From: Candidatus Gottesmanbacteria bacterium
GTDB lineage: Bacteria; Patescibacteriota; Microgenomatia; UBA10105; UBA927
Length of the DNA: 64,000 nucleotides
Assembly: GCA_030679255.1 (NCBI GenBank)
Contig: JAUXTO010000022.1
Coordinates: 64,915-128,914, forward strand
Direction: 5' to 3'
Shown here: positions 1 through 64,000 of the stretch, in pieces
How positions within the stretch are numbered: the first letter of the stretch is position 1
How the letters are laid out: each line of letters starts with the position of its first letter
Translations under genes and position numbers: made by a program
Notes under the pieces: model-generated
Database searches by the model: none
What the model was told of the DNA's origin: nothing
The model's input: the letters and a program-made list of their open reading frames with translations, nothing else

Positions 1-464
1 TCGGCATCAACGTTACCCGCGAAAACGCCTTTGTCGTGGCAAAAATCTTTGAAGCCAATGGGCTTCATGTCCACGTCAGAAAACCAGGTGACATATTTAA
101 AAATGGATTTGTCTATATCCAGGGCGGAGGCGAACCAGGTCATACGACTGATTATGTTGCGGTTCAGGCAGCCCGCGAGGCTCATCAACAGGTTCTGCTC
201 AATATTTCTTCGACGCAAGGACTATACCGCGTCACAGAAGGTAAAATGGATAAAAACGATGTAATCGATTCGATCAGTTGGGATGACTATCTCGCATTAT
301 TTCCCAAAGGACATGAGCCGGGTATTAATATTCCATTTGATCATGAAGCAGCGCTCTTTGCACAAAAAAATGCTATCACGGTTATTTTAATAGGACCAGA
401 TATAGAAAATATTTCCAATCTCCTCGCCGGAAAGGAATTTACGGGAACGATTATTCATCCATAA
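1..464 (+). CDS. amino-acid kinase family protein, UMP kinase-like (5' partial, ORF runs off window start)
   Basis: C-terminal region aligns by eye to the PyrH C-terminus (GGGEPGHTTDYVAVQAA versus SAGTGNPFFTTDSAA; ITVILIG...TGTII tail). No stop codon between window start and position 36. Confidence 0.55.
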   Translation, partial: GINVTRENAFVVAKIFEANGLHVHVRKPGDIFKNGFVYIQGGGEPGHTTDYVAVQAAREAHQQVLLNISSTQGLYRVTEGKMDKNDVIDSISWDDYLALFPKGHEPGINIPFDHEAALFAQKNAITVILIGPDIENISNLLAGKEFTGTIIHP

Positions 465-537
465 AACTATCTTATAGTTTTACTTCCCCTCCCTTCTTTG
501 CTATACTGCGCCCCACGCTGTTGTTTCCTGCCAAATC

Positions 538-3072
538 GTGATTATTATGGCCTCTTTACCAGAGGTTCGGCCGGAGACGAAGGATGATCATCATCTCGAA
601 TCCCCCACCGGGTCCTATCTATTTTCTCGGGCAATAGACGATGGCACGTCTACCATCCCTGTTACCAAAGACGCTCTTGGCGGTAAGGGCTTGGGTCTCG
701 TGGAGCTCAATAATTTAGGTCTCCCCGTTCCTCCGGGCTTTATCCTGACTACGGGAGCGTGGTGCGAGTGGGAAGCATCCGACCGCCAGCTTTCTGATCA
801 GCTCGCCCGCGAAATCTCCCAACAAATCATCGGTCTCGAAAAGAATTCCGGTAAACGCTTGGGTAATCCGGATAATCCCTTAATTGTATCCGTGCGTTCC
901 GGCGCCCCAGTTTCCATGCCGGGCGCGATGATCACCCTTCTCAACGTCGGACTCAATGATCGGACCGTCAAGGCTCTTGGAAAAGAAATCGGAGAGCAAA
1001 ACGCATGGAAATCATATCTCGAAATGATGATCCATCTCGGGGTCCAAGCCTACGGCATTCCGAAAGATATACTCCACGCAGTCAGAACAGAAAGTCTCAT
1101 GCGTCTTGGAGCAACGCGCGTCTCTGATCTTCCCGTCGCCGAACTTCAGGCCATGATTGACCGTGTCAAACAAATCTATACTGAAGCACACATAGAGTCT
1201 CCCCAGGATCCCCAAGAACAAATTCAAGCCGCCGTCCATGGAGTTTTTGCGTCCTGGAATACGCCCGAAGCATCGGAGTACCGCAGCCAGAATGGTATTT
1301 CTGACCATTTGGGGACCGCTGCCATTGTCCAGGAGATTGTCTGGGGACTTGGAAAAAATCATCAGGCCGGAGCCGGAGTGCTTCTGACGCGCAATATTCA
1401 AACAGGTGATCACATTCCCTCTGTAGCATTCGCAAGCGGCAAACAAGGCACGGCAATCGTCGGGGAACGGGGTACCCATCAACAATCCAAAGTCGAAGAT
1501 CTTCCGGTTCCGGATCACGCCAAACGAGAACTTACCCACATCGTGAGCGTTCTGGAAAAGCACTATCGTTACCCACAAGATGTTGAATTTACTTTTGACG
1601 GGGGCAAGGTATGGCTTCTGCAAACCCGCGACGTGCCGCTTCAACCCATGGCGCATTTCCGTGTGCTGAATGAACTTATTGGGTTGAATAAAACCTCCCG
1701 GGAAGACGCCATCAGACGCATGACGACACCTGAATTGCGATCGCTCCTCTCTGCTCCCCTAGATCCGGATATCGTCCGGGCAAAACGGAAGTCAGGGGAT
1801 GTTCTGGCAACAGGTATCTCCATTTCCATCGGCAATGCGTCGGGAAGAATTATTTCTTCACTTGATGAAGCGGGCGACTACATGGGGAAACCCTGCATCC
1901 TTGTCATGCCTTCCGTCTCCCTTCCTGTTATCACCAAACTCATGGACCGCACACAATACGCCAACATCCTCGGACTCATCGCGGGTAACGGTGGCATAGG
2001 CTCCCACATCGCGCGGGTCGGGACGAGAGTCGGCGAACGCATGCCGATCATCTTTGGAGCAAACACAAAATTATTACGAAGTCCACAAGAAATCACCATT
2101 GACGGGGCGACGGCGGAGATATTTACAGGGATTATTCCCCGGCTTCAAAACGGAAAAAATAAACTTCTCACCGGCACTGAGTACGATAGTGCGCTAGCGT
2201 GGTTTAACGCCAAACTCCGCAATCCCTGGCGGTACAGTACATCAGAAGGAGGTATCAATCAGCTTGTCGCTCTGGGTCAGGAAGCTATTACCAAAAGCCG
2301 TGATCTCTATAATTCTACCAAGGCCCGTGCCCAATATATGATCAACGCTCTCATACCGGATGAAATCCGTTTACCGTATACGGTTGTTCCCGCTACCGAT
2401 ACGAATCAAATGATGAGTCTCGCCAAAGATATTCTTGCCCGCGGTAATCACGTGACTCTGCGCACCTGTTTCTCTCCGGATCCCAGGGGAAAAGCTCCTT
2501 GGGTCATGCTCACATCAGAAGACCAAATCAAAGAATTTTTTGACAATCCGGATTTCCCCTGGAAATACGGCGGGTATGAAGCTTGGAAGACTGACCCCTC
2601 GCTCACGGAAATCCTCGTCGGCGAAATACCCCAAAACAAAATGAACGAAGACCCCGCGGTTCAATATGATTTTGCCAGTTGGACCGTGACATGTACCGAG
2701 CTTGGAGAAATTATCATGCAGATCCGCCCGCATACCGCCCATCTTCGTGGACACGAGGAGGCTAGCCCCGATGATCTCATCACGTATAGACTCGTCAAAG
2801 ATCCTTCAGACCCTGGCGGCATTCGCGTTGCCAATCAAACGGTCGGGGTAAATCTCACCGATGATGGCGTCGGCCACAACCTCGCTTCCCTATCCGTCAC
2901 CCGTCTCATGGACTGGTGGAAACGATATAATTTGCCCAAGCGTCTTGCCGCAGCCGGAGCGCTCTACCCGCCGCCCCATTTTGCTATTCCCGTCCTGGAA
3001 GGTCAATCCCGCGTAGGTTTAGAAGATTGGTGCGCTATCTACGGCATCAAGAGTGATAATGTAGAAGTATAA
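538..3072 (+). CDS. pyruvate phosphate dikinase-like PEP-utilizing enzyme
   Basis: 844 aa. N-terminal GGKGLGLVELNNLGLPVPPGFILTT matches the PPDK ATP-grasp motif GGKGANLAEM..GLPVPPGF. Central GNGGIGSHIARVG resembles the phospho-histidine swivel domain. Confidence 0.6.
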   Translation: MIIMASLPEVRPETKDDHHLESPTGSYLFSRAIDDGTSTIPVTKDALGGKGLGLVELNNLGLPVPPGFILTTGAWCEWEASDRQLSDQLAREISQQIIGLEKNSGKRLGNPDNPLIVSVRSGAPVSMPGAMITLLNVGLNDRTVKALGKEIGEQNAWKSYLEMMIHLGVQAYGIPKDILHAVRTESLMRLGATRVSDLPVAELQAMIDRVKQIYTEAHIESPQDPQEQIQAAVHGVFASWNTPEASEYRSQNGISDHLGTAAIVQEIVWGLGKNHQAGAGVLLTRNIQTGDHIPSVAFASGKQGTAIVGERGTHQQSKVEDLPVPDHAKRELTHIVSVLEKHYRYPQDVEFTFDGGKVWLLQTRDVPLQPMAHFRVLNELIGLNKTSREDAIRRMTTPELRSLLSAPLDPDIVRAKRKSGDVLATGISISIGNASGRIISSLDEAGDYMGKPCILVMPSVSLPVITKLMDRTQYANILGLIAGNGGIGSHIARVGTRVGERMPIIFGANTKLLRSPQEITIDGATAEIFTGIIPRLQNGKNKLLTGTEYDSALAWFNAKLRNPWRYSTSEGGINQLVALGQEAITKSRDLYNSTKARAQYMINALIPDEIRLPYTVVPATDTNQMMSLAKDILARGNHVTLRTCFSPDPRGKAPWVMLTSEDQIKEFFDNPDFPWKYGGYEAWKTDPSLTEILVGEIPQNKMNEDPAVQYDFASWTVTCTELGEIIMQIRPHTAHLRGHEEASPDDLITYRLVKDPSDPGGIRVANQTVGVNLTDDGVGHNLASLSVTRLMDWWKRYNLPKRLAAAGALYPPPHFAIPVLEGQSRVGLEDWCAIYGIKSDNVEV

Positions 3073-3215
3073 ATGCCATCAACTCTTTCTTAAACCGCTC
3101 TTTCCCAAATCTTTTCGACCTGATTATATACAAACGATCGAGTCATTACCGTAATGAGGCGAAGTTATGAACGGAAAGTTGTGGAAAAGAAAAATTTTGT
3201 TATACTCTTTAAATC

Positions 3216-3821
3216 ATGAACAAAAAACGAAGTGGCGCTATTATTGCATTGCTCGGTACAGCGGGAAGCGGGAAATCCACGTTTGCCGACCATCTGGGTA
3301 CGGCACTTCACGCAACAGTGTATAAAGAAAAAACAGACGGAAACCCATTTCAATCGTCGGCGCACACATCCACAGGAAAAATTTTCGAAAATCAGGTATG
3401 GTTTCTTCTCCAAAGCGTTCATCGGTGGACTGAAGCCATACACATTGTAAAAAATGGAAATATTGCCATCATGGATACATATGTTCCATTTAATGATTTT
3501 CATTCAAAACTTGCGTTTGATCATCACTCGTATGCGCTCTATGAACAACTATCTCAACGACTCAGTACCCATATGACTCAACCTAATCTCGTCGTCTATC
3601 TTTTTGATACTGTTGACTATCTTATGGACAGACTCCGGCGCCGAAACACGGCCTATGACAAAAACGTCAACCCCGAATATCTTCATAAACTTCAAACTCT
3701 CCACGACGCATGGATTTCCTCAAATCTCCTCCCAATATTACGCATCCGCTCACGTGAATTAGAAAATAGTGACGTTGAAGCCACGCATATTGCGGATATT
3801 CGACAACGAATCCAACAATAG
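3216..3821 (+). CDS. deoxynucleoside kinase-like P-loop kinase
   Basis: Walker A GTAGSGKST at the N-terminus. Size (201 aa) and a LID-like RRRNTAYD segment fit the dNK/dCK family. Confidence 0.45.
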   Translation: MNKKRSGAIIALLGTAGSGKSTFADHLGTALHATVYKEKTDGNPFQSSAHTSTGKIFENQVWFLLQSVHRWTEAIHIVKNGNIAIMDTYVPFNDFHSKLAFDHHSYALYEQLSQRLSTHMTQPNLVVYLFDTVDYLMDRLRRRNTAYDKNVNPEYLHKLQTLHDAWISSNLLPILRIRSRELENSDVEATHIADIRQRIQQ

Positions 3822-3829
3822 TACTATCC

Positions 3830-5257
3830 TCATTTCCTTGCTCGATCGGACTCGGTGAGCATCATATGGAGAGAAGATAACGCCTCATTTTTTCTTTCCC
3901 CTAACCAAATATAATCCCTCAGTGCAGATATCAGATTTTCGATCATGATACCTACGTCCTCCATTGGATATTTTTTGAACTTAATCATCTGTTTCCCTTC
4001 AAAAAAGGGTGTCTCTATAACCGTACTTAAATAGGTCTGATACGAGTGTCTTGGGACAATTTTTATATCCCGCGGTGCCGCGGGTAGCAATACAAATTCT
4101 CTTTTTGACTGCAGAAGCGACTGCCTGGCAACTTCTACAAGAAAATCGGCTATACCAAGATATATATAATTTTCTTTCCCTTCACGCTCCTGCCATGTTG
4201 AAAAATATTCTTTCGCCTTCTCATTTCCCTCGTCTATATCGCCAAAAAAACGATACATCAAAACGTCGATTGTCTTGTCAAAGAGCAGACTTCCTTGTGT
4301 CTCGTAGCCTCTGGTGCCTTTTGATCGTTTCCCAATGGCCTGAAGAAGCTGCTCCGCGAGTTTGTCTTGACCTATCAAACGAATGACAGTTGGTTGATTT
4401 GCATAGATTGCCCCTTTCCATCGTGGATCCGTCATTTTTATGCCCAAAACGCCACAGCTCACAAGAAATTCGCGTAAGGTGAGATAGTGACGTTGTATCT
4501 CTCTTTGTAAACCCAACGGGGCGTCTACACGAACTGAAAGATGTGTTTGTACGTCCTTCCATTCCCGAAGTTTTTCATCTCCATCGATTGATTGGTAAAA
4601 ACGAATCGCTTCCTGCTTATTGGTATACGGGGTAACACTTTGAGTAAGAAAATCCGGTAAAAAATGTTTAAGAAAGGCGACCCACGTCGGATTTTTATAC
4701 AATTGATCACTATGCTGAAAAAAGTCTCTATTTGGTGCGAATATATCGCGATAACAAACTATCCCGTTTGGTATAAGCACTCTGGTCATTTCTCGTAACG
4801 CCTTCCGTACCTCCTGTAATCCACCGCCGTAAGAATACACCTCATGCAACACAGCAGAAATGTTAATCCCCGAAAATGTTTCATTCCCGAAGGGCAATTT
4901 CTGTGCCTTGCCGGCAACGACATGAGAGCAATCTTCAAGCATTCGTACCCGGGGGCCTCGCGAGGCAAGCTCATCATTATCAAATAAATCAAGCGATACC
5001 AACTGAACCGGGTATCCAAGTGGGCTTTCACGGATAATACTGTCCAAGCGCCGAATGCTCTCTCCGCTCCCCGGTCCTATCTCTAAAATTCGCACCTCGT
5101 GATCAATAATGGGAAGCTCATTTTTTCGCAACGAATCAACCATTAATGCGTTTTTTTCCTCATTTGCTCCACAAATCGCAAATAAATATTCTTTTGAATA
5201 CTTTTCTGATGGGACGATGTAATTATTTTTTTTTACCATAAACGGGGCCTGCTCCAT
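3830..5257 (-). CDS. SAM-dependent methyltransferase domain protein with long C-terminal extension of unknown function
   Basis: Motif I ILEIGPGSGESIRRL and the downstream acidic motif LVSLDLFDND are typical of class I MTases. The ~250-aa C-terminus has no recognisable motif. Confidence 0.5.
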   Translation of the reverse strand: MEQAPFMVKKNNYIVPSEKYSKEYLFAICGANEEKNALMVDSLRKNELPIIDHEVRILEIGPGSGESIRRLDSIIRESPLGYPVQLVSLDLFDNDELASRGPRVRMLEDCSHVVAGKAQKLPFGNETFSGINISAVLHEVYSYGGGLQEVRKALREMTRVLIPNGIVCYRDIFAPNRDFFQHSDQLYKNPTWVAFLKHFLPDFLTQSVTPYTNKQEAIRFYQSIDGDEKLREWKDVQTHLSVRVDAPLGLQREIQRHYLTLREFLVSCGVLGIKMTDPRWKGAIYANQPTVIRLIGQDKLAEQLLQAIGKRSKGTRGYETQGSLLFDKTIDVLMYRFFGDIDEGNEKAKEYFSTWQEREGKENYIYLGIADFLVEVARQSLLQSKREFVLLPAAPRDIKIVPRHSYQTYLSTVIETPFFEGKQMIKFKKYPMEDVGIMIENLISALRDYIWLGERKNEALSSLHMMLTESDRARK

Positions 5258-5950
5258 TTATGCGACACGCTTTTGTTTAATATAATCCACAAGGCGCGTC
5301 CCCTGTGCCCCGGAGACGACACGGTCAGACATTCTCTGAAGATATCCCGATCGTTCCATTCTTCGTATGATCCGTCTGGCGTTGGGTTCAAGCTTAACGG
5401 CACTCAATGAAGCTATTGGCATCCAGGAAAAAGAGCCAAGCTCTCGAGCTTTCTTCTTAGCGTCATGATCATCAATGAGCGAAAGAACGTCTGGTGATGT
5501 ACCAACTATGACGCAATGGACTCGGATTTTTTGACGCGCGCGGGGATCACGGTAGTCTGTCTCCCGAAATGCATCGTCGGGAACAAACATTTTTTGCAGA
5601 GCGAACGGGCCAATTTCTTCTACAATTGCGCGGTCCAAATTATCTATAAAACACTCAAATTGTCCTTTATTGGGGCCGTCAACGTACCGTTCAATCGTCT
5701 CTGTAAATACATTCCACTGGCCTGCAAACCGTCCGATTTGAGGTTTCTCACGGTGACTTGGCACCTGATTAAGCAATAACTCACCCTGTTGGTTTATGAT
5801 AAGTAGCACGATACCTCCACCGACATATCCACGTCGACTTAGCTCGTCCCATGGCGTCTCAAATGGCGATAAAAGCGTTGGGTGATCCAGATAGTACGAT
5901 CGCTGTGCTGCCTCTGGTTGTTTTAATAATGATTCCTTCACTGAATTCAT
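5258..5950 (-). CDS. NUDIX-like hydrolase (degenerate Nudix box)
   Basis: GQWNVFTETIE...RAIVEEIG approximates GX5EX7REUXEEXGU. Confidence 0.35.
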   Translation of the reverse strand: MNSVKESLLKQPEAAQRSYYLDHPTLLSPFETPWDELSRRGYVGGGIVLLIINQQGELLLNQVPSHREKPQIGRFAGQWNVFTETIERYVDGPNKGQFECFIDNLDRAIVEEIGPFALQKMFVPDDAFRETDYRDPRARQKIRVHCVIVGTSPDVLSLIDDHDAKKKARELGSFSWMPIASLSAVKLEPNARRIIRRMERSGYLQRMSDRVVSGAQGTRLVDYIKQKRVA

Positions 5951-6026
5951 AATACAACTCTTACCAGAGTATCTACTATTGCCATAGGCAATCCAGTTCT
6001 ATACCCAATCGAAGATAAATGCAAGT

Positions 6027-7277
6027 TTAGCGGTGTAAATGCGCTTCAACGAAGTCCCTGAGTTCCTTCTTAAACCGCTCTTTCCCAAATTTTTCCGCCT
6101 GCGCTCTACATTGATTTTCCCAATTTCTCCCCAATTTCTCCCGCGAAGCGGGACCGAATCTCCCTAACGCCCCCACCAAACTCTCCACCGTCGGCGTGTC
6201 AAATAATATTCCCGTCTTTCCATCGATGACCGTCTCGACGATTCCCCCCTGGGCAAGGGCAATGACGGGCGTCCCATGGGCCATCGCCTCGACCGGTACC
6301 ATCCCAAAATCCTCATCGAGAGCACAAAAGATGAGCGCCTTGGCCCCGGCATACAGTCTCCCCAACTTCTCATCGGATACGGATCCCAAAAACTCCACGT
6401 TTCCTAAATTCTTGCTTTGTAAGGCCTGGCCTTGCGAAGCTAGCTTTTTGAGAGATTCCTCTTCTTTTCCCGTCCCGACGATCTTAAGCGGCAATCCAAG
6501 TTTGGCACACGCCGCTATCGCCAAATCCACCCGCTTACTGTACGTGAGCCTCCCAACTGATAAATAATATTCCTTTTTATGAACTTGGAATTTGGTGCTT
6601 GGGATTTGTTTGGAATTTGGTGCTTGGGATTTGGGATTTACTTCAATCGGTGGATATATCACCGTGCTTTCCCTCCGATAAAACTTCGTGACTCTCCTAG
6701 CCGTCTCCTTGGAGTTGGCCACAAAGTAATCCACTTTTTGTGCAGTTTCCCAGTCATAATGCCGCAGGAAAAAATTGACAACCGCCGCATACACTCGCAC
6801 GATCCAATATTTCTGCAAATCACTCCCCGTCGCATACCCATAGAGATTCCTCGGCGGATGGTGGATATAGCAGACGTGGACGGTCTTCCGTCCCGTCCCG
6901 AGCGAAGTCGAGGGATCTGACAACTGACGACTGACGACTGACGACTCTCTCACCTTCACTCCTCTACACATAAACCACCCGCTACTACTGATCACCACGT
7001 CGTAACCGGAAAGATCGAAACTCCCCCATATCCACGGCGCGAGGAACCGGAGGGGTGAAATAAATTTTTTGATGAACCAGTGGTGCTGCACCCAACTCGT
7101 CCGTATGTCCCAAGACTTAAATAACTCCACTTTACCCGCCGGAGCCCGGGCGAAGGAGGGCCAGTCAACGAAGGAGGTATATAGCGGCGCATCCGGCCAC
7201 ATCTCATGCAAGGTTTCCACTACTCTTTCGGCGCCTCCGTATTCTCTGAGATAGTCATGGACTAAGGCAACTTTCAT
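6027..7277 (-). CDS. glycosyltransferase family 4 (GT-B fold)
   Basis: N-terminal MKVALVHDYLREYGGAERV and C-terminal EDFGMVPVEAMAHGTPVIA motifs are characteristic of GT4. Contains the in-frame repeat insertion ...NPKSQAPNSKQIPSTKFQ... and a (tgacgac)3 repeat at 6905-6935. Confidence 0.8.
   Translation of the reverse strand: MKVALVHDYLREYGGAERVVETLHEMWPDAPLYTSFVDWPSFARAPAGKVELFKSWDIRTSWVQHHWFIKKFISPLRFLAPWIWGSFDLSGYDVVISSSGWFMCRGVKVRESSVVSRQLSDPSTSLGTGRKTVHVCYIHHPPRNLYGYATGSDLQKYWIVRVYAAVVNFFLRHYDWETAQKVDYFVANSKETARRVTKFYRRESTVIYPPIEVNPKSQAPNSKQIPSTKFQVHKKEYYLSVGRLTYSKRVDLAIAACAKLGLPLKIVGTGKEEESLKKLASQGQALQSKNLGNVEFLGSVSDEKLGRLYAGAKALIFCALDEDFGMVPVEAMAHGTPVIALAQGGIVETVIDGKTGILFDTPTVESLVGALGRFGPASREKLGRNWENQCRAQAEKFGKERFKKELRDFVEAHLHR
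6585..6640. repeat. two tandem copies of 24-nt unit TTGGAATTTGGTGCTTGGGATTTG inside the GT4 coding sequence (encodes KSQAPNSKQIPSTKF on minus strand)
   Basis: Same unit, also in tandem, at 8805-8859 inside the Pol I exonuclease gene. Confidence 0.7.
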
Positions 7278-7474
7278 ATAATGATAAGAAACCGCAGCCC
7301 CGTACTCACGCTCTTCGCGAGCGCGAGGCTGTAAGCCTCCGGCGCGAAGTAAGTGCAGTACTGGGGCATGGATTCGAGCACCCGCTCCGCCCCCCCATAC
7401 TCCCGAAGATAATCATGAACCAATGCTACTTTCATAATTTGACAATTGACGCTATCATGATATACTATTTTCAT
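7274..7474 (-). pseudogene. fragment duplicating the first ~20 codons of a GT4 gene (MKVALVHDYLREYGGAERV), then diverging
   Basis: Residues 14-32 of this ORF are identical at protein level to the N-terminus of the adjacent GT4 gene. Nucleotide identity is only ~70% (synonymous drift), so this is an old paralog remnant. Confidence 0.4.
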
Positions 7475-7556
7475 AGTCGGATTCGAAGCGACCCCTCGCC
7501 GTAAAAGCGGAGAGTGATGTCGATAAGACCGGCTTTTTTTATTCCCCGACCTCTTT

Positions 7557-8006
7557 CTATTGTATATACTTCAAAATCTTTTTCTCCGAAATTCGTTTCG
7601 TCTCAGCCAATCGCCCCTTTGATCGATGAACGCGCCAGGCAAGCTTGTGAGCCGCAGCTAGTTTTCCAATCCTCACGAAACGGACGCTAGGAATTCTTTT
7701 TATCCGATTTTGGAAAAACAATTTTTTGAGTGTCTCTTCTATTATCTCGTTCTTCCCTGTATATTCTTCATCAATCTTCAATATATCTATCGTGTGGTCT
7801 TCAATCAAAATAAATAATATGACACTGAATATAATTGCCGGTAAATCCTTCGCGGGAATAAAACTGTTACGACGAAGGTGGACGATAAGCTTTCTTTTTG
7901 CTCCGGCGTTCACAAACACCGCACCGCTTATTCCATTTGCGAAAGCTATTGCTGTCCCCGTGCTCAAATCCTCAACCCTACCGCTTTGATCAACTTCTAT
8001 TATCAT
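7557..8006 (-). CDS. hypothetical protein
   Basis: 149-aa ORF with coding-like composition; no motif recognised. Confidence 0.3.
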   Translation of the reverse strand: MIIEVDQSGRVEDLSTGTAIAFANGISGAVFVNAGAKRKLIVHLRRNSFIPAKDLPAIIFSVILFILIEDHTIDILKIDEEYTGKNEIIEETLKKLFFQNRIKRIPSVRFVRIGKLAAAHKLAWRVHRSKGRLAETKRISEKKILKYIQ

Positions 8007-8010
8007 AGTA

Positions 8011-9213
8011 TCAAAATAACTCTTGCTGCTCCCCCGCTTTCTCCTTCGCCCGCCTCGCCCGCCATAGCTTCAGCGGCGGCGGGCCTTCCTGTCCTCCCGT
8101 CTTATCGTCTTGTACCCCAGTTAATCGTTTAAGAAGCGACGGAAAATGAAACTCGCCAAGCTTCTCCCTGGCTTCCGGCGTATCAAGCGTTTCAAGCGGC
8201 GCAAGCTCCCCCATTTTTACCGGCACATCAGTCCGTATCGTCGCCAAATCTTTACTCATCCTCGCCATCTCCTCCCCGTTTCGAAGTTTTTCAATGACTC
8301 CCGCTGACAGCTGACCCGCTTCGCCGGAGCTCCCGCTTCGCCGATTCAGCGAGGCGAGTAAGCGAGGCGAGGAGCTGTGAGCTGAGAGCTTTTTCCCCTC
8401 CCTTTTTCCTGCTTTCTGTTTACCCAGCACCCTAATGCCCCGGTCGTTAGCCCAAGCACCATTTGAATGGTGCTGGGTAATGTCGTGGGTGCTGGGTTTA
8501 TTGTTTACTGTCCTATATAACGCATCAATATCCCCATAGTGTGTGATGATCCCCACCGCCGTCTTTGGCCCAATTCCCGCCACCCCTGGATAATTATCCG
8601 AGCTGTCCCCCATGAGGGCCTTGAGTTCCGGTATCTGTTTCGGGGTCACCCCGAGCCGCTCCACGACCTCCACTTCTCCATAGAGTTTCCCCTCCGACAA
8701 TCCCTTCGTCGGCATAAACACTTTCACGCGCCGCGCGTCATCGACTAACTGCAATATATCCTTATCCCCCGTCACGATGATCACTTCATCAATGTTTGAA
8801 ACATTTGAATTTGGTGCTTGGGATTTGTTTGGAATTTGGTGCTTGGGATTTGTGATTTGTCGGCACACCGTGCCGATCACATCATCCGCCTCATACCCCG
8901 CTTTATCATAAATAGGTATCCCAAACGCCCGGACCATATCCTGCACTTTTGGAATTTGCGATACGAGATCCGCATCCATCTCCGGCCGCTTGCCCTGATA
9001 GTCTTTATAGAGTGACTTTCGGAATGTCTTCTCCGGCCGGTCAAACGCTACGGCCATGTGGGTGGGTTTGAGATCTTGAAATAATTTGATGAGGATCGAC
9101 ACAAATCCGTACACGGCGTTCACCGGCTGACCGTCCGGAGCAGTAAGGGGCGGCAGCGCATGGTACGCGCGGTGGAGGATAGCGTTCCCATCAATGAGGA
9201 CGAGCCTATTCAT
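8011..9213 (-). CDS. 5'-3' exonuclease (DNA polymerase I N-terminal/FEN-like domain only), with two in-frame insertions
   Basis: LVLIDGNAILHRAYHA, AFDRPEKTFR, GYEADDVIGT, VTGDKDILQLV and a helix-hairpin-helix segment GDSSDNYPGVAGIGPKTA are classic Pol I 5'-nuclease motifs. No polymerase domain follows. Start moved to MNRLVLIDGN. Confidence 0.8.
   Translation of the reverse strand: MNRLVLIDGNAILHRAYHALPPLTAPDGQPVNAVYGFVSILIKLFQDLKPTHMAVAFDRPEKTFRKSLYKDYQGKRPEMDADLVSQIPKVQDMVRAFGIPIYDKAGYEADDVIGTVCRQITNPKHQIPNKSQAPNSNVSNIDEVIIVTGDKDILQLVDDARRVKVFMPTKGLSEGKLYGEVEVVERLGVTPKQIPELKALMGDSSDNYPGVAGIGPKTAVGIITHYGDIDALYRTVNNKPSTHDITQHHSNGAWANDRGIRVLGKQKAGKREGKKLSAHSSSPRLLASLNRRSGSSGEAGQLSAGVIEKLRNGEEMARMSKDLATIRTDVPVKMGELAPLETLDTPEAREKLGEFHFPSLLKRLTGVQDDKTGGQEGPPPLKLWRARRAKEKAGEQQELF
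8805..8859. repeat. two tandem copies of the TTGGAATTTGGTGCTTGGGATTTG unit inside the 5'-3' exonuclease coding sequence (encodes QIPNKSQAPNSN)
   Basis: Nucleotide identity with 6585-6640. In frame in both host genes. Confidence 0.7.
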
Positions 9214-9220
9214 GAAGATA

Positions 9221-11131
9221 TTATAATGTATTCGCGCTACTTCGGTGCTTGAGTCCACCCATCAAGGCTTCAAACTCTTCGCTCTCAAGCGTTTCTTTTT
9301 TCACGAGCTCCGCGGCGATGATATCCAGTTTCTTTTTATTCTTCTTGAGGATTTCTGCAGCTTTCTTATACCCTTCATCGATGAGTTTTTTGACTTCCGT
9401 GTCTATTTTCCCCTGCATATCCTGAGAAATCGTATTTTGCTCCATGTACTGCTTCCCCCACTCCGTCACGTCCATGTGGGGACCAAAGTTGATGGGTCCA
9501 ATCTCGCTCATCCCAAACTCCATCACCATGTATTTAGCTATTCTCGTCGCTTGATCGATGTCGTTGGCTGCCCCACTTGTCATTTCCTTAAATATTAATT
9601 GCTCGGCAGCTCTCCCTCCCATGGTCATGGCGATTTCTTCTATGAGACGCGACTTGGTTTCGTGCAGCCGGTCCGTTTCCGGTGGGGCCATGGTGTACCC
9701 CAAAGCCATACCGCGCGACACGATGCTGATCCGGTGGACGATATCCAAATTGGGACTAAAATACGAAACCACCGCGTGTCCTGCTTCATGATAGGCCGTC
9801 ATTTTGCGGTCAAGATCCGATTGCAGCCGCTTCTTCTCGGGCCCTAACTTCACTTTTGTTGCGGCCTCCTCGATATCCCCATAATCTATGACCTCTTTAT
9901 TATGCCGTGCGGCAAATATCGCCGCTTCGTTGAGCATATTCTCGAGATCCGCGCCGCTAAACCCGACCGTTCGCTTGGACACTTTATCCCAATCCATAGG
10001 CGTCGTAAACGGCTTGCCTTTGGCGTGGATAGCCAGGATATCTTTGCGTCCCGCCATATCAGGAAGGTCGAGGACCACTCGGCGGTCAAACCTTCCGGGC
10101 CGCAGAAGCGCCGGATCCAGGAGATCCCCGCGGTTGGTGGCAGCCACGATGAGAACCGTCGTATTGGGCTCAAACCCATCCATTTCAACCAGAATCTGAT
10201 TGAGCGTTTGTTCCCGTTCATCATGCCCACCCATAAGTCCGACGCTACGCATCCTACCTATCGCATCAATTTCATCGATGAAGATGATGCTGGGTGCATT
10301 TTTCTTAGCTTGAGCGAAAAGGTCGCGCACCCGTGCAGCCCCGATCCCCACAAGCATTTCCATGAACTCGCTCCCGGCTATGCTATAGAAGGCCGTCTTG
10401 GCCTCTCCTGCCATGGCTTTGGCAAGCATTGTTTTTCCCGTCCCGCTGGGCCCCACGAGTATGACCCCTTTGGGAGTGCGTGCGCCCAATGCTTTATATT
10501 TATTCGGATTTTTCAGAAAGTCGACGACTTCCTCAAGCTCCTTTTTCGCCTCGTCCACCCCTGCAACATCGGCGAAGGTCACTTTTGGCAAATCTTTTGC
10601 AAATATCCGGGCCTTACTTTGGCCGAACGAAAAAATATTGTCCTGCGCGCCTCTGGCCTGACGGAAAAGAAAGAGGAAAAAAACCACGGTGAGGACTAGT
10701 GGGAGTACATTGGACACGATCCCCATCCACATAGCCCCGGGCGAGAGGTCCTTTACTTTTATCTCGACGGCCTTGGGGTCTACCCCGGCGCCTTCAAAAA
10801 CTTTGAGTAATGATTCTTGCGGCTCCTTATGGGAGATGAATTTCGTGCCATCTTTGTAGTTGATAGTGAGTCGGCTCTCTTCTATTTCAATTTTATCAAT
10901 TTTCCCTTCTTTTACGTCCGTGATGATGGTTGATAATGGCTTCTCCACGAGGTTACTGACCTTATCCCCCAGACTTCCCAGAAGACTCATAAGGATAAAC
11001 GCGATAAAAAGCCCAATGAAGATATTTTTGACGTTAAACTGAAATCCAAACTCCCACACCTTTTTCCCGTGTTTCCCGTTCCCGTTTCCATTCTTGCCAT
11101 TTTTTTTAACAATAGGATGCTTATCTGCCAT
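9221..11131 (-). CDS. ftsH: ATP-dependent zinc metalloprotease FtsH
   Basis: N-terminal TM helices, AAA Walker [12 protein letters not shown] region, zinc site HEAGHAVV. Confidence 0.95.
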
Positions 11132-11385
11132 ATGTTGATATCATTACATTATTAACTCATTCCCACATTCATTGGTCGGATTTGTCGGATTGGTTAAATT
11201 GGCCGGATTATATTATTGTACGATGCACAAGTATACCACGAAGCTAATTCGAATGCATGAGCGATGGCCACTCCTCCCCTACTTTCTCCTACTTCCTCCT
11301 ACATCCTCCTAATCCCTCCTAATCTCTCCGACGCTCCCGTAATTTCCCGTACCTCCCCCTAGTGCTATAATCATCACTATCGACT

Positions 11386-12810
11386 ATGAAAATTTTCTTT
11401 ACCAGTCCCTACGACGGCAAGAAGATCTACCAACCCTATATCGACCGCATTGTCAAAACGATCGAGTCGACTGGTGCCACCGTCATCAGTCCGGAAAAAT
11501 CCCGCCAATACTTTGATTCGTTTCGTGATGAAAATCTCAAAAAACTCGGGGACCATGATCGTGTCCATTATGAATTTGTCCGCCAAGGTATTGCCAATGC
11601 TGACGCCGTGATTATTGAAGCTTCTTTTGAGAATTTCCAGGTCGGTCATGAGGCGACACTTGCTATTATCTACAATAAGCCCGTTCTGTGCTTATCACAA
11701 AAAAAGGATTATGGAGAACTTATTCGCCACGAAGCATTTCAGGGTGAGCGGTACACAGATCGCAATCTCGAATCCCTTGTTCTGACATTCCTCAGAAAAG
11801 TCAGCCAAAAAATTCGATCGAAACGAAATTCCTCTCTCACGACACAGAAAAAATCCCCGGTCAATCTATCGTCTACTCATAAAAACATCGCGGTATTAGG
11901 GTCTATCAATATTGACATGTTTACCAAGGTTCCTTTCATACCAAAAGAAAATGACGTAGTTATTAGCACGGGACTCAAGCTTATCCCGGGAGGGAAAGCA
12001 TCAAACGCAGCGGTTGGACTGCAACGACTAGGAGAACAAGCCTATATGTTGGGGAAAATCGGCAACGATACATTTGGCGAGTCGATCATCTCTCTTTTTA
12101 AAAACGAAGGTATTAATACGGATTTTATTGATACAGACAGCTTTATACCAACGGGCACAGTCATGGTCAATGTAGATGCGCGGGCAAAAAACACCATCAT
12201 CGTCAATGAAGATGCCAATACCCGCGTCAACAAAAAAACTATTACCGATTTCCTCTCTGCTATAGACAAAAAAATCTTTTCCATCGATTGTTTTTATACC
12301 ACGCTGGAACTCATCCCAGAAATTATCTCGTATGCGATTAAAGAATTTCATGCCCGTGGCATCCGTATTTTTTGTGACGCAGCACCCTATATTCGGAATA
12401 TGTCAGAAAGTCTCTATCCTATGATCGACATACTCTCAGCAAATGAATTTGAGGCTACCGGTATGACCGGCATTACTGTTACAAATGAAAAAAGTGCAGG
12501 AGAGTCAGCTAAAAAACTCCGATCGAAAGGCGCCAATACAATCATCATCACGCTTGGACATCTCGGATCTGTCTTACTGGAAAAAGGACAGACTGACCCA
12601 ATCTACTTCCCGGGAATAAAAGTTTCTGCGGTTGATGAAACAGCAGCAGGTGACGCATTCCGCGCAGCATTCGTAGCAGAATTTCTTGCAACGAAGGATC
12701 TCAAGCGCGCGATGGAGCTCGGTAACCGCGCCGGAGCCTACGCCGTGACCCGCCTTGGCTCTTTTGAAGCACTCCCCACCCGTGAAGAACTCGAATTTTT
12801 TCACCATTAA
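11386..12810 (+). CDS. ribokinase/PfkB-family sugar kinase fused to an N-terminal nucleoside 2-deoxyribosyltransferase-like domain
   Basis: C-terminal half carries GGKASNAAVGLQRLG and DETAAGDAF (PfkB signature motifs). The N-terminal ~150 aa has the flavodoxin-like NDT/DRTase-style pattern (FENFQVGHEATLAI). Confidence 0.7.
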   Translation: MKIFFTSPYDGKKIYQPYIDRIVKTIESTGATVISPEKSRQYFDSFRDENLKKLGDHDRVHYEFVRQGIANADAVIIEASFENFQVGHEATLAIIYNKPVLCLSQKKDYGELIRHEAFQGERYTDRNLESLVLTFLRKVSQKIRSKRNSSLTTQKKSPVNLSSTHKNIAVLGSINIDMFTKVPFIPKENDVVISTGLKLIPGGKASNAAVGLQRLGEQAYMLGKIGNDTFGESIISLFKNEGINTDFIDTDSFIPTGTVMVNVDARAKNTIIVNEDANTRVNKKTITDFLSAIDKKIFSIDCFYTTLELIPEIISYAIKEFHARGIRIFCDAAPYIRNMSESLYPMIDILSANEFEATGMTGITVTNEKSAGESAKKLRSKGANTIIITLGHLGSVLLEKGQTDPIYFPGIKVSAVDETAAGDAFRAAFVAEFLATKDLKRAMELGNRAGAYAVTRLGSFEALPTREELEFFHH

Positions 12811-12820
12811 CACATTACGC

Positions 12821-13837
12821 ATGACACAACATCAATTACTAGCGCCCCTGCGTTCGTTCGGTATTGAAAAATCAGTCGTGACAGAGATAGCAGGACGAGC
12901 GCATCAAACATGGAAAATAGAATCTGCTGATGGCGTCTTTATCCTCAAACAATATGCCAATACAGATCTTGAATCGCTTCAACAATCCATTGAGTTTCAG
13001 AAACGCCTGATTACCCAATACATCCCGATACCCCTTTTCAACATCACTTCATCGGGAAGTCCCATAACCAAATATGAGGAAAAGCTGTATGTTTTGTCCA
13101 GGCATGTCGATCATGTCCCCCTCTCTGCTCCTGCCATTGAGATATCAGTACTCAAGCAGGCGGCCACTACCTTGGGATCGCTCCACAAGCTGGATCGAAG
13201 CATCTATCAGGATCTTTTAAAAGAAATTGATTTTTCAAAAACTACGAAAGCAGTCACCGAATTGATTCCTCAATTTAGCAAAAAATATTCTTTGTTGATC
13301 AGCACCTATCCGAATCAACGTCATAAACTTACACATCTTCGCACGATTATTACCACCACTGAGTCCTTGCGTCATCAACATCATGACCTTCATTTCCCGC
13401 CCCCGTGGGAGTGCATCCACGGCGACTATACACCGGATAATGTCCTCATCGAACGCAGCTCAAATACACTTTTCATTATCGACTGGGACAACGCCAAAAT
13501 TGCACCGCGTGCATTTGAAATCCACAAGGCCATTGGTGCTTTTTGTGGACGAGCGCCACGCAACGCATACCTGGTCCCTATTGATTGGGAAAAAGCGGAC
13601 GTGTTTCTTCGTGCCTATCACGCAGTCAATCCCCTCACAATACAGACGGTGAATGAAATCGTAACCAGCGCGGCCTACGGCAGTTCTACCTACTGGCTTC
13701 GTTTTACCCTCCTGCAAACCCTAGCCGAAGACTTTCGGATGCTCGACCTGCTCCCGGAAAACATTGAGGACTGCGTATTCTGGAAAAATAATCTGGACAC
13801 CTATCGCCGCCTGCTTCTTTCGATTTTATCCGCATAA
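12821..13837 (+). CDS. aminoglycoside phosphotransferase / choline-kinase family (protein-kinase-like fold)
   Basis: Catalytic loop IHGDYTPDNVLI and the Mg-binding IIDWDNA motif. Start moved to MTQHQLL, just after the upstream stop. Confidence 0.6.
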   Translation: MTQHQLLAPLRSFGIEKSVVTEIAGRAHQTWKIESADGVFILKQYANTDLESLQQSIEFQKRLITQYIPIPLFNITSSGSPITKYEEKLYVLSRHVDHVPLSAPAIEISVLKQAATTLGSLHKLDRSIYQDLLKEIDFSKTTKAVTELIPQFSKKYSLLISTYPNQRHKLTHLRTIITTTESLRHQHHDLHFPPPWECIHGDYTPDNVLIERSSNTLFIIDWDNAKIAPRAFEIHKAIGAFCGRAPRNAYLVPIDWEKADVFLRAYHAVNPLTIQTVNEIVTSAAYGSSTYWLRFTLLQTLAEDFRMLDLLPENIEDCVFWKNNLDTYRRLLLSILSA

Positions 13838-13887
13838 ATAAGGATTCCCCATCCTCCCCGCCGTCAAAAGCGAAAAGCACTGAAAAG

Positions 13888-14151
13888 TCATCCCAATATC
13901 TCCTTCACCATCCGGTATACATCCCGCCGGTGACGGATGAGAACAATAATTATTGTTTCATTCATTTTTTTATACACAATCCGGTAGTTTCCCGCCCTCA
14001 CACGATACACATGAGGATAGCCGGACAGTTTTTCCTCACCGGAAACCTGCGGATTAGGGAGCAATCGAATTTTTTGGGCAACGGCTAGCTGGTCGAACTT
14101 AGGAAATTTCCGCAGTTCCTTTTCCGCACGGGGAAGGATAGTAATCTTCAT
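13888..14151 (-). CDS. RelE/ParE-family toxin
   Basis: 87 aa. C-terminal GNYRIVYKKMNETIIIVLIRHRRDVY matches the RelE/ParE core. Confidence 0.75.
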   Translation of the reverse strand: MKITILPRAEKELRKFPKFDQLAVAQKIRLLPNPQVSGEEKLSGYPHVYRVRAGNYRIVYKKMNETIIIVLIRHRRDVYRMVKEILG

Positions 14152-14423
14152 ATCCCAAGACTACGGGCGACCTTCTCAAAATCTTTTCCCTTGGAAAAAT
14201 CAGCCTTGGCTACAGCTGCAGCGTCCAACTTGTCTTCCAAATAAGCCGTAAGGCGCTCAAACAACTGTTTCCCTACGAGATATGCGGTTATTTCATTGCG
14301 ATTTTCCACCGCCACCGGATAGTCCGCAGCCTGCGCAATCACGGCAGATGGATTCATTTTTAATTGGGATATAGTCGCTGTGGTCATACAATGATTATGA
14401 CCTATAAACAGGTCTTCTGTCAA
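14148..14423 (-). CDS. Phd/YefM-family antitoxin
   Basis: Small acidic ORF overlapping the RelE start by 4 nt. TISQLKMNPSAVIAQAADYPVAV resembles the YefM N-terminus. Confidence 0.6.
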   Translation of the reverse strand: MTEDLFIGHNHCMTTATISQLKMNPSAVIAQAADYPVAVENRNEITAYLVGKQLFERLTAYLEDKLDAAAVAKADFSKGKDFEKVARSLGI

Positions 14424-14445
14424 GACCTTTTAAGAGGACACGGTA

Positions 14446-14718
14446 TTATCGATACAACTGGCTATGGGTGCCAAATAATTTGAATTCTATGATGATCTCT
14501 CCGGTTGCAGAGTGACTCTCCGCATAAAGCGCTCGCCAATCGCCAGTCACGTTAATACTCCGGTATCCTTTGTACGAGCCTGCCAGTGCGTGATTATGAA
14601 GGAAGGGATGAAATGGATCAGTTTGAAAAAGCTGAGATCGCTCTGCAAAGGCCAAACGTATATGCTTATTCGCCTTGCGGTATTGCTTGCGGAATACTTT
14701 ATCGTGCCGGATGTCCAT
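14446..14718 (-). CDS. YafQ-like RelE-family toxin
   Basis: FRKQYRK....HALAG..KGYRSINVTGDWRALY matches the YafQ pattern. Internal start MDIRHDK chosen. Confidence 0.6.
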   Translation of the reverse strand: MDIRHDKVFRKQYRKANKHIRLAFAERSQLFQTDPFHPFLHNHALAGSYKGYRSINVTGDWRALYAESHSATGEIIIEFKLFGTHSQLYR

Positions 14719-15013
14719 TCTGATATCGAGCCTTCGGGTCGTCAAGCCAGGCAATCGAGTCTTTCACGTTGCTAAACGAAGGAGAAACGAATCCCGCCTT
14801 GGTATCCTTTTCAGCTTGTTTCAACATCCGTTTTGTCCAGGGCGTAGGTTCTAGTCGTACATCATCAGAAAACTCCACGGTGCGCGTCCGGACCAGGTTG
14901 CGAAGGTACGCATTGAGGACAGAGCTTAACGAAAACCCCAAACGCTCCACCACCGCTTGCGCGTTCTTTTTTATTTTCGGATCGACTTTGAAATTGACAA
15001 CTGCAGTATTCAT
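14699..15013 (-). CDS. DinJ/RelB-family antitoxin
   Basis: N-terminal MNTAVVNFKVDPKIKKNAQAVVERLGFSLSSVLNAYLRNL resembles the DinJ ribbon-helix-helix domain. Sits directly upstream of the YafQ-like gene. Confidence 0.6.
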   Translation of the reverse strand: MNTAVVNFKVDPKIKKNAQAVVERLGFSLSSVLNAYLRNLVRTRTVEFSDDVRLEPTPWTKRMLKQAEKDTKAGFVSPSFSNVKDSIAWLDDPKARYQNGHPAR

Positions 15014-15196
15014 ACCAGGTAGTAGAATTTCGCTGTTCCTGTACGGAACGGAAGTCTACTCTCCAACGTGGTTATCCACTCATTCACCAGGTAATGTTTT
15101 CAATGTGTCTTCACATTGAGCGAAATTTCACTACCTGGCATATATACGAAGTATATACTTTATATATATCCTGTCAAGCCAAATCATACTATAGGA

Positions 15197-15229
15197 TTGA
15201 CTTTAACTCTCTCTCTCTCTCTGTAAAAT
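15197..15229 (+). promoter_or_regulatory. sigma70-like promoter with (CT)n spacer: TTGACT - CT-rich spacer - TGTAAAAT
   Basis: TTGACT at 15197-15202 and TG-TAAAAT at 15222-15229. The 21-nt spacer is longer than optimal. A Shine-Dalgarno AAGGAG lies before the ATG at 15431. Confidence 0.35.
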
Positions 15230-15430
15230 CCCTCCTACAGGTCGCACAAACCCCGCTCTACGCTGCGGTATGTTTGTTGATCTGGGCACCTTTACAGTTT
15301 GAGAAAAGCGGAACGTGACTATTCTCCTTTTCCCCCATTGGATAGCAACATGCGCATACACCATCTTGTGCCTATGTTTCTATCCAATGGAGATAGGAAA
15401 ATTGAAATAAATTATTCAAGGAGAATAATC

Positions 15431-15793
15431 ATGAACAGCAACACAGAAAGATTCAAGAACCTTTTTACAAAGAAAAACTTTTCAAAATTGATCCACGCGT
15501 TGTCTACGCTCCTGTTCGTCGGGTACGCCCTAGTGGTGTTCGCTCAAAAACCTCTAGCAACCCTAACACAAGGAGAATTCGCGCTGATGCTTTTCGGGCT
15601 TTTATTGCTCGGCATTTTGGAGACGAGTCATTTTATCGTCTTCATAAAAAACTTCAGACGCCAATATCTTTACACCGTTCTCAACTGTATGGGCGTAATC
15701 ATGTTGATACTTGCCATCAGTCCTGGCGACTACTTTGTCACTCTCCTGATGGTTTTGGGGTTTACGTTTTTAATAGCTTTCGGGCTAATATAA
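15431..15793 (+). CDS. small membrane protein (3-4 predicted TM helices)
   Basis: Hydrophobic segments LIHALSTLLFVGYALVVFA, LMLFGLLLLGIL, MGVIMLILAI, VTLLMVLGFTFLIAFGLI. RBS AAGGAGAATAATC precedes the ATG. Confidence 0.5.
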   Translation: MNSNTERFKNLFTKKNFSKLIHALSTLLFVGYALVVFAQKPLATLTQGEFALMLFGLLLLGILETSHFIVFIKNFRRQYLYTVLNCMGVIMLILAISPGDYFVTLLMVLGFTFLIAFGLI

Positions 15794-15891
15794 CCCCACT
15801 TTTCTCAAGCACCACCCTCCCCGTACACCGGACATTTGCCAATGGTGGCAGCAACAATGGTGTACGGGAGAGGGATTTTTTTTGATAAAAA

Positions 15892-16311
15892 TTACGGCAG
15901 TTTCAAAAAATCCTGCGGGGTGAGGATGGTAACTCTTTCGATGCTACCGCGAAGCGCCAATAAATCTTTATCCGCGCTCACGAGATACACGGGTTCACTC
16001 CCCGCTACGGCAAGCGCGATTCCGAGGATTTCATTATCATCAGGATCCCGACACAGAATCGTTGACTGGGGCACTATCACATTACCGGATGCAACAATCA
16101 TCTCTATAAACGTTGCTGCCGTTTCGCGGGTTATATCATACTTCCTCAATCGTGTGTAGGTAAATACGCGTGCAAGCTCAGTAAGGAGGCCATGGCTATA
16201 CCATAGAGCAATTTTTCCATCCATTGCGAGGTCAAAGACGCGCCAGTCACTCCCGCCTGGTCGAAGAAGTGCACGAACGAGCACATTAGTGTCAACGATG
16301 ACGTTTGGCAT
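15892..16311 (-). CDS. PIN-domain toxin (VapC-like)
   Basis: VIVDTNVLVRAL start and conserved acidic residues (D..E..D..D) spaced as in PIN domains. Confidence 0.7.
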   Translation of the reverse strand: MPNVIVDTNVLVRALLRPGGSDWRVFDLAMDGKIALWYSHGLLTELARVFTYTRLRKYDITRETAATFIEMIVASGNVIVPQSTILCRDPDDNEILGIALAVAGSEPVYLVSADKDLLALRGSIERVTILTPQDFLKLP

Positions 16312-16585
16312 ACCGTTTTGCCCGTTCGATATCCGCGTTTAATTCTTCATCGGAAACATCGGCATTTTTTATACGCATAGCGTCCCATATCTCCTCCATT
16401 TTCTTTTTAAGCAATTGTTTTTTGAGCATTGTAAGCTCCTGATATTCACTATATGCCATCATAACCGCCTCCGGCACGCTATCCCGCACCACCACGAGCG
16501 GTTCATCGGAACTGCGCAGTTTAGCAAGCACCTGCGTAAACTTTCGCTGCACATCGGTAGAACTGATTATGTTCGTACTCATCAT
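16292..16585 (-). CDS. putative antitoxin (Phd/YefM-like) partnered with PIN toxin
   Basis: 97-aa ORF overlapping the PIN start by 20 nt. PLVVVRDSVPEAVMMAYSEYQEL resembles YefM. Confidence 0.5.
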   Translation of the reverse strand: MMSTNIISSTDVQRKFTQVLAKLRSSDEPLVVVRDSVPEAVMMAYSEYQELTMLKKQLLKKKMEEIWDAMRIKNADVSDEELNADIERAKRYAKRHR

Positions 16586-16626
16586 ATGACCATCATACTA
16601 CCGTACATACTGCAGTCTGTCAATAT

Positions 16627-18654
16627 TTATCGTATCTTCGCTCCCACGGGGAGACCTTCGGCAGAAACAAACAGGGGCTTTGCCGTTTTCAAAGCCTGGC
16701 TTTGATCTTCTGGAAAGCCTGGCTTTGAGTCGACCGCCAATATCATCCCCTGGCTCTCCTCATCCATCATTTTTCGCGGCGCAAGATTGGTGATAAAGAA
16801 AAATTGCTTATTGAGGAAGTCTTCGGGTGTATACCCAAACCCCCGCACGCCGGTAAAAATAATGCGAAGTTCTTTTTCATCCCCCTTACCTCCCTTATCT
16901 CCCCCATCTCCCTGATCTCCCTTATTCTTCAACCCAAAATCCACCACGAGCCGTATGAGTTTCTCACTCCCCTCTTTGTTGGTCGCCTCAACGACTTTCC
17001 CCACCCTTAGCTCCACCCTGCCAAATTCTTCAATGGTTATGACGCCATCATTTTCTCCGTTGCCTAATTGTTTTGCAGTCTTTATTGGTAGTATTGGTAG
17101 TATTTGTTTATTGGTAGTATTGGTAGTATTTGAATATTGATTGATAAGTCCCACCGCCTCCCGTACTTCCCGCATTGTCTCCCCTGCAACTATCCTCGCT
17201 TTTGCCGCCCCGTCCTCTAGTATTTTCTTGACGGCCGCAGGATTTGCTGCCAATTCCTTATACGCTTTTCTCGCATTTGCAAAGTATTTAAGTAATGATT
17301 CATACAGGTAATTTTTTACCTCAACATCTGCTATCTGACCCTTTCTATAAGCTTCTTTCAGTTCGTTGTTTTTTGTTTTTTGTCCAAAATAATCTAGGTA
17401 GGTAAAGACCATGTTGCCCTCCGTGTGTCCGGGGTCCGTTGCATGAATTCTGGTCGGATCCGTGTACGTACTCATCACCTGCTTTCGTATTTTTTCCTCA
17501 TCGTCAAAGATGCTGATGATATTTCCCAAGCTCTTGCTCATCTTCCGTTTCCCATCTGTTCCCAACACCGCCCCCACCTCCTCCGGTATATACGCCTCCG
17601 GCAGTTTGAATACTGCGGTCTTGCGCGTCCCAAGCAAAGTCGAGGGATAAATCTTATTGAAGCGTTCTGCGATATCGCGTGTAATCTCCACGTGCTGTTT
17701 CTGGTCTTTCCCCACCGGCACGAGGTCCGGTTTATAAAGAAGGATATCCGCAGCCATAAGGACGGGATAATTAAATAAACCGAGATTAATATCCTCTTCC
17801 AGGATATTTCTTTCGAGCTTATCCTTATATGCATGGGCGCGCTTGATGAGGCCCAAAGGTGTCACATTATTGAGTATTGTTTGGAGGTCAGGATGAAGCC
17901 CAATATCTGATTGACGATAAAATATCAGGTTGCCAAACTCCTTTTCGGAAAGAAATCCCTTAAGGAGCGCGAGCTCATTGAGGATGAGCGTTTCAGAGTT
18001 GTGTTGGAGTTGAGTCCTATCCTGTATCGTGGTTAACGCGTGTAAATCTGCCACAAACAAAAAGCACTCGTTCGTTTTTGCAAGCTCAATAAACTGCTTG
18101 ACTGCACCTAAATAGTTCCCAATATGCAGACTCCCATCTCCACTTGGCGTGATACCCGACACTAGTCGTTTCCCTTGTACTACACGTTTCAACTCGTTGA
18201 ATGCAAAATCTCCAACCATCCCCCCGTTGACCTTCGGCATGTCAAGAGCATTCATCACCATGCCAAGCGTTCTCATGCCGCCGATGCCATATGCTTTCCC
18301 AATCGTCAATACTTTTGCATCGATAAAATACGGAATAGCAAGTCCCAAGTACGGCACAAGTCCGGCTTCTGTTCCCAAAGTTTTCAGCTCTGCTTTGGAA
18401 GCAAATGCAAGCGTCTTGACCACTGCGAGTTTTTTGAATTTTTCCTGATCTATCTGGGTATCGGCGCACTTGACTGCGGCGACTATCCCCTTCTCTGTTT
18501 TGTAGAGTATCGTTACCATCGCCTGTGCAAGGGAAATGTGATGAAACGCGGCGTGTGACGGCACGTCAAACGGCAAATCCTCCGGCAAGGGGATAAATTT
18601 GTAATCCACCTTATTCTCATTTAGTATTTTTTCGATGGTATCTTTTAGATTCAT
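16627..18654 (-). CDS. trpS: tryptophanyl-tRNA synthetase with N-terminal YbaK/ProX-like deacylase domain and C-terminal EMAP/Trbp111-type tRNA-binding domain
   Basis: SGITPSGDGSLHIGNYLGA (HIGH-type) and KRKMSKSLGN (KMSKS) match TrpRS. The C-terminal VELRVGKVVEA...NLAPRKMMDEESQGMILA is the OB-fold tRNA-binding module. In-frame TTNTTN and KPGF repeat segments are present. Confidence 0.85.
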   Translation of the reverse strand: MNLKDTIEKILNENKVDYKFIPLPEDLPFDVPSHAAFHHISLAQAMVTILYKTEKGIVAAVKCADTQIDQEKFKKLAVVKTLAFASKAELKTLGTEAGLVPYLGLAIPYFIDAKVLTIGKAYGIGGMRTLGMVMNALDMPKVNGGMVGDFAFNELKRVVQGKRLVSGITPSGDGSLHIGNYLGAVKQFIELAKTNECFLFVADLHALTTIQDRTQLQHNSETLILNELALLKGFLSEKEFGNLIFYRQSDIGLHPDLQTILNNVTPLGLIKRAHAYKDKLERNILEEDINLGLFNYPVLMAADILLYKPDLVPVGKDQKQHVEITRDIAERFNKIYPSTLLGTRKTAVFKLPEAYIPEEVGAVLGTDGKRKMSKSLGNIISIFDDEEKIRKQVMSTYTDPTRIHATDPGHTEGNMVFTYLDYFGQKTKNNELKEAYRKGQIADVEVKNYLYESLLKYFANARKAYKELAANPAAVKKILEDGAAKARIVAGETMREVREAVGLINQYSNTTNTTNKQILPILPIKTAKQLGNGENDGVITIEEFGRVELRVGKVVEATNKEGSEKLIRLVVDFGLKNKGDQGDGGDKGGKGDEKELRIIFTGVRGFGYTPEDFLNKQFFFITNLAPRKMMDEESQGMILAVDSKPGFPEDQSQALKTAKPLFVSAEGLPVGAKIR
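17084..17131. repeat. (GGTAGTATT)n tandem repeat inside trpS (encodes TTNTTN on minus strand)
   Basis: Same 9-nt unit in tandem at 38422-38461 and 38561-38590, inside two other genes. Confidence 0.65.
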
Positions 18655-18713
18655 AGTAGTTTACCCGCCGCTCAAGCACTCTTTGAACCGTCTACGAACA
18701 GTAGTATAAAGGT

Positions 18714-19430
18714 TCAAAGGTAGCTTAGGCGGGCCTCCTTTGTATAATACTGTTTTAATATGGTGTTTGCGAGAATGGAAAGTGAATTATAAACCGGCAG
18801 GTCATAATTCGTTGGAAAAACCAGTGGAAGCTCCGTGCATCCTAATACAATCCCATCAACCTTCTCTTTTTCTCGATAGCCAGTCACCAACGTTACGAGT
18901 TTTCTCATGAGCATTCCACGATCTTCTCCGGATAAAACTCCCCGTATAATATACTCGAGCTCCCGGTAATCCCGCTCCTGTGGGACGATATACGGCAAAT
19001 CATGACGCGCCAAAGCAAGTTGGTAAAGTCCTAGCCGCAATGACGTTGGCGATGCGAGTAGTAATACCCGTGGAGCATTCCGAGACACTTCTTTGACCAC
19101 CGCATCAACAATCGAAACAAATGGCACGTCGGTTTGCAGTTGCAGTCGGTCCGCGAGAACACACGCGGTATTACATGCCATTGTGATCGTCGTTGCGCCA
19201 TAAACGGTTAATCGCCGCACGCGGCTTTCTAACATCTGAGCGGCTTCTTCCATTCTTTCCATATCACCAATAAAATAGGGCACCGGCACTGAGTCAATGA
19301 TGATTTCCGGATACTCATCATTATTTTTCGCGCCATAGATATGCCGCGCTTGATCGATGAGGATACGATAAAACTCCGCACTCGCCTGCGGCCCCATGCC
19401 ACCGATCACGCCGATAATGTTGTTATTCAT
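18714..19430 (-). CDS. aspartate/glutamate racemase family protein
   Basis: IGVIGGMGPQAS at the N-terminus, plus the two Cys motifs MACNTA and LGCTELPL. Confidence 0.75.
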   Translation of the reverse strand: MNNNIIGVIGGMGPQASAEFYRILIDQARHIYGAKNNDEYPEIIIDSVPVPYFIGDMERMEEAAQMLESRVRRLTVYGATTITMACNTACVLADRLQLQTDVPFVSIVDAVVKEVSRNAPRVLLLASPTSLRLGLYQLALARHDLPYIVPQERDYRELEYIIRGVLSGEDRGMLMRKLVTLVTGYREKEKVDGIVLGCTELPLVFPTNYDLPVYNSLSILANTILKQYYTKEARLSYL

Positions 19431-19433
19431 AGG

Positions 19434-19659
19434 CAGATCCGCTCCGGCTCGAACGGAGAATAGGAATTTTGTCCCAGAAGTAGCTTGCGGGGCTCCTCTG
19501 CTTCGAACAGAGAACGCTAGTTTTGGAGACTAGAATGATTCCAGTTTCACCAAAGCCCCAGCCGCTTAGTACTTCGGGATCCCGCACGCTAAGCCAAATC
19601 TTTTTGATTTGGCAAGTGATGCGGGAGACATTCCTGTGATTCCATTTCACTACGGATCT
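19434..19659 (-). tRNA. split or intervening-sequence-containing tRNA gene enclosing tRNA-Trp; anticodon not assignable (CUC/Glu if junction falls after loop position 36)
   Basis: 5' half 19659-19630: AGATCCG TA GTGA AATGGAA TCAC A GGAAT. 3' half 19467-19434: ATTCC TATT CTCCG TTCGAGC CGGAG CGGATCT G. Acceptor, D, anticodon and T stems are all perfectly complementary and the T loop is canonical. They are separated by 162 nt. Confidence 0.5.
19488..19559 (-). tRNA. tRNA-Trp (anticodon CCA)
   Basis: Hand-folded cloverleaf on the minus strand: acceptor GGGGCTT/GAGCCCC (7 bp, one GU); D stem GTGA/TCAT; anticodon stem CTAGT/ACTAG with loop CTCCAAA (U33, CCA, A37); T stem CTCTG/CAGAG with loop TTCGAAG; discriminator G. 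CCA not encoded. Confidence 0.85.
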
Positions 19660-19718
19660 AAAAAAGCCCTTGTAAATCATCCACGATAATCGTGGAGAAT
19701 GTACAAGGGCCTTCTTAT
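19660..19718 (-). terminator. rho-independent terminator-like hairpin (GCCCTTGTA...TACAAGGGC + T6 on minus strand) abutting the tRNA 5' end
   Basis: 9-bp GC-rich stem with nested inner hairpin, followed on the minus strand by TTTTTT at 19665-19660. Confidence 0.4.
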
Positions 19719-20028
19719 TTGAAGGGGTACCACCCTACTTCGCTTTTCTACAAAAAATCCCACCGGAACGGCGGGAGATATGTAAGAAAAACCTCATTAC
19801 ATGCTCCGCTGAATGCGACACATGGTGCTTTATTTTTACAGTTAAGCTTCCGGATGAGACATTCCTCAAGAGATAGCCTCATCAGCGTTTTGATATTTCT
19901 ATCAATTGGAAAGATCCCAATCAATCTCTCCTTACGCTTTTATTCAACTGAAAAGTAGTATAGCACAGGCTTTGACGCTTGACAAGCCTCTCTACTATGT
20001 TATTATATTGTTATAACAAAGGAGACAG

Positions 20029-20281
20029 TATGAAACAAAAAATCATCAAAGTCGGCAATTCCGGAGCAGTCTTGATCCCAAAACAGTATTTGGACACGCT
20101 CAAACTCAAAATTGGATCTAGCATTAATCTTGATTTACAGGAGGACAGTTCACGCCTCGTTATCGACGTGCCTGCTAAATATATGAGCATGAAAGTTCCG
20201 TTGGATAAAGAGGTCTACGCAGTCGGCCAGGATCTCCTGAAGCGCTATCTCCCTGCATTTGTAAAGCTTGCACACGCATGA
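20029..20281 (+). CDS. AbrB/MazE/SpoVT-fold antitoxin
   Basis: KIIKVGNSGAVLIPKQYLDTLKLKIGSSINL is the swapped-hairpin motif. Stop overlaps the start of the Doc toxin (ATGA). A TTGACA-16-TATTAT promoter lies at ~19975-20005. Confidence 0.65.
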
Positions 20282-20661
20282 AATATCTCACCACGGAAGA
20301 CGTGCTCCTCCTCCATCATCTCTCTATCGAAAAAAGTGGCGGCTCCCACGGACTACGTGACGCTGGGCTATTGGACGCCGCCGTCCATCGACCACAGGCG
20401 ACATTTGATGGAGAGGATTTGTACCCCAGGCTCTTTGATAAAGCTGGAGCCCTTTGTCACTCCCTCATCAAAAATCATGCGTTTGTCGATGGGAATAAAC
20501 GCACATCGCTCCTTTCCACCATGACGTTTTTGGAAATCAATGGGTATACGTTCAAGTGTAAACAAGAAGAACTCGTAGTATTTGGTCTGAAAATCGATAA
20601 CGAAAACATCTCGCCGAACGGCATCGCCACTTGGTTTATATCCCACTGCATTAAACGCTAA
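20278..20661 (+). CDS. Doc (death-on-curing) / Fic-fold toxin
   Basis: HAFVDGNKRTSL matches the Doc/Fic motif H.F.DGNKR. Confidence 0.8.
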   Translation: MKYLTTEDVLLLHHLSIEKSGGSHGLRDAGLLDAAVHRPQATFDGEDLYPRLFDKAGALCHSLIKNHAFVDGNKRTSLLSTMTFLEINGYTFKCKQEELVVFGLKIDNENISPNGIATWFISHCIKR

Positions 20662-20670
20662 CGAACAACT

Positions 20671-21231
20671 ATGATCGACACCGCGCACATCATCCTTCTC
20701 ATAAGTCTAATGTGGTACATATTGTTTTGGGCCATGACCGATACATCCCCCATCGCTCACTTCATCGCAAATTTTCGTACAGTACGGGGAATGTTTGGAG
20801 TATTAATGGTCTTTGTTATGGCTATTCAAGCCTTGAAGCTTTTTCAACTTGATCTTCCATCACATTACCAAAATCCAATGAGCATCTGGCTCGGCGTTCC
20901 CATTTTGATCCTTGGGTTGGCTCTCGCCTGCTGGGCCAAGATCGTCATGAAAACTAACTGGGGTGTCCCGGCTCAACACGACATCGCTAAGCAGAAAGCA
21001 CTCGTCACATCAGGGCCATTTATGTATACACGAAACCCCATCTATCTCGGGCTTCTCCTCTATTTCATAGGATTTGAACTTGCCCTGATGAGCTGGCTCC
21101 TCGCCGCCACCATTCCCCTCTTCATCCTCATCCGTATGGCAATCGCCAAAGAAGAAACACTCCTGCGTAAATATTTCGGCAAGATGTACGCGGCATATTG
21201 CAAAAAAGTCCCGCAGTTATTGCCTATTTAG
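20671..21231 (+). CDS. isoprenylcysteine carboxyl methyltransferase (ICMT/PEMT) family membrane methyltransferase
   Basis: Multi-TM protein with C-terminal LVTSGPFMYTRNPIYLG...EE..L...FG..Y..Y...VP signature. Confidence 0.7.
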   Translation: MIDTAHIILLISLMWYILFWAMTDTSPIAHFIANFRTVRGMFGVLMVFVMAIQALKLFQLDLPSHYQNPMSIWLGVPILILGLALACWAKIVMKTNWGVPAQHDIAKQKALVTSGPFMYTRNPIYLGLLLYFIGFELALMSWLLAATIPLFILIRMAIAKEETLLRKYFGKMYAAYCKKVPQLLPI

Positions 21232-21477
21232 ATAGTTACTAAGTTGTTTTTTAATTACTCTCATGCCCATACTCGTCTTTAAATATTTTTCTCGAGCCTC
21301 GGCGTCAGATTTTAGCAAATAGGCTTCGTAGTAGATGAGCTTAAACGGAGTGTAAGGTGCCGTAGAAAAATTTTTACCGGCGTTGTGTTCAGCGACTCTT
21401 CGTTTTAAATCGGATGTTGAGCCTTTATAAAGCCAGTTGTTACGTTTGGAAGATTGGAGGATATAGACGTAGTACAT
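21217..21477 (-). CDS. GIY-YIG nuclease domain protein
   Basis: YYVYILQS...LYKGSTSDLKRRVAEHN is the GIY-YIG core. Confidence 0.7.
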   Translation of the reverse strand: MYYVYILQSSKRNNWLYKGSTSDLKRRVAEHNAGKNFSTAPYTPFKLIYYEAYLLKSDAEAREKYLKTSMGMRVIKKQLSNYLNRQ

Positions 21478-21616
21478 TGGGGTTATTATATCTTTTTCGG
21501 GTCATCATGTTGAGGCTATCATGTCCAGCACTTCGCGCTGTCCACCAGCCTCATGAGGGCGGAGGCAGGTTTGAGGTCATTATGCGCGAAGCGCGCACCG
21601 ACCTCACGAGGGTGGA

Positions 21617-21647
21617 ATAAAAAAATCCGCTATTAGCGGATTTTTTT
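21617..21647. terminator. bidirectional rho-independent terminator (A8-ATCCGCTATTAGCGGAT-T7), member of a repeated module
   Basis: Perfect 6-bp stem with 4-nt loop flanked by A-run and T-run. Same module inverted at 28024-28052. Both are bracketed by the inverted repeat GAGGGT...ACCCTC. Confidence 0.5.
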
Positions 21648-22036
21648 ATTTGATACCCTCGGTTGCGGGGCTGGGAGTCGCACCCAGCCTAGAAGATTAT
21701 GCACGTGTTTCTCCCATTCCTGAGAGTGTCGGACTATATCTTTCCCGCTAAGCGGGATTCGGCGTATAGTCTCTACGGATTTCCGCCAACTGGCGGACCT
21801 TTCCTCGGTATTACCCTTCAATATTGAATGGGGTTTCACCGATATAGCCGAATTCTACCCTGAGATATTTCTCTGAGCAGCCCATAATCGAGCCTTCTGT
21901 GCAACTGTACACTACCCCGCGGTACATGAAAGTACTCTCGTATACTATCAAACGAACTACGGAGCGTCAACGCAGGCTTGAACTTTTTTCTGTTATTCAA
22001 TGAAAGATGCTTTCATTTTTATGCTAAAATCAACTC

Positions 22037-22480
22037 GTGTCCACCACGTATAAACAGATAAAAACAATACAAGAATTCATTGGCGCCATCCGACTCCGCG
22101 TTGATGTATTTATCAAAGAACAACAGTGCGCACCCGGCTGGGAACCTGATGAAGAAGATAAAGTTTCAGAGCATTTTATCGCGCTCGTCGATAGGAAAAT
22201 CGTTGGCACCGCCAGAGTGAGGCGTCCAAACCCCGAAGAAATTAAAATTGAACGTATGGCTATCGACAAAGGATTCAGAGGAAAGGGTGTGGGCGACGGG
22301 CTTCTTCGTTACGTTATCAAACAAACAATGAGATCAAAACCAAAGCGTATCTGGATGCAGGCCCAAACGCACGCACAAGCCTTTTATGAAAAATGTGGTT
22401 TTCACGCCGTATCCAAACCATACGATCTTTACGGCATTGAGCATGTCGATATGGAGTTGATGGTGCTTGATAAAAAATAG
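22037..22480 (+). CDS. GNAT-family N-acetyltransferase
   Basis: IVGTARVRR...IERMAIDKGFRGKGVGDGLL (motif A, Q/RxxGxG/A) and C-terminal YEKCGF. Confidence 0.75.
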   Translation: MSTTYKQIKTIQEFIGAIRLRVDVFIKEQQCAPGWEPDEEDKVSEHFIALVDRKIVGTARVRRPNPEEIKIERMAIDKGFRGKGVGDGLLRYVIKQTMRSKPKRIWMQAQTHAQAFYEKCGFHAVSKPYDLYGIEHVDMELMVLDKK

Positions 22481-23162
22481 GCTCCGATTTCCGATTACTC
22501 CCCTTAACGTAGCAAGTTATGTTGTCTATACAGTCCATTTTTACTATAATGCCGTTATGACAACACAATCCGAACATCCATTTCTTCAGACAATACAGAG
22601 GCTCTTCCCTACCGGAGGGATGGATGCCTATGAAATGGCAACAATAATGGCGCGGAACCAAATGGTGGATATGGGAGTCAGTGCTACCTACATCATGGCA
22701 CAATCGCGGGGTAAGCAAGATATCGTAGTAGCCTATTTATGTGCACATAGTATTGGACCTGATGGCGATATCAGAGAAGACAGATATTCACCCGAAACAG
22801 TATGGGACTATAAGGCTTCGCATGATTTACCACATCTACGAGCAACAGAATTAGGACTTCTCCGTTTGCGCGACTTTGGTGATCATGGTCTCGTACCCGG
22901 TAAAATTAGTCCTCTGGACGTAATCAGACTACCGCGAGAGAGCTTTAGGGAGGCACACTTTCTCGTTTCTCCAATAGCCGCATCTCTCGCGCGAGATTAT
23001 AAAGATATAGTGCTCCCCTATGGCAACAGTTCATGGGAGATTAGAAGGGGAGACGATTTACTCGAGGTACTCGATAGTACGCTTACCGGGGCAGGATGGC
23101 AGTTTAAAGTAATGGATTATCAAGACTGGCAGAAACCGGATACTTTTAGCCCTCATATCTAA
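22467..23162 (+). CDS. hypothetical protein
   Basis: Long ORF with coding-like composition; no motif recognised. True start may be the internal MTTQSEHPF (~22557). Confidence 0.35.
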   Translation: MIKNRLRFPITPLNVASYVVYTVHFYYNAVMTTQSEHPFLQTIQRLFPTGGMDAYEMATIMARNQMVDMGVSATYIMAQSRGKQDIVVAYLCAHSIGPDGDIREDRYSPETVWDYKASHDLPHLRATELGLLRLRDFGDHGLVPGKISPLDVIRLPRESFREAHFLVSPIAASLARDYKDIVLPYGNSSWEIRRGDDLLEVLDSTLTGAGWQFKVMDYQDWQKPDTFSPHI

Positions 23163-23204
23163 TTTTTTGTGACAGGAGCTTGATTAAATTTTGTCGAAAA
23201 TACT

Positions 23205-23570
23205 ATGCAAAACCCAGACTCATTTGTCCCTTCAGAAGCATCTTCACGTGCCTTTTTTTCAGCAATTCGCGAGGCTCATTTCTGCGATGAATCACTCACT
23301 CCGCTTGGTGGTCTAGTCGAACTTCGAGCGGATGGCACGAGAGAAGTGACATTTGCCGCGGAAACGACTGACCCTGGGCTTCCGAAGCAACAAATACTAT
23401 TTGAAGTGAATACGAATGATAATCGTGTAAATATCCTAGTCACGGACAAACGAACAGGAACGGTTATTCCGCTCACGGTCGATCCTACTCGTCGAGACGA
23501 AATGAATACGCTCCTTGATTCACTCCAACCGGCCAAGGCGCAACTGCCGGCGGGCGATTGGCTAAATTAG
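23205..23570 (+). CDS. hypothetical protein
   Basis: 121-aa ORF; no motif recognised. Confidence 0.3.
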   Translation: MQNPDSFVPSEASSRAFFSAIREAHFCDESLTPLGGLVELRADGTREVTFAAETTDPGLPKQQILFEVNTNDNRVNILVTDKRTGTVIPLTVDPTRRDEMNTLLDSLQPAKAQLPAGDWLN

Positions 23571-23601
23571 CTATCACTCTATTTTTGCTATACTGCGTGC
23601 C

Positions 23602-23865
23602 ATGATTCGTGAAGCTTCTCATCAGGATATCCCCCGCCTCGTCGCACTTGACCGTGCTTCCTACGGAGACTACGGAGCAGACCAACGGTATTTCCAAAAA
23701 AAATTTACTTCTCCCAATACTTCGATACTTATCGCCCAATCAGGAGGCCGCATCACCGGATTTGTCGTCTTTGAAGTTATGAAACCGGGTCAACAACTGG
23801 AAAATTTCTCTGATTTAATTTTGGGTATTTTGCTTTTGAAAAAGTGCATGCAATTCCTCCATTGA
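23602..23865 (+). pseudogene. truncated GNAT acetyltransferase N-terminal fragment
   Basis: MIREASHQDIPRLVALD...ILIAQSGGRITGFVVFEV is a typical GNAT N-terminus. The ORF terminates before motif A and there is no continuation in any frame. Confidence 0.4.
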
Positions 23866-24026
23866 AAGATCTCTCCCCTCATCTTCCGCTTCCCTCAAAC
23901 CACGGCAAATAGCACAATCATCACAGTCTGACGGAGGATACTGCTCCGAATCCTTGTGACCACTTTCTCCGACGATTGGGTGACGTACTTTTGGATTGAT
24001 TGGCTTTTTCATGTTATTTTTTTCTA

Positions 24027-24428
24027 TCACTTTTTCACAACCTCGGACGCAAGCTCTGCCCAAACGCGGACGGTCAAACCTGGGATAAAGGAAAAATGTT
24101 TGATATTGTGGGTGACGAGCGTAAGCTCATACTCTCGGGCTGTTGCAGCAATCAGCGTATCAAAAAATTGTATACCATGAGACAATCTGTACTTCTCAAA
24201 CAATGACAACGCTTGTTTCGTGATCGTTTCGGTAAAAGAGAACTCATGTAGATCTCGCAGGATAGCATGAACGGCCCGTAGATCACGATTATTCTCACAT
24301 CCCTGGATAAGCTCTGCGTGCGTCACCGCGGATAGAGAAGGCGAGAACTGCTTCAGAAATTGAAACGCAAGGTTATCCCCGCGGATATGAGCGACACAAA
24401 CAGACGTATCGACGAGATAGTTAATCAT
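24027..24428 (-). CDS. vapC: PIN-domain toxin VapC
   Basis: MINYLVDTSVCV start; conserved D5, E42-like, D..D acidic pattern; 133 aa. Confidence 0.8.
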   Translation of the reverse strand: MINYLVDTSVCVAHIRGDNLAFQFLKQFSPSLSAVTHAELIQGCENNRDLRAVHAILRDLHEFSFTETITKQALSLFEKYRLSHGIQFFDTLIAATAREYELTLVTHNIKHFSFIPGLTVRVWAELASEVVKK

Positions 24429-24678
24429 ACGTCCGGTTAAACTGTGCCCGAATTTTCCTCACCCACTTATCAGGATCTTTCATGTCTTCCCGGTCCTTCC
24501 ATATGCCGAAGGAGGCGGACAATCCGGTCTGTCTTCGTTTGTCCGTGATGACTGGCACCAGCATTGCCTTTGGCTTGCCGAACTTGGTAATAATAAATGA
24601 CGTACCCCCCACAGCCACCTGATTAATAAGATCGGCAAGATTTGCTCGGGTTTCTTTGATAGGAATTAATTGCATCAT
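24421..24678 (-). CDS. Phd/YefM-type antitoxin (VapB role)
   Basis: 85 aa; IKETRANLADLINQVAVGGTSFIITKFGKPKAMLVP is the YefM/Phd fold signature. Overlaps the VapC start. Confidence 0.6.
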   Translation of the reverse strand: MMQLIPIKETRANLADLINQVAVGGTSFIITKFGKPKAMLVPVITDKRRQTGLSASFGIWKDREDMKDPDKWVRKIRAQFNRTYD

Positions 24679-24872
24679 GTCATGACGGTACTATAATTAT
24701 GTACACTTTGTCAATAGATACACTTTGTACACCTGATGAAGAATCAATAACAGAATAAATATCCGTAAGTTAAAATGCAAGACCCCCCTCCGAGTCGGAC
24801 TTATTTGCCAGAAATGGCGATAATGGTGATGACAAAAAGGGGGTGTATTTTTTCTGAACGGAAGGAGCCGAA

Positions 24873-25145
24873 TCAAGCTGCTGCCGGCTGGATGTGCTTC
24901 CCTTCAATTTTCTCCATGATCCACATTCTGATAAGTTGCGTGGGGCCCAACCCCTTCTTTCTGGCTTGATTTTTGACCGTGTGGAGCGTACTCGGGTCTA
25001 AACGGATATTGAGCGTCATTGATAAATTTTTGGCAAACCTAACCTTTATAGGCTTTCCGGTTTTCCAAGTTTCCCGATAATTTTCCTCCCAAAATTTTGC
25101 TTCTTTGTCCCTGTCTTTAAAAATTGACGTATCTGGTGCTTTCAT
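24873..25145 (-). CDS. BrnA-type antitoxin
   Basis: KVRFAKNLSMTLNIRLDPSTL...GLGPTQLIRMWIMEKI matches the BrnA (RHH-like) C-terminal pattern. A second copy of the family is at 49676. Confidence 0.65.
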   Translation of the reverse strand: MKAPDTSIFKDRDKEAKFWEENYRETWKTGKPIKVRFAKNLSMTLNIRLDPSTLHTVKNQARKKGLGPTQLIRMWIMEKIEGKHIQPAAA

Positions 25146-25405
25146 ACATTCACCTCCTCAAACGCTGTTATTGGATAATATATACCTTTTCCGTAAGCTT
25201 TTAGCTTCCTATCTTCTGGCGAAAGAATAATTGTTAACGTTTTACCATTCTTTGTCTTTCCGAGCACTTGTATTCTTTTTCGATAACTTTCAACAATGTT
25301 ATATTTTCCGTGACAAACTTCCTCAACCTCATCTAGCGTCACTCCGTGTCTATAAAGATGTTCTTTATTCCAATCATCCCAAACGAGACCACGAACCACA
25401 ATCAT
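25142..25405 (-). CDS. BrnT-type toxin (DUF497, RelE-fold)
   Basis: VWDDWNKEHLYRHGVTLDEVEEV matches the BrnT N-terminal motif F.WD..K...N..KHGV...E. Stop overlaps the BrnA start. Confidence 0.7.
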   Translation of the reverse strand: MIVVRGLVWDDWNKEHLYRHGVTLDEVEEVCHGKYNIVESYRKRIQVLGKTKNGKTLTIILSPEDRKLKAYGKGIYYPITAFEEVNV

Positions 25406-26005
25406 AAGTTAAAATTATTGTAGCACACTGTGCCACAAAGTCAAGCAGTTTCCATCTTCACATGCTCCTCACCTATCCGAAAAACTAATGCCCCGACGAG
25501 GATCAATGCTCCCATAAAAAGAAATGCCATCGGGACTGACCGATCAGCAATTCCCCCGATAACCGGCCCCATGATGGCCACGTATAAACTCGTAAGCATG
25601 CCGATAAACGATAAAAGTTTGCTATAATCCAACCCATGACGAATATGTATAAGTGGATCATGCAACAATTTGGATCCGGCACTCCGGAACACGAAGTGAC
25701 CGCATCAATAGTTGAAAACGTGGCACAGGTCAACGTGACCATTGAACAACCACAAACCCCCATGACGGTTATCTTTCCGCCCGAAACAAAAATATTTATC
25801 GACGGAAGCCCGAGGACACTTGGAGATGATGAAGTTATTTTTGCCAGAGATGTTTATTCTTTTGGAGTCGGAATGACGACGGGAACCACTATGAATGGCG
25901 AGCATTTCAAGGCACTGAATGACCCCCAGGAAATTCTGCCATTAAAAATGGCGGATACAGAATAGGTGCTCCGATGATCCTCGAAGTTTTGTGTATAATG
26001 ATCCG

Positions 26006-26260
26006 ATGACCAGATGGTTTGTCTACATCCTCCTCTGCCGGGGCGGGAGTCTCTACACCGGTATCGCCAAGGATCCGGAAAAGCGATTGAGTGAACACAA
26101 ATCAGGCAAAGGCGGCGCGTACACGAGAAGCCATCCACCCGTTCGCATTGTGTATACACAATCAGTGAAGTCCAGATCCGCAGCGCTTAAACGCGAAGCC
26201 GAAATCAAACGCTGGGGAAGGCTAAAGAAGATCAAGACCCTTGGACTAACCGTGCTTTGA
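26006..26260 (+). CDS. GIY-YIG nuclease domain protein
   Basis: WFVYILLCRGGSLYTGIAKDPEKRLSEHKSGKG...IVYTQ...SRSAALKREAEIKRW is the GIY-YIG motif set. Confidence 0.65.
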   Translation: MTRWFVYILLCRGGSLYTGIAKDPEKRLSEHKSGKGGAYTRSHPPVRIVYTQSVKSRSAALKREAEIKRWGRLKKIKTLGLTVL

Positions 26261-27245
26261 TTTCCTCTATGGTGAGTCGCTCTTCGCGTTGCCATTTCTT
26301 AATCTGCTTAATCCTGATGGCAATCGAAGGATCAAATTGCATAAATCCTCCCTGACTTTTTTGTGTGGGACGGATAAGTCCTTGTGACACGTAGTAGCGT
26401 ACCGTGGGGATAGAGACCATCGATTCTTTAGCAACCGCGCCGATAAAAAGTAGTGGCTGCTTTACGCCTTCCTGGTCAACGAAATATGGGATAACGGGTT
26501 TCCCGTGTGCAGCAGCAGTCCACGCATCCAGCGATCGTTCGACTGCCCCGGCTATGACGTTATAGAAATTTTGGAGCGATCCGGTCATGATGCTATCCCC
26601 AATCGCTTGCATATACGCCTGACGTTCTTCTGTCTTGACTATGGCAATCGGGTACCCATGCCCCAAAAGGATAAGATTCATGAGTAACCTCGCCGTTCTC
26701 CCGTTCCCATCGATGAACGGATGAATATCCACAAACCGGAGATGAAAATCCGCGGCAACTTTCACCGGATGCTCGCCCTGGATACTCCCTAACCATTCAA
26801 CGAGTTTTCTCATTCGCCAGGGCACCTCATTGGGAGGCGGTGGCTCAGTCGCGGCACCGCGGATAAATACCTGACTTTGGCGGTAAATACCAGCCCACCG
26901 GTCCTCAATACCCGTCAGAATAATTCTGTGAATGTCTTTTATATCGTTTTCGGAAATATATTGATGGCCTTTTTTGACGATTGCACGGATAAAACCAATG
27001 GCTTTCTGATGATTGGTTGCCTCCACGTGTTCACGCAATGTCTTCCCTTCTATCGTGATCCCTTTTTCTAAAACAAGCGCGGTTTGCTCGCGCGTGAGCG
27101 TATTGCCCTCGATCCAGTTGGATGTGTAGGTATACTCGGTGTCTAGCCACTCCTGGAGGCTTGCACGCTCTTCCCCGGCAAGGGGCTTAAGCGCATCAAG
27201 CTTTTTCTTCTTTATGCTCAACCGATCAAAAATATCAACCATCAC
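26232..27245 (-). CDS. Fic-family protein with C-terminal MerR-like HTH
   Basis: HPFIDGNGRTARLLMNLILL matches the Fic motif HPFx(D/E)GNGR. The C-terminal SMVSIPTVRYYVSQGLIRP is a MerR-type HTH. Paralog of 33883-34866. Confidence 0.85.
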   Translation of the reverse strand: MMVDIFDRLSIKKKKLDALKPLAGEERASLQEWLDTEYTYTSNWIEGNTLTREQTALVLEKGITIEGKTLREHVEATNHQKAIGFIRAIVKKGHQYISENDIKDIHRIILTGIEDRWAGIYRQSQVFIRGAATEPPPPNEVPWRMRKLVEWLGSIQGEHPVKVAADFHLRFVDIHPFIDGNGRTARLLMNLILLGHGYPIAIVKTEERQAYMQAIGDSIMTGSLQNFYNVIAGAVERSLDAWTAAAHGKPVIPYFVDQEGVKQPLLFIGAVAKESMVSIPTVRYYVSQGLIRPTQKSQGGFMQFDPSIAIRIKQIKKWQREERLTIEEIKARLVQGS

Positions 27246-27329
27246 GTGATAGTTTATACTATCCCCGAATAATCGTCAAGTAGCACTTTTCACTTTACCC
27301 TTTTCACTCTTGACTTTTTTTCTATAGGC

Positions 27330-27358
27330 TTGACTTTTCCTCTCTCTCTCTGTAAAAT
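27330..27358 (+). promoter_or_regulatory. sigma70-like promoter TTGACT-17 nt (CT)n spacer-TAAAAT
   Basis: TTGACT at 27330-27335, 17-nt spacer, TAAAAT at 27353-27358, 9 nt before the ATG at 27368. A second TTGACT and TTTTCACT direct repeats lie upstream (27287-27315). Confidence 0.5.
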
Positions 27359-27367
27359 CAGGTCATT

Positions 27368-27760
27368 ATGATATCCGAATCAAATTCAGAACAAGTATTG
27401 CTTCAATTAATTCGAGCCGCATCCAAGCCCGAGGTCGATGCGTATCAACGCGAGGAGGATGAAGCAGTCATCGCTGCCCTAAAGGACTTATCCCCCGATG
27501 ACGCGCGTGACTTGATCTTGGAGATGGCAGGCCGAGAAGCAAAAGCCAACGACTTCCACGCACGGATGAGAGAAATCGGATGGCATTTTAGCCTCGACAC
27601 ATCCCCAGATGCACTACATTTAGGTCAAAACGAACATGGGTTCCCGATTATCGGATCAGTTGCAGAATTTCCCGGCGGATCATTTTCCATTCGAATAAAT
27701 GATATTGCGAGGGTAATAGGTAGAGAAGAAATGTTGCATGAACTATCTTCACCTAAATAG
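27368..27760 (+). CDS. hypothetical protein
   Basis: 130-aa ORF immediately downstream of the consensus promoter; no motif recognised. Confidence 0.4.
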   Translation: MISESNSEQVLLQLIRAASKPEVDAYQREEDEAVIAALKDLSPDDARDLILEMAGREAKANDFHARMREIGWHFSLDTSPDALHLGQNEHGFPIIGSVAEFPGGSFSIRINDIARVIGREEMLHELSSPK

Positions 27761-27936
27761 GTGTTATTTGACCCCACCAATCCGTCGATGTTCCAAATTA
27801 ACTGTCTTTTTTTTGGCTAACACAGACTTCTGTTTGCCTTCTCCAGCTATTTTTCGTAAAATGAAACCCACGCCAGCGTAGCTTCCTCCAAAGGCGGATC
27901 AGCCTATGGCTGACAATGGTGGGAGCAGAGTATTTT

Positions 27937-28008
27937 GTCAGGGTAGCTCAGTGGTAGAGCACCAGTATCATAAACTGGCCGTCGAGAGTCCGATCCTCTC
28001 CCCTGACA
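27937..28008 (+). tRNA. tRNA-Met/Ile2 (anticodon CAT), elongator-type
   Basis: Acceptor GTCAGGG/CCCTGAC; D arm TA GCTC AGTGGTA GAGC; anticodon stem CCAGT/ACTGG with loop ATCATAA; T stem GAGAG/CTCTC with loop TCCGATC. No 3-GC initiator signature. Confidence 0.85.
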
Positions 28009-28023
28009 CCGAGGGTATCAAAC

Positions 28024-28052
28024 AAAAAATTCCGCATTTAGCGGATTTTTTT
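28024..28052. terminator. bidirectional rho-independent terminator (A6-TCCGCATTTAGCGGA-T7)
   Basis: Stem-loop immediately after tRNA-Met and after the convergent ftsB-like gene. Same module as 21617-21647. Confidence 0.55.
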
Positions 28053-28109
28053 GTTCCACCCTCGTCCGGCTGATGTGAAGCACATAAGTGCTGAAACATG
28101 ATAGCCGGA

Positions 28110-28463
28110 TCAAAAAAACAACCTCCACCACCTCTTCCAATTGGGTATTATTTCTTCCTTTTCTTCGTTTGTTTGGTCATTGGGATTTGTGATTTGAGAT
28201 TTGGGGAGTAATACGACAGTCTCCCCTTCCTTCCCCAATCCCAGCCGATTCCTCGCCTCCTGCTCGATAAACTCGGGGCTCTGGGCATAGTCAAGCTCCT
28301 TTTGAAGCCGCGCGTGCTCAGCCTCTACACGCCGGAGTACGGCCTGCCGCTCCCCTAGGATATCGCGACGGCGCCACAAATCCCAGATCGACCGCGATAG
28401 GTTTACGATCATAAACGCGCTCACCACGATGATAATAATTCGTATTACTCTCCATTTCTCCAT
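28110..28463 (-). CDS. ftsB: septum formation initiator FtsB/DivIC family
   Basis: N-terminal TM helix, coiled coil, conserved EFIEQEARNRLGLGKEGETVV motif. C-terminal tail KSQITNPNDQ resembles the KSQ repeat family. Confidence 0.7.
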   Translation of the reverse strand: MEKWRVIRIIIIVVSAFMIVNLSRSIWDLWRRRDILGERQAVLRRVEAEHARLQKELDYAQSPEFIEQEARNRLGLGKEGETVVLLPKSQITNPNDQTNEEKEEIIPNWKRWWRLFF

Positions 28464-28490
28464 AGTATTTCTCCTCTCACCCCTCTCTCC

Positions 28491-28539
28491 TCTGTTTTCT
28501 GTTATCTGTTATCTGCTATCTGTTATCTGTTATCTGATC
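28491..28539. repeat. 7 tandem copies of heptamer TCTGTTA/TCTGCTA in the divergent ftsB-xerC intergenic region
   Basis: Directly visible tandem array. Confidence 0.6.
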
Positions 28540-28663
28540 TCTCCCTCCTTCCCCCTTGTGTCACGACTTCTTCTATGATATTATAGGTCATTAGATTCAG
28601 CCTCAAGAGTGTATGTACGCTCCAAATAGGCTTCCTGCCACGACCTGCTAACACAATCGATAC

Positions 28664-29545
28664 ATGACCACGACACCTATTGATCTTAAAACCGCCCACG
28701 TCCGGTTTGTGGAATATCTCGGGAGCCGTAAGCGTGCCCGCGCCACCATCGTAGCATACGGCAAAGATATAGAACAACTCGCCGACTTCCTCACCAATAT
28801 GGGGAAAAAAACTATTACAGAGGTCTCCCGCGATGAATTGGATGCGTTTCTCAAAAAGCTGGGATCGGACAACTATACCCCCAAATCCGTTTCACGGAAA
28901 ATCAACTCGATTAAGACGTTTTTCCGGTTTCTCAAAACAAATGGATTGGTTTCTGCCGATCCGGCCGTAGAGATCGAGCACCCCAAATATGACGTCAAAC
29001 CTCCGAGAATCTTGAGTAAACTTGAATACCGGGCGCTGCGGGATGCTTGCAGGGGAGACGCCCGCACGTACGCCATTGTCGAACTCTTTCTCCAGACCGG
29101 CGTCCGGATTGGAGAACTCGCGGCGCTTACTCTGACGGACATCAAAGATACCGAACTCCATGTTGCGGCCCAAGAGGGTCATGCGGCACGCAATGTGCCA
29201 CTAAATAAAGCGGCGAAGGAAGCACTCACGAGTTACCTCAAGGCCCGGGACGCGGTAACCGCCAAAGATCCGGCCAACACTGCGCTCTTTATTACCAAGA
29301 CCGGCAAAGCCCTCCTCATCCGCAACATCCGGACCTCAATCGACCGCTATTTCCGGATTGCCGGCATTGATGGGGCAAAGGTCAATGACCTTCGGCACAC
29401 CTTCATTGCCCACCACCTCATGGCAGGGACATCGATCATGACCCTCTCTAAACTCGTCGGCCACAAGCGTCTCTCCACCACCGAAAAATACCTCGAACTC
29501 GTCAAAGGTAAACAGACGGAGAACGTCAAATTAGAGGAGTTATAA
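28664..29545 (+). CDS. tyrosine site-specific recombinase, XerC/XerD family
   Basis: N-terminal SAM-like core-binding domain; catalytic R (VRIGEL), H..R (LRHTFIAHHL) and Y (TTEKYLEL) motifs. Confidence 0.8.
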   Translation: MTTTPIDLKTAHVRFVEYLGSRKRARATIVAYGKDIEQLADFLTNMGKKTITEVSRDELDAFLKKLGSDNYTPKSVSRKINSIKTFFRFLKTNGLVSADPAVEIEHPKYDVKPPRILSKLEYRALRDACRGDARTYAIVELFLQTGVRIGELAALTLTDIKDTELHVAAQEGHAARNVPLNKAAKEALTSYLKARDAVTAKDPANTALFITKTGKALLIRNIRTSIDRYFRIAGIDGAKVNDLRHTFIAHHLMAGTSIMTLSKLVGHKRLSTTEKYLELVKGKQTENVKLEEL

Positions 29546-30050
29546 GCGCGGCTTCTTCCCGGCACCACGGAGAATAGACATTTGGATTCTTTTTGATTTC
29601 TTCCAAAAACTCCTCCCACTTCATCCATTTCCACGCGTCCACTTCTTTGGGGTCCGGCTTGGGGTCAGTATCGCAATATCCCACCAACACAGGACAAATC
29701 TCGTTTTCCACAATGCCATTGCTATCGGTAAACCGATATCGATACGGCGCCACTTCTTTTATGTCTCTTATGTCATATGTCTTAAGTCCTAATTCCACAT
29801 CCAACCGCCTCTTGGCGGCCTCGGTTACCCCCTCCCCCGGAGCAGGATGTCCACATACGGTATTTGTCCACACACCCGGAAACGTTTTTTTCTTCGAGGA
29901 TCGCTTGGTAAGCAGCAGTTCTTTTTTAGAATTAAACAGGAAGAGTGAAAACCCCCGGTGCAGCGGCGTATCCGTCGTATGAACAGCATCTTTGAGAGCC
30001 GTCCCAATCTCATTATTTTTGTCATCAACTAATACAACAAATTCTTCCAT
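29526..30050 (-). CDS. NUDIX hydrolase
   Basis: Nudix box GHPAPGEGVTEAAKRRLDVELGL. Confidence 0.8.
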   Translation of the reverse strand: MEEFVVLVDDKNNEIGTALKDAVHTTDTPLHRGFSLFLFNSKKELLLTKRSSKKKTFPGVWTNTVCGHPAPGEGVTEAAKRRLDVELGLKTYDIRDIKEVAPYRYRFTDSNGIVENEICPVLVGYCDTDPKPDPKEVDAWKWMKWEEFLEEIKKNPNVYSPWCREEAALITPLI

Positions 30051-30126
30051 ACGTATTTTCTATTATACGACAAAAAAAAAGGAACTCCACCTTGACAAAA
30101 AGATTATCTTAAGATAATCTTTATTT

Positions 30127-30378
30127 ATGAACATGCAAACAATATCCACAAAAACCCTCCGTGAAGATTTCTCCCAAGTGATCGCTGCTATGGAGATGGG
30201 CCAACCGCTCACGCTTCTCTACCGCTCGAGACCACTTGCTGAAATCAGGCCATTAGCACAAGCCAAAAGTGGACTCCGTTCATTTACAAAACAACAGCTC
30301 AAACAATGGATTGTCGCCGATTCGCTCACTGCTCGTGAACAATCCCAAGTAGATGCCATCATTAACGATCTTCCTTGA
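30127..30378 (+). CDS. Phd/YefM-type antitoxin
   Basis: ISTKTLREDFSQVIAAMEMGQPLTLLYRSRPLAEIRP is the YefM fold pattern. Overlaps the downstream PIN gene. Confidence 0.6.
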   Translation: MNMQTISTKTLREDFSQVIAAMEMGQPLTLLYRSRPLAEIRPLAQAKSGLRSFTKQQLKQWIVADSLTAREQSQVDAIINDLP

Positions 30379-30784
30379 CGCGTCTGTTATCCTCTCCGGA
30401 CTCGCCTCTCCGGGCGGCGGGTCGGGAAAACTCCTCGTGGCCGCCACCCAAAAAAAATTGACATTGCTCACGACGCCGCGTGTCATAGAAGAAGTGGTTC
30501 GGCACCTGGACAAATTGCATATCGCCCCAGGCGACCTTCATCAACTTCTCTCTGACAAAATAGTGCGACTGCTGGCTGACCCCAATGAGGAGACGATCAA
30601 AAAATTTCGTCGAGTCATAACAGACCCTGATGACGCCCACGTTCTGGCTGGCGCCGTGACATCCGGCGCAGGCGTTCTTCTTTCACTCGACAAAAAACAC
30701 GTCTTGGCTCCCAACGTGGTGAAAGCACTTCGCCCCATATCCATCCAATCTCCGAAGAGCTTTTGGAGAGGATTGCAGAAGTAA
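30353..30784 (+). CDS. PIN-domain protein (putative toxin)
   Basis: IFLDASVILSGL start and acidic residues D..E..D..D consistent with a PIN fold. Confidence 0.55.
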   Translation: MPSLTIFLDASVILSGLASPGGGSGKLLVAATQKKLTLLTTPRVIEEVVRHLDKLHIAPGDLHQLLSDKIVRLLADPNEETIKKFRRVITDPDDAHVLAGAVTSGAGVLLSLDKKHVLAPNVVKALRPISIQSPKSFWRGLQK

Positions 30785-30804
30785 TCAGCATGGCATGTGG
30801 CCAC

Positions 30805-31527
30805 TCACTTCATGCTCGTTAGCACAAACGTTGCATCGTCATCAAGCCATTTATCACCATTCTGGTGGGCTTTAATATATGGTCGATATGCTAACTCTAT
30901 TGCCTCAATACCACCAATCATAAGCTGATTTGTAAAATTTTCCAACAATCGAATCATGTCATCTTGAGCAAGCATAAATTCATTATTACTCGCTAGATTT
31001 TCAACCATGTTCACCGCATTATGCGCATGATTTTTTGCGATAGAACCTATCACTTCGGGATGAAGAACCAATTGCAATCCTCCATCAGTGACCATCATTG
31101 CGTATCTTACGTCATGCAGAGAAGATGAACGAAGCGATTGGACCTCGATTTGACGGTTATCTACGCCAATATACCCAGGTATAGGACGAAGAATGCCATC
31201 CTCGCTCACCCAATAGATAAAATACCCCCCCTGCGCGGCTTTCAACTCAAATGAATATCCTTTCCCTAAATCTATACGCTGGTATGCAATATATTGTTGA
31301 TCATCATTATTCGTCAATAACAACTCAGCAACCTGTTCTGCTCTCTTTCTATTGCCATCACTCGTCGCTCCCGGACCATCAACCAGTACTAAACGACCAC
31401 CCCTACTCTTTACAACGTCTGCTCCCGCTGATCCATCTGAAGTCATCTGTATTGTGAGAACAGTATGATCACCAATTTTTTCTCTACGTGGTTCCAGGGC
31501 GATGCATTGAGGGATTGGCTCCGTCAT
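30805..31527 (-). CDS. hypothetical protein
   Basis: 240-aa ORF; faint PP2C-like pattern (LVLVDGPG...MMVTDGGL) but not convincing. Confidence 0.3.
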   Translation of the reverse strand: MTEPIPQCIALEPRREKIGDHTVLTIQMTSDGSAGADVVKSRGGRLVLVDGPGATSDGNRKRAEQVAELLLTNNDDQQYIAYQRIDLGKGYSFELKAAQGGYFIYWVSEDGILRPIPGYIGVDNRQIEVQSLRSSSLHDVRYAMMVTDGGLQLVLHPEVIGSIAKNHAHNAVNMVENLASNNEFMLAQDDMIRLLENFTNQLMIGGIEAIELAYRPYIKAHQNGDKWLDDDATFVLTSMK

Positions 31528-31572
31528 ATGATTTACTCCGTATCTACTTATCAGATAAAAAAATAATAAATT

Positions 31573-31644
31573 GTGGGCCCGCTTGGTGACGATCCAAGTG
31601 CCCCCGTCTTATAAGGACGATGCTCTACCGATGAGCTACGGGCC
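31573..31644 (-). tRNA. putative tRNA-Ile (anticodon TAT) with non-canonical T loop
   Basis: Acceptor GGGCCCG/CGGGCCC; D arm TA GCTC ATCGGTA GAGC; anticodon stem TCGTC/GACGG with loop CTTATAA (U33, UAU, A37); T stem CTTGG/CCAAG with loop ATCGTCA (A54/U58 instead of U54/A58). Confidence 0.5.
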
Positions 31645-31665
31645 CCGAGAGCATTATACCAAATC

Positions 31666-32346
31666 TCATATCCTAGTCGCGTAATATTCGGCAATGGCCT
31701 TTATTCCCAATAGCACGCGTTCCTTCAGTCGGGCGTTATTAAAAATTAATCCACATGTTCCATGTCCATAACCTTTATGATCTACCATCATACGCAAACT
31801 TTTCTTTACATATGGCTTCTGAAATTGCGTAAGAGACAATTTCAACGTAGTGCTCCAATACAACATCTCTTTCTCCCTATCCATATCGCTATACAAATGT
31901 AGGCTTACGTGTATTCTCTCCTTTGGAACTTTGAGTATCTTTAGCAGCCAATAAAGATAGAACTTTACCACCATCGGATCAGTATTATTTAAAGCAATAC
32001 TCGTTGGAGTTCTTTTATTGCCCTCGCCCCAATAGAGAAAAAGTCCAGCTATTTCTAGTGATTTTAGATCGATAGGCACTAAACGTTTTTTCTCTTGAGA
32101 GTATATCTGTGACAGACGCGCTTGTCGTTTATTAAGTTTTACGATTCTCGTTTTTTCAACTGCTAATTCTCTACTTTTTTTCTTATTAACCGCTAGTGAA
32201 ACCATCTGATCGTTTGTTAACGGTTCATCACGCAACCACTCAGAAAGAGTACTTTTGGAGACGCGGAGTCGCTTTTTGATTTCTCCATACGTCATCCCCT
32301 GTTTTCTAAAAAAAATAGCTTTTCGTCTATCAATAACTCGAGCCAT
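31666..32346 (-). CDS. HTH-domain protein, possible LAGLIDADG-like endonuclease (speculative)
   Basis: N-terminal FRKQGMTYGEIKKRLRVSKSTLSEWL is a clear HTH. GLFLYWGEGNKRT weakly resembles a LAGLIDADG (GxIDGEG) motif. Immediately upstream of a tRNA gene. Confidence 0.3.
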   Translation of the reverse strand: MARVIDRRKAIFFRKQGMTYGEIKKRLRVSKSTLSEWLRDEPLTNDQMVSLAVNKKKSRELAVEKTRIVKLNKRQARLSQIYSQEKKRLVPIDLKSLEIAGLFLYWGEGNKRTPTSIALNNTDPMVVKFYLYWLLKILKVPKERIHVSLHLYSDMDREKEMLYWSTTLKLSLTQFQKPYVKKSLRMMVDHKGYGHGTCGLIFNNARLKERVLLGIKAIAEYYATRI

Positions 32347-32422
32347 AATCGAACTTAAAAAGTTATACTGTACAAGTATAATACTAAATATCGAAAAAAT
32401 AATCTACAAGAGGAATATAGCG

Positions 32423-33796
32423 TCAAACCAGAAGGAGCCTTTCCATTTCCGCTTCCAATTCCAAAGCCCGCTTTTTATTCTGCCCGAAGATGATGTACTG
32501 CATCTGCCCCATCTCTAACATATTTTCAGAAACAAGAATCACACCTTCATGTGTTTTTTTATCAAACTGTACCGGCTTCAGCGTTTCTAACATTGAAATA
32601 AAGGTAAACTTTTTTCCCTGCGGCAAAGGATAGGTGTTGCACGAGAGCGTATACGTCTCATACATAAACTCTTTTCCGAATATTCGGTTAGCGACAGCAT
32701 AGACGTGCGTCCCGCCGGTACGCCGGACATTGGATTCTGTTACAAAAAGCTCCCCTCCCCGACCAGCGACAAAGTCCACATCGTAGTACCCGCGGTACCC
32801 CGCCTTGGCATACTGCTCGCCGACAAAAAATCCGGTATCGACCATCTGCGCCTCTACGCTGTCGGAAACTACGCTATGGTGTATCTCCACACCACGGAAT
32901 GAGCCCTGAGGGGTCACGCGCATACCACAGTAATACAAAAATTCTACCTTCCCGCTTTTTTGTACTTTAAACTCCACATTAGGAAACCCGCCGCCTACAG
33001 AAGGATTACAGGCGATATAGTCTTCTATGACAATGGGAAACCGGTCCCAGAATACGTCTTTCGAGAGAATCTCCCGGATTTTCTCGCGGCACACGCTATA
33101 CTGCTGCGGAAGTTCGCCGGGACGGAAGATAAGGACCCCGCTCCCCGAATGCCCTTTATTGGTTTTGATGACCACTCCATCGCGGGCGACGTATTTGTTG
33201 GCGGCGATACGCGCCGCGTCATCGATCCCCACGCAAAACATCCCGTCAGCCATACGCAGGTCCGGCTCTACTGCCCCGCTTTTTTGCACAAACTGCCGGA
33301 TGCCGGATTTACTGCCAAAAAAGTTGACAATCCATGCATCTTCCTCTTCCGGCGCTTCCGGGGTATGCACCGCAATCCCCCGCTCCCGCAAAACCTTTAC
33401 TAGCTGCAAAAACTGCAAGGATGTCGTGTAGGAGAGGAGCGTGAGCGATTTGTTTGAGCCCGAAGCGCTGACTAATTCCCCCATTATTTCTTCACTGCGC
33501 AGTATGTCTTCACAAATCTCTCCTGTGTGTTTTGGGGGCACAATCACCCGAGCGTTATTGATATTCATGATCTGGCTGTAATATGAGAGATACGTCTCGC
33601 TCACCAGACGCGGCAATACGTAGAGAATCCCGCCATTTGGGGCCACAGCAAAGATGTCGCGGTCTCCGAGGTGGGCGTTATCCTCGATCTCAAACTCAAA
33701 CATCTTTTTGTCGGAGATGCTCGATATGAAAGGCCACACATCCTCAGACATGTTGGCAATATAGACCGTAATTTCATCACCCATGATATTCAACAC
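32423..33796 (-). CDS. ATP-grasp-like domain protein (tentative)
   Basis: GVVIKTNKGHSGSGVLIF resembles the ATP-grasp lysine/glycine-rich loop. Confidence 0.3.
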   Translation of the reverse strand: MLNIMGDEITVYIANMSEDVWPFISSISDKKMFEFEIEDNAHLGDRDIFAVAPNGGILYVLPRLVSETYLSYYSQIMNINNARVIVPPKHTGEICEDILRSEEIMGELVSASGSNKSLTLLSYTTSLQFLQLVKVLRERGIAVHTPEAPEEEDAWIVNFFGSKSGIRQFVQKSGAVEPDLRMADGMFCVGIDDAARIAANKYVARDGVVIKTNKGHSGSGVLIFRPGELPQQYSVCREKIREILSKDVFWDRFPIVIEDYIACNPSVGGGFPNVEFKVQKSGKVEFLYYCGMRVTPQGSFRGVEIHHSVVSDSVEAQMVDTGFFVGEQYAKAGYRGYYDVDFVAGRGGELFVTESNVRRTGGTHVYAVANRIFGKEFMYETYTLSCNTYPLPQGKKFTFISMLETLKPVQFDKKTHEGVILVSENMLEMGQMQYIIFGQNKKRALELEAEMERLLLV

Positions 33797-33882
33797 TATA
33801 TGTCCTGCAGAAAAAGTAAAGAGACAGTTTTCTGGGTGAGACGATTTGACAACATTGAAGTGTTACGTTATACTTTATAGAT

Positions 33883-34866
33883 ATGAAACAGATACTCGCC
33901 ACACTTGAGGCAAAAAAGCAACGTCTTGATGCCCATCGTCCACTCCCTTTGGCTCTTGTCCGTAACCTCAACGATTGGTTCAGCATCGAATTGACTTATA
34001 CCAGTAACGCGATTGAGGGCAATACGTTGTCGCGCGCTGAAACTGCGCTCATTGTGGAAAAAGGTCTCACGGTAGAAGGAAAAACGCTCAGCGAGCATCT
34101 GGAGGCAGTCAATCATGCGCAGGCGATCGAATATGTAGCCACACTGAGCAATCGTACGCGGGTTGATCTCACGCAAAAGCATCTCTTAGAACTCCATCGG
34201 TTGATTCTACAAAAAATTGATGATGCCAACGCCGGCCGGTATCGGAGCGTTTCCGTACGGATTGCCGGCTCCCGCGCTATCATGCCAAACCCCATGAAAG
34301 TCCCCCGCCTCTGCGATGAATTTATGACGTGGCTCACGAAAGCACAGGGCAATGAACTCATGATTGCCGCCGACGCGCACTTCCGGTTCGTCAGTATCCA
34401 CCCGTTCACCGACGGCAACGGTCGCACGGCACGGCTCTTGATGAACCTCGTATTGATGCAGGCCGGTTTCCCCCCGGCGATTATCCGCAAAGAGGATCGC
34501 AAACGGTACATCGACAGTATTGAGGCAGGGCAACTCGGAAAGTCACTGGACGACTACTATCAATTAATTTTTGAATCGGTCGACCGGTCGTTGGATATAT
34601 ATCTCGATGCCGTTGAGCAGAAAGAAAAAACGGATGTCATCACGAATAAAAAACAAATTAAAATTGGAGAGCTTGCGACACTCGCGGGTGAATCAGTCCC
34701 TACGATCCGGCATTGGACAAAAGAAGGACTCCTCGCCGTCGCCGCCCGCTCCCCCGGCGGATACCAGCTCTATGACGTGAGTCAGGTTGGGGTCATTAAA
34801 AAAATTATAAAACTGCAGGAGAAACGCTTCACTCTTGCAGAGATTAAAAAGTCACTCAACACCTAA
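33883..34866 (+). CDS. Fic-family protein with C-terminal MerR-like HTH
   Basis: HPFTDGNGRTARLLMNLVLM Fic motif; C-terminal IKIGELATLAGESVPTIRHWTKEGLL HTH. Paralog of 26232-27245. Confidence 0.85.
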   Translation: MKQILATLEAKKQRLDAHRPLPLALVRNLNDWFSIELTYTSNAIEGNTLSRAETALIVEKGLTVEGKTLSEHLEAVNHAQAIEYVATLSNRTRVDLTQKHLLELHRLILQKIDDANAGRYRSVSVRIAGSRAIMPNPMKVPRLCDEFMTWLTKAQGNELMIAADAHFRFVSIHPFTDGNGRTARLLMNLVLMQAGFPPAIIRKEDRKRYIDSIEAGQLGKSLDDYYQLIFESVDRSLDIYLDAVEQKEKTDVITNKKQIKIGELATLAGESVPTIRHWTKEGLLAVAARSPGGYQLYDVSQVGVIKKIIKLQEKRFTLAEIKKSLNT

Positions 34867-34956
34867 AATACACCCCTCCATCATCAACATTATCGCCATT
34901 TCTGGCAACAACTCCGATGATGGAGGGGGTCTTGCGTCTTGAATCTGCGGGGTGGG

Positions 34957-35220
34957 TTAGGTGGTCATCGGTTCTGTCGCAAAGCTGTAAACCGACTTTA
35001 CGCCGGTAATATGTAGCTTTGGACCGAGCCCTGGTTCACCGTTGGTGACCAGATAATGATATTCTGGACTACCCCATGACGGGCTCACTCGCTCTAAAGT
35101 CGCGTTTCCATTTGCGACAATGCGACTCAACTCTGCCTCGAATACTTCGGGGTTAACTTTGCCTTCGAAGAACACCTCATTATTGATTTTGATTAGGTGA
35201 TTCATTGCAAATCCTTTCAT
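34957..35220 (-). CDS. hypothetical small protein
   Basis: 87-aa ORF, no motif. Confidence 0.3.
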   Translation of the reverse strand: MKGFAMNHLIKINNEVFFEGKVNPEVFEAELSRIVANGNATLERVSPSWGSPEYHYLVTNGEPGLGPKLHITGVKSVYSFATEPMTT

Positions 35221-35594
35221 TATTTACTCCAGGTGTCATTCCATAAAACAGGAATCCTCTTTTTCTTTTTATTTTTCTCATCACTTCCTCTCTAAAATTT
35301 ATTGGCCGATCAGAGAGATTGAGACTATATCATCTCAACCTATTTAACCGGCCAATATCACCAAAGAATTCCTCCCGCAGATTGTCAAGGTGCTTCCGAG
35401 CACCGCAGTCCCGAACCGACGCCCCTCTGAGGCAAGGACGTAGCCCTTGCGAAGAGGTAAGTCTGGTTCTGGGATAACGTGCTAGAAAATAATGGTAAAC
35501 CAACAAAAAAACGCGTCGCTTTGTGACGCTCTTTATTGGCCTACGTATCAATGGAGTTTAGAAGAAGAAGATGAAGAAGTCAAATGCTATAGGA

Positions 35595-37985
35595 CTAAAG
35601 CCTCGCCCGCTGGGCGATTTCCGCTTCCACGAGCTCTTTGCTGCGACCGTATTTGAGGCGGGAGAGTTGGACGATGGCGGCAGCAACTGCCTGATTTTTG
35701 GAGGCAACTACTTTGCTCATATCCTTCGTCAAATCCATGCTAAAGGGCTTCACCGGCTCATTGTGGACCGTGGTTTTGACGTAGGCGTTGAAACGGTCGA
35801 TGTTGATGAGGTCTGACTCATTGAAGGTCGGCTGAAATTCATGTTGCAAATAGTTGGCATCCGTCACGCCAATACGGAATGAGGCCACGGTGCCGACGTT
35901 TCCAAATACGGCATTTTTCACTTCCTCTTCCATCTGCCCGATGAACTGATTGGCGACAATCAGATTGAGTCGGTATTTCCGGGCTTCGGAGAGAATTTGC
36001 GCAAAGTCCGGGGTCGCAAAATTTTGAAACTCATCGACGTAAAGATAAAAATCGCGCCGCTTTTCCTCCGGTATTTCCTGCCGGCTCATGGCGGAGATCA
36101 AAATACGGGGAACAAGGATAAGTCCAAGGAAATTGCTGTTCTCCTCACCAAGTTTCCCTTTAGCAAGATTGACCAAGAGGATCTTCCCCTCATCCATGAC
36201 TTTCCGAAACTCGAAGCTCGAGTTGGATTGCCCGATGATATTGCGGATGAGTTTATTGGTAATGAAGCGGCCAAATTTCGAGACGATGTAGTCCAGAACC
36301 TCGGATTTATGAAAGTCTGCCGTTTGGGCAATCTGATCCGTCCAATACCGCCGCACAATCGGATCTTTAACCAATGGTAATAACGACTGCACGAAGTCCG
36401 GCCGCTGGAGGGTCTGCACAACCTCAATGAATGTGCCGTTGGGAATGGCTTCCATGACGGTAAGCATTGCGTTTCGTATTGCGTGCTCAAACCGTGGCCC
36501 GATGATACCCGTTTTCATAGGGTCAAAGAGTTTATACATGAGTCCGACGATCGAGGTCGCCACAAAATGCTTTTGCAATTCTGTTTTCGCTTCCAATAAA
36601 TTCAGTCCGATCGGCCGCTCGCTGTCTCCGGGATCAAAATAAATGACGTCTTCAGCCCGCTCCGGCGGCATGCGCGCAAGGATATTTTCAACCAAATCTC
36701 CGTGGGGATCAACGACTGCCAACCCGTGCCCGGCGTGGATATCCTGCATGACCATCTCTTCAAGAAGTTGTGATTTACCTGTACCGGTTTTTCCGATGAT
36801 GTACATGTGCCGCCTCCGGTCGTCTTCACCGATATAAATCCTGCGGTCTTGCCCGCGGTACCGGGAAATCCCCATGAATAATCCTGACGAGGGAATCTGA
36901 GACGGAGCAGGGGCGCGCTTGGCGTTTAGCCAAAAGATGTGGGCGGTCTCAACCGATTTATTCGGCAAATGGAAAATGGTCGCTAGCTCATCGGTTGATA
37001 AGACGCTATGCTGCGGCAGGAGCGGCAAATTGATGACCGGAAAATATCGGTAAATGAAGTCCACCATAAACAGCTGTTTGAACGGGAGCTTCACTTTCGT
37101 AAAATTATTGTGGTCACTGGCAAACTGCTCAAATGCGCCGATAAGATTCTCGAGATGCCGTTTTGCCGATTCCTCATCCGGAGAAGATATGACCAGCCGG
37201 ACAACCGCATTAAATCCGGGCTTACTCACTTTGCCCTCGATAGCCTCGAGACTCTTGGGGTCCACTTTAAAACTCGCTTTTTCGGGATTCGCTTCGTCTT
37301 TCTTCACTTTGGAGATGTATCCCCGGCCGAGTTTACGCCACTTACTATCCGCCGGTTGGATGAGGATCTGGACGGCAGCCCCCTCCCCTTCCGCCATTTT
37401 TGCCAAAACCGAGGTGATTGAAGAAAGAGGATCTACCGGTAAATCCCGATAAATGCGCATCGGGAAATAATTAGAACTTTTGAGTTTAAGCGCCGCAAAC
37501 GCGACCTTACCGGTCTGAGAAAATATCGTGTATTCGTCTACCTCCTTGATATCCGCCCCGCTATAACTCCCGTGGATTTGCTTTTCTACGTAATCCATGA
37601 GTTTGCGTGGGCACGAGACATAAAAACGGATATCTTCGCGCTTGGCGACAATCTCAAACGAGATGTGCTCCTGTGGCTTGAGGAACGACCAAAATCCGCC
37701 GTGAGATATGGAATGAAGACTTGCAAACAACTGTTCCGCTGCATCTATTTTTATCTCATTTTCCCTAGGGACGGCTATCTGCATGAGGACATACTCGAGA
37801 CTGCGCTCTTCGCGTTTCCTATATTTCCACATGAGAAACGCGACGTAGCCAAGGATTACCAAACCCGCAAGAAACACCACTAACAATAAAAGGCTTACGG
37901 CAAATACTTCCAATTGATAAGTGAGGTCTGTAAATTGTAATGGCATATAACGAGTCGTAAAGTCCGTAAAGTTGAAAGTCTTCAT
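35595..37985 (-). CDS. VirB4/TrbE-like type IV secretion ATPase (AAA-like, DUF87-type), N-terminal TM segments
   Basis: Two N-terminal TM helices; Walker A MYIIGKTGTGKSQLL; Walker B LYVDEFQNF; ~800 aa, as for VirB4/CagE/TrbE. Confidence 0.6.
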   Translation of the reverse strand: MKTFNFTDFTTRYMPLQFTDLTYQLEVFAVSLLLLVVFLAGLVILGYVAFLMWKYRKREERSLEYVLMQIAVPRENEIKIDAAEQLFASLHSISHGGFWSFLKPQEHISFEIVAKREDIRFYVSCPRKLMDYVEKQIHGSYSGADIKEVDEYTIFSQTGKVAFAALKLKSSNYFPMRIYRDLPVDPLSSITSVLAKMAEGEGAAVQILIQPADSKWRKLGRGYISKVKKDEANPEKASFKVDPKSLEAIEGKVSKPGFNAVVRLVISSPDEESAKRHLENLIGAFEQFASDHNNFTKVKLPFKQLFMVDFIYRYFPVINLPLLPQHSVLSTDELATIFHLPNKSVETAHIFWLNAKRAPAPSQIPSSGLFMGISRYRGQDRRIYIGEDDRRRHMYIIGKTGTGKSQLLEEMVMQDIHAGHGLAVVDPHGDLVENILARMPPERAEDVIYFDPGDSERPIGLNLLEAKTELQKHFVATSIVGLMYKLFDPMKTGIIGPRFEHAIRNAMLTVMEAIPNGTFIEVVQTLQRPDFVQSLLPLVKDPIVRRYWTDQIAQTADFHKSEVLDYIVSKFGRFITNKLIRNIIGQSNSSFEFRKVMDEGKILLVNLAKGKLGEENSNFLGLILVPRILISAMSRQEIPEEKRRDFYLYVDEFQNFATPDFAQILSEARKYRLNLIVANQFIGQMEEEVKNAVFGNVGTVASFRIGVTDANYLQHEFQPTFNESDLINIDRFNAYVKTTVHNEPVKPFSMDLTKDMSKVVASKNQAVAAAIVQLSRLKYGRSKELVEAEIAQRARL

Positions 37986-38028
37986 GTAACGCTTTATCGA
38001 CTTTAAAGACTTTTTGACTTTATAGACT

Positions 38029-38481
38029 TTAGACTTTTGGACTTTTGACTAATGTTCTGTGCAATTGTTTCAGTCTGCGTACGCAAAATTCCGCGAGCCA
38101 ACGCCACGAACTCGTGACGCTTTGCTTGAGTCCTAACGCAATCTGATCGTCCGTAAGCGGCAAGGTCACGGGCGGAGCCACCGGCACCACTGCGTCCCCG
38201 ATCGCCTTCACGCCCATTTGCGCGACAGGCTGCGGCAGTTGCACCGTCGTGGGCTGCGTGGACACTCCTGCTGCCGCTACTTCCTTCGGAAGTTCCATCT
38301 CTTTGCCCGTTAGGTCTTTAAGTCCCGGCTCTTCACGTCCCAATCCTCCTACTTCGAATTCTTTCCCACTAATACTTCTACCCGATTGCCCACCCATTGA
38401 TTGAATTGGGCTAATTTGATTATTGGTAGTATTGGTAATATTTGTAGTATTGGTAGTATTGTCAGCAGATGAGCCATCCAT
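38029..38481 (-). CDS. hypothetical protein with N-terminal (TTN)n low-complexity segment
   Basis: ADNTTNTTNITNTTN is encoded by an (AATACTACC)n repeat. P/V/A-rich middle region. Confidence 0.35.
   Translation of the reverse strand: MDGSSADNTTNTTNITNTTNNQISPIQSMGGQSGRSISGKEFEVGGLGREEPGLKDLTGKEMELPKEVAAAGVSTQPTTVQLPQPVAQMGVKAIGDAVVPVAPPVTLPLTDDQIALGLKQSVTSSWRWLAEFCVRRLKQLHRTLVKSPKV
38422..38461. repeat. (GGTAGTATT)n tandem repeat inside ORF 38029-38481
   Basis: See 17084-17131. Confidence 0.65.
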
Positions 38482-38493
38482 ACTTTTATCATA

Positions 38494-40488
38494 TCACGAA
38501 GCATACGCAAAAATGACTGCGTGTTGAGGTAATAGATTCTTTCTTTTTTTCATTTGACGATTGGTAGTATTGGTAGTATTGGTAGTATTTTGCGCCCCCT
38601 GCTCCCGCAGTGCCGTTAAATAGTGAATAATCGACAAAAGTACCCACGGTGTCTCTTCTTTGTCTTGCAAGACATCGTCTTGCGAAGCTAGACGATGTCT
38701 TATGAAAGTACTCTTTGACGTACCGGCTTCTTTTCGACCAAGAATCATCCACACCATCCACGCAAACCGTACTCCGACAAAAACCATGCGCTCTTGCAAT
38801 CGCACATCCTCAGCAAAACCAGGCTTTGCTCTTCGAAAGCCCGGCTTTCGTAACACACGTTTTTCCTTTTCGCTTCGCGAGGCACTTCCTTGCGAAGCAA
38901 ACTTTGCAAATTCCGTATCTGCCACCGCTAACTTCACCCAAACTATTTTTTCGCGTCTTGGCATTCGCATCCGGTCAAGAGTCCGTTCCGCTCTCCGTAT
39001 CATCTGGTACAATTTTCTTATCTGTTGTTTTTCCCGCTTTTCCAAAATTATCGGTGTCAATAATTCTGCGGCCGCAACTTTTTTGATCCCTTTCTCCATG
39101 TTCATTTTTCTTCTCTCTTTCCGTTTACGCTTATCGCGATCATTGAAAGTAAAAATACGACCTTCGGCCGTCACCTCCAGATGCAGCTTCAACCGCTTCC
39201 TCCTCGCCTTCAGTTCTTTTGTCTCCCAGCTTCGCAAGACCACCTCTTGCGAAGCTAAACGATTCTTTTTTACTTCCCGTTTTGCTTTCCGTAATTCCTT
39301 ATTCTTTCTTCTTAATTCTTTTTTCGCGTGCCGTGCGATACTCTTTTCTACCGCCCGGACCGGTGTGGGCAATTGTTCTGCAATCCGGGCCAGAAGTACC
39401 GGCGCCGCATGCATGGCAAGGCCGGTCTCGGCTATCACGGATAGTGCCCGCGCGTCTCTTTGCATTTGAACATGACGCTTGGCAGTCAACTCAACGACGC
39501 TCACTGGCTTCTCACGGATTTTTGCTAACGTTATGCGCTCGGATGGTTGCCCTCTCCGGCCCTCAAGGACATTCGCTCGTTTCACTACTCCCTCCCCGTG
39601 CATCTCCCTCTGTATCTTTTTACTGCGCAAATAAACCGCCACATCTCTGACCGTTTCGCGCGTATCGTGAAGCACTCTTGATGAAATATCGGTCAACATA
39701 TCCTGGCGGTAATTCTCTTGTGTACTTGCTTGTTTTTGTTGGCGTTCCTGCGGCACCTCTTCTGGCAGACGCGAGTAGGTTTCCTGATGCGACCGGTGAA
39801 TCTTCGTCACCATTGCGTTTTTGATCTCGGCAAAGGAATTGTTTGCATTGGATTGAATTGCCAACACAAATGCTTGTTTTTGGTGCGCGTGCTGATGAAA
39901 CGAAACACTATCTTGCTGTTCAAACGCAGTAAATGACGTACCCGTACGCACATCTTCAATCCGTATATTTTTTCCCAAATCAATTCTTGACCCGTCATAC
40001 CGCGTGGGGTCGGACGCATTCTTCGTCCAAACGGAAAGATAGCGGGACACGATATTGCCGTCCTGATCCAAATGCTGTTCCGGCAAAATAATTTTTTCCG
40101 CGCCCTCAACCGCAAGCCTTGTCGCCTCCCGCAGTGTCGCTGCCTCAAGGGGCGCAGTAGCTTTTATATTCTCCGGCACGAGACTGCTGTATCTCCCTTG
40201 GGTAATATTTGCAGTCATTTCATCCAAACTCACTCCTGTTTCTGTCATCATCTTTCCATCACGAAGTGTGAGCGACCACTGACTTTCCTGTCCTTTTTGT
40301 TCCTGGATCCAACTCCGTATATCTGCGCGCAGATATTGCCGCGCTGTTTCTTCGCCAAGCGTAGCCACGTTCTCCGCGTAGGTTGCGTGAGCGAGTGCAT
40401 TATTCCAACTGTGTCCGCCTTCATCCCCGGCGAGGGCAAATTCTGCCATATCAGAGGATTGCCTCCATCCCTGTCTCCCACGGCGCAA
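38494..40488 (-). CDS. large hypothetical protein with basic K/R-rich C-terminal half
   Basis: 664-aa ORF downstream of the VirB4-like gene. Contains TTNTTN and KPGF repeat segments. Confidence 0.4.
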   Translation of the reverse strand: MRRGRQGWRQSSDMAEFALAGDEGGHSWNNALAHATYAENVATLGEETARQYLRADIRSWIQEQKGQESQWSLTLRDGKMMTETGVSLDEMTANITQGRYSSLVPENIKATAPLEAATLREATRLAVEGAEKIILPEQHLDQDGNIVSRYLSVWTKNASDPTRYDGSRIDLGKNIRIEDVRTGTSFTAFEQQDSVSFHQHAHQKQAFVLAIQSNANNSFAEIKNAMVTKIHRSHQETYSRLPEEVPQERQQKQASTQENYRQDMLTDISSRVLHDTRETVRDVAVYLRSKKIQREMHGEGVVKRANVLEGRRGQPSERITLAKIREKPVSVVELTAKRHVQMQRDARALSVIAETGLAMHAAPVLLARIAEQLPTPVRAVEKSIARHAKKELRRKNKELRKAKREVKKNRLASQEVVLRSWETKELKARRKRLKLHLEVTAEGRIFTFNDRDKRKRKERRKMNMEKGIKKVAAAELLTPIILEKREKQQIRKLYQMIRRAERTLDRMRMPRREKIVWVKLAVADTEFAKFASQGSASRSEKEKRVLRKPGFRRAKPGFAEDVRLQERMVFVGVRFAWMVWMILGRKEAGTSKSTFIRHRLASQDDVLQDKEETPWVLLSIIHYLTALREQGAQNTTNTTNTTNRQMKKRKNLLPQHAVIFAYAS
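38561..38590. repeat. (GGTAGTATT)n tandem repeat inside ORF 38494-40488
   Basis: See 17084-17131. Confidence 0.65.
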
Positions 40489-40921
40489 AGCCGTTTGCTT
40501 TATAGAACGCTATCGCGTTCGTGTTGTTGGTATAGGCGGAAACATAGATCCGCTCGACGCGCCTAGACTTCAGCCATATTTTAATTTTTTCGATAAGCGC
40601 ACGCCCCACTCCCTGTTTTCGTGCCGTCGGGACGATATACATGTTCTCGAGTTCCCCGGTTTTCACCATCCGGTACCGCCATTTGTTGACCATCGAGGCA
40701 ATGATGTACCCCACCGGATTATTATTATCGTCCTCGGCAATGAACACAATTTTCCCGGAATCCATGAGGGATTTCATGTAATACTCAACGCCTGCGACGC
40801 TTACCGGCCAATGGGTATCAAGCGCTGCATCGTTTTTCTGATCTTCCGCAAAAAGCGCGGCATTGAGCGCCTGGATGAGAGAAAAGTCCTTTTCTGTCGC
40901 CTGTCGTATCGTGAATTCCAT
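40451..40921 (-). CDS. GNAT-family N-acetyltransferase
   Basis: PVGYIIASMV...ARKQGVGRALIEKI (motif A) ... AFYKANGF. Confidence 0.7.
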   Translation of the reverse strand: MEFTIRQATEKDFSLIQALNAALFAEDQKNDAALDTHWPVSVAGVEYYMKSLMDSGKIVFIAEDDNNNPVGYIIASMVNKWRYRMVKTGELENMYIVPTARKQGVGRALIEKIKIWLKSRRVERIYVSAYTNNTNAIAFYKANGFAPWETGMEAIL

Positions 40922-41137
40922 AAAAAATCCTCTCACCTGAGAGGATCCATAAGTTACCTGACTTCAGTATTCAATCTTCCAACCGTCTGGCGACTGATTA
41001 CTGACGACTTTTGTGAATTCCTGCTCGGGATTGCAAAAAAATAAAGAGTTCCGGACTTTACCGTTGCGGCACAGTGGCTGATTTACGCAGCCTTCCTCTT
41101 TGTCTCACCGTATTGAATCATTGTACCATTATTTCAT

Positions 41138-41752
41138 TCATTGGTCGGATTTTTTCGTCCCCCGCCAAACCACTTCTTCCACGTTCTCCTGTTTGTTTAT
41201 AAACCGGGCGAGAACAAAAAACAAGTCCGAAAGCCGATTGAGATACTTTATGATGACCGGATCAATGGATTGTTTCTGTGATAACGCAACCGTTTGCCGT
41301 TCAACACGCCTACAAATCGCCCGGGCAATATGGGTCCGGGCGCCAATCGCCGCTCCGCCTGGTAAAATAAAATTTCTAATCGGCATCAGGTCTTTTTCCA
41401 TCATATCTATGCGCGTCTCCATTTCTTTTGTCCGCGGCTCAAGATCGGCTAAGTGTCCTTTCCCGCCTGCAACGCTATGCGTACCCGCCTGCAGCGATGC
41501 AGCAGCTTCGGGCAGGGCATTGCGGGCAGGCCATCCGGCGAGTGTACTTCCTATGGTGAAGACGTCTGATTGGATCAATTGGAGAAATTGTGATACATCA
41601 GGAACGGAAAATTCCGCAGCGATTAGCCCAATCCAGGAATTCAACTCATCCAGCGACCCGTACACTTCCACGAGCTCCTCGCATTTGAGTACGCGCTTCC
41701 CGCCAAACAGTGATGTGGAGCCGGTATCCCCGGTACGAGTGTAGATGGACAT
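41138..41752 (-). CDS. ATP:cob(I)alamin adenosyltransferase, PduO-type
   Basis: MSIYTRTGDTGSTSLFGGKRV...VEVYGSLDELNS matches the PduO/MMAB N-terminal signature. Confidence 0.85.
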   Translation of the reverse strand: MSIYTRTGDTGSTSLFGGKRVLKCEELVEVYGSLDELNSWIGLIAAEFSVPDVSQFLQLIQSDVFTIGSTLAGWPARNALPEAAASLQAGTHSVAGGKGHLADLEPRTKEMETRIDMMEKDLMPIRNFILPGGAAIGARTHIARAICRRVERQTVALSQKQSIDPVIIKYLNRLSDLFFVLARFINKQENVEEVVWRGTKKSDQ

Positions 41753-41866
41753 AGGGAATAAACGAATCGAATTTCAATAAACGAATAAACTAATAAACAA
41801 ATAAAATATACAAATAATCCATTCGTTTATTCTATTATTGGATTATTCACTTATTCGTTTATTATT

Positions 41867-44383
41867 CTAGCATTCTGAATAGCCGCATGAGTAGCACTTC
41901 TTGCAACTTTCTTCAAACACCAAGCTCCCCTCACCGCAGCTCGGGCAGAGGTCGACCGTCACCACGCGCTCCTGGGCTACCGCCCGCTGGTAGGACGCGA
42001 CATCCACGGATTGCTCTTTATCTCCATCAACCTCCATTTTTGGTTCCGGCGTGTGACCGTTTCCGTTGGATGTTCCATTGGCAAGTGTTGCCGTCATCGC
42101 AGCGCCACCTGTGGTGAGCGGAGTCGAACCATTACCATTGAACGCATGAGACGCAATCACGTCTCCTCCTGCGCTCTTCGATTCATCCGTCAACCGGTGC
42201 TTGGTAAAAAATCCAAAATGACGGTCGATGACTTTGGCAACTGCGTCGGGCAGACTCCGCACCCGATTTTCCCCAAAGCCGAGGCTCCGCGCTCCCCCGA
42301 TGCCGATGAGTTCCGCGGCCACTTTATGCGCGCGTTCGATTGGAGAGACGGGTGAAGCGATCCGGAATATAAGGGAAATAAGCCGGCCCATGGCCTCAGC
42401 CATCGCCGTCACATCGCTGCCTGCTTTGCCGATATTCATAAAAAGTTCGAGCGGCTGCCGTCCGCCATTGGTGTTTATCGTCACATAGGCCTGGCCCACC
42501 GGTGTTTCTACCTGATACGTCGAACCGTGTACGACCATCGGACGGGGTTTAATTTCCGGCACATACTGACCCGCGACTTTTACTTCATTTTCCCCACCGG
42601 ATACCGCAGCAGGCTTCTCTTCTATCCGCTCCAATACCCCCTGCCTGCTCCCCTCCCGCATGTACGCGATCCCTTTGCACCCTAATTCATACGCGAGTGT
42701 ATACAGACGCTTCACATCCTCGACCGTATGCGTTTTTGGGGCATTGACCGTTTTGCTGATTGAAGCGTCCACATGCTTCTGTATTGCCGCCTGGACATAG
42801 ACGTGATCCTCAGGAGTGAGGTCATTAGCGGACACAAAATAATCCGGCCGGTCTGCTTTCGTGGGTTCACGCCCATTACTCGCGCTAAACTGGGCATACC
42901 ACGCGTCGTACAAAGGGTGACGTATGACATGCTCGCCCAACCGGTCATGGCGTTTGAATTCAAACTCATACACCGGCTCGATGCCGGAGCTCACGCCCGC
43001 CATAAGTGATGTACTCCCGGTCGGCGCTTGCTGAAGGATGACGGAATTGCGCACTCCGTGCTTTTTCATGTTCTTTCGGATCTCTTCGGGAAGTTGCTTG
43101 ATGAAGTATCCTTCCAAATGTTTTTTTATGTCGATGCCGGGAAATGCACCCTTTTCTGCGGCAAGGGCGACCGACGATTCGTACGCCGCATCCCGGATAG
43201 TCCGGTATATCTTGTCAATGACCGCCAAACTTTCTTTCGAGCCATACCGGAGCTTCATTTTGATAAGTGCATCCCCCAGTCCCATGGTCCCCAATCCAAT
43301 CCTGCGCTCTCCATCCACCTGACGTTTTTTTATTTCCGGAAATATATACACATCAGCATCGATGACGTTATCCTGAAACCGGACCCCGACTTTGGCAATT
43401 TCAGTCAATCTTTCATAATCCATCTCTCCGTCGTCACTCACCAACGCCGCAAGATTAATCGAGGTGAGGTTACAAACGCCCCAATTTGGAAGTCCCTCTT
43501 CACCACATGGGTTAACGCAATTCACGTATTCCCAATAATAATTGTTAAACCATTTGTTATACCGCTCCATGAAGACAACCCCTGGTTCGGCGCTCTGCCA
43601 AGCGGCTTTTGCAATGAGATCCCACAGCGCCCGGGCTTTTATTGTCTTTTGGACAATAACCTTTTTACCGAGCTTCAACCAGTTAGGAAGATACCCATCC
43701 CATTTTTCATCATACTCCGGATCACTTTTGTCCGGAAATACGAGGTCCCAGTCGGCATCGATTTTGACCGCATCCATAAACTTATCAGAGACACATACAG
43801 AAAGATTTGCGCCGTTGATACGGGCAAGGTCCTGTTTGACGGTGATAAACTCCTCGACATCCGGATGCCAATCCCACAACATTAACATTAAAGCCCCGCG
43901 CCGACTCCCCCCTTGTTGGATGATGTCCCGGGTCGTAACGGAAAAAAGTTCTGCCCAGTTGATGGGCCCAGAAGAAAAACCATTCACTTTTTTCACGCGC
44001 GAACCGCGTGGCCGCAAACTTGAAAGATTTATTCCCACTCCCCCGCCGCGGGACATGATCTCGACCATTTGAGACAGTGTCGCGAGTATCCCCTGCCGGG
44101 AATCTTTTGGACTCGGGATGACGAAGCAGTTATAAAACGTAACTTTGTATCCGGTACCGGCACCGGAAAGGATACGGCCACCGGGAATCAATACAAAATC
44201 TTTCATTGCGCGGTAGTACGCCTCTTCCCAAAGCTCCCGCTTGGTCTTAGATTCAACGCCTGCGATGGCGTGGGCCACCCGACGCCACATCTCCTCCGGC
44301 GTTTTTTCCGTGGGACTTCCCGCCTCATCTTTGAGCGCGTATCGGTCGAGAAATACTTTTTGTCTGATGCCGGTGAGATCCAT
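41867..44383 (-). CDS. nrdJ: class II (adenosylcobalamin-dependent) ribonucleotide reductase
   Basis: 838 aa; NPCGEEGLPNWGVCNLTSINL active-site region; C-terminal Cys-rich zinc ribbon CPSCGEG...CKKCYSCG. Co-located with the B12 adenosyltransferase and NrdR. Confidence 0.9.
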   Translation of the reverse strand: MDLTGIRQKVFLDRYALKDEAGSPTEKTPEEMWRRVAHAIAGVESKTKRELWEEAYYRAMKDFVLIPGGRILSGAGTGYKVTFYNCFVIPSPKDSRQGILATLSQMVEIMSRGGGVGINLSSLRPRGSRVKKVNGFSSGPINWAELFSVTTRDIIQQGGSRRGALMLMLWDWHPDVEEFITVKQDLARINGANLSVCVSDKFMDAVKIDADWDLVFPDKSDPEYDEKWDGYLPNWLKLGKKVIVQKTIKARALWDLIAKAAWQSAEPGVVFMERYNKWFNNYYWEYVNCVNPCGEEGLPNWGVCNLTSINLAALVSDDGEMDYERLTEIAKVGVRFQDNVIDADVYIFPEIKKRQVDGERRIGLGTMGLGDALIKMKLRYGSKESLAVIDKIYRTIRDAAYESSVALAAEKGAFPGIDIKKHLEGYFIKQLPEEIRKNMKKHGVRNSVILQQAPTGSTSLMAGVSSGIEPVYEFEFKRHDRLGEHVIRHPLYDAWYAQFSASNGREPTKADRPDYFVSANDLTPEDHVYVQAAIQKHVDASISKTVNAPKTHTVEDVKRLYTLAYELGCKGIAYMREGSRQGVLERIEEKPAAVSGGENEVKVAGQYVPEIKPRPMVVHGSTYQVETPVGQAYVTINTNGGRQPLELFMNIGKAGSDVTAMAEAMGRLISLIFRIASPVSPIERAHKVAAELIGIGGARSLGFGENRVRSLPDAVAKVIDRHFGFFTKHRLTDESKSAGGDVIASHAFNGNGSTPLTTGGAAMTATLANGTSNGNGHTPEPKMEVDGDKEQSVDVASYQRAVAQERVVTVDLCPSCGEGSLVFEESCKKCYSCGYSEC

Positions 44384-44384
44384 A

Positions 44385-44831
44385 TTATAAAAGTTTTTTC
44401 ACTTCCCTCTCAAAATCCTCTACGTCCACAAACTGCCGGAATACGCTCGCAAAGCGAATATACGCTACTTTATCCAGTTTTTTCAAGCGCCGGGCCACAA
44501 GCTCCCCTATTTTCTTACTGGATATTTCCGTTGTGTCTCCGCCGATAAGCTCACGTTCGACCTCATCCACAATCCGATCCACATCTTCGGCTTTTACCGT
44601 CGTCTTGCCGCTAGAGCGCACAATGCCGCGCTTTAGTTTTTCCCGGTCAAACGATTCACGCCGATCGTCTTTTTTGATGACCGTCAAAGGCACCGACTCA
44701 ATCCGTTCGTACGTCGTAAACCGCTTCTCACACTTGGCACAGCTCCTCCGGCGTCGGGTCACGGCCAAATCTTCGCTATCGCGTGTTTCCAAAACCTCAG
44801 TTTCTTCGTGATTGCAGTATGGACACTTCAT
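44385..44831 (-). CDS. nrdR: transcriptional repressor NrdR
   Basis: MKCPYCNHEETEVLETR zinc ribbon plus ATP-cone; 148 aa. Confidence 0.9.
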   Translation of the reverse strand: MKCPYCNHEETEVLETRDSEDLAVTRRRRSCAKCEKRFTTYERIESVPLTVIKKDDRRESFDREKLKRGIVRSSGKTTVKAEDVDRIVDEVERELIGGDTTEISSKKIGELVARRLKKLDKVAYIRFASVFRQFVDVEDFEREVKKLL

Positions 44832-44837
44832 GAAATC

Positions 44838-44892
44838 TCAAACACTATCAGTGGGGCACGTGACTCTCCTCACCCACTATATGAAGAGTTCA
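44838..44892 (-). promoter_or_regulatory. two candidate NrdR boxes upstream of nrdR
   Basis: Near-palindromes ACACTATCAGTG (44842-44853) and CCACTATATG (44873-44883) resemble the NrdR-box consensus acaCwAtATaTwGtgt. Centres are ~31 bp apart, as is typical. Confidence 0.4.
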
Positions 44893-45070
44893 GAGAGACG
44901 TCAACTGGTAATTTCTAGATCAAAGAGAGTCAACATTTTCCATCAGCCTCAAAAGAAAAAATTTGAGGAAAAAGTACGGGGTTTATGACGTGCAACAAGA
45001 GATATATGTATTAATTGTGTTCAATGTATTTCCGATTGGTCGGATTGACTTAATCGTTGGATTGGTCGGA

Positions 45071-45670
45071 TTACTTTAATTTCTCCACTTCTCCCTGTAG
45101 TTTCTTAACAAATTCAAACGATCCGGTCAACCCCAATTGCACCGGCCCTGTCGTGTCGGCAATCATCTCTGTCATCACTTCTCTATGCTTTTCCATAGAT
45201 CGAACTAATTTGTCCGTCATGGCCGCCGGCGCCGGACGCCCAATGGATTTATACGCCGCGAGCGTGCTGACCGCGCGCTCCATGTATTTTTCTCCTTTGG
45301 AGATTACCTCCTCGGCGAGCGTCCCCTTCCCCTGCTCAATCAATACTTTTCCCATATTCAAGCGTTTGTCCGCCTGAAGGACAAGAAATTCGGCCTTCCG
45401 TAACGGATCTACGATTAACCGGTCCATGATCCCGTCACGGATTTGTTTCAGGAAATAGAGCGGATGATCCGGAAGGATTCCGGGAAATGGAAGTAAGTAC
45501 TCCTGCTTTTTTTCGATCACCGTTGCGGCTTTTATCACAGGCGCAAGGGTCACAACGACAGTCGGTTTCCCAACGGTTTTTGACGAAGGCACTGCGGCAT
45601 ATGCAGGTCGGGAAGTGGCAACAATGAAAAATGTGAGTAATCCAACGAAATACATCATTTTGATTTTCAT
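45071..45670 (-). CDS. secreted/periplasmic hypothetical protein (signal peptide)
   Basis: MKIKMMYFVGLLTFFIVATSRPAYAA signal peptide; RBS AAGGAGG before the internal ATG at 45670. Confidence 0.4.
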   Translation of the reverse strand: MKIKMMYFVGLLTFFIVATSRPAYAAVPSSKTVGKPTVVVTLAPVIKAATVIEKKQEYLLPFPGILPDHPLYFLKQIRDGIMDRLIVDPLRKAEFLVLQADKRLNMGKVLIEQGKGTLAEEVISKGEKYMERAVSTLAAYKSIGRPAPAAMTDKLVRSMEKHREVMTEMIADTTGPVQLGLTGSFEFVKKLQGEVEKLK

Positions 45671-45740
45671 ATGGCCCTCCTTAAATGTATCTCCAGTATA
45701 CGCCCGCATAACCTTTGAATGCAAATAACCCCAAAAGAAT

Positions 45741-47531
45741 TCACTTACTGAGAAGCTCACTCACCCCATTCCAAGACGACGGTTTATGTTTCAGAAACGC
45801 TTTGCATCGGTCAATAATCACGCGGGCAGGCATATCTCCTTTCAAAATCGGATGAGAAAGCACCTCCTTGGCTTCGTGAAATGTTCCCCGTTCGTAAAGC
45901 ATCAGTCCCTTTGCATACTGATCTATTTTTTTCTGCGTTACGGGATCCACGAGTCCGGTGACCCCCACGAGCTCATAGATTACGAGTGGCAACTTTTTCC
46001 CTTTCAAAATGACTGTATCCAATTTTCGAAATACAACCGCGCCCGGGCTTACCCGATTCACTTCATCAAAAAACGATTGAGAGCATGCGATGGGTACCCC
46101 GTATTGTTTCGTGACCCCTTCAAGCCGGGACGCCGTATTGACCGTATCCCCGATTGCCGTATAACTGAGCCGGTTGGACGAACCGACGTTACCGACCAGT
46201 GCGTCCCCGGTATGGAGACCAATGCCGATTGCCAACCGGTCAAACCGATCCATGCCATCCCGTATGGCGATTGCCGCCTTGGCTGTACGCACCGCATGAT
46301 CAACTTGATCCATTGGTGCATTCCAAAAGGCGACGATTGCGTCTCCGATGTATTTATCCACTGTTCCATCGCCATCGAGTATCCGTGTGGTTGCAAAAGA
46401 AAGAAACGTATTTAATAGAGCCACAAGCGCCTTTGGTTCCATGCTCTCGGATAGAGTGGTAAAAGACCGGATATCAGAAAAAAACACGGAAATCCGTCTG
46501 GTTTCCCCACCCAGCGTCAGCCGGTTTGGATGGGCGATGATCGCGTTGACGATATGGGGGCTCAAATATTTCCCAAATGCCTGTGTGACAAACCGTCGTT
46601 TGTGCCATTCAGAGAGATATTCCGCCGCCAACTGGGCGGCATACGTGACGACCAGTCCCACCTCCATATACCAGATATCGATACGCACTCCCCGCGCGTA
46701 TCCCACTATCGCCATGACGACCGGGACCATGCCCCACACGATGAGCAGTAATAATCCCCACACATATTTGAGGCGCCAAAGTACAAAGGCAAACGACATA
46801 AGGAACAACGAGGTCCCTAACAGATACATCATTTTTGACGCCTCGACCAGTGTCCTACCCGATACAAACGTATCGATCGCGTTTATATGAATAAACACGC
46901 CCGGAAGTAACGTATGGGTAAGCGGTGTACGCCGCATGTCCTGCAGAGACGGCGACGTGATGCCCACAAGGACGATCGGCGTGGTCGGTATTTGTTTACC
47001 GGAAAGCACATCAGACGCAGAAAATACCGGAAGCGATTTGGGGTCAAACCGATAATTCACGATCAGTCGGTCTGCGGGACAGAAAACATCGGCATTCCAC
47101 CGTTTAGCGACAGACAGCGCAAATGATCCCGTGCACGGGAACCGACGAACCACTCCGTCCCCGTCTATGTCCACCGTCACATGGGCGTCTTTTGCCGGAA
47201 GGACGACCGACCTTATATCACGAACCGTCATTTGAAACGCCGCATCCGCACGGCTTTCTGTCGGATCGTCAACGACGATATCATATCCGATGACCTTGGG
47301 TTTTCCCTCGGAAATTACCCGGAGAAGTTTCGCTTGGGTCTCCCTTGACCACGGCCAGCGGCCGATGGTCGTCAAGGAAACGTCATCAATTGCGACTAAA
47401 CTTATGGCCGTATTCTTCGTCCGGCTTGCGGTAAACAAAAAATCCGTTGAGCTCCGGCTAACGCTCGCAAACAGTCCCATCCATTGCCCTATCAAGATGA
47501 TGGCAGTCGTCAGAAAAAATATGATCTTCAT
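45741..47531 (-). CDS. CHASE2-sensor class III adenylate/guanylate cyclase
   Basis: N-terminal TM plus CHASE2-like region with three more TM helices. C-terminal cyclase domain RRISVFFSDIRSFTTLSE...DKYIGDAIVAFWNAP. Confidence 0.75.
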   Translation of the reverse strand: MKIIFFLTTAIILIGQWMGLFASVSRSSTDFLFTASRTKNTAISLVAIDDVSLTTIGRWPWSRETQAKLLRVISEGKPKVIGYDIVVDDPTESRADAAFQMTVRDIRSVVLPAKDAHVTVDIDGDGVVRRFPCTGSFALSVAKRWNADVFCPADRLIVNYRFDPKSLPVFSASDVLSGKQIPTTPIVLVGITSPSLQDMRRTPLTHTLLPGVFIHINAIDTFVSGRTLVEASKMMYLLGTSLFLMSFAFVLWRLKYVWGLLLLIVWGMVPVVMAIVGYARGVRIDIWYMEVGLVVTYAAQLAAEYLSEWHKRRFVTQAFGKYLSPHIVNAIIAHPNRLTLGGETRRISVFFSDIRSFTTLSESMEPKALVALLNTFLSFATTRILDGDGTVDKYIGDAIVAFWNAPMDQVDHAVRTAKAAIAIRDGMDRFDRLAIGIGLHTGDALVGNVGSSNRLSYTAIGDTVNTASRLEGVTKQYGVPIACSQSFFDEVNRVSPGAVVFRKLDTVILKGKKLPLVIYELVGVTGLVDPVTQKKIDQYAKGLMLYERGTFHEAKEVLSHPILKGDMPARVIIDRCKAFLKHKPSSWNGVSELLSK

Positions 47532-47561
47532 GGCTTGTTGTAGTATACTACCGCCACTAAT

Positions 47562-48707
47562 ATGAATCGATCTATAAAAATCGCGAGCATCATCATGACG
47601 ATTGCCGTTTCGTCATTTCTTCTCATACGGTCCTACCGGACTACCGTGCAACTACCACAGTCTCCCGATGCAACCGCGTCCTCTTCGGCCAACATCAAGC
47701 AGGCCTCGCCATCTGCAATCCTCATCATGAGTATCGGTGATGTTTTGGTGAAACAAGGGAACGAATGGAACACCGGATACGATGGGCAGGCGCTCCTTGA
47801 GGGCAACACCGTCAAAACCGGAACGCGAGGACTGGCATCGATCGAATTTGTTGACATCGGTGTTCTGCGCATGGAACAAAACACGGAAATTTCTCTGTCG
47901 AATCTTACCCCGGTTACGGTTCGCGTGTATCAAACCATCGGCGATACGTACTCAAAAGTCAAAAAGCTCTTCGACCCGGGAAGCGCTTATGAAGTGGAAA
48001 CCCCGACGGCGGTCGCTTCGGTACGGGGCACGGCGTTCGGAGTGTTGGTCAATATCCTGAAAGAAAGCCGTGTTATCGTCACGGATAATGCAGTTGCCGT
48101 TGCTCCGGTCCGGGAACTTGATGGTATCCGCACCCGTCTTTCACAAGTCACAGTAGAAAAAGGCCAGGCAACGATTATCAACCAGGAGGTGATTGCCCGC
48201 GCCGAGCAGTCGCAACTCCCGCCATCAGTCTCCCCTCAGGAGATCGTCCTTCCGAGAGAAAAATTACCATGGATCGAAAAGAACCGATCACGGGACGCCG
48301 AATTTGACCAGAAAGATCAACAAAAACTTCTCCAAAATATTCAAGGGGCAAGTTCCGGATCAGCTCAACGGGAGAAACGCGAAGAACAATCTATACCTAT
48401 CTCAACCACATCGCTCTCTCCGACTCCCGCAAATAATCCTATCCAACAAATCATCCAACCTATCCGTGAGGCGATAGAACGGTTGATAAGCCCACCCCCC
48501 AAACCACCCGAATCAGAAAAACCAACACTCACCCCATCACCATCTTTCTCTGATGAATCCAGGAACAAAACGCGTGATGAACAAAAAGAAAAGGAAAAAG
48601 AAAAGGAAAACGAAATGGAAAAAGAGAGAAAAAGGGAGAAAGAGAAAACTAAACCAATAACGACGCCTGAATCTTCAACAGCGCCTCCCAGGGTTCCATC
48701 CCTATAA
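47562..48707 (+). CDS. FecR-domain protein with low-complexity KE-rich C-terminus
   Basis: Signal/TM start. VASVRGTAFGV is the FecR-domain hallmark. Divergently adjacent to the CHASE2 cyclase, a common pairing. Confidence 0.5.
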   Translation: MNRSIKIASIIMTIAVSSFLLIRSYRTTVQLPQSPDATASSSANIKQASPSAILIMSIGDVLVKQGNEWNTGYDGQALLEGNTVKTGTRGLASIEFVDIGVLRMEQNTEISLSNLTPVTVRVYQTIGDTYSKVKKLFDPGSAYEVETPTAVASVRGTAFGVLVNILKESRVIVTDNAVAVAPVRELDGIRTRLSQVTVEKGQATIINQEVIARAEQSQLPPSVSPQEIVLPREKLPWIEKNRSRDAEFDQKDQQKLLQNIQGASSGSAQREKREEQSIPISTTSLSPTPANNPIQQIIQPIREAIERLISPPPKPPESEKPTLTPSPSFSDESRNKTRDEQKEKEKEKENEMEKERKREKEKTKPITTPESSTAPPRVPSL

Positions 48708-49245
48708 ACCTCAGTATCTCCGCTTCCAAATCCTTTACTTTGGGATAGGCCCGCGCTAGCAGTGCAAGCTCTTCCGGCGGGAGATGTTCCTCGTTCCATT
48801 GTTTGAAACGTGCGTCAACACCGATGACCTCCTGCTTGACCATTTTATCGGCAAAAAACAATAATTTTTCCTCCCAAGTCTTCGGGGCAATCATCGGATC
48901 AAGGATGGCATGCACCGAATGAGTTTTGACGATGTCCGCCACTTCCCCCATCCCCTCTTCCCGCAATATCCTCACCCCTGCGTCCGGATGCCGTTCCCCC
49001 GGCAGTTTCGGTACATTTTTATCGATATCATGAAGCAGTGCACCTGCAATCAAGAGTTTTTCATCAATTTTGACTTTTGACCTGCCTCGCCGGCGGGCGG
49101 GCTTTTGACTTTTGACTTTTGTGGCAAGAAATATTGCCACCCTCGCCACAAGCGCAACGTGCTCTCGCTTCTTTTCCGGCAATCCATACTTCTCCCACAA
49201 TTGTTTTGCCTGCTCTTCTGTAGGAATCATGCCCGCTCCTCCCAC
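48649..49245 (-). CDS. HD-domain phosphohydrolase
   Basis: H...HD pattern LLHDIDKN and a downstream D. Confidence 0.5.
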   Translation of the reverse strand: MGGAGMIPTEEQAKQLWEKYGLPEKKREHVALVARVAIFLATKVKSQKPARRRGRSKVKIDEKLLIAGALLHDIDKNVPKLPGERHPDAGVRILREEGMGEVADIVKTHSVHAILDPMIAPKTWEEKLLFFADKMVKQEVIGVDARFKQWNEEHLPPEELALLARAYPKVKDLEAEILRFIGMEPWEALLKIQASLLV

Positions 49246-49736
49246 CCAAATTCACTATAAAAAATCTTCTTCTGAACGCACTCGATCGCGTGACGGATGT
49301 AGGGAATGGTATTTACAGGAAGGTTTTTTAACGAAACCCACCGAAGGTCGTCACATTTCTTCGGCTCCCGGTTGACGGGCTTCTGATTACCGATATCAGC
49401 AGTAAAGAAAAAATCCATCCGGACATCCAGATGTTTCCGGTGCATGACGTGGACAAGGTTGAATGCTTGTGGCGCGAGGATAACTCCAATTTCTTCCATT
49501 ACTTCCCGCGCCATACACTGAGTCAGTGTCTCCCCGTCCTCCGCGTGTCCGGCCGGCAAACTATACTTCCCGTCTTCGTATCCGGTCTGAAACCGCCGCG
49601 ATAACAAAACTTTTCCATCACGAACAAGAATAAGATATGAGGAAGCAATCATCTTAAAGCGGTTCATGGGAAGAATTATCTCGCCCGTACTGCGCGGCTC
49701 GACCGCACGTCCTCCTGCAGCTTTTCCATGAGCCAC
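49227..49736 (-). CDS. NUDIX hydrolase
   Basis: Perfect Nudix box GHAEDGETLTQCMAREVMEEIGV. Confidence 0.85.
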   Translation of the reverse strand: MAHGKAAGGRAVEPRSTGEIILPMNRFKMIASSYLILVRDGKVLLSRRFQTGYEDGKYSLPAGHAEDGETLTQCMAREVMEEIGVILAPQAFNLVHVMHRKHLDVRMDFFFTADIGNQKPVNREPKKCDDLRWVSLKNLPVNTIPYIRHAIECVQKKIFYSEFGWEERA

Positions 49737-49975
49737 ATTCGTGCAAGTGTGGAGACGTTAAGCCCTTTGCGCATGGCAGTTTTTGCAAGGGCGTGTTTGA
49801 AGCTCTTTTGCAATCGAACAATCAGGCTTTCTTCCCGTGGACTATCCAAGTCAAACACAATATCCACGTCTTTCCACGTATCCCAGTAATCCGCAAAGCT
49901 GTGGCTATCCCAAAATTCAGCCTCTTCAAAGTAGGATTTAAAATGTGGAATTGAATCAATATTTTTCTTTTTCAT
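49676..49975 (-). CDS. BrnA-type antitoxin
   Basis: C-terminal GLNVSTLARMWLMEKL parallels the BrnA copy at 24873. Confidence 0.65.
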   Translation of the reverse strand: MKKKNIDSIPHFKSYFEEAEFWDSHSFADYWDTWKDVDIVFDLDSPREESLIVRLQKSFKHALAKTAMRKGLNVSTLARMWLMEKLQEDVRSSRAVRAR

Positions 49976-50234
49976 ATACCCTCCTTCGCTCTTTTTTATC
50001 TGCGTCTCGGGCAGTAATCACCACATATTGACCGGTTTCTTCTCTATGTACGATGATCGATAAAATTCTCTCGCCCGTCCTTCCTATCACAATGTATCTG
50101 CCTTTGTATCCCCGTTTATGCGCAATCAGATGCTTCGCCGCATCTTCAGCCTCCGCGACTGAAACGTGGTGCTTCTGAACATGTTCGGCGTTCCATTCCT
50201 GCCAACGTAGCTTCTTAATGACAATCCTCGTCAT
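49956..50234 (-). CDS. BrnT-type toxin (DUF497)
   Basis: LRWQEWNAEHVQKHHVSVAEAED matches the BrnT N-terminal motif. Confidence 0.7.
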   Translation of the reverse strand: MTRIVIKKLRWQEWNAEHVQKHHVSVAEAEDAAKHLIAHKRGYKGRYIVIGRTGERILSIIVHREETGQYVVITARDADKKERRRVYEKEKY

Positions 50235-50278
50235 AAATGTATTACACTGTTATACATTTGTCAAATCCAGGCACAATG

Positions 50279-50872
50279 CTAAACATTTGGCTTTTGTCCA
50301 TTGGCGCTGAAGTAGCCCAGGGCCTGGAGGACGAGATCGAGCGTTTCCAGGGGTCCGTGGGAGTACGTATTGATAATCAGATCATAGTGTTTGGGATCCC
50401 AAAAATCATCGGTCTTGTACATCCGTTGCCACTTAGAGAGGTTGCTCTCCTCCCGCATCCGGATATGATTTTTGGCATCCTCAACCGTGATGTTGTCGCG
50501 GTTGACGATCCGGTCAATCCGCAGCGCGTCATCACACATCAATAATACTTTCAGGACGTGTTTAATTCCCCGTGCATTCCACCCGGCGATCCAACTCTCG
50601 ATTGCCATGTGGACGCCGGGGTCGGAAATTTTCTCCCGCATCGCAACGTCTATCTGCAGATCCACCTCATCCCCATAATCCGTCGCCAGATGATGCTTGG
50701 GGTCATTGGGGTCCTGCTTGCCTGCTTTAATGGAAAACTGCCGCGACCAATCCCCACCGGAAAAAAATTCCCATTGAATCGGCTCCAAGTATTGGCGAAG
50801 ATTCTTCAGAAGCGTTGATCGCCCTGCGCCGGGACGGCTGGAGATGGCGACAGAAGAATACTTGAGCTTCAT
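50279..50872 (-). CDS. cytidylate-kinase-like P-loop nucleotide kinase
   Basis: VAISSRPGAGRSTLLKNL P-loop at the N-terminus. Start moved to MKLKYSS; the upstream ORF extension lacks coding character. Confidence 0.5.
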   Translation of the reverse strand: MKLKYSSVAISSRPGAGRSTLLKNLRQYLEPIQWEFFSGGDWSRQFSIKAGKQDPNDPKHHLATDYGDEVDLQIDVAMREKISDPGVHMAIESWIAGWNARGIKHVLKVLLMCDDALRIDRIVNRDNITVEDAKNHIRMREESNLSKWQRMYKTDDFWDPKHYDLIINTYSHGPLETLDLVLQALGYFSANGQKPNV

Positions 50873-50972
50873 ATTCCTATTATAAAGAAGTATTGATCCT
50901 TCGACAAGCTCAGAATCAATGCTGAGTTTATCGAAGCATTGACTTCCGTCAAGGACCGAGAGATAATAACGC

Positions 50973-51551
50973 ATGGCAGACCAATATCTTCCGGTCACCT
51001 GGAATGAATTCCACTCCTTGAGTCTTCTTCTTGCCGAGCAAATCCTAAAAAGCAAAAAACCAATAGATGAAATCGTGGCGATTGCCCGAGGCGGACTTTC
51101 CCTTGGCCTCATCCTCACGGATCTTCTCCAAAAACCCATATCAACCATCACCATCCAAAGCTATACGGATATAGAAAAACAAGGAGAACTCACGATTACA
51201 AGCAAGCTCGGCAAACAGATCAAAGATAAAAATATCTTGCTGGTCGATGACATCGCCGACTCCGGCAAGACATTTCAAAGAGCGATAAAATATTTACAGG
51301 CATTCCGCCCGGCATCCATCACCACCGCAGCTCTTTTTTACAAACCTCACTCGGTGTTCCGCCCGAATTTCTTTGCCAAAGAAACCAGCCTCTGGATCCT
51401 CCTCCCCCACGAAGTTGCCGAATGGATCACGACGTTTACCGCATCGATGACCAAGGAGGGTAAATCAAAAACAGAAATTCATGCATTTTTACAGAAAATA
51501 GGCTATAATGACGACCAAATCGAATTTGCCCACACGCATTATCCCTCATGA
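50973..51551 (+). CDS. purine phosphoribosyltransferase (Gpt/Hpt-like type I PRTase)
   Basis: PRPP-binding motif ILLVDDIADSGKT. N-terminal YLPVTWNEFHSL resembles xanthine-guanine PRTase. Confidence 0.65.
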   Translation: MADQYLPVTWNEFHSLSLLLAEQILKSKKPIDEIVAIARGGLSLGLILTDLLQKPISTITIQSYTDIEKQGELTITSKLGKQIKDKNILLVDDIADSGKTFQRAIKYLQAFRPASITTAALFYKPHSVFRPNFFAKETSLWILLPHEVAEWITTFTASMTKEGKSKTEIHAFLQKIGYNDDQIEFAHTHYPS

Positions 51552-52378
51552 TACAACCAGAAAGCGGAATTATCCGCGAACCACACATCCACTTTCACGA
51601 TGTGACGAAAGAACTGGTCGACCAGTGTGACGCGAGGGAAGCCGAAAAAATCGTTGTTGGCCTCATCGCCGAGCGCGCACGGGTAAAAGAAGGCGGCATC
51701 ATCCTTTCCTGGAGCGAGTTTAATGAAAATCCGGATCCTTTGGTCAACAGACTGCTCGCAAAAATACTCGTCGCACAGATTGATCCCAAGTTTTTAGAAG
51801 GCGTCACCGCCGCAGAAATTGCCGTCCTCTCGATCGAAAATTCAGCCGGGTACTTGGCCTCGGAAGTCACCCATGAACTCGCCCGGCAACTCAAGTTATC
51901 TAAACCCCCGCGTATCATCCGCGCACGGAAAGCAGAAGGCGGAAAAAAACCCTCTCCCGCTATGGGGGGACATACCGCCTGGGTCGACGTCCATCCTATT
52001 ACATCCGGCGGACAACCACGCACGCTGGTGGCTTCCATGGCAGATACAGATGATTTAAAGAATATTAAGGTCCTCATCCCGGTCGATGACTTCCGCGCGA
52101 CGGGCAGCTCGCTTAACGGCGGCGTCAACCTGGGGCTCGGACTTTTGGAGCAAGCAGGGGTGGATATCTCGACAATCCTAGTTCTTCCGATGGCAGGACT
52201 CGGGAAGCCAGAACAGGAAAGAGCCATCCACAGCAGCAATCATCGCGCATTCACGGTCATGACGGCCGTCAACGTCCATTTTTGGGCAGACAGAGACCTG
52301 GGGCATGCGCTCGTACAGGCCAACGGTTTTCCTCCCCACATCATGCACAATGCAAGTGTTGCAGATTTCTCTTCTTGA
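51548..52378 (+). CDS. phosphoribosyltransferase-like protein (divergent)
   Basis: VLIPVDDFRATGSSL resembles the type I PRTase PRPP loop. Start overlaps the upstream stop (ATGA). Confidence 0.4.
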   Translation: MIQPESGIIREPHIHFHDVTKELVDQCDAREAEKIVVGLIAERARVKEGGIILSWSEFNENPDPLVNRLLAKILVAQIDPKFLEGVTAAEIAVLSIENSAGYLASEVTHELARQLKLSKPPRIIRARKAEGGKKPSPAMGGHTAWVDVHPITSGGQPRTLVASMADTDDLKNIKVLIPVDDFRATGSSLNGGVNLGLGLLEQAGVDISTILVLPMAGLGKPEQERAIHSSNHRAFTVMTAVNVHFWADRDLGHALVQANGFPPHIMHNASVADFSS

Positions 52379-52602
52379 CGCTGCCCCTTGCTATCCGCTA
52401 CTCTCCCAGTATAGGGCTAGACACGCGCCCTATTTTTAGTGGATTCGTAGCTATTTCGATTCATAGAGAAAATGCGTACGAGCCATAATCCGCCGAAGCG
52501 AATATTCATCTGCGTGGACGTAGACCACGAGATGAACATGAGCGAAGGAGGAGATGGTATTCATTCATATTCATACATTTCCGGCGCAGAAAAGGAGACC
52601 CT

Positions 52603-52776
52603 ATGGCAGTGTCAGAAATGCAAAATCCTGGTCACCTCGCTCCCACTGACGGTGATTCAGCGCCCAAGGTGATAATAATAAAAAAAGATGTTCAAGTAAT
52701 CTATCTTTCTGGATCTGAATCTTCAGAAGAAGATGAACAAAGAGCATTGGAAGAAACAACCATCGGAGATACGTAA
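52603..52776 (+). CDS. small acidic ORF (57 aa), translationally coupled to downstream gene
   Basis: RBS AAGGAGA 5 nt upstream of the ATG. Stop TAA lies 2 nt before the next ATG. Below the ORF-track size cutoff. Confidence 0.3.
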   Translation: MAVSEMQNPGHLAPTDGDSAPKVIIIKKDVQVIYLSGSESSEEDEQRALEETTIGDT

Positions 52777-52778
52777 AA

Positions 52779-53279
52779 ATGACTTGGACTCCTGAACGTT
52801 CATTCCATCGGGGAGATAGAGATGGTCAATATTACATGACTGGAGTACTTGACCGGGAAACAACGATGAAAAGCGTTGCACAAGAAGTTGCCCGTTTTTT
52901 TCACATACAATCATATCATGCAGTACTACCGCCGCCTGATCCATATTGCACAGAAGAAGACGAGCAACTTGTTACCATCTTACAAGATACGCTAAGTGAA
53001 CAAAATAGTCACCAGCATTCAGATGCAATATTGCATATTGTCGCATGGAGTTTAACTGTTCCCACGGCAATCATGAGTGCGCGGATTATTCACGCCCAAT
53101 GCGCCCAACACAATATACAGTTTCGTGGCATCGGTTGTGGATTTTTAACGATCCCTAATGAATTTCAGGGGCCCTATCAACTTTTTTCTGACGAAACTTG
53201 GAATCGTGAGGCTGGAATTACTCCATTTGTCCCTTTATATCGATGCACTGCCCAACCCGCTGACTGCTTGCAAGCATAA
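52779..53279 (+). CDS. hypothetical protein
   Basis: 166-aa ORF; no motif recognised. Confidence 0.35.
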   Translation: MTWTPERSFHRGDRDGQYYMTGVLDRETTMKSVAQEVARFFHIQSYHAVLPPPDPYCTEEDEQLVTILQDTLSEQNSHQHSDAILHIVAWSLTVPTAIMSARIIHAQCAQHNIQFRGIGCGFLTIPNEFQGPYQLFSDETWNREAGITPFVPLYRCTAQPADCLQA

Positions 53280-53301
53280 CGCATCCGCAGTAAGATAGCG
53301 T

Positions 53302-53928
53302 ATGGCTCCACAAGATCTGAAAAACGATCGCGACTTTCTCCACCAGGAATTCCTCCGCGATGCCAAAGTCATTGATCTCGAGCGCGGGTACGTCTCCGCT
53401 TCTTCATTTAACCTTCGCATGAAGCCATCAATCCTTGCTGCGGCCGCCCGTCTCATCGCTCACGAATTTAAAAACGAAAAAATTGATATCATCCACGGCA
53501 TCCCCCACTCCGGCAATTATCTGGCGACCGCCGTCGCCCTTGCCCTCGATAACCCCACATTGCGTCTCCACAGCTCCCGCAAAGATCAAAACGTGCCGAC
53601 GACGTGGAAAGATATTTTCCGCGCAGAACTTCGCTCGTTTACGACGAGTAACAGCGGCATGTCCGTATTTTCCGGCATCAACCTCTCCTTTGTCCTTCCC
53701 GGCGACCGGATCCTCATCGTCGATGACGTGTGCGCCACGGGCGAAACGGGTGTCGGCATCATTGAGGGCCTCCTCAAGCGCGGTGTTCATATCGCCGGAT
53801 TTGCGGTATTATTTGATAAAGTATTTCAGGGGGGACTCGAGGAAGTCAAAAAACTCGGCATAAAAGTCTACTCCTGTATCCATGTCCGTGAAATCGGCAA
53901 ACATGATTCAGTCGTTATTACACCATAA
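53302..53928 (+). CDS. type I phosphoribosyltransferase
   Basis: ILIVDDVCATGETG PRPP-binding motif. Confidence 0.6.
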   Translation: MAPQDLKNDRDFLHQEFLRDAKVIDLERGYVSASSFNLRMKPSILAAAARLIAHEFKNEKIDIIHGIPHSGNYLATAVALALDNPTLRLHSSRKDQNVPTTWKDIFRAELRSFTTSNSGMSVFSGINLSFVLPGDRILIVDDVCATGETGVGIIEGLLKRGVHIAGFAVLFDKVFQGGLEEVKKLGIKVYSCIHVREIGKHDSVVITP

Positions 53929-54111
53929 CTATGAGCTCAGAAGATACACCAAATAAAAAAATACCTCTCGAAGTAATTGAACGAATACGCGAGAAGATGA
54001 ATGGAGATGGAGATCCCGATAGTCACTATTATGAATACGTCCCGGTGACTCCTAAACAACAGTCTGTTTATGACAAGCCGGTTGAACCACAGCCGGACGA
54101 GGCAAGCTAAT

Positions 54112-55629
54112 ATGATCCTCATCATCGACTTTGGATCCCAAACCGCCCACCTCATCGGCCGCAGGCTTCGCACGCTTGGCGTCCCCGTGGGTTATTGCAA
54201 TCCCGAAGATGCGCTTTCTTATATTAAAGATAACCAGCCCAACGGTATCATCCTCTCCGGTGGGCCCAATGACATCAGTCACGACGCATCTCTGTCTGTC
54301 GACAAACAACTGTTCAACCTCGGATTGCCGGTACTGGGAATCTGCTATGGCTGGCAACTCATGGCACATCTCTTAGGCGGGACGGTCAAACATTCCAAAA
54401 AAGAATACGGCCCCGAGGAATTAGCGCTTGATAAGCGTACCAGTATATTCAATCTACCCCGAAAAAAATTCTCCGTTATCATGTCTCATGGCGACACCGT
54501 GACGAAATTGCCAAAAGATTTTATTGCGGTTGGGTCTACCAAACAAGTCCGTTTCGCCGCAGTAGTTAATGAAAAGAAAAAATTGTTTGGCGTCCAATTT
54601 CATCCCGAGGCGGATCATACGGAACATGGGACAGAACTACTGCAGAATTTTGCAATCGATATATGCGGTGAGTCACTCTCCCCTTTTGTATTAGATCCCA
54701 ACAAAATTATCCACTCTATTATAGATACCGTCGGTAAAAATAAAGTTATCTGTGCCGTTTCGGGAGGCGTGGATAGCACGGTCACTGCATTTCTCATCGG
54801 GAAAGCAATCGGCAATAACTTAATTCCGGTTTATGTAGATAGTGGTCTTATGCGACCTGGTACGGAAAAACGGGTCCATCATATATTTACAAAACTTATC
54901 CATGCAAATCTCGTTGTCGTCGATGCCCGAAAACAATTTATGGCGGCTCTCAAAGGCGTCACAGACCCAGAAGTGAAGAGAAAAACAATCGGCAAACTCT
55001 ACATCGACATATTTCAAGAACAATCGCTCAAACAAAAAGATGCCTCATTTCTTGGTCAGGGAACGATTTATTCTGATGTCATCGAAAGTAAAGGCAGTAA
55101 ACACGCTTCTCACATCAAGTCCCACCACAACGTCGGCGGCTTACCGAAAGACATGAAGCTCACGCTCCTCGAGCCCTTGCGGAATTTTTATAAGGACGAG
55201 GTTAGAGCAATTGGTCGACTCATCGGATTGCCCAATGAGACTGTACAGGAACAGGTATTTCCGGGCCCAGGCTATGCGGTCCGTATCCGAGGAGAAGTCA
55301 CCACCGAACGGCTTGAGCAGATTAAACGAGCAGATAGTATCGTTGTGGATGAAATGAAAAAGGCTGGACTCTACGATAAAACGTATATGTGCTTTGCGAT
55401 CATGACCGGCACACATTCTACCGCCGTCAAAGGAGATGCGCGGGTATTTGCGGAAGTTGTCGCTATTCGTTCCGTCGATTCGCAGGATGTGATGACGAGT
55501 GAATGGACGCGCATCCCACATGACGTTCTTCATGTCATGGCGTCCCGAATCGTCAATGAAGTACCCAACATCTCCCGCGTCGTCTACGACATCACGACCA
55601 AACCCCCGGCGACCATGGAATGGGAATAA
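54112..55629 (+). CDS. guaA: GMP synthase (glutamine-hydrolysing)
   Basis: Class I GATase (ILIIDFGSQTAHLIGRRLRTLGV, GICYGWQL), ATP-PPase P-loop CAVSGGVDSTV, and the dimerisation C-terminus ending ...PPATMEWE. Confidence 0.95.
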   Translation: MILIIDFGSQTAHLIGRRLRTLGVPVGYCNPEDALSYIKDNQPNGIILSGGPNDISHDASLSVDKQLFNLGLPVLGICYGWQLMAHLLGGTVKHSKKEYGPEELALDKRTSIFNLPRKKFSVIMSHGDTVTKLPKDFIAVGSTKQVRFAAVVNEKKKLFGVQFHPEADHTEHGTELLQNFAIDICGESLSPFVLDPNKIIHSIIDTVGKNKVICAVSGGVDSTVTAFLIGKAIGNNLIPVYVDSGLMRPGTEKRVHHIFTKLIHANLVVVDARKQFMAALKGVTDPEVKRKTIGKLYIDIFQEQSLKQKDASFLGQGTIYSDVIESKGSKHASHIKSHHNVGGLPKDMKLTLLEPLRNFYKDEVRAIGRLIGLPNETVQEQVFPGPGYAVRIRGEVTTERLEQIKRADSIVVDEMKKAGLYDKTYMCFAIMTGTHSTAVKGDARVFAEVVAIRSVDSQDVMTSEWTRIPHDVLHVMASRIVNEVPNISRVVYDITTKPPATMEWE

Positions 55630-55632
55630 AAC
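55604..55632 (+). repeat. guaA 3'-terminal segment; first copy of a ~25-nt direct repeat (CGGCGACCATGGAATGGGAATAAAAC)
   Basis: Nearly identical copies recur at 56349-56377 and 57253-57275. Confidence 0.7.
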
Positions 55633-55635
55633 CAT

Positions 55636-56025
55636 TTATTTCCCACTCGCCAATCGAGCCAGGTCTTTATCAAATGTAAGCACCGTTTTGATCTTGTACG
55701 CCTCGATAATCGCCACGGAATAGCAATCCACCCAACTTATATTCTTACTTTTAACCATCTTAAAGATCTCCCACGCTCGGATCACAAGCTCATGCGTCTC
55801 AAAGAGGACCGTCGTTGTGCTCCCACGAAGAATATCTTCAACAAATGCAATCGTCGCTTCCTTACTGAATCGCTGCGATCCCACCGTTGCCACTTCTCCC
55901 AATATCGCCTGTGACGTGAGCTTTGGGGCCATGCCATGTTCTCTGGCTAGAGCTACTGCGGCATCGTGATTACTATCAGTAGGTTTGAGGAGACTTATGT
56001 AAAACGAGGCATCGACAAAAATCAT
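55636..56025 (-). CDS. vapC: PIN-domain toxin VapC
   Basis: MIFVDASFYISLL start and conserved acidic pattern. Confidence 0.8.
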   Translation of the reverse strand: MIFVDASFYISLLKPTDSNHDAAVALAREHGMAPKLTSQAILGEVATVGSQRFSKEATIAFVEDILRGSTTTVLFETHELVIRAWEIFKMVKSKNISWVDCYSVAIIEAYKIKTVLTFDKDLARLASGK

Positions 56026-56279
56026 ATCCGCTTGTCTCCATAAAGGTAGCGTTTGTAGTTGGTAGAAAGATCCGTAGAATATTTTTTGCCTTTGTACCGT
56101 TTCCCGATCTCAGCAAGCGCCAGGAGCTCATTTTTTACGTTCTTCCTTTTGGATAGGAAATGCCCGTCTATCGCCTCTCGCACCACATCAGAGACGCTCT
56201 GCCGCCCCTGCTGGGCAAGGAGAGTTAACATCTGCTTCTGCTCCTCTGGTATGCGGACCACGAGTTGTGTCATACGCAT
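56022..56279 (-). CDS. ribbon-helix-helix (CopG/VapB-like) antitoxin
   Basis: LVVRIPEEQKQMLTLLAQQGRQSVSDVVREAI is an RHH motif. Stop overlaps the VapC start. Confidence 0.6.
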   Translation of the reverse strand: MRMTQLVVRIPEEQKQMLTLLAQQGRQSVSDVVREAIDGHFLSKRKNVKNELLALAEIGKRYKGKKYSTDLSTNYKRYLYGDKRI

Positions 56280-56348
56280 TACATATTACAATTACTGCGG
56301 GGTGTTGTCAATAAGGGGGTTGTCTCCATTCTCATGCAGCACTAAACC

Positions 56349-56377
56349 TCCGGCGACTATGGAGTGGGAGTAAAACA
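56349..56377 (+). repeat. second copy of the guaA 3'-end direct repeat (CGGCGACTATGGAGTGGGAGTAAAAC)
   Basis: 24/26 nt identical to the guaA terminus, including the stop codon. Confidence 0.7.
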
Positions 56378-56394
56378 GTATTAGCTACGAATTA

Positions 56395-57060
56395 TTAAAA
56401 TTTAATCTGTGGATATTGAGGCTTCCAATCCCATTTTTGCCTTGGTTGCTTACTCTTTGGATCAAAATCCCAACCGCTTTTTACTAAAAGCTTATTGAGT
56501 CTCCCTCGAAGCGTCGATGCTTCCGATCTGCTTAAATCTCCATCATATGATGCCACCGCTGCTACATTCAGTCCATGAAAAATAAGAGTATCTACCGCAT
56601 GAAATGCCTCCTTAACCATTGGTGTAATAATGGGATTATTTTCTCGAAATGTATGCCGGGCGGTTGCCAAATCCAAGGGAAGAACACCACCGCTGTGTGC
56701 CGTTTGTCTAGCAAACTCTTCGGGTTGTATGATATCGGTTGTCTGTTCGGAAAAAGGATCAATAACGATTATTCCTTTCTCATTTTTATAGGTAATCGTT
56801 TCAAACCCCGGAGCAACTTTATCGGCACCTGTGGCAGGATCGAAATAGCGCACTTTCTGCGCGAGGTGATAACGAACTTGAGGATGGGAAATGTCAAGAA
56901 CTCTTTGCTGAACGGGCGTTGGATTATCTGCACTTATCTGTCCCAGAGGCACGCCGAGAGACACGCGGGGTCTTCCGTCCCCTATTCCACCAAGAATAGA
57001 TTGCGTAGGTTCGGGAAATATTGAAGGGATTTCAGCTTGTGCGTCAAGTCCAACCATCAA
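56395..57060 (-). CDS. hypothetical protein, cassette paralog A
   Basis: Shares a conserved core with the next gene (R..H....V.Y..PA.G...V.P......I.....G.I..DP). Confidence 0.45.
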   Translation of the reverse strand: MMVGLDAQAEIPSIFPEPTQSILGGIGDGRPRVSLGVPLGQISADNPTPVQQRVLDISHPQVRYHLAQKVRYFDPATGADKVAPGFETITYKNEKGIIVIDPFSEQTTDIIQPEEFARQTAHSGGVLPLDLATARHTFRENNPIITPMVKEAFHAVDTLIFHGLNVAAVASYDGDLSRSEASTLRGRLNKLLVKSGWDFDPKSKQPRQKWDWKPQYPQIKF

Positions 57061-57062
57061 CG

Positions 57063-57110
57063 CTTAGAGTACTCTCTCTCTCTCTCTGGAAATCAAGCTG
57101 CAGGCGCAAA
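57063..57110 (+). repeat. direct repeat R2 (AGTACTCTCTCTCTCTCTGGAAATCAAGCTGCAGGCGCAAATC)
   Basis: Second copy at 58155-58200 (AGTACTCTCTCTCTCTGGAAAATCAAGCGGTGGGTGCGAATC). The two copies bracket cassette paralog B. Confidence 0.6.
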
Positions 57111-57252
57111 TCGTCGTGCAGATATTAGTGCTAATATTAATAATCAAATCTGAATAGCCTTGACAAAATACACCACGTGGTTTATTTTGTCTCAACTTAA
57201 AAACAGCTTAAAAGGTAGAAAGGGGTAGAAAGCCAAACATCACCACAAACCC

Positions 57253-57275
57253 CAAACGACTATGGAGTGGGAATA
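57253..57275 (+). repeat. third copy of the guaA 3'-end direct repeat (CGACTATGGAGTGGGAATAG)
   Basis: Direct sequence identity to the other two copies. Confidence 0.65.
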
Positions 57276-58135
57276 GCTTGAAGACACGATTCTAATACTC
57301 CTGTCATTCCCTTGAGATCATCAGCATACATAGGATCTCTTTTTGTGGTGCGAAGCAATCCAAGCGCCTCTTGTACAGCCTCACGCGAAGCCTCATCCGT
57401 GATCGAATTCCCTTGTCCAATCCGGAGTATCAACTTATTATGTGGAAATATACGATTTTCTGTAAACGATGTATACTGATCGTCTGTCATGATGGCGCTG
57501 GCGAGCATGGTTTTTGGATCACACGCGATAGTTCCCCGCTTCCCTTTGTGAATAATCAAATCATATCTCGGAAATACGCGTTCTTCTCCAACGGCGGGAT
57601 TCCAATACACCACTGCATCGTTATGGACAATCCGTGTTTCTTTGTTAGCTACATCCACAACTCGCAATAACGCCAAACGATCGCTGCTCTCCGGCGCAGC
57701 ACCCAAATCCATTTCCGCTACATGAAATGTTCTGTCTGCCAACCCCCCATGAAACCACCGCTCTGGCGGAACAGTCGTGACATCTAGGCCTCGCGCTCTA
57801 TCATAACGATTCGGCTCGGGTCTTGCCTCCCGATCAAGCCCCTGCATATTTAATTGCACCATTGCCGCTTTTCTTTTTTTGACATCTTTTCTATGTTCAA
57901 AATACGTACGTGCCCGTTCAGCCTCATCCAAACTCTCCTCCCCCTTTTTGACTCTATGCATAATTTGACCAAGCTCCCTGCCTGCCTCTTTGACACTCAG
58001 AGTTGCCCTTTTCAGGGGCGCCTGAACACGTGCCAATAGGCTAGCAGAAACCTTGTCCCGCAGCGCCTGCTGCGCGGGCGTTTGTTCCATCGCCGGTGTC
58101 CAATTGACTGGTTTGCCTTCTGTTACTTCAACCAT
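57260..58135 (-). CDS. hypothetical protein, cassette paralog B (K/R-rich N-terminal extension)
   Basis: C-terminal ~150 aa homologous to paralog A (RIVHNDAVVYWNPAVGEERVFPRYDLIIHKGKRGTIACDP versus RYHLAQKVRYFDPATGADKVAPGFETITYKNEKGIIVIDP). Confidence 0.45.
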   Translation of the reverse strand: MVEVTEGKPVNWTPAMEQTPAQQALRDKVSASLLARVQAPLKRATLSVKEAGRELGQIMHRVKKGEESLDEAERARTYFEHRKDVKKRKAAMVQLNMQGLDREARPEPNRYDRARGLDVTTVPPERWFHGGLADRTFHVAEMDLGAAPESSDRLALLRVVDVANKETRIVHNDAVVYWNPAVGEERVFPRYDLIIHKGKRGTIACDPKTMLASAIMTDDQYTSFTENRIFPHNKLILRIGQGNSITDEASREAVQEALGLLRTTKRDPMYADDLKGMTGVLESCLQAIPTP

Positions 58136-58154
58136 AATTTTCTCCTACTTGGAT

Positions 58155-58200
58155 AGTACTCTCTCTCTCTGGAAAATCAAGCGGTGGGTGCGAATCAACA
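58155..58200 (+). repeat. direct repeat R2, second copy
   Basis: See 57063-57110. Confidence 0.6.
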
Positions 58201-58226
58201 CGGTGAAGGCGTGCTACAATAATCCC

Positions 58227-58556
58227 ATGGCGTGGAATGTCCGATTCTTTCAAACAACAAGAGGCGACTATCCGGTAAAAAAATTCATTGAGGAACAAGA
58301 CATGCCCACTATTGCCAAAATAACTCACTCGATCGAACTTTTGGAAAGCTATGGCCCCTACCTCAAGCCCCCATACATCAAAAAACTTGAAGACAAACTT
58401 TATGAATTGAGAATATCTGGTAAAATCGCGGTCCGAATTTTTTATACGATGTCACACAATGCGTACTACTTGTTACACGCTTTCAAAAAGAAAACGAATA
58501 AGACGCCTCGCAGGGACCTCCGCACCGCCCTTGACAGAACAAGAGAACTAATATAG
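58227..58556 (+). CDS. higB: HigB-like (RelE/ParE superfamily, phage Gp49-like) toxin
   Basis: VRFFQTTRGDYPVKKFIE...LYELRISGKIAVRIFY...YYLLHAFKKK matches the Gp49/HigB family. Start taken at MAWNVRFF. Confidence 0.7.
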   Translation: MAWNVRFFQTTRGDYPVKKFIEEQDMPTIAKITHSIELLESYGPYLKPPYIKKLEDKLYELRISGKIAVRIFYTMSHNAYYLLHAFKKKTNKTPRRDLRTALDRTRELI

Positions 58557-58568
58557 CATATATGCTAT

Positions 58569-58853
58569 ATGAAACACCGACACATGGATTTTTCCGTTTG
58601 GAAAAAACAGGCTTTACAAAATCCGGCGCTGCGGACAGAATATGATAAGCTGCAACCGGAATTTGCGCTTATTCGTGCTGTGGTAGAAGCCAGGACAAAA
58701 CGAGGCCTCACGCAAACGGAGCTAGCCCAACGGATAGGCACCAAGCAATCTGTCATTTCTCGACTTGAGATCGGCAGAGCAAACCCATCGGTAGCATTCC
58801 TCAAAAAACTCGCAGAGGCGCTCAACAGTAACCTACAAATCCGCTTTACGTAA
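58569..58853 (+). CDS. higA: XRE-family HTH antitoxin (HigA-like)
   Basis: RTKRGLTQTELAQRIGTKQSVISRLEIGRANPSVAFLKKLAEAL is a Cro/C1-type HTH. Confidence 0.75.
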   Translation: MKHRHMDFSVWKKQALQNPALRTEYDKLQPEFALIRAVVEARTKRGLTQTELAQRIGTKQSVISRLEIGRANPSVAFLKKLAEALNSNLQIRFT

Positions 58854-58854
58854 T

Positions 58855-59763
58855 ATGATACCGGCCTATCCGAAAATTTTCTCCATCGGCTCGCCCTACA
58901 TCCCTCATCTCTTCAAGGGGAGCGTTGAAGTGACGGAAAAAATAGACGGCAGCCAATTTACCTTTGGTCTGGATAGTCAGAAAAACCTACTGCTTCGCAG
59001 CAAAGGCAAAGACCTCTATATTGATGATCCGGAAAAAATGTTCCAGGGTGCCATCGATTATGTGGTCGCAATTGGCGAAAAAATAAAAAAACAATTTCCC
59101 CCGGAAACGTTCTTTTATACGGAATTTTTAAGTACACCAAAACACAATGTCTTACCGTATGCACGGATTCCCAACAATCATCTCATGGTGTTTGCTGCCT
59201 ATTTTGCAGGCACCGGATTTGTCGATTATAAAAAATTAAAAGTAATAAGCGATCTGTTGGATCTTGAGGTCGTACCGCTTCTTTTTGAAGGAGAAATAAA
59301 AAATGTTGAAGAACTGAACCATTTGCTCAATCGTACAAGCGGCTTGGGCGGCGAAACCGTTGAGGGAATTGTGGTAAAAAACTACGCGCAAACGGTCTTT
59401 ATTGCCGACCAGGTCTTTCCTTCGTTGGGCAAATTTGTCCGGGAACAGTTTAAAGAACGCCATAAAAAGGAGTGGAAGAGAAAAGAAGGAAAAGGCAAAT
59501 GGCAAACCTTCTTGGAAAGTTTTCGGACCGATGCCAGATTTAGAAAATCGGTACAACACCTTACCGAAAAAGGGGAGCTAAGCTTTACTCCCGCCGATAT
59601 TGGCAAACTTATGGTCGAGCTGAAAAAAGATGTTATTGACGAAGAAAAAGAAGCGATCAAAGAAGAACTCTACACATTCTTTATTGATGAAATTTTGCGC
59701 AAAGCCACCGCTGGGTTCCCCGAGTGGTATAAAGAGCAACTGCTGAAAAAAGCCTTTACCTAG
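58855..59763 (+). CDS. ATP-dependent RNA ligase, Rnl2/nucleotidyltransferase family
   Basis: Motif I EKIDGSQFTF (KxDG), motif IV-like EGIVVKNY, and lysine-rich motif V. Confidence 0.55.
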   Translation: MIPAYPKIFSIGSPYIPHLFKGSVEVTEKIDGSQFTFGLDSQKNLLLRSKGKDLYIDDPEKMFQGAIDYVVAIGEKIKKQFPPETFFYTEFLSTPKHNVLPYARIPNNHLMVFAAYFAGTGFVDYKKLKVISDLLDLEVVPLLFEGEIKNVEELNHLLNRTSGLGGETVEGIVVKNYAQTVFIADQVFPSLGKFVREQFKERHKKEWKRKEGKGKWQTFLESFRTDARFRKSVQHLTEKGELSFTPADIGKLMVELKKDVIDEEKEAIKEELYTFFIDEILRKATAGFPEWYKEQLLKKAFT

Positions 59764-61240
59764 GTTTATTGATGACAATCGGGCGCAAGCGGCTCATTTC
59801 CTCGAGAGAATAGTGCACTCCTTGGACCCCGAGGCCCGAACGTTTGACCCCAAGAAATGGAAAGTGGTCGGGGCCGCGTTGGGGACTCCCATTAATTTGA
59901 ACGGTGCCAACGTTTAACTGCTTGGCCACCACAATCCCCGCCCCCTCGTCTTGGGTAAACACCGAGGCCTGCAGTCCAAACCGCGATGCATTGATGATCC
60001 CCACTGCCTCCCCAATGTCCTTAACAGTGATGAAAGACACCACCGGTCCGAATACTTCCTCTCGCACTGCCGGCATTTCCGGCCGGACGTCAGATAATAT
60101 TGTTGGCTCGACGAATGCGTTTGTTCGCCTGCCACCGGTAATAATTTTTGCCCCAGCCTTCACGGTCTCACCGATGAGCGACTGGATATGTTCGGCTGCC
60201 GCAATGGAAACAACTGGTCCCACGAGTTTGGTCTCCGGACTCCGGGGATCACCCATGTGCACAAGCTCAGGCATTTGTTTCATGATGACTGTTTGAAGTG
60301 ATGCAAGGGTGTCAGGCATTCCGAGGACATACTTGATCGCCGTACAGCGCTGCCCGGCATACGAGAAGGCTCCTTTGATAATCTCGCGGGCGGTGAGATT
60401 CATATCCGCGTCCGGGAGAACTAAGGCTGGATTGTTGCCGCCGCATTCAAAGACCAACGTCTTCATCCCCGCCTTTTTAGCTATGGCCTCCCCAGTGTCT
60501 GAGTTTCCTGTGAAGGTGATGCAATCGATGCCCGGATGAGAAACGAGATAATCCCCGATATCACTCCCCGTCCCCGTCACACACGTGAGCGCTCCTTCCG
60601 GTACACCTGCTTTCAGAAATGCTTGTGCCAAATGGAGCGCGCTTATTCCCCCTTGCGTCGGCGGCTTAAAGACGACCGCGTTACCCATCAGGAGCGCCGG
60701 GGCGAGTTTACTCGCAGTAAGATTGACGGGATAATTAAAGGGTGCAATAGCAAGAACTGTCCCCCATGCCACGCGCTCGATGAGACCAATCCGTCCTTTG
60801 TCATACCCAGGAAAATTATCGCTATCCAGAGTCTCCCCGCGCATCGACTGGACTTCATCGGCGTAGTAATCGATGAGGTCAGCGGTCCGGACAATTTCAC
60901 TTTTGGCTTCTCCCATGGACTTGCCAATTTCTTTTGCAAGCAATGTTGAAAGATATTCTTCAAAATGCCGGATCCAGTCGGCCGCCAAATGCATGATCTT
61001 TACGCGTTGGTTAAGGGGTGTGGCTTCCCACTTCGCTTGTCCGGTTTTAGCAGAGGTCATCACCGCGTCAATCTCGACTATCGTCACGACCTGCAGTGCC
61101 CCCACCACACTATCATCTATAGGAGAATGGATCTCTACCGTTTTTCCGCTCGCGCTTTCCACCCACTCTTTTCCATTAAAAAAACGATACACAGGTGGTG
61201 TCGCGTGATTACTGAGGGTTTCAAAAAATTCTTCCGGCAT
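59756..61240 (-). CDS. gapN: NADP-dependent non-phosphorylating glyceraldehyde-3-phosphate dehydrogenase (aldehyde dehydrogenase family)
   Basis: ALDH motifs FKPPTQGG, catalytic FECGGNNPALV (Glu) and GQRCTA (Cys). N-terminus resembles GapN. Confidence 0.8.
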   Translation of the reverse strand: MPEEFFETLSNHATPPVYRFFNGKEWVESASGKTVEIHSPIDDSVVGALQVVTIVEIDAVMTSAKTGQAKWEATPLNQRVKIMHLAADWIRHFEEYLSTLLAKEIGKSMGEAKSEIVRTADLIDYYADEVQSMRGETLDSDNFPGYDKGRIGLIERVAWGTVLAIAPFNYPVNLTASKLAPALLMGNAVVFKPPTQGGISALHLAQAFLKAGVPEGALTCVTGTGSDIGDYLVSHPGIDCITFTGNSDTGEAIAKKAGMKTLVFECGGNNPALVLPDADMNLTAREIIKGAFSYAGQRCTAIKYVLGMPDTLASLQTVIMKQMPELVHMGDPRSPETKLVGPVVSIAAAEHIQSLIGETVKAGAKIITGGRRTNAFVEPTILSDVRPEMPAVREEVFGPVVSFITVKDIGEAVGIINASRFGLQASVFTQDEGAGIVVAKQLNVGTVQINGSPQRGPDHFPFLGVKRSGLGVQGVHYSLEEMSRLRPIVINKPR

Positions 61241-61260
61241 CGTAAATATAGTGTAGCAGG

Positions 61261-61542
61261 TTACGAAGATTTCTTGTATACCGTTTCATGCCGACCAATA
61301 GCGAGGAAACGAGCCGTGGTTTTACCAATCCATTCATACACGATACGAATATCGCCGGTAATTGAAAAAGCGTACTTCCCCTCCATGCCTCCGTGAAGTT
61401 TGTGATTGCCAAGTCGCGTGTCGTCAGGGTTATTTTTAAACCATCGCAGCCGCAGGGTGATACTCTCCTGGAGGTTCGAATCGTTTTGTACCACTTTTCT
61501 GTAGTTTTGATGGTACGCTCCGGTGTATCGTACGTTTACCAT
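61261..61542 (-). CDS. RelE/StbE-family toxin
   Basis: GGMEGKYAFSITGDIRIVYEWIGKTTARFLAIGRHETVY is the RelE core. Confidence 0.75.
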   Translation of the reverse strand: MVNVRYTGAYHQNYRKVVQNDSNLQESITLRLRWFKNNPDDTRLGNHKLHGGMEGKYAFSITGDIRIVYEWIGKTTARFLAIGRHETVYKKSS

Positions 61543-61807
61543 GACGTTTCGGCAGATGGCTCATCACAAATTTATGAAACGGAGTCACCCCATCCCATTC
61601 TACATCATTTTCGATTGGTTCAGCGGCAGACTTTAATACTTCAGCTTCAAACTCTGGGGTAAATCCATTTTCGGTAAGCCGGGGATAGAGCCAATCGCGA
61701 AGCGTATCGCGGAAAAGCTCGCTCATCGACGAATACCCCCGACGCGCAAGGTAGGCTTTTGCATCTTCGTACATGGTTTTGGGAAGAGAAATGTTGATCG
61801 TCATCAT
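61436..61807 (-). CDS. ribbon-helix-helix antitoxin (ParD/RelB-like); 3' boundary uncertain (overlaps toxin start by ~100 nt in another frame)
   Basis: MTINISLPKTMYEDAKAYLARRGYSSMSELFRDTLRDWL is an RHH fold, directly upstream of RelE. Confidence 0.45.
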   Translation of the reverse strand: MMTINISLPKTMYEDAKAYLARRGYSSMSELFRDTLRDWLYPRLTENGFTPEFEAEVLKSAAEPIENDVEWDGVTPFHKFVMSHLPKRHGKRTIHRSVPSKLQKSGTKRFEPPGEYHPAAAMV

Positions 61808-61842
61808 ATGGCAAGTATTGTATAACAATCATACAAATATTG

Positions 61843-62397
61843 TCAACGACAACTCCCCCACAGCCCTCTCCCCTCCCTTCGCGCTTCTCTCTCTGCTTCC
61901 AAAAATTGCTCCCGGTGGGCCACATCCGGTGGAACGGTGTCGATCCTTGCCGCACCCTGACGGACTAAATAGTCATTAACGAACACTTCTCCTACATAAA
62001 CATACCGGAGGAGTCTCCCGTACTTATCCGTATCAGAAATATCTCTCTCAAGTCGTACAGTCTTCCCGTCTACTAGTCTCGCGTTTTCTTCTTTCGCTTC
62101 TTTCCCAAAACATTGTACGGTGCGTCTGGGATCCACACTTTCCGGAGTATCCACTCCGATGTACCGGACTTTCCGCTTGTCAGTAAGCTCAATCGTGTCT
62201 CCATCAATGACTCGACCCACGACCGCTATTTCTACGCCGGGGCCGGCTACTCCCGACGAAGTCGCAACACCTGCTGAAATTGCGGATTGCCTTGCTGATG
62301 ATGGTAGTGAAGATTTAGAAATCCATGAAGTATTGTATCCTAATGCACTGAGTCCACCAAGCACAAAAATCACCCCATATTTCATCCATCGCTTCAT
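61843..62397 (-). CDS. secreted thermonuclease (staphylococcal nuclease/SNase-like)
   Basis: Signal peptide; VIDGDTIEL...VRYIGVDTPE...YGRLLRYVYV catalytic motifs. Confidence 0.8.
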   Translation of the reverse strand: MKRWMKYGVIFVLGGLSALGYNTSWISKSSLPSSARQSAISAGVATSSGVAGPGVEIAVVGRVIDGDTIELTDKRKVRYIGVDTPESVDPRRTVQCFGKEAKEENARLVDGKTVRLERDISDTDKYGRLLRYVYVGEVFVNDYLVRQGAARIDTVPPDVAHREQFLEAEREARREGRGLWGSCR

Positions 62398-62420
62398 CCC
62401 ATTATTCTATCATCACTGAT

Positions 62421-62984
62421 TTATGCCCGCTCCAAATACTGGCCCGTCTCCGTATCAACGGCAATCGTATCCCCTTCTTTGATGAAGAGCGGCACGGTGA
62501 CAGAGAGCCCCGTCTCGACTTTGGCGACTTTACCCGCTCCCGCGACCGTGTCTCCACGCGCGCCTTCGATGGCCTCGGTCACAAGGAGCCGCACTTTCTT
62601 GGGAAACCGCAGTCCCAACACATCCGATTCGTGCACGAGCAATTGATAGGTATCATTTAATTTAATATACGGCAGATAATCAGATAGTACGCTTTCACTA
62701 ACCAAATATTGTTCGTAGGTAAAATTTTCCATGAAGACATAGTTCACACCTTCCTTATAGAGATACTGCGCCTCATGAGTCTCGACCGGAATCTCGGTCA
62801 CACTCTCCCCCGCCTTAAACGTGAAGTCCTGCACTTTGCCGGTCTTGAGAGATTTGAGCCGCGTGCGCACAAACGCGCTCCCCTTGCCGGGATTGACGTG
62901 CTGAAACTCGACAATGGCGTGTGGCTCGCTTTTAAATTCTATGACCCCGCCCTTACGGAATTCTGCTGTAGTAATAGTCGACAT
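62421..62984 (-). CDS. efp: translation elongation factor P
   Basis: 187 aa; three OB/KOW-like domains; GKGSAFVRTRLKSLKTGK region with the modified-lysine loop. Confidence 0.9.
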   Translation of the reverse strand: MSTITTAEFRKGGVIEFKSEPHAIVEFQHVNPGKGSAFVRTRLKSLKTGKVQDFTFKAGESVTEIPVETHEAQYLYKEGVNYVFMENFTYEQYLVSESVLSDYLPYIKLNDTYQLLVHESDVLGLRFPKKVRLLVTEAIEGARGDTVAGAGKVAKVETGLSVTVPLFIKEGDTIAVDTETGQYLERA

Positions 62985-63064
62985 AGTGATAATTGTATCT
63001 CAATGAAAAACTCCCTTCCTCGGGAGTATCCCCTATTATCCCAAATCTGCCACCGAGGCGCAAC

Positions 63065-63826
63065 TTACCTCCCGTAGTTTTGCCACAACAAATCAAAGAG
63101 CACAGATTGTGTTTGTGCCAACTCTTCATTCCAGATTTCTGTAGCGACCACCGCATCTTTGCCGTACCCCACTAAATAGATTTTCTGCTTGGTGATGATC
63201 GTATCGGAAGAAAACGTGACTCCTTCCGGTAAAATCGACAGTTCGTGCCTGTCTGATGCATAAAGCTTTTTGTATTCAACCGCTTCTTTGCACTTGACCA
63301 TGAGCTCCTTTGCCCGTCCCCCGCTTTCCCGTATCGCCTGGGGAATTTTATGAAAATACTCCGGCATACTCGCCTTCACCCGGCCTGGATGGAATATCGA
63401 CACAAACGATGACTCCTTCACGACCTCCTCGTACATCAGGGCTACCCGCGCCGGGCCTTCATAAAATTGCACTGCCGGCCGGATCGCGTGAGTCGCTTCC
63501 AATTTGACCAGCTCCGGAAGCCGGGACACGAGGATAGATTTGGCCTCCCCTATCTCCCGACGTTTGCGCTCGAGAACTCCCGGTAGATCGGCAACAGGGA
63601 TGGGCTTGGCATGCATGACCCCCCGGTGAGCGAATAGTGAAACAACTCCCGCAGCAATCAGCCGGTCGGCAATCACATACATGGACGAGCGGTTGATTCC
63701 GGCGCGTTTGGCCCACGCGCTCACGGGACTCGCGCCCAGTTTGACAAGCTCAAGAAACGCATCCGTATCCTTACCGTCCAGATGAAATTGAGAAAATATA
63801 TCGTTCATACCATTGTTGTTGTACAT
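63065..63826 (-). CDS. TrmB-family transcriptional regulator
   Basis: N-terminal winged HTH DAFLELVKLGASPVSAWAKRAGINRSSMYVIADRLIAAGVV, with a TrmB-like C-terminal domain. Confidence 0.55.
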   Translation of the reverse strand: MYNNNGMNDIFSQFHLDGKDTDAFLELVKLGASPVSAWAKRAGINRSSMYVIADRLIAAGVVSLFAHRGVMHAKPIPVADLPGVLERKRREIGEAKSILVSRLPELVKLEATHAIRPAVQFYEGPARVALMYEEVVKESSFVSIFHPGRVKASMPEYFHKIPQAIRESGGRAKELMVKCKEAVEYKKLYASDRHELSILPEGVTFSSDTIITKQKIYLVGYGKDAVVATEIWNEELAQTQSVLFDLLWQNYGR

Positions 63827-64000
63827 TCACAACACATCACTATAGCCTCATTGTAGCTACATTTACTCCATTTGTCAAGTAGTAATGTTGTAAATATTTG
63901 ACAGATATAGTCTGATAGTATATGATGTTTTTTATATGAATTATCTTGAATCTGAACTATTGGGCCTTTTTGGGAATGTAATAAAGGAGCAACATGAACA

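Follow-up and report, generated by a model that had tools for sequence, protein, structure and literature searches.

A 25-nucleotide heptamer-based repeat read in frame in two unrelated genes of a Candidatus Gottesmanbacteria genome

REP families are species- or genus-specific repeats and are extragenic by definition. The STRR heptamers of cyanobacteria, of which STRR2 is TTGGTCA, were reportedly described by Mazel et al. in 1990. Rickettsia palindromic elements (RPEs) are dispersed repeats that are found in frame in unrelated housekeeping genes, where they are translated and tolerated at the protein surface (PMC10969869). The P6b region of the Nostoc tRNA-Leu(UAA) intron has stems of Class I (TDNGATT) or Class II (NNTGAGT) heptamers, and whole arrays have been replaced there repeatedly instead of accumulating single-base mutations (PMC4476775). 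Heptameric simple-repeat families include GGGAATC in Xanthomonas and GGGGA(T/C)T in Nostoc (PMC4692102), and the heptameric repeat TAACTGA has been described from Beggiatoaceae, cyanobacteria and Bacteroidetes (PMC4679880).

We analyzed a 64-kb stretch of DNA from a Candidatus Gottesmanbacteria genome, here called the window, in which a 25-nt repeat unit, TTGGAATTTGGTGCTTGGGATTTGT, is present as two tandem copies each in a family 4 glycosyltransferase (GT4) gene (6585-6639) and in a 5'-3' exonuclease gene (8804-8858). An earlier note on this DNA had reported the tandem repeat in both genes, which was confirmed by pattern search, by TRF and by the 96% identity between the two 55-nt copies. The note gave a unit of 24 nt; TRF detected a period of 25 (6585-6633, 2.0 copies, 100% matches), which corresponds to the 24-mer plus a T spacer, and the first exonuclease unit starts at 8804 instead of 8805. 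When the window was searched for the 24-mer with up to 3 mismatches allowed, matches were obtained at 6585-6608, 6610-6633, 8804-8827 (1 mismatch, TTTG for TTGG) and 8829-8852, compared to 0 matches in 100 shuffles of the sequence and none expected by chance. The GT4 array is composed of the units 6585-6609 and 6610-6634 with a GGGATTT tail, and the exonuclease array of the units 8804-8828 (one mismatch) and 8829-8853 with a TGATTT tail. Both arrays are antisense, lie in frame inside minus-strand ORFs and have an exact match of 45 nt in common; TRF reported periods of 7, 14 and 25. A weakly related run of TDNGATT-type heptamers, TTGGGATTTGTGATTTGAGATTTGG, is located on the minus strand at 28173-28203 in a gene for a DivIC/FtsB septum formation initiator (28110-28463, minus strand, 117 aa, Pfam DivIC 11-88). 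The proposed relation of this FtsB tail to the repeat proved real, as the run and the exonuclease copy have the exact 17-mer TTGGGATTTGTGATTTG in common, but nhmmer assigns the run to the family only weakly (E = 2.8). TTGG anchors with a 7-nt spacing occur in the window at the three array sites only (1.9 expected). The 64 kb contain only two significant copies and one weak copy, with zero intergenic ones, so that a local donor pool is hypothetical; this counts against the copying proposed below. The genes of the window hold many further short-period arrays.

The GT4 gene (6027-7277, minus strand) encodes a protein of 416 aa with the Pfam domains Glyco_transf_4 and Glycos_transf_1. The second host gene (8011-9213, minus strand) encodes a stand-alone, FEN-like 5'-3' exonuclease with the Pfam domains 5_3_exonuc_N and 5_3_exonuc, which has 400 aa according to the NCBI annotation and an ORF that reaches 9258 (415 aa). 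The product of the GT4 array, VNPKSQAPNSKQIPSTKFQ (aa 213-231), is the linker joining two Rossmann-like domains, and that of the exonuclease array, QITNPKHQIPNKSQAPNSN (aa 134-152 of the 415-aa ORF), is a loop between helix 124-136 and strand 158-162. Both arrays are predicted to fall in disordered surface loops or linkers, as had been expected: AlphaFold2 models show coil with pLDDT < 50 at positions 145-153 of the exonuclease and 209-233 of GT4, flanked by confident secondary structure, and the comparison of the exonuclease with PDB 6vde has a 17-aa gap exactly at the array. The product of the DivIC/FtsB run, PKSQITNPNDQ, lies in the C-terminal tail directly after the Pfam domain. The inserts measure 18-21 aa and no Pfam domain lies inside them, in agreement with the statement that they are not inteins; the head-to-tail arrangement of units with a 1-nt spacer, two per site and within ORFs, likewise agrees with the statement that they are not a CRISPR array. 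The exonuclease carries a second in-frame insert (8400-8510, minus strand), which is palindromic, lies within segment 261-314 (pLDDT < 50) and was found in the window genome alone among the aligned orthologs. This insert uses a word of the array, CCCAAGCACC at 8451-8460 (complement GGTGCTTGGG), and its RNA hairpin reaches -38.4 kcal/mol (z = -4.15).

Because of the 25-nt period the four window units are read in all three frames, and hence the DNA is conserved and not the peptide. The reading frame is kept, as previously reported, but only because the length of the whole insert is a multiple of 3; single 25-nt units shift it. The GT4 array encodes KSQAPNSK followed by QIPSTKFQ, and the exonuclease array NPKHQIPN followed by KSQAPNSN. 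The KSQAPNS-type peptide that had been described for both hosts is thus encoded by one unit in each, since by coincidence the first GT4 unit is read in the frame of the second exonuclease unit, and no peptide is conserved among the units. None of the six frames of the canonical unit contains a stop codon. The C/A-rich strand encodes hydrophilic peptides rich in Pro, Asn, Ser, Lys and Gln in every one of its three frames, whereas the opposite strand would give hydrophobic peptides of the LEFGAWDLFGIWCLGF type (mean hydropathy -1.60 versus +1.47). For gene-internal single arms, in the window genome and in some other genomes, the C/A-rich strand is always that of the mRNA. In the mRNA sense the window copies fold no better than shuffled sequences (-1.6 and -5.2 kcal/mol, z = -0.55 and 0.02).

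Among Gottesmanbacteria orthologs the exonuclease and GT4 sites were found to be filled, empty or occupied by other inserts, and the segment is an insertion relative to some of them, in line with the earlier note. Two relatives have empty sites, namely L136, whose flanks are 81% identical to those of the window, and L126, with 78.5%. The exonuclease array of the window is identical at 68 of 68 positions to that of L123, with flanks at 79%, and at 62 of 68 to that of L121, with flanks at 76%. Its conservation exceeds that of the neighboring catalytic-domain codons (68/68 vs about 79-83%) and extends to synonymous positions. The identity with L123 could reflect purifying selection on the nucleotides and not recent copying. 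In L124 (66% flank identity) a homologous exonuclease array of the same length is present, non-array tail included, which has diverged about as far as its flanks; the exonuclease insert would accordingly be old and able to evolve in place. The empty exonuclease site of L136 still has the native upstream CAAATCAC, and its comparison with the filled window site revealed no target-site duplication. At the GT4 site, the array of L126 has the canonical family form, and its first 36 array nt are as in the window, within a 52-nt identical run that includes flank; the second unit of the window differs at equal length. Both L126 and L127 have AATTCCAAATTC-type units at this position. The span between the GT4 flanking motifs is 38 aa in L126, as in the window, and 40 aa in L127. 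In relatives with 70-80% identity, the GT4 and exonuclease sites are taken up by arrays or hairpins of unrelated sequence. An assembly artefact was ruled out, as independent assemblies have conserved arrays at orthologous positions, long-read MAGs and isolates contain arrays too, and the frame is kept.

The earlier note missed a family of heptamer arrays that is common to many phyla. The window unit belongs to this wider family, in which degenerate heptamers (TTGGAAT, TTGGTGC, TTGGGAT) are anchored on a constant TTGG. The canonical core is GGAATTT(A/G)TTTG-GAATTTGGTGCTTGGGATTTG-G(G/A)ATTT, and the heptamer vocabulary is strongly skewed, with TTGGAAT being more frequent than TTGGGAT and this more frequent than TTGGTGC; TTGGTCA is also common. 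The 21-mer core was found in at least 120 contigs of genome_contigs from many phyla, with Bacteroidota, Acidobacteriota/Aminicenantes, Planctomycetota, Verrucomicrobiota, Desulfobacterota, Omnitrophota and WOR-3 among them, as well as in several CPR lineages, one archaeal MAG and three cultured Flavobacteriaceae. Longer cores were present at part of the 120 loci (31-mer at 51, 38-mer at 36 and 41-mer at 18). The flanks of the core are conserved, and the core sits at the 3' end of the arrays, beyond which information falls to zero. The cross-phylum 21-mer may nevertheless arise in part by combination within the restricted heptamer vocabulary.

Only 14 of the 126 matches are spanned by an ORF that continues for 60 aa or more to either side, and most copies in other phyla lack a spanning ORF and are apparently intergenic. 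The intergenic copies that were inspected are arms of long imperfect hairpins, one of them at -71.4 kcal/mol (z = -7.9). In-frame copies were verified with Pfam in six further unrelated proteins of other organisms, with CCAAAT sense in all: FemAB (3 x 25 nt), the anticodon-binding domain of a class I aminoacyl-tRNA synthetase (read as LeuRS), the catalytic domain of a ValRS-like synthetase, a CCA-adding enzyme, a T9SS C-terminal sorting domain and a phage portal tail. Including the window, the in-frame hosts represent at least eight unrelated protein families, and ORFs spanning arrays in the opposite sense had no Pfam support around the array. The portal protein tail was the one match in a scan of viral contigs; BLAST against plasmid and phage collections gave no match, for which the low-complexity filter is possibly responsible. 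Rfam had nothing for window positions 6000-9300 or for five array loci. A protein search with a 50-aa synthetic peptide of the array in three frames gave one weak match, and exhaustive phmmer with the 33-aa GT4 segment one match (E = 7e-4), such a short low-complexity query being too weak for a global count of in-frame copies. The neighborhoods of the L124 and L137 arrays, searched for further family members, contained chance 9-mers only. Literature searches gave only chance primer matches for 14-mers, and nothing relevant for descriptions of CPR, palindromic or in-frame repeats.

We consider, with a probability of about one half, that each of the two 55-nt segments is a copy of the same member of this widespread short interspersed heptamer repeat family, spread or maintained by templated copying. 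Arrays would arrive and persist at their sites through such copying, with ectopic gene conversion, template switching among members in TTGG register and allele exchange between related lineages as candidate routes, and replication slippage inside the arrays would contribute as well. Selection would then spare only copies that keep the frame, run in the hydrophilic orientation and fall into loops, with the peptide being a passenger. The near-identity of the window copies may be due to a recent homogenization of the second GT4 unit, where L126 and L127 differ; the sequence was likely donated by the exonuclease array, at a distance of 2.2 kb, or by the first GT4 unit. Neither a copying machinery nor terminal inverted repeats nor a target-site duplication could be detected, which counts against copying. 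Of the genes lying between pairs of arrays in other phyla, those in L007 and L070 are housekeeping genes, and the one in L011 has no Pfam match. A bolder reading, which we regard as rather unlikely, is a micro-repeat that propagates actively across phyla: its six-frame stop-free unit of 25 nt, a length not divisible by 3, would enter intergenic hairpins and the loops of essential genes through templated copying. Concerted evolution, or else selection acting on DNA or RNA, would hold it near a shared consensus, and it would be a satellite compatible with coding that differs from MITEs, RPEs and REPs.

It appears unlikely that the repeat is a non-autonomous mobile element (MITE or RPE-like), for which a trans-acting transposase or recombinase would recognize the terminal 31-41-mer and transpose it independently into GT4 and the exonuclease. 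Such an element would fit a core common to unrelated genes and phyla, an array end as sharply conserved as a terminus, intergenic copies that resemble inverted-repeat hairpins, and close relatives with filled and empty sites in which perfect identity is limited to the insert. However, each coding copy consists of one arm only, 31 to about 90 nt long, that has no inverted partner and no target-site duplication, no transposase adjoins the examined arrays, and the match in a single viral contig stands beside none in the plasmid and phage collections. Variants with substituted units at the same length at orthologous sites also suggest evolution in place. The earlier note had called the repeat mobile; with neither terminal inverted repeats, target-site duplication nor transposase found, mobility remains inferred.

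No better odds are given to a functional nucleic-acid motif under purifying selection, old at both sites and with an irrelevant peptide. Such a motif could be a row of sites bound by a single-strand-binding protein that reads heptamers, could serve as an unstructured C/A-rich spacer in the mRNA or could form a structure on the G-rich antisense strand. According to earlier proposals, heptamer repeats may be bound by cold-shock-type proteins (PMC4679880) or may form G-quadruplexes and be avoided on the coding strand (PMC4692102), and the excess conservation of the array over catalytic-domain codons, the 31-41-nt core conserved across phyla, the use of all three frames and the insert length kept in L124 are consistent with such a role. 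Against it, equally close relatives have no array (L136, L126) or unrelated inserts there, the L124 array has diverged like its flanks, and neither an Rfam match nor a stable fold of the coding copies was obtained.

Independent microsatellite growth in situ is somewhat less probable still. Slippage would have started on chance CAAATC-like seeds, and the likeness of arrays would reflect the restricted vocabulary of tolerated heptamers. The native CAAATCAC upstream of the exonuclease insert, present even at the empty L136 site, could be such a seed; the vocabulary is skewed, other short-period arrays are plentiful in the window genes, and a passage of PMC4679880 citing Mrazek 2007 ranks heptanucleotide repeats first in abundance among the long simple repeats of many bacteria. 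However, independent growth is not expected to give an exact match of 45 nt between the two genes or exact 31-41-nt matches in a fixed unit order across phyla. Slippage would also give identical units, whereas those within an array differ, and the 25-nt supra-unit recurs as such in a FemAB gene from a different organism. It is very improbable that the segments are an ancestral linker peptide with a role in the protein, for example as an epitope or a flexible tether. They do lie in linkers, are hydrophilic and proline-rich like natural ones and keep their length in several orthologs, but this reading is largely refuted by one DNA being read in three frames into three different peptides. Nucleotides that are kept while flanks change, synonymous positions included, and the segment being absent or unrelated in close orthologs speak against it as well.

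If templated copying of one family is the true explanation, heptamer arrays that were so far intergenic curiosities of cyanobacteria, Xanthomonas and Beggiatoaceae would be a single family sharing a core across phyla, written into essential genes (nuclease, aminoacyl-tRNA synthetases, cell-wall enzymes) and translated. They would be a source of loop-length variation in compact candidate-phyla-radiation genomes and give a handle on the role of heptanucleotide repeats and on their mode of spread. This is directly testable through orthologous sites with and without the array and through a nucleotide conservation above that of catalytic-domain codons, and three cultured Flavobacteriaceae share the core. 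In practice the arrays break assemblies and distort marker-gene alignments, and they inflate ORFs because they have no stop codons.

Compared to the known systems, the intergenic members in Aminicenantes, Flavobacteriaceae and others resemble REP/BIME repeats in being multi-copy imperfect hairpins between housekeeping genes, some of them at terminator-like positions; unlike REP/BIME, the core is common to many phyla, copies lie within genes too and no RAYT-type transposase was seen. The window copies differ from MITEs by having neither terminal inverted repeats nor target-site duplication. With the heptamer families of Xanthomonas, Nostoc and Beggiatoaceae the arrays share the 7-nt period, the many dispersed copies, the patchy cross-phylum spread without a known vector, the mostly intergenic location near gene ends and the avoidance of the G-rich strand as coding strand. 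However, those families consist of one near-perfect heptamer, whereas the present arrays have differing units and a higher-order core of 25-41 nt, and are also found within conserved domains of essential genes. The Nostoc P6b and STRR repeats are similar in their degenerate 7-mers with a fixed core and in the wholesale replacement of arrays, as at the GT4 and exonuclease sites. The window heptamers TGGGATT, TGTGATT and TGAGATT fit the TDNGATT consensus, but the commonest units TGGAATT and TGGTGCT do not; the two-arm stem-loop of the P6b/STRR repeats is found in intergenic members of other phyla, while the window copies are single coding arms. Moreover, those repeats are non-coding (intron, intergenic) and belong to heterocystous cyanobacteria, whereas the present arrays are translated and occur in CPR and other phyla. 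The likeness to RPEs drawn in the earlier note holds for copies in frame in unrelated genes, in predicted disordered loops. RPEs, however, are palindromic, of about 100-150 bp, limited to Rickettsia and conserved in peptide within each family, whereas the family copies measure 31-90 nt (55 nt in the window), are built of 25-nt and 7-nt units, are hairpin-free and not palindromic when coding, are read in three frames without a conserved peptide and occur in many phyla. The window arrays are therefore best described as a copied or homogenized repeat that is tolerated in loops and behaves like an RPE without being one.

Two genes on the minus strand, one encoding a family 4 glycosyltransferase (GT4; 6027-7277, with Glyco_transf_4 at aa 13-213 and Glycos_transf_1 at aa 232-373) and the other a stand-alone 5'-3' exonuclease (ORF 8011-9258, with 5_3_exonuc_N at aa 18-203, profile positions 1-164), each contained a tandem array on the antisense strand of the ORF, at 6585-6639 and 8804-8858, respectively. 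The 24-mer TTGGAATTTGGTGCTTGGGATTTG was found at 6585, 6610 and 8829 and, allowing one mismatch, at 8804; shuffles of the window gave zero matches. Tandem Repeats Finder reported a period of 25 and 2.0 copies at 6585-6633 with 100% matches, and the two 55-nt segments were 96% identical. The repeat described in the earlier note was thus confirmed, but with a period of 25 nt instead of 24. A relation had also been claimed for the tail of DivIC/FtsB (ORF 28110-28463, DivIC domain at aa 11-88), and its run at 28173-28203 indeed has an exact 17-mer in common with the exonuclease copy, but matched the array-family profile only marginally (E = 2.8). Directly upstream of the divIC start codon lies (TCTGTTA)x6.6 at 28491-28536, which is (TAACAGA)n in the divIC sense and one base off the TAACTGA leader repeats of Beggiatoaceae and cyanobacteria.

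As the period is 25 and not 24, the reading frame moves by one with each unit. The GT4 array is translated as N-P-KSQAPNSK-QIPSTKFQ and the exonuclease array as QIT-NPKHQIPN-KSQAPNSN, so that every frame is used among the four units. Repeated as a perfect tandem, the unit is stop-free in all six frames; its C/A-rich strand, the mRNA sense of the coding copies, yields TNPKHQIPNKSQAPNSKQIPSTKFQ with a mean hydropathy of -1.60, versus +1.47 for the other strand (LEFGAWDLFGIWCLGFVWNLVLGIC). The nucleotide sequence of the array is the conserved thing, and the peptide is a by-product.

Pfam-verified in-frame copies were identified in a FemAB protein (L132/L133; three 25-nt units, 75 nt, all three frames in succession), in the anticodon-binding domain of a class I aminoacyl-tRNA synthetase of Paceibacterota (L016), which we read as LeuRS, in the catalytic domain of a ValRS-like synthetase (L052), in the head domain of a CCA-adding enzyme (L106), in a T9SS C-terminal sorting domain of WOR-3 (L004) and in the C-terminal tail of a viral portal protein (L130). 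The sense strand was C/A-rich in all of them, and no opposite-orientation ORF across the arrays had Pfam support around the array. All in-frame copies kept both frame and hydrophilic orientation, which we read as selection on translated inserts. Beside the FemAB array in L132 a hairpin, CCTTGCTTT..AAAGCAAGG, is also translated in frame (APCFTEAKQG).

Compared with Mycobacterium smegmatis Pol I (PDB 6vde), the exonuclease has a 17-residue insertion precisely at the array. In AlphaFold2 models built from ortholog alignments, exonuclease aa 137-157 were predicted as coil (pLDDT < 50 at 145-153), flanked by a helix at 124-136 and a strand at 158-162, and GT4 aa 209-233, the inter-domain linker, likewise as coil (pLDDT < 50), with strands at 205-207 and 237-241 on either side. 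The proposal that the inserts fall in loops was therefore borne out for both, as far as these predictions go.

The two sites are hypervariable among Gottesmanbacteria, and alignment of orthologs showed the exonuclease site to be empty in the relatives L136 (CRQITG|E) and L126 (CQKISG|E), as expected of an insertion. The array is present there in L123 and L121 as in the window, in L137 as a different variant of the family, and in L124 as a diverged homolog of equal length that includes the non-array tail; other relatives have an unrelated hairpin-type insert (HDEHMM..SRA.HV). In GT4, L126 has the first 36 array nt in common with the window, or 52 nt with identical flank, and its array is of the canonical cross-phylum form. 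Variants were found in L127 and L129, a minimal site in L124, a GC-rich palindrome in L137 and unrelated sequences in the closest relatives. Occupancy of the two sites was independent across genomes, L126 being empty in the exonuclease and filled in GT4, and L124 the reverse.

Identity to the window exonuclease differed between array and flanks. In L123 the array was identical at 68/68 positions, whereas identity in the flanks was 79.1% across conserved blocks totalling 492 nt, 125/150 on either side of the insert and 77.4% for the gene as a whole, with mismatches restarting directly at the insert borders. For L121 the values were 62/68 and 76.2%, and the flanks of the empty sites showed 81.3% (L136) and 78.5% (L126). 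Identity with L123 restricted to the array implies that it is younger than its host genes, having been copied, converted or exchanged, or else that it is under nucleotide-level constraint. In L124, however, divergence of the array (48/68) was similar to that of the flanks (66.5%); any such constraint is therefore less than absolute, and the insert in the exonuclease is of some age. The second GT4 unit of the window is unlike the AATTCCAAATTC-type units common to L126 and L127, and the array has the same length as in L126. We take this as recent homogenisation rather than a new insertion; the donor in such a conversion would be either unit 1 or the exonuclease array, which lies 2.2 kb away.

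The 21-mer common to the four units, GAATTTGGTGCTTGGGATTTG, was matched exactly by at least 120 stretches in a collection of species-representative genomes. Among the matches listed, carriers were Bacteroidota, Acidobacteriota/Aminicenantes, Planctomycetota, Verrucomicrobiota, Desulfobacterota, Myxococcales, Omnitrophota, WOR-3, Stahlbacteria, several lineages of the candidate phyla radiation (CPR) and one Methanophagales MAG, and the cultured ones included three Flavobacteriaceae (Planktosalinus lacus CGMCC 1.12924, Salinimicrobium sp. HB62 and Aequorivita soesokkakensis RSSK-12). The matches lie in degenerate heptamer arrays in which TTGG is constant (TTGGAAT > TTGGGAT > TTGGTGC > TTGGTCA). 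The 21-mer lies at the 3' end of the array, with TTTG conserved before it and GAATTT after it, beyond which the information content is zero. Extended cores, again from multiple phyla, were present in 51 (31-mer), 36 (38-mer) and 18 (41-mer) of the 120 loci listed. In Aminicenantes and the isolates the arrays form arms of long imperfect intergenic hairpins (at L011:3835-4030, -71.4 kcal/mol, z = -7.9), which are flanked by ordinary housekeeping genes, and only 14 of the 126 matches listed lay within an ORF extending 60 aa or more beyond them in both directions. Other anchored degenerate heptamer arrays, with cores ACCGTNA, CGTCACG, CCTTACG and TGACAC, adjoin the TTGG arrays in L011 (3780-3830, 5870-6050) and other Aminicenantes loci, where entire intergenic regions are mosaics of such arrays. 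Often a short GC-rich hairpin abuts the arrays (L132 at about 1880-1990, L002, L013, L018, L107).

Further repeats were observed in the two host genes. A second disordered GT4 insert at 6880-6950 (aa 111-128, pLDDT < 50) consists of (CTGACGA)x4.3 and the 23-mer CGTCCCGAGCGAAGTCGAGGGAT, which recurs at 17626-17648 in a TyrRS-like gene with 91% identity. Upstream of GT4, a short ORF at 7274-7474 repeats its first 19 residues (MKVALVHDYLREYGGAERV), continues into GC-rich hairpin-like sequence and terminates at the real GT4 start; the N-terminal duplication recurs in the ortholog P0177, where it is fused in frame, and its origin would thus seem to be an old insertion that duplicated the GT4 5' end. 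A small palindromic family around CTTGCGAAGC occurs at 6419-6448, 38667-38696 and 39234-39263, the word itself also at 38889; its GT4 member encodes ASQGQALQSKN and is present in several orthologs and absent from others. In the exonuclease, the C-terminal SAM-fold domain has a palindromic in-frame insert at 8400-8510 (RNA hairpin -38.4 kcal/mol, z = -4.15) that falls among 54 consecutive residues of pLDDT < 50 (aa 261-314), was found in this genome alone among 21 aligned orthologs and reuses the word GGTGCTTGGG/CCCAAGCACC.

Elsewhere in the window, a TyrRS/TrpRS-type fusion protein (16627-18654) has a 26-nt unit (TATTGGTAG TATTGGTAG TATTTGx) x2.3 at 17081-17139, in the linker between tRNA-synt_1b and tRNA_bind; the units are out of frame and read NTTNTTNK, then ILPILPIK. 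Its 9-mers recur with identical codons (NTTNTTN) in two other ORFs, at 38421-38461 and 38560-38589. Intergenic CT-dinucleotide runs (15189-15241, 27322-27370, 57072-57104, 58148-58179) have conserved flanks (CTATAGGxTTGACTTT..CTCTCTCTCTGTAAAATC) and may represent a shared promoter or leader module. Runs of the 9-mer ATTGGTCGG(ATT) at 11171-11209, 41140, 45035 and 45061, in one place just upstream of ftsH, form another short-period family dispersed through the window. An inverted repeat pair of 78 nt (21606-21683 and 27988-28065, 81% complementary, 6.3 kb apart) contains a terminator-like palindrome (AATAAAAAAATCCGC..GCGGATTTTTTTATT) in each arm.

The best-supported reading of the array is that of a member of the cross-phylum anchored-heptamer family: templated events would copy or homogenise it, and selection would afterwards filter the inserts by frame, orientation and loop position. 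Likeness to Rickettsia palindromic elements (RPEs), suggested in the earlier note, holds functionally, as an in-frame repeat tolerated in surface loops, but membership fails on length, structure and peptide conservation (definition in PMC10969869). The array is also not a palindrome, since folding of its mRNA-sense copies was no more stable than that of shuffles. Membership of the MITEs, which are non-autonomous mobile elements, fails as well; the arrays examined showed neither terminal inverted repeats nor a target-site duplication and had no transposase close by. No Rfam family matched window positions 6000-9300 or five loci with arrays, and the exclusion of an intein or a CRISPR array was upheld. 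An assembly artefact is ruled out, as the array recurs at orthologous positions in independently assembled genomes, and also in long-read MAGs and in isolates.

In the literature search nothing was found that contained the 14-mers of the array, nor on such arrays translated in CPR genes. Heptameric repeats are abundant, mostly intergenic simple repeats, such as GGGAATC and GGGGA(T/C)T (PMC4692102) or TAACTGA (PMC4679880), with a patchy distribution and unknown function (PMC4692102, PMC4679880). The P6b stem of the Nostoc tRNA-Leu intron consists of degenerate heptamers (Class I, TDNGATT) and has undergone repeated wholesale replacement (PMC4476775). These repeats are the closest match to the array in both sequence grammar and behaviour.

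What the first reader, a model, noticed from the sequence alone, without database searches (positions are those of the whole stretch)
17084..38590. (GGTAGTATT)n tandem repeats encoding TTNTTN tracts inside three different genes
The same 9-nt unit is tandemly repeated inside trpS (17084-17131), inside ORF 38029-38481 (38422-38461) and inside ORF 38494-40488 (38561-38590). It is always in the frame that yields Thr-Thr-Asn repeats. Such in-frame microsatellites are rare in small bacterial genomes and could act as contingency loci or mark a shared insertion element. The last two are adjacent genes downstream of the VirB4-like ATPase, possibly surface or pilus proteins.
Basis: seen in the sequence. 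Interest (0 to 1): 0.55.

Follow-up and report, generated by a model that had tools for sequence, protein, structure and literature searches.

The report
In-frame arms of IVS-like elements
The 9-base repeats that encode Thr-Thr-Asn are stray half-copies of a widespread family of hairpin elements that normally flank a small four-helix-bundle gene; housekeeping proteins tolerate them as floppy linkers, and they do not look like genetic switches.

Summary
The (GGTAGTATT)n tracts are real, at the stated coordinates, and far beyond chance. One detail is wrong: half of the trpS tract is read as Ile-Leu-Pro, not Asn-Thr-Thr.

The tracts are not isolated microsatellites. They belong to a family of 8-9-nt units (core T-N-G-K-A-T-T) found at nine or more sites in this Gottesmanbacteria window. 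All lie in disordered linkers, protein termini or intergenic DNA.

In public genomes the same units form long imperfect hairpins. The A/C-rich arm (AATACTACC, AATAAACAA) is always 5' and the G/T-rich arm (TTGTTTATT, GGTAGTATT) always 3'. The loop is either short or holds a PF05635 gene ("23S rRNA intervening-sequence protein", a four-helix bundle). Nine of nine loci of one PF05635 subfamily carry these arms; none of seven genes from other subfamilies do.

A cassette arm in another Gottesmanbacteria genome shares an exact 32-mer with the trpS insert.

Orthologues keep the trpS composite 36/36 nt identical while the gene is only 66-75% identical. Copy number differs between species (2 versus 5).

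The carriers are housekeeping enzymes, the units keep the reading frame, and near-identical assemblies show no length variation. A contingency-locus role is therefore not supported; a shared-element origin is. How the repeats spread is unknown.

The parts
17081..17139 (-). trpS insert. On the sense strand it reads (AATACTACC)2-AATAAACA-(AATACTACC)2-AATAAAG and encodes NTTNTTNKQILPILPIK (residues 509-525). It lies in the linker between the TrpRS core and the C-terminal tRNA_bind domain.
   Evidence: AlphaFold pLDDT is below 50 for residues 509-536. The RNA has no structure of its own. An exact 32-mer is shared with the 5' arm of a PF05635 cassette in L176.
38425..38460 (-). Four units (two degenerate) in the variable N-terminus of the 150-aa ORF 38029-38481. 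The peptide reads MDGSSAD-NTTNTTNITNTTN.
   Evidence: The MDG start and the downstream part of the protein are conserved in L160, L161 and L163, while the N-terminal tract varies.
38563..38589 (-). Three perfect units in ORF 38494-40488. They lie between the conserved motif ..LTALREQG and the conserved C-terminal tail KKRKxLLPQxAVIFAYAS, and encode QNTTNTTNTTNRQ.
   Evidence: The tract is absent from homologues P0131, P0132, P0134 and P0135. Units are swapped for AATCCGACC in L163 and L161.
6585..6640 (-). Sister repeat (TTGGAATTTGGTGCTTGGGATTTGT)x2 plus GGGATTT inside the GT4 glycosyltransferase ORF 6027-7277. It encodes NPKSQAPNSKQIPSTKFQ.
   Evidence: The orthologue L110 has (TTATCCAA)4 at the same site.
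8803..8860 (-). The same 25-nt sister repeat inside the 5'-3' exonuclease ORF 8011-9258. It encodes ITNPKHQIPNKSQAPNSN.
   Evidence: The orthologue has unrelated low-complexity sequence at this site.
28176..28210 (-). TTGGGATTT-type units near the C-terminus of the DivIC-like ORF 28110-28463. They encode PKSQITNPN.
11171..11209 (+). Intergenic array ATTGGTCGGATTTGTCGGATTGGTTAAATTGGCCGGATT (GGTCGGATT-type units), about 40 nt upstream of the ftsH start.
   Evidence: The GGTCGGATT unit replaces GGTAGTATT within the same array in L163 and L161.
41753..41866 (.). Full hairpin with no ORF in its loop. Its arms are built of AATAAACGA / TCGTTTATT units. It fills the gap between the ribonucleotide reductase stop codon and the cobalamin adenosyltransferase ATG.
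   Evidence: MFE is -27.3 kcal/mol, z = -4.33. At the orthologous site L162 is empty (4 nt), and L160 and L161 hold hairpins made of other units.
45033..45072 (+). Array with two GGTCGGATT units 26 nt apart, immediately after the stop codon of ORF 45071-45760.
28491..28536 (-). Heptamer array (AACAGAT/TAACAGA)x6.6, about 25-30 nt upstream of the DivIC-like start codon. It is a related short-unit repeat, but its membership of the same system is inferred, not shown.
   Evidence: The same heptamers fill the trpS linker site in L110. GACAGAT heptamers lie upstream of the S23p ORF in the Coxiella IVS (PMC4990558).

Best explanation
The three tracts are in-frame, single-arm copies of a dispersed short-repeat family.

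The complete form of the family is a palindromic element that resembles a 23S rRNA intervening sequence (IVS). It has a 5' arm of A/C-rich 8-9-nt units (AATACTACC, AATAAACAA, AATCCGACC, AAATCCCAA). It has a complementary 3' arm of G/T-rich units (TTGTTTATT, GGTAGTATT, GGTCGGATT, TTGGGATTT). Between the arms lies either a short loop or a PF05635 gene (four-helix bundle, 'S23p').

Shown:
- The tracts use the same units in the same mosaic order as these arms.
- The arms flank one PF05635 subfamily in every case examined.
- The tracts occupy insertion-tolerant, disordered segments.
- Their nucleotide sequence is held constant across species, while copy number and neighbouring units change.

Inferred:
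- Arm sequence enters or overwrites permissive sites. The route is unknown; it could be recombination or gene conversion with other copies, or a cassette-linked activity.
- Selection then keeps only copies whose length preserves the frame and whose reading is harmless. A/C-strand readings (NTT, KQ, ILP) give polar linkers. G/T-strand readings (GSIGSI, LVVLVV) survive only as membrane-like segments.
- Replication slippage changes the unit number.
- In the proteins the tracts act as neutral flexible spacers, not as switches.
For: Family membership:
- The window has nine or more sites with sister units, all with the G/T-rich strand on the + strand.
My own calculation for 596 Gb gives about 17 expected by chance. 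Of 111 arrays, 72 have further family units nearby and 28 have the complementary arm. Among 29 viral hits the figures are 2 and 1.
- The complementary arm lies upstream in 28 arrays and downstream in none. The hairpins fold with z-scores down to -12.

Link to PF05635:
- Clustering of neighbouring ORFs singled out PF05635 genes.
- Four homologues were chosen by protein similarity alone, and all are flanked by the arms.
- One subfamily has the arms in 9 of 9 loci; other subfamilies have them in 0 of 7 genes.
- The 5' arm in L176 (Gottesmanbacteria) shares an exact 32-mer with the trpS insert.

Constraint at the nucleotide level:
- The trpS composite is 36/36 nt identical in three lineages whose trpS genes are 66-75% identical (43-52% at third codon positions). 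Unit counts are 2, 2 and 5.
- The 26-mer GGTAGTATTTGTTTATTGGTAGTATT occurs in 15 metagenome stretches, in many different genes.

Permissive sites:
- pLDDT is below 50 over the tract.
- The trpS linker ranges from about 10 to about 60 aa among 47 homologues.
- Orthologous sites hold different repeats in a relative with 79% amino-acid identity in TrpRS.
- An orthologous intergenic site is empty in one genome and filled with hairpins of different units in others.
- Carriers are housekeeping enzymes, and G-strand-sense copies encode hydrophobic segments.
Against: - The 64-kb window contains no PF05635 gene, and no complementary arm lies next to the three tracts.
- No insertion mechanism, transposase or target-site duplication was found.
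- The direction of descent is not settled. Cassettes might recruit repeats that already exist, rather than donate them.
- In the 664-aa protein family the tract looks old and partly degenerate (NPT and NVT variants), as ordinary coding repeats do.
- The hairpin alignment shows sequence conservation but no compensatory changes.
- Several taxon labels of public MAGs are doubtful.
- Only consensus assemblies were available.
Confidence: 0.6

Rival explanations
1. These are ordinary local microsatellites. Each tract arose on its own by replication slippage in an N/T-rich linker, and it is kept only by selection on the protein for a polar, flexible spacer.
For: The tracts lie in disordered linkers. 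Copy number differs between species, and array edges are degenerate. The window is rich in other tandem repeats. Viral contigs show that the 18-mer also occurs in ordinary coding contexts.
Against: - Protein-level selection cannot fix the codons AAT-ACT-ACC. Yet the composite is 36/36 nt identical in genes that are 66-75% identical.
- The same 26-mer mosaic recurs in unrelated genes.
- An exact 32-mer is shared with a cassette arm.
- The same units occur in non-coding hairpins in other phyla.
Confidence: 0.1
2. The units are binding sites for a sequence-specific nucleic-acid-binding factor. They would form a post-transcriptional or transcriptional regulatory network, as proposed for TAACTGA repeats. 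The coding copies would be regulatory elements embedded in genes.
For: The sequence is conserved at the nucleotide level across species and phyla. Many intergenic G/T arms end within a few nucleotides of a start codon. The analogy with TAACTGA repeats comes from PMC4679880.
Against: - Orthologous sites use different units in close relatives.
- The excess of downstream start codons is weak: 22 of 66 against 17 of 80 in the opposite orientation.
- Coding copies are in the opposite orientation to the copies that lie upstream of start codons.
- The promoter scan does not flag the arrays.
- No candidate factor was tested. The PF05635 protein itself would be the obvious candidate, which merges this rival with the novel reading.
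Confidence: 0.12
3. The tracts are contingency loci. They would be hypermutable repeats whose length changes switch or tune the three genes.
For: They are tandem short units whose copy number differs between species. The 8-nt units can shift the reading frame.
Against: - The 9-nt units preserve the frame.
- The carriers are essential housekeeping genes.
- There are no indels among three near-identical assemblies over 22 kb, nor between two over 9.5 kb.
- Each tract has only 2-5 units.
Confidence: 0.03
4. The units are DNA-uptake or recombination signal sequences, spread by molecular drive as DUS/USS sequences are.
For: Shared properties, recalled from my knowledge of USS/DUS and not tested here: a short conserved motif, frequent arrangement as inverted pairs between genes, and confinement of coding copies to tolerant frames and poorly conserved protein segments.
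Against: The exact unit never occurs singly in the window; it occurs only in arrays at three loci in 64 kb. It occurs across bacteria and an archaeon. It is associated with a specific gene cassette.
Confidence: 0.04

Closest known systems
23S rRNA intervening sequences (IVS) that carry an S23p / PF05635 ORF (Coxiella, Leptospira; PMC4990558)
   Same: Terminal inverted repeats form a long stem, and a PF05635 four-helix-bundle ORF sits in the loop. Most IVSs are hairpins without an ORF. Tandem short units lie in the 5' part, and their number varies between strains (GACAGAT in Coxiella). IVSs are regarded as selfish elements.
   Different: Here the elements lie between protein-coding genes, not in helix 25 or 45 of 23S rRNA. 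The arms are built wholly of 8-9-nt units. Single arms occur in frame inside housekeeping ORFs. Excision by RNase III is untested.
Rickettsia palindromic elements (RPE) (reviewed in PMC10969869)
   Same: Selfish repeats inserted in frame into unrelated metabolic and housekeeping genes, in a way compatible with protein fold and function.
   Different: RPEs are about 150-bp elements. The coding copies here are 27-59-nt single arms made of tandem units, and the family has a gene-carrying form.
REP/BIME elements with RAYT transposases, and MITEs
   Same: Dispersed intergenic palindromes with a mosaic make-up. One MAG holds several copies with unrelated flanks. An orthologous site exists in both filled and empty states.
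   Different: No RAYT or other transposase was found, and no target-site duplication. The arms are periodic tandem units. The associated gene is PF05635, which has no known catalytic activity.
TAACTGA heptamer repeats of Beggiatoaceae, Cyanobacteria and Bacteroidetes (PMC4679880), and cyanobacterial STRR heptamers (the latter from my own knowledge)
   Same: One short unit is repeated directly and shared by distant lineages, with no known transfer mechanism. It is often just upstream of start codons and occasionally inside ORFs.
   Different: The units here are 8-9 nt, form inverted arms, are linked to a gene cassette, and are common inside coding sequence.
Borg tandem repeats that create disordered regions (PMC9879509)
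   Same: In-frame tandem repeats add disordered segments to proteins and evolve fast.
   Different: According to that abstract, Borg repeat regions arise independently. Here the same units and mosaics recur across loci, genomes and phyla.
Simple-sequence contingency loci of host-adapted bacteria
   Same: Short tandem units inside genes.
   Different: The unit length keeps the frame, the genes are housekeeping genes, and no population length variation was seen.

Membership tests
Contingency (phase-variable) simple-sequence locus | A change in repeat number shifts the reading frame or the promoter spacing and so switches expression | tested here: not met
   The units are 9 nt and each tract as a whole stays in frame. 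The only 8-nt unit is compensated within the insert.
Contingency (phase-variable) simple-sequence locus | Length heterogeneity within a population | tested here: inconclusive
   There are no indels among L110, L111 and L112 (22 kb) or between L114 and L115. These are consensus assemblies of relatives, and reads were not available.
Contingency (phase-variable) simple-sequence locus | Located in surface, host-interaction or restriction-modification genes | tested here: not met
   Carriers are TrpRS, GT4, 5'-3' exonuclease, DivIC, GatB, a GlmS-like enzyme, PEP synthase, carbamoyltransferase and M16 peptidase.
IVS-like PF05635 (S23p) cassette / hairpin family | Complementary terminal arms that form a long stem | tested here: met
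   This holds for the family: z-scores reach -12, arms-only folds reach -56.5 kcal/mol, and the window hairpin 41753-41866 has z = -4.33. It does not hold for the three tracts themselves, which are single arms.
IVS-like PF05635 (S23p) cassette / hairpin family | A PF05635 ORF in the loop of the full-length form | tested here: met
   All ten neighbouring ORFs score above the Pfam cut-off. Nine of nine subfamily loci are flanked by the units, against none of seven genes from other subfamilies. No such gene lies inside the window.
IVS-like PF05635 (S23p) cassette / hairpin family | Sequence identity between the tracts under study and the cassette arms | tested here: met
   An exact 32-mer is shared by window 17081-17112 and L176 1149-1180, just upstream of the PF05635 gene. 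The same 26-mer mosaic occurs in 15 metagenome stretches.
IVS-like PF05635 (S23p) cassette / hairpin family | Insertion in 23S rRNA and excision by RNase III | not testable with these tools
   All copies seen lie between or within protein-coding genes, and no RNA data were available. This is why the thing is filed as IVS-like and not as an IVS.
MITE | Terminal inverted repeats and multiple dispersed copies with unrelated flanks | tested here: met
   L004, L031 and L043 carry an element of about 165 nt with sharp boundaries and unrelated flanks. Nine elements from different MAGs are highly similar.
MITE | Target-site duplications and a cognate transposase | tested here: not met
   No consistent duplication was seen at element ends. 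No transposase was found among the window ORFs scanned or among the recurrent neighbours.
REP/BIME | Extragenic location and an associated RAYT (Y1 transposase) | tested here: not met
   The copies under study are intragenic, and no RAYT-like ORF was found in the window.
Rickettsia palindromic elements | In-frame insertion into housekeeping ORFs at tolerated positions | tested here: met
Rickettsia palindromic elements | A complete palindrome of about 100-150 bp inside the ORF | tested here: not met
   Coding copies are single arms of 27-59 nt with no self-complementarity.
Any described RNA family (Rfam 15) | A match at the family's gathering score | tested here: not met
   No family covers the arrays or hairpins. 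Below threshold there are only generic long-hairpin (miRNA precursor) matches, on both strands.

The most novel reading that the evidence does not exclude
The PF05635 four-helix-bundle protein has no established function, and its fold family includes the Avd protein of diversity-generating retroelements. On this reading it is the trans-acting partner of a mobile, IVS-like cassette family that crosses phyla and possibly domains.

The protein would recognise, or help to propagate or process, arms made of 8-9-nt units. Each protein subfamily would have its own arm vocabulary. Solo arms would be copied into intergenic sites and into permissive loops of housekeeping proteins.

This would amount to a sequence-specific 'repeat writer' that reshapes proteins in Patescibacteria, Omnitrophota, Dehalococcoidia and Thermoplasmata.
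Probability: 0.2. Interest if true: 0.8.

Novelty: new variant of a known kind. Interest (0 to 1): 0.62.

Why it matters
The finding links three things that have been treated separately: odd in-frame peptide repeats in proteins of candidate-phyla bacteria, intergenic hairpins made of periodic units, and the abundant but functionless 'four helix bundle / 23S rRNA IVS protein' genes.

If the link holds:
- PF05635 cassettes exist outside rRNA as a very large family of palindromic elements. The profile search found at least 6,998 relatives before its candidate limit.
- Their arms become a source of new disordered linkers, and even membrane-like segments, in essential enzymes.
- The strict pairing of protein subfamily with arm sequence gives a direct, testable handle on what the S23p/Avd-like fold does.

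It also matters for annotation. These tracts should not be called phase-variable loci. Identical short repeats shared by MAGs of different phyla need not mean contamination.

Tried and rejected
- **Source contig.** Exact-product look-ups of the window's TrpRS and 150-aa protein found nothing on record, so the rest of the source contig could not be read.
- **Literature.** The two 18-mers occur in no paper in the library, and the 9-mer hits were unrelated. A keyword search for Patescibacteria plus repeats gave nothing useful.
- **Rfam.** No family matched at gathering score. Below threshold there were only generic hairpin hits.
- **Promoter idea** (TTGGTA-N16-TAGTAT). The consensus scan does not flag the arrays, and promoter-like sites are not enriched.
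- **5'-UTR operator idea.** The excess of ORF starts within 90 nt downstream of the G/T arm is weak: 22 of 66 against 17 of 80 in the opposite orientation.
- **Structural covariation.** In nine Omnitrophota/Planctomycetia elements, none of 26 predicted pairs shows a compensatory change. The elements are simply too similar.
- **Target-site duplications.** None were consistent.
- **Viruses as vectors.** Of 29 viral hits, 2 pass the lenient family test and none has two or more same-strand family units.
- **Resemblances recalled from memory and dropped.** These were DnaA boxes, TRAP/HutP (U/G)AG repeats, the Y-box ATTGG motif bound by cold-shock proteins, Rho rut sites, and the GTAG of REP elements. 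Spacing, orientation or occurrence in an archaeon did not fit, and none could be tested.
- **Replication-strand bias.** It cannot be separated from gene orientation in this window, because all carrier genes are on the minus strand.
- **Assembly artefact.** Rejected, because the units occur in frame in conserved genes in assemblies from many independent projects.

Full report
**1. Observation**

Tandem Repeats Finder gives:
- a period-9 array at 17083-17130 (5.4 copies), which is also a period-26 array at 17081-17139 (2.3 copies, 93% matches);
- a period-9 array at 38421-38461 (4.6 copies);
- a period-9 array at 38560-38589 (3.3 copies, 100% matches).

The window holds nine exact GGTAGTATT 9-mers. 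All are on the + strand, all lie inside these arrays, and none stands alone. Chance predicts 0.21, and no shuffle reached nine. The 18-mer with up to two mismatches matches seven times against none expected.

**2. Genes and reading frames**

All three carrier genes are on the minus strand, so the mRNA reads AATACTACC.

*trpS.* ORF 16627-18654 is a three-part fusion: tRNA_edit (residues 35-126), TrpRS (163-458) and tRNA_bind (594-647). The insert reads (AATACTACC)2-AATAAACA-(AATACTACC)2. The 8-nt unit shifts the frame, so the peptide is NTTNTTN-KQ-ILPILPI. The claim that the repeat is always in the Thr-Thr-Asn frame therefore fails for half of this tract.

*The other two ORFs.* Both tracts are really coding.
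- Homologues of the 664-aa ORF keep the motif ..LTA(L/I)REQG before the tract and the tail KKRKxLLPQxAVIFAYAS after it. Four homologues lack the tract altogether (REQGMKNYPVKKKRRTLP).
- Homologues of the 150-aa ORF keep the MDG start, the 12-14-nt gap after the upstream stop codon, and the rest of the protein.

*Gene order.* In the direction of transcription the order is GNAT, 664-aa ORF, 150-aa ORF, ATPase. The two ORFs are thus upstream of the ATPase. By Pfam the ATPase matches TrwB/TraG/T4SS-coupling domains, not VirB4.

*Structure.* An AlphaFold model of the TrpRS fusion, built from 43 homologues (mean pLDDT 79.5), has pLDDT below 50 at residues 509-536. That segment contains the whole tract, N509-I524. 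pLDDT is also below 50 at 579-590, a second low-complexity tract.

**3. The tracts are not alone in the window**

C-poor, T/G-rich periodic segments on the + strand also occur at these sites:

| Coordinates | Context | Peptide or note |
|---|---|---|
| 6585-6640 | inside a GT4 glycosyltransferase | NPKSQAPNSKQIPSTKFQ |
| 8803-8860 | inside a 5'-3' exonuclease | NPKHQIPNKSQAPNSN |
| 28176-28210 | near the C-terminus of a DivIC-like protein | PKSQITNPN |
| 11171-11209 | intergenic | GGTCGGATT-type units |
| 45033-45072 | just after a stop codon | GGTCGGATT-type units |

The gap between the ribonucleotide reductase and cobalamin adenosyltransferase genes (41753-41866) is a full hairpin. Its arms are built of AATAAACGA / TCGTTTATT units, and it folds with z = -4.33.

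The units share the core T-N-G-K-A-T-T (TAGTATT, TCGGATT, TGGGATT, TAGGATT) at a period of 8-9 nt. That shared core is my own reading of the sequences.

**4. Orthologues**

The source is a Candidatus Gottesmanbacteria MAG: P0001 is 100% identical to the window's TrpRS.

*The trpS linker is hypervariable.* Among 47 full-length TrpRS homologues, the linker between AVGLxNxYS and ITI(E/D)EF runs from about 10 to about 60 residues. Different lineages fill it with different low-complexity sequences.

*Three diverged lineages carry the same composite at the same place.*
- window: (AATACTACC)2 AATAAACA (AATACTACC)2
- L114/L150: (AATACTACC)2 AATAAACA AATACTACC
- L081: (AATACTACC)5 AATAAACA AATACTACC

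Across the shared 36 nt, identity is 36/36 in every pair. Gene-wide nucleotide identity is 66-75%, and third-position identity is 43-52%. At the gene-wide rate, the chance of full identity is 3e-5 to 4e-7 per pair. Copy number therefore drifts while the unit sequence stays fixed. Selection on the protein cannot explain that.

*A syntenic relative shows turnover at the same sites.* L110 has 79% amino-acid identity in TrpRS.
- At the trpS site it carries heptamers (AACAGAN)n, followed by a decayed remnant of the nonamer composite.
- At the GT4 site it carries (TTATCCAA)4.
- At the exonuclease and DivIC sites it carries unrelated low-complexity sequence.

*Units interchange in the 664-aa family.* L163 has AATCCGACC x2 followed by AATACTACC. 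L161 has AATACTACC, AATCCGACA, AATACTACC.

*A GC-rich palindrome targets the same junction twice.* A 30-nt palindrome (TCCTGCGAAGCAGGATCCTGCTCCGCAGGA) interrupts the array at AATACTAC^C in L162. The same palindrome, with the same junctions, sits in the neighbouring gene of L160.

*One intergenic site exists empty and filled.* At the orthologous site between the RNR stop codon and the adenosyltransferase ATG:
- L162 is empty (4 nt);
- the window has a 114-nt hairpin;
- L160 has a 139-nt hairpin of AAATCCTAA / TTGGGATTT units;
- L161 has a 150-nt hairpin of AAATTCGAA / TTCGGATTT units.

In every filled case the G/T-rich arm ends at the ATG.

*No length variation in near-identical assemblies.* Three assemblies of the L110 population show 0 gaps in 22 kb, and two of the L114 population show 0 gaps in 9.5 kb.

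**5. Public collections**

My own estimate of the chance expectation for 596 Gb is about 17.

By record title, the hits cluster in particular MAGs:
- Thermoplasmata bin983, a 3.58-Mb record whose flanking genes include a valine--tRNA ligase and a bifunctional hexulose-6-phosphate synthase. I take these hits to be consistent with the archaeal label, which is my judgement, not a test.
- A second Thermoplasmata MAG.
- Several Omnitrophota MAGs from independent projects.
- Microgenomates (Gottesman-, Levy- and Roizmanbacteria).
- Dehalococcoidia.
- Planctomycetia-labelled MAGs.

Some labels are doubtful. L028 is labelled 'uncultured Gammaproteobacteria', but it shares its downstream gene with the Levybacteria loci L058 and L089.

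*Family context.* Of 111 arrays in these genomes:
- 72 have further family units within 60 nt, or two or more complementary units upstream;
- 44 have two or more same-strand units;
- 28 have the complementary arm.

Among 29 viral-contig hits, 2 pass the lenient test, none has two or more same-strand units, and 1 has the complementary arm.

*Metagenomes.* The 26-mer GGTAGTATTTGTTTATTGGTAGTATT occurs in 15 metagenome stretches, in many different genes.

*Carrier proteins.* Carriers identified by Pfam are:
- GatB, at two different positions;
- a GlmS-like amidotransferase;
- PEP synthase, between its mobile and PEP-binding domains;
- the C-terminal tails of a carbamoyltransferase and of a sugar transferase;
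- an M16 peptidase.

Where the G/T-rich strand is the sense strand, the peptide is hydrophobic (IGSIGSICLLVVLVVF) and sits where a membrane segment would be expected (L057, L148, L029).

**6. Hairpins**

In intergenic copies the array is the 3' arm of a long imperfect hairpin whose 5' arm is its complement. Folding gives z-scores from about -4 to -12 in most cases.

The polarity is absolute. The complementary arm lies upstream in 28 arrays and downstream in none. Such a hairpin reads A/C-rich arm first on both strands.

Nine elements from Omnitrophota- and Planctomycetia-labelled MAGs align over about 100-125 nt with the same order of modules. They show no compensatory changes (0 of 26 predicted pairs), so what is conserved is sequence.

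One MAG holds three copies of an element of about 165 nt, with sharp boundaries and unrelated flanks. No target-site duplication was seen.

No Rfam family covers any of this.

**7. The associated gene**

I clustered all ORFs within 2.5 kb of the arrays. One family stood out, present in ten loci from Patescibacteria, Omnitrophota and Thermoplasmata bin983. All ten ORFs are PF05635, '23S rRNA-intervening sequence protein', above Pfam's cut-off.

In five of these loci the gene sits between the two arms: A/C-rich units upstream, G/T-rich units downstream. Those five proteins share a subfamily signature, GAN(D/M)xE(A/S)DG.

A profile of the five finds at least 6,998 relatives, annotated 'four helix bundle protein'.

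As a test, I fetched four homologues chosen only by protein similarity:
- L165, between the dCTP deaminase and thymidylate synthase genes;
- L170, upstream of mreB;
- L176, in a Gottesmanbacteria MAG, between an S1-domain gene and the downstream gene, which I read as radA from its Pfam hits;
- L177, in a Limnocylindrales-labelled MAG.

All four are flanked by AATACTACC/AATAAACAA arms on the 5' side and TTGTTTATT/GGTAGTATT arms on the 3' side.

In total, nine of nine distinct loci of this subfamily have family units in their flanks. None of seven PF05635 genes from other subfamilies do. By my own calculation, Fisher's exact test gives p of about 9e-5. The other subfamilies have complementary flanks made of other short units, such as AAACTTTAA, CAGAATT and GTCCATGG.

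The 5' arm in L176 shares the exact 32-mer AATAAACAAATACTACCAATACTACCAATAAA with the window's trpS insert.

The 64-kb window itself contains no PF05635 gene.

**8. Interpretation**

*Shown.*
- The three tracts use the same units, and the same mosaic junctions, as the arms of a dispersed family of hairpins and PF05635 cassettes.
- They sit in disordered, insertion-tolerant segments.
- Their nucleotide sequence is conserved beyond what coding requires.
- Unit number and unit type change between species.

*Inferred.*
- The tracts are solo 5'-arm copies that reached these sites by an unknown route. Candidates are recombination or gene conversion with other copies, or an activity linked to the cassette.
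- Selection filters orientation, frame and position.
- Slippage changes the copy number.
- In the proteins they are neutral spacers.

The architecture of stem, PF05635 ORF and stem matches 23S rRNA intervening sequences. The Coxiella IVS is described as a selfish element whose terminal inverted repeats form the stem. Its S23p ORF sits in the loop, RNase III excises it, and tandem GACAGAT heptamers of strain-variable number lie upstream of the ORF (PMC4990558). The window has (AACAGAT)n upstream of its DivIC-like gene, and L110 has the same heptamers at the trpS site. Whether the elements here are cut out of mRNA by RNase III is untested.

**9. Rivals**

- **Independent local slippage** fails on the nucleotide identity, the shared mosaics and the non-coding copies.
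- **A regulatory-site network** remains possible. Against it, orthologous sites use different units, the association with start codons is weak, and the promoter scan is negative.
- **Contingency loci** are not supported.
- **Uptake-signal sequences** do not fit the array-only occurrence or the cassette link.

**10. Novelty and caveats**

IVS elements with S23p ORFs, in-frame selfish palindromes (RPE; PMC10969869) and short direct repeats shared between phyla (TAACTGA; PMC4679880) are all known.

I did not find any of the following described:
- PF05635 cassettes outside rRNA whose arms are built of subfamily-specific 8-9-nt units;
- ORF-less hairpin derivatives of such cassettes in several phyla;
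- solo arms written in frame into housekeeping proteins.

A search for the 18-mers returned no paper. Most subscription-journal papers are missing from the library.

Caveats:
- No mechanism or direction of descent is established.
- MAG taxonomy labels are partly unreliable.
- Only consensus assemblies were available.
- The rest of the source genome could not be read.

Noticed in passing
window 21620-21925 (minus strand): Rfam finds a group I catalytic intron at 21710-21900 (56.3 bits; gathering score 50). The flanking sequence looks like the two halves of a tRNA with a CAU anticodon: it starts GCGGGGTAG... and ends ...CCCAGCCCCGCAACC. By eye this is an intron-split initiator or Met tRNA. ARAGORN did not call it.
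   Followed up: partly
window 31573-31645 (minus strand): A tRNA-Ile gene with anticodon TAT (UAU), which is unusual for bacteria.
   Followed up: no
window 16627-18654; P0001-P0062: TrpRS is a three-part fusion: a YbaK-like tRNA_edit domain, the TrpRS core and a Trbp111-like tRNA_bind domain. The fusion is conserved in dozens of relatives. Other relatives lack either the N-terminal or the C-terminal module.
   Followed up: partly
window 16879-16925: A second, unrelated 9-nt array in trpS: (ATCTCCCTT)x5, G-poor on the + strand. It encodes GDQGDGGDKGGKGD in a loop of the tRNA_bind OB fold (pLDDT below 50). The orthologue L110 has a GC-rich insert encoding PSFAKATAGKQ at the same place.
   Followed up: partly
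L162 6043-6075 and L160 6076-6108: An identical 30-nt GC-rich palindrome (TCCTGCGAAGCAGGATCCTGCTCCGCAGGA, encoding TPAKQDPAPQD) is inserted at the same junction, AATACTAC^C, of a nonamer array. The two copies are in two different genes of two different genomes. The nonamer may be a target site, or the composite may move as one unit.
   Followed up: partly
window 28491-28536: (TCTGTTA)x6.6, which reads (AACAGAT)n on the sense strand, lies about 25-30 nt upstream of the DivIC-like start codon. It differs by one base from the TAACTGA repeats of Beggiatoaceae and resembles the GACAGAT heptamers of the Coxiella IVS. L110 has a different repeat at this position.
   Followed up: partly
window 11267-11332: A 10-nt-period, G-poor array (CCTCCTAMWTC)n lies in the divergent intergenic region between ftsH and the PfkB-family kinase gene, next to the GGTCGGATT-type array.
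   Followed up: no
L170 about 800-905: A hairpin of the same units, with no ORF in its loop, lies directly upstream of a PF05635 cassette. This shows that the two forms can sit side by side.
   Followed up: no
L028, L058, L059, L089: (GGTAGTATT)2-3 lies 11-22 nt upstream of a conserved gene starting MG(S/G)FGGFYKGEKKK. The MAGs are labelled Levybacteria, except one labelled 'uncultured Gammaproteobacteria'. That label is probably wrong.
   Followed up: partly
window 26232-27245 and 33883-34866: Two paralogous genes that fuse a Fic/DOC domain to a MerR HTH domain. L110 has one too.
   Followed up: no
L161 1-2569: The ribonucleotide reductase of a relative carries an intein with a LAGLIDADG endonuclease, according to precomputed Pfam hits. 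The window's orthologue (41867-44383) is 838 aa, compared with 1,515 aa.
   Followed up: no

Follow-up and report, generated by a model that had tools for sequence, protein, structure and literature searches.

Tryptophanyl-tRNA synthetase (TrpRS) is a textbook small synthetase without editing function. The trpS gene of Candidatus Gottesmanbacteria (CPR/Microgenomates) studied here encodes a TrpRS with a YbaK/ProX-like domain at its N-terminus and a tRNA-binding domain at its C-terminus, and raises the question of whether this is one real gene, how widespread its architecture is and whether the N-terminal domain could act as an editing deacylase, as its original prediction had it. The gene was analysed within a stretch of 64,000 nucleotides (the window) of a 258-kb contig.

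Architecture of the TrpRS gene and its product

The gene and its parts, apart from the N-terminal domain described below, are the following:

16627..18654, (-) strand: trpS, three-module tryptophanyl-tRNA synthetase of 675 aa; single ORF, stop codon at 16627-16629
17140..18168, (-) strand: bacterial TrpRS catalytic core, aa 163-505 (PF00579, TIGR00233, 3m5w)
18115-18126, (-) strand: HIGN motif, H177-I-G-N180
17530-17544, (-) strand: KMSKS motif, K371-M-S-K374, S375
17041..17139, (-) strand: disordered linker, aa 506-538 (pLDDT <50 over 511-536; length varies among homologs)
17083-17130, (-) strand: 9-bp tandem repeat in the linker, NTTNTTN (TRF period 9, 5.4 copies)
16630..17040, (-) strand: C-terminal Trbp111/EMAPII/MetRS-C-type OB-fold tRNA-binding domain, aa 539-675 (PF01588, TIGR00399, 8vtz, 1pyb)
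16879..16925, (-) strand: 9-bp tandem repeat giving a Gly/Asp/Lys-rich insert, aa 577-592 (KGDQGDGGDKGGKGDEK), in an OB-fold loop (TRF period 9, 5.2 copies)

The reading frame has an ATG start and zero internal stops, and its product, which contains zero Trp residues, is 100% identical to a Ca. Gottesmanbacteria TrpRS deposited in NCBI. We confirmed that it consists of three folded modules, a YbaK/ProX-fold domain (1-153), a TrpRS core (163-505) and an OB tRNA-binding domain (539-675), as the original prediction had proposed. All of them exceeded their gathering scores in a Pfam search: tRNA_edit PF04073 at aa 35-126 with 34.0 bits (cut-off 25.5), tRNA-synt_1b PF00579 at aa 163-458 with 206 bits, and tRNA_bind PF01588 with 49.1 bits (cut-off 27), this last match being split in two stretches. 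Metagenome-assembled genomes do contain frameshifts and one relative (L005) has its OB domain called as a separate, overlapping ORF, which would speak for two or three genes fused by an assembly or sequencing error. Against this explanation, the trpS frame is unbroken, 61 co-linear three-domain homologs come from independent projects and samples, the N-terminal MNLKD is conserved among homologs, and the AF2 model has a short linker directly between the folded N-terminal domain and the core. Two genes joined through a missed stop or frameshift are ruled out by the uninterrupted frame, these homologs and the identical NCBI protein; the artefact explanation is effectively refuted by the present evidence and we give it a negligible chance.

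The core could be delimited by end-to-end alignment with canonical TrpRS and, as judged by its sequence, was shown to carry every TrpRS signature. The trpS equivalog model TIGR00233 covers aa 162-503 with 275 bits (cut-off 176.75), and the best solved relatives are bacterial TrpRS structures (3m5w, E 6e-68). Among 49 homologs H177-N180, K371-K374, H205, M300 and D303 are invariant, and S375 is kept in at least 90%. The Trp-pocket residues H205, M300 and D303 sit in ADLHAL and YPVLMAADILLY; we take them to be the equivalents of H43, M129 and D132 of B. stearothermophilus.

The predicted C-terminal OB-fold domain was borne out by PF01588 and also by matches to the MetRS-beta/Trbp111 group, both to the model TIGR00399 metG_C_term (E 2e-20) and to the solved members 8vtz, 1pyb, 38li and 1mkh (E 7e-12 to 3e-7, with 8vtz and 1pyb at about 1e-11). 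The two repeat insertions anticipated for this protein proved to be genuine 9-bp tandem repeats. Both give predicted disordered inserts and coincide with the low-confidence segments 511-536 and 581-591 (pLDDT <50) of the full-length model. The repeat insert of the OB fold, which is what splits the Pfam match, is common to the homologs P0003, P0004 and P0018 with variable length, and high-pLDDT beta-strands are predicted on both sides of it. In MetRS, the OB domain provides a sequence-independent grip on tRNA and lowers Km. Because TrpRS is a homodimer, we propose that its two OB domains probably pair like Trbp111, which would give this enzyme a grip of the same kind and a lower Km.

A domain of the YbaK/ProX fold lacking the hallmark lysine

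The N-terminal module and its key codon map as follows:

18196..18654, (-) strand: N-terminal YbaK/ProX-fold domain, aa 1-153, Lys-less type (PF04073, 1wdv profile match, AF2, Foldseek)
18514..18516, (-) strand: codon 47 (Val), where the superfamily has its catalytic Lys (YbaK K46), from structure-profile alignments

The expectation of a YbaK/ProX-like module of about 150 aa was right as far as the fold is concerned. In addition to PF04073, a profile of the domain matches YbaK/ProX-family structures in the PDB (1wdv, E 9e-17), and its AlphaFold (AF2) model, with a pLDDT of 92.4, retrieves 2z0k, 1dbu, 2dxa and 1wdv with Foldseek at a TM of about 0.82 and a probability of 1.00, the superposition partners at this TM being T. 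thermophilus ProX, H. influenzae YbaK and E. coli ProX. None of the NCBIfam YbaK models matched the protein, TIGR00011 (YbaK proper, Cys-tRNA(Pro) deacylase) gave no match at E up to 1, and the sole related NCBIfam match was a weak one to the ProRS model NF006625 (E 0.003).

The label of deacylase did not survive the inspection of the motifs. Every characterised member of the INS/YbaK superfamily uses a catalytic Lys and a GXXXP motif (PMC11286415). The conserved Lys (YbaK K46, INS K279, ProXp-ala K45) is replaced here by Val47, with which the K of the K-T/S motif of 1wdv, 5znj, 2cx5, 2j3l and 3op6 aligns, all PDB relatives having K. In the 77 homologs that bear the N-terminal domain, this position is most commonly Ala (37), Ser (15) or Val (12), Thr and Pro also occur, and Lys is found in 0. 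The loop corresponding to GXXXP reads G98-L-V-P-Y, so that G98 is kept, Pro is at +3 and Tyr at +4. At these two hallmark positions Lys-bearing relatives (n=77) have K in 100% and P in 87% (+4), while Lys-less relatives (n=70) have P in 51% or S in 19%, and L in 35% or P in 26% (+4). Column frequencies of the same 70 and 77 relatives revealed no newly conserved His, Cys, Ser or Lys as a replacement catalytic residue, and the two sets differed only in a GG at 123-124 and in K47 and P102, which are lost together. Position 63, Arg in most family members, is Cys in the present protein and its two closest relatives; by our reading of the predicted hairpin it would lie across the strand from residue 47. 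T48, D65 and G98 are among the conserved residues of the pocket. Mean pairwise identity is 58% for the N-terminal domain and 74% for the core, and the former is, from sequence comparison, under purifying selection.

The Lys is missing from each of the top 41 representative relatives of the domain (E <1e-22), many of which stand free and are about 150 aa long. These relatives show that the domain belongs to a Lys-less branch which also includes free-standing ~150-aa proteins, and because it sits in this branch without the catalytic Lys, deacylase activity cannot be assumed. The free-standing Lys-less homologs have glyoxalase or DJ-1/PfpI genes as neighbours; an arrangement beside trpS or tyrS was considered and rejected, as no synthetase genes were adjacent. 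Among the best 150 representative relatives, of which a few longer proteins were not scanned, every scanned synthetase fusion involves TrpRS, TyrRS (bacterial or archaeal type) or AspRS; the domains fused to archaeal-type TyrRS and to AspRS are more distant and carry the Lys.

A survey of the 120 best homologs found the same fusion in 61, which have all three modules (7 of these with two YbaK-like domains), whereas 15 have the N-terminal domain and the core, and 44 the core and the OB domain. The architecture was initially described as unusual; this holds against textbook TrpRS but not within CPR lineages (Gottesman-, Roizman- and Dojkabacteria), where it is common. The YbaK-like fusion to TrpRS is recurrent, being found N-terminal, C-terminal (P0151), in tandem (7 proteins) and together with a homolog of the PheRS-type B3/4 editing domain (P0208). 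Architecture states are interleaved on the core tree, with both appended domains repeatedly present or absent among close relatives, so that both end modules are accessory; for example, L013, a syntenic relative with about 76-78% identity in the core, cleanly lacks the N-terminal domain. The protein is rather probably a working bacterial-type TrpRS of Candidatus Gottesmanbacteria, composed of a core and one optional tRNA-handling module at each end.

Mukai et al. (2017) noted 'TrpRS fused with small proteins' in Microgenomates (PMC5370408, Fig. 4 legend), in a work on bacterial-type TrpRS genes located after a tRNA-Trp(A73)/ORF1/TrpRS-A operon, where the absence of Trp residues was also recorded. 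We found this arrangement upstream of two of our homologs (P0061 and P0091), and the fused TrpRS of that work are probably the same proteins as those described here. The fused parts, which were not identified as YbaK-fold or OB-fold in that work and whose motifs and function were not discussed, are identified in the present study. In a literature search whose coverage excludes most subscription journals, nothing specific on the YbaK-TrpRS fusion, DTD in CPR or T-boxes in CPR appeared beyond this one-line remark.

The tRNA-Trp/racemase/trpS operon and its leader

trpS is the last gene of an apparent operon in the order tRNA-Trp(G73), amino-acid racemase, trpS, preceded by a leader:

19980-19985, (-) strand: -35 box TTGTCA
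19957-19962, (-) strand: leader -10 box TATACT
19660..19962, (-) strand: candidate Trp-specific T-box-like leader (Rfam T-box 28.4 bits, E 1e-3, below gathering)
19908-19931, (-) strand: leader hairpin with loop UUGAUUGGGA (UGG at 19917-19919)
19726-19736, (-) strand: T-box motif AGGGUGGUACC
19660-19710, (-) strand: leader terminator GCCCUUGUA...UACAAGGGC, then U6
19487..19559, (-) strand: tRNA-Trp(CCA), discriminator G73, first operon gene (ARAGORN; Rfam tRNA 43.7 bits; G73 read off the sequence)
18714..19430, (-) strand: PLP-independent amino-acid racemase, 238 aa (TIGR00035 asp_race 118 bits, cut-off 93)

The tRNA ends in ...GAGCCCC-G and so has the bacterial discriminator G73. The racemase gene is followed after 59 nt by trpS, which has the same orientation, and its best named model, cysteate racemase, scored below that model's cut-off. 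L001/L002 and L013 have this neighbour too, and in P0103/L003 it forms a fusion with TrpRS; a strict coupling between the racemase and the N-terminal domain was rejected, since the racemase also precedes TrpRS that lack the domain (L013, L003). A tblastn search of the window detected no second trpS, free-standing YbaK or dtd.

In the leader, a T-box sequence with UGGN is followed by an intrinsic terminator, N being U or C across loci, both pairable with G73. An invariant UGG lies upstream of tRNA-Trp/trpS in the 10-nt terminal loop of a hairpin of 7 bp, rather than in a canonical internal Specifier Loop; this hairpin is 100% paired, with compensatory changes in 6/7 pairs across loci. The fold z-score of the leader is -8.6. 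Against an Rfam RF00230 threshold of 93 bits, the leader reaches 28.4 and its homologous counterparts 36.9 (L013) and 25.9 (L001), and Stem I is atypical. Ultrashort Stem I elements are found in the ileS T-boxes of Actinobacteria. A scan of the genome contigs with the pattern TTGATTGGGAN{15,45}GCTGAT was too loose, and the matches inspected were due to chance (that in L042 is coding sequence); a tighter leader pattern worked on metagenome contigs, and at least 8 leaders were collected in all. In L139, a locus stretch that has no trpS, the same type of leader stands before a racemase of 45% identity. We propose that this divergent T-box-like leader probably couples expression of tRNA-Trp, racemase and trpS to uncharged tRNA-Trp, and by this regulation the racemase would be assigned to tryptophan metabolism.

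Possible roles of the N-terminal domain and relation to known systems

In our model, the most likely role of the N-terminal domain is to dock the 3' aminoacyl-CCA end of tRNA-Trp on its way out of the synthetic site, and the domain would act as a checkpoint or hand-off site. In other editing synthetases the CCA end moves over about 30-40 A between the two sites. The full-length model has a pTM of only 0.56, too low to place the domain relative to the synthetic site. Whether the domain is a non-canonical deacylase or serves for binding only is evenly balanced in our view, each option falling just short of an even chance. Both hallmark motifs have been lost together and close relatives have often lost the domain altogether, which would be expected of a dispensable or degenerate domain no less than of a checkpoint.

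A catalytically dead YbaK-type relic, kept as a structural or tRNA-binding appendage, is a serious candidate, although we would stop short of calling it probable. Lys and the Pro of GXXXP are both gone, without a conserved polar substitute across the Lys-less branch, and the domain has been lost many times. Yeast ProRS, with its inactive INS-like N-terminal domain, offers a precedent. Also, the AlaX-like domain of P. falciparum TrpRS is needed for aminoacylation and its authors favoured a structural or tRNA-binding role (PMC3680381). On the other hand, the many free-standing single-domain Lys-less proteins of diverse bacteria are hard to call inert relics, the domain is well conserved, and the tandem pairs of different subtypes, as well as the co-occurrence with a B3/4 editing homolog, look like a collection of active modules. 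Classical post-transfer editing, in which the domain would use the normal YbaK mechanism to remove a wrongly attached L-amino acid or Trp analogue (for example Tyr, Phe or hydroxy-Trp) from tRNA-Trp, seems unlikely to us: it would agree with a known deacylase-family fold fused in cis to a synthetase, and with the B3/4 domain of one relative, whose homologs edit aromatic or analogue aminoacyl-tRNAs, but that mechanism requires the Lys and the GXXXP loop (PMC11286415), both altered here, the Trp-pocket residues of the core are canonical and give no sign of relaxed specificity, and close relatives dispense with the domain.

The genetic context raises another explanation, that of a cis-acting D-Trp-tRNA-Trp deacylase functionally analogous to DTD. 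The co-transcribed racemase would interconvert D- and L-Trp, D-Trp would thereby reach a TrpRS that discriminates chirality poorly, and a deacylase would be needed. That the scanned fusions of related YbaK-fold domains involve no synthetases other than TrpRS, TyrRS and AspRS may suggest such a role, and the racemase is placed between tRNA-Trp and trpS behind a UGG-bearing leader whose counterpart in the locus stretch without trpS precedes a racemase as well, besides being fused to TrpRS in one protein. We nevertheless consider this explanation quite unlikely. To our knowledge, no YbaK-fold enzyme selects by chirality; furthermore, the domain lacks the hallmark catalytic motifs, the racemase is also found with TrpRS that have no such domain, so that the coupling is not strict, the best named model of the racemase, that of cysteate racemase, is matched only below its cut-off, and the archaeal TyrRS- and AspRS-fused domains are the distant, Lys-containing ones. 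The broadest version is more improbable still, namely that the Lys-less YbaK-fold domain constitutes a new cis proofreading module for TrpRS, TyrRS and AspRS, all poor chirality discriminators, which clears D-Trp-tRNA-Trp through a different active site than DTD, working together with a racemase under T-box control, through which auxotrophic CPR bacteria could salvage D-Trp whenever their tRNA-Trp is uncharged.

Whichever the case, members of the YbaK/INS superfamily have been described to act against errors of ProRS, either in single-domain form or as a ProRS insert, and a fusion of the INS fold to TrpRS that is conserved in many CPR lineages departs both from that description and from the textbook view of TrpRS. 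Its N-terminal domain is drawn from a sizeable Lys-less branch without a studied member, and related YbaK-fold domains recur on TyrRS and AspRS. Nine INS clusters, ProXp-7, -8 and -9 among them, have been published. The fusion would imply that the most reduced bacteria either have a novel proofreading activity or systematically reuse a dead editing fold. The leader, in turn, is possibly a new CPR variant of the T-box that controls the gene of its own ligand.

With respect to canonical bacterial TrpRS (C. jejuni 3M5W, T. thermophilus 2EL7, B. stearothermophilus 1I6K), the core is alike from end to end (E 6e-68 to 3e-43) and shares HIGN, KMSKS, the Trp-pocket His/Met/Asp and a cognate tRNA-Trp with G73; these enzymes have about 330 aa and no appended domains, whereas the present enzyme is extended by about 160 aa N-terminally and by about 170 aa C-terminally. 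The C-terminal module resembles the MetRS C-terminal domain, Trbp111, EMAP II and CsaA (PF01588; E 1e-11 to 1e-8), and, as in bacterial MetRS, the class I synthetase that carries it C-terminally is dimeric. It differs from the MetRS-C/Trbp111 group in its host, TrpRS, in the OB fold being broken by the 16-aa Gly/Asp/Lys insert, and in a further insert at aa 646-656. T-box riboswitches and the leader have in common the UGGN T-box motif and the subsequent terminator, and the leader has a loop with a UGG that may be a specifier codon for the genes it precedes; in contrast, the leader is far below Rfam gathering, this putative specifier UGG is in a terminal hairpin loop, and the regulated genes begin with that of tRNA-Trp itself.

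The N-terminal domain has the fold of the INS/YbaK/ProXp superfamily (ProRS INS, YbaK 1DBU, ProXp-x 2CX5/2Z0K, APE2540 1WDV, YeaK 2DXA, ProXp-ala 5VXB; TM 0.82), with profile similarity from E 9e-17 to 6e-4 and the structural invariants G98, D112, K72 and G126 in common; that superfamily has the catalytic Lys and the GXXXP Pro, while in this domain the Lys is absent and the Pro displaced. INS members besides the ProRS insertion have been described as single-domain proteins (PMC11295145), and those known are either single-domain or inserted in or appended to ProRS (PMC11295145, PMC8319005), unlike the present fusion to the N-terminus of a class I TrpRS. The cytosolic TrpRS of P. falciparum (PMC3680381) likewise has an N-terminal domain derived from an editing family, required there for aminoacylation and with a non-editing role favoured, but its fold is AlaX and not YbaK, its core is of eukaryotic type, it has no C-terminal OB domain and it belongs to an unrelated lineage.

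Architecture and spread of the fused TrpRS

Domain searches agree with the original prediction of a three-domain tryptophanyl-tRNA synthetase: Pfam domains for all three modules lie above their gathering scores in a single ORF, and solved structures match both the core and the C-terminus. The gene, its domains and its repeats are as follows.

16627..18654 (-): trpS, one ORF of 675 aa with an ATG start
aa 35-126: tRNA_edit (PF04073), 34.0 bits, cut-off 25.5
aa 163-458: tRNA-synt_1b, 206 bits, above gathering score
in two pieces: tRNA_bind (PF01588), 49.1 bits, cut-off 27
17083-17130: 9-bp array, 5.4 copies, NTTNTTN, in the linker joining core and OB domain
16879-16925: 9-bp array, 5.2 copies, encoding KGDQGDGGDKGGKGDEK, within the OB domain

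The product also reaches 275 bits against the NCBIfam trpS equivalog (cut-off 176.75). Bacterial TrpRS structures align with the core end to end, over its full extent (3m5w, E 6e-68; 2el7, E 6e-65); the core is of canonical TrpRS type, and its cognate tRNA carries G73. The C-terminus resembles MetRS-beta, Trbp111 and MetRS C-domains (E 1e-11 to 3e-7) and is an OB tRNA-binding fold. The full-length AlphaFold model (mean pLDDT 79.5) has confident blocks at residues 1-153, 163-505 and 539-675, with low pLDDT at 511-536, 581-591 and 646-656 and also, within the core, at 266-280 and 366-376, the latter covering the KMSKS loop. Both predicted repeat insertions were recovered by Tandem Repeats Finder; the array at 16879-16925 interrupts the OB domain, which explains the split tRNA_bind match, and among aligned close relatives both segments are variable in length or missing. 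No Trp residue occurs in the query or in any of the 40 homologs with listed composition (P0001-P0040), a trait already remarked for such TrpRSs by Mukai et al. (PMC5370408). The G+C content is ~46-50% across the region, where no local anomaly was seen.

The fusion is also present in related genomes. Among the 120 best homologs, 61 carry all three modules (seven of them, of 777-799 aa, with two different YbaK-like domains in tandem), 15 the N-domain and core, and 44 the core and OB domain, one of these with an amino-acid racemase fused in front. An assembly artefact was rejected on this census, which shows the fusion to be common across the family. The named relatives are Gottesman-, Roizman- and Dojkabacteria and 'Patescibacteria group'. 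These architectures are thoroughly mixed across a neighbour-joining core tree, built without support values, and in a syntenic Gottesmanbacteria locus (L013, core ~76-78% identical) TrpRS starts directly at the core, 100 nt past the racemase gene. Both ends of TrpRS are therefore modular and accessory, with gain, loss or exchange on many occasions. Seventeen proteins bear an N-domain only ~22-32% identical to that of the query on cores 70-76% identical. Type-A three-domain proteins share on average 58% pairwise identity in the N-domain, 74% in the core and 69% in the OB domain; by this measure the N-domain evolves faster yet is clearly constrained. At another locus (L005 5001-6871) the OB domain is its own 144-aa ORF, with a 7-nt overlap with the end of the YbaK-TrpRS gene, a split that is either natural or an assembly frameshift.

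Fold and active site of the N-domain

A profile built from 23 N-domains and run against PDB structures matched APE2540 (1wdv, E 9e-17), ProRS INS domains (5znj, E 7e-12; 2j3l, E 2e-10), T. thermophilus ProX (2cx5, E 2.5e-11), H. influenzae YbaK (1dbu, E 3e-10), E. coli ProX (2dxa, E 3e-10) and ProXp-ala (5vxb, E 6e-4). The AlphaFold model of the N-domain (pLDDT 92.4, pTM 0.86) superposes on 2z0k, 2cx5, 1dbu, 2dxa and 1wdv with TM ~0.82 and rmsd 1.8-2.5 A, so the outcome that would have refuted the original prediction, a fold other than YbaK/ProX, does not occur. The label of YbaK-like deacylase holds for the fold and fails for the active-site hallmarks. In every structure alignment the K of the K-T/S motif falls on position 47, which is Val in the query and mostly A, S or V, also T or P, and in no case Lys in 77 N-domain-bearing homologs. 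The GXXXP loop reads G98-L-V-P-Y, with Pro shifted by one and Gly kept in nearly all homologs. The Lys and this loop are used by all characterised INS-superfamily members (PMC11286415); the N-domain keeps the YbaK fold and has neither of these catalytic hallmarks.

When 1.84 billion representative proteins were searched with the profile, 4168 relatives scored at E up to 1e-3. The Lys is missing from each of the top 41 (E below 1e-22), in which Pro is the commonest residue at that position ('P-T-L' motif). Many of these 41 stand alone as proteins of ~150 aa, and canonical relatives with the Lys start only lower in the ranked list. These sequence comparisons place the N-domain in a superfamily branch that is Lys-less. 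When 70 Lys-less and 77 Lys-bearing representatives were compared by column, position 47 was K in 100% of the latter and P (51%) or S (19%) in the former, and the GXXXP Pro position was P in 87% against L (35%) or P (26%), so both motifs were lost together. This comparison revealed no substitute conserved residue of catalytic type, and the invariants common to both sets (D65, K72, G98, D112, G126, D138) look structural. Of ten Lys-less representatives that are free-standing, none reached the cut-off of any NCBIfam YbaK model.

Free-standing Lys-less genes (L008/L009 5001-5474, L012 1121-1645, L010 5001-5459, L011 1173-1631) lie directly 3' of a glyoxalase-family gene at three loci from two contexts and of a DJ-1/PfpI gene at two loci, with HxlR-type regulators also at L008/L009. 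The branch may be linked to aldehyde/electrophile stress rather than to a synthetase.

The trpS operon and its T-box-like leader

Upstream of trpS and on the same strand lie the following features.

19660-19985 (-): T-box-like leader, upstream of tRNA-Trp, racemase and trpS
19487-19559 (-): tRNA-Trp(CCA), 43.7 bits in a local Rfam run, discriminator G73
18714-19430 (-): PLP-independent amino-acid racemase of the asp_race subfamily, 238 aa, TIGR00035 118 bits, cut-off 93

The order is tRNA-Trp, racemase, trpS, with gaps of 56 and 59 nt; the whole-window Rfam run did not pick up this tRNA. Among the loci compared, the racemase is a neighbour only in a Gottesmanbacteria subclade. In a three-domain relative that is further removed, a PALP-family gene lies upstream of trpS, and the TrpRSs of other relatives follow the tRNA-Trp(A73)/ORF1/TrpRS-A operon that Mukai et al. 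reported (PMC5370408). In one protein (P0103, L003 236-2473) the racemase is joined in translation to an N-domain-less TrpRS.

The leader matches the Rfam T-box model at 19703-19891, below threshold (28.4 bits against a gathering score of 93, E 1e-3), as do homologous leaders in the same position (L013, 36.9 bits; L001, 25.9 bits). A good T-box motif, AGGGUGGUACC, makes up the 3' part of the match, and a perfect terminator comes next (GCCCUUGUA, 27 nt, UACAAGGGC, then U6). The N of the motif's UGGN is U or C, either being compatible with G73. The aligned leaders are alike in their promoter region and share the block AGUUGAAUAAAAGCG and a 7-bp hairpin whose invariant 10-nt loop, UUGAUUGGGA, carries UGG. 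The stem is 100% paired in six distinct sequences, with 6/7 pairs changed on both sides, a covariation matched by none of 500 shuffles, and the leader folds with z = -8.6. A specific pattern scan found eight metagenomic loci, one being the contig of L001, and the leader is conserved in at least eight related loci. We read it as a putative Trp T-box of divergent type whose specifier hairpin is ultrashort, a candidate RF00230 member that scores far below threshold. The genes following it are:

window, L001, L013 (tRNA 4021-4093): tRNA-Trp, racemase, trpS
L139 (3397-4110): 45%-identical racemase, no trpS in the retrieved stretch
L140/L142: tRNA-Trp, TrpRS-A-like gene, YbaK-TrpRS-OB
L137: two ORFs, N-domain-less TrpRS

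If this reading is true, the racemase is part of a tryptophan-sensing regulon. Since the tRNA-Trp gene comes first after the T-box-like terminator in the window, L013 and L140/L142, the riboswitch would control the synthesis of its own ligand. A literature search mostly outside subscription journals yielded no paper that connects T-boxes with CPR bacteria. Just upstream of the leader promoter, in the window (~19990-20020, -) and most of L135-L142, lies a conserved palindrome-like element of consensus GCATATGTACNAACAATGTTAGTACAT, less well preserved in the window than in related loci, that could be an operator.

Conserved genes downstream of trpS encode FtsH, a 5'-3' exonuclease and a glycosyltransferase. 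Dense toxin-antitoxin-like modules flank trpS (13888-16585 and 19979-20661), with PhdYefM/PIN directly 3' of it, RelE/ParE-like pairs, and upstream a pair made up of an AbrB/MazE-like and a Fic/Doc gene; they break the otherwise conserved trpS-FtsH synteny. Further along, an initiator-like tRNA-Met(CAU) with a C1xA72 mismatch (21663-21921, -) is split between U33 and C34 by a 189-nt group I intron (21702-21890), with similar intron matches in L013 and L014; ARAGORN recognises the joined exons, and both it and the Rfam tRNA model miss the intact locus. A GIY-YIG ORF (21217-21477) lies downstream, past a terminator.

Possible roles and comparison with known fusions

Fusion partners in most of the multidomain proteins among the top 150 relatives of the N-domain
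TrpRS, N-terminal: many clusters
TrpRS, C-terminal: P0151
PheRS-type B3/4 domain + YbaK-like + TrpRS: P0208, 744 aa
YbaK-like + bacterial TyrRS with S4 domain: P0167, Lys-less
archaeal-type TyrRS, YbaK-like at either end: P0227, P0179, Lys-bearing
AspRS, C-terminal YbaK-like domain: P0224, P0266, Lys-bearing

No other synthetase appeared among these scanned proteins. Also, a 491-aa protein (P0213) consists of three YbaK-like repeats. The architectures of P0208, P0167, P0227, P0179, P0224, P0266 and P0213 are unreported.

By analogy with MetRS and Trbp111, the OB domains would pair across the TrpRS dimer, raising tRNA affinity. The N-domain would dock the aminoacylated CCA end. Whether hydrolysis follows is a close call, and we put it only a little short of even that the N-domain is a non-canonical deacylase of any substrate. 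Hydrolysis is favoured by the existence of free-standing proteins in the Lys-less branch, by purifying selection, by the tandem arrays of YbaK-like domains and by the co-fusion with a B3/4 domain. The joint loss of Lys and the GXXXP Pro, however, argues against it, as do the frequent loss of the whole domain and the precedent of the AlaX-like domain of Pf-WRS, which is essential for charging and whose supposed role is not editing (PMC3680381). A pseudo-editing domain that only binds is about as probable as the deacylase, or slightly less so. Proofreading specific for D-Trp seems unlikely; this chiral hypothesis arises mainly from the coincidence of the partners TrpRS, TyrRS and AspRS with the synthetases that discriminate chirality poorly, a lead and not a demonstration. 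The estimates are not exclusive of one another, since both rival deacylase readings fall within that of a non-canonical deacylase of any substrate.

We classify this case as a synthetase to which editing-fold and tRNA-binding modules have been appended. Such proteins are already public under the plain name TrpRS, and an entry 100% identical to the query reads 'MAG: tryptophan--tRNA ligase [Candidatus Gottesmanbacteria bacterium]'. In a literature search mostly outside subscription journals, the only prior mention of the fusion that we found was by Mukai et al. (PMC5370408). Besides the ProRS insertion, INS-superfamily members are described as single-domain proteins (PMC11295145), and YbaK/ProX fusions are described with ProRS only (PMC8319005). 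A YbaK fold that sits on a class I TrpRS, instead of on ProRS or standing alone, therefore goes beyond these descriptions, all the more so as it belongs to an unstudied branch that lacks the Lys.
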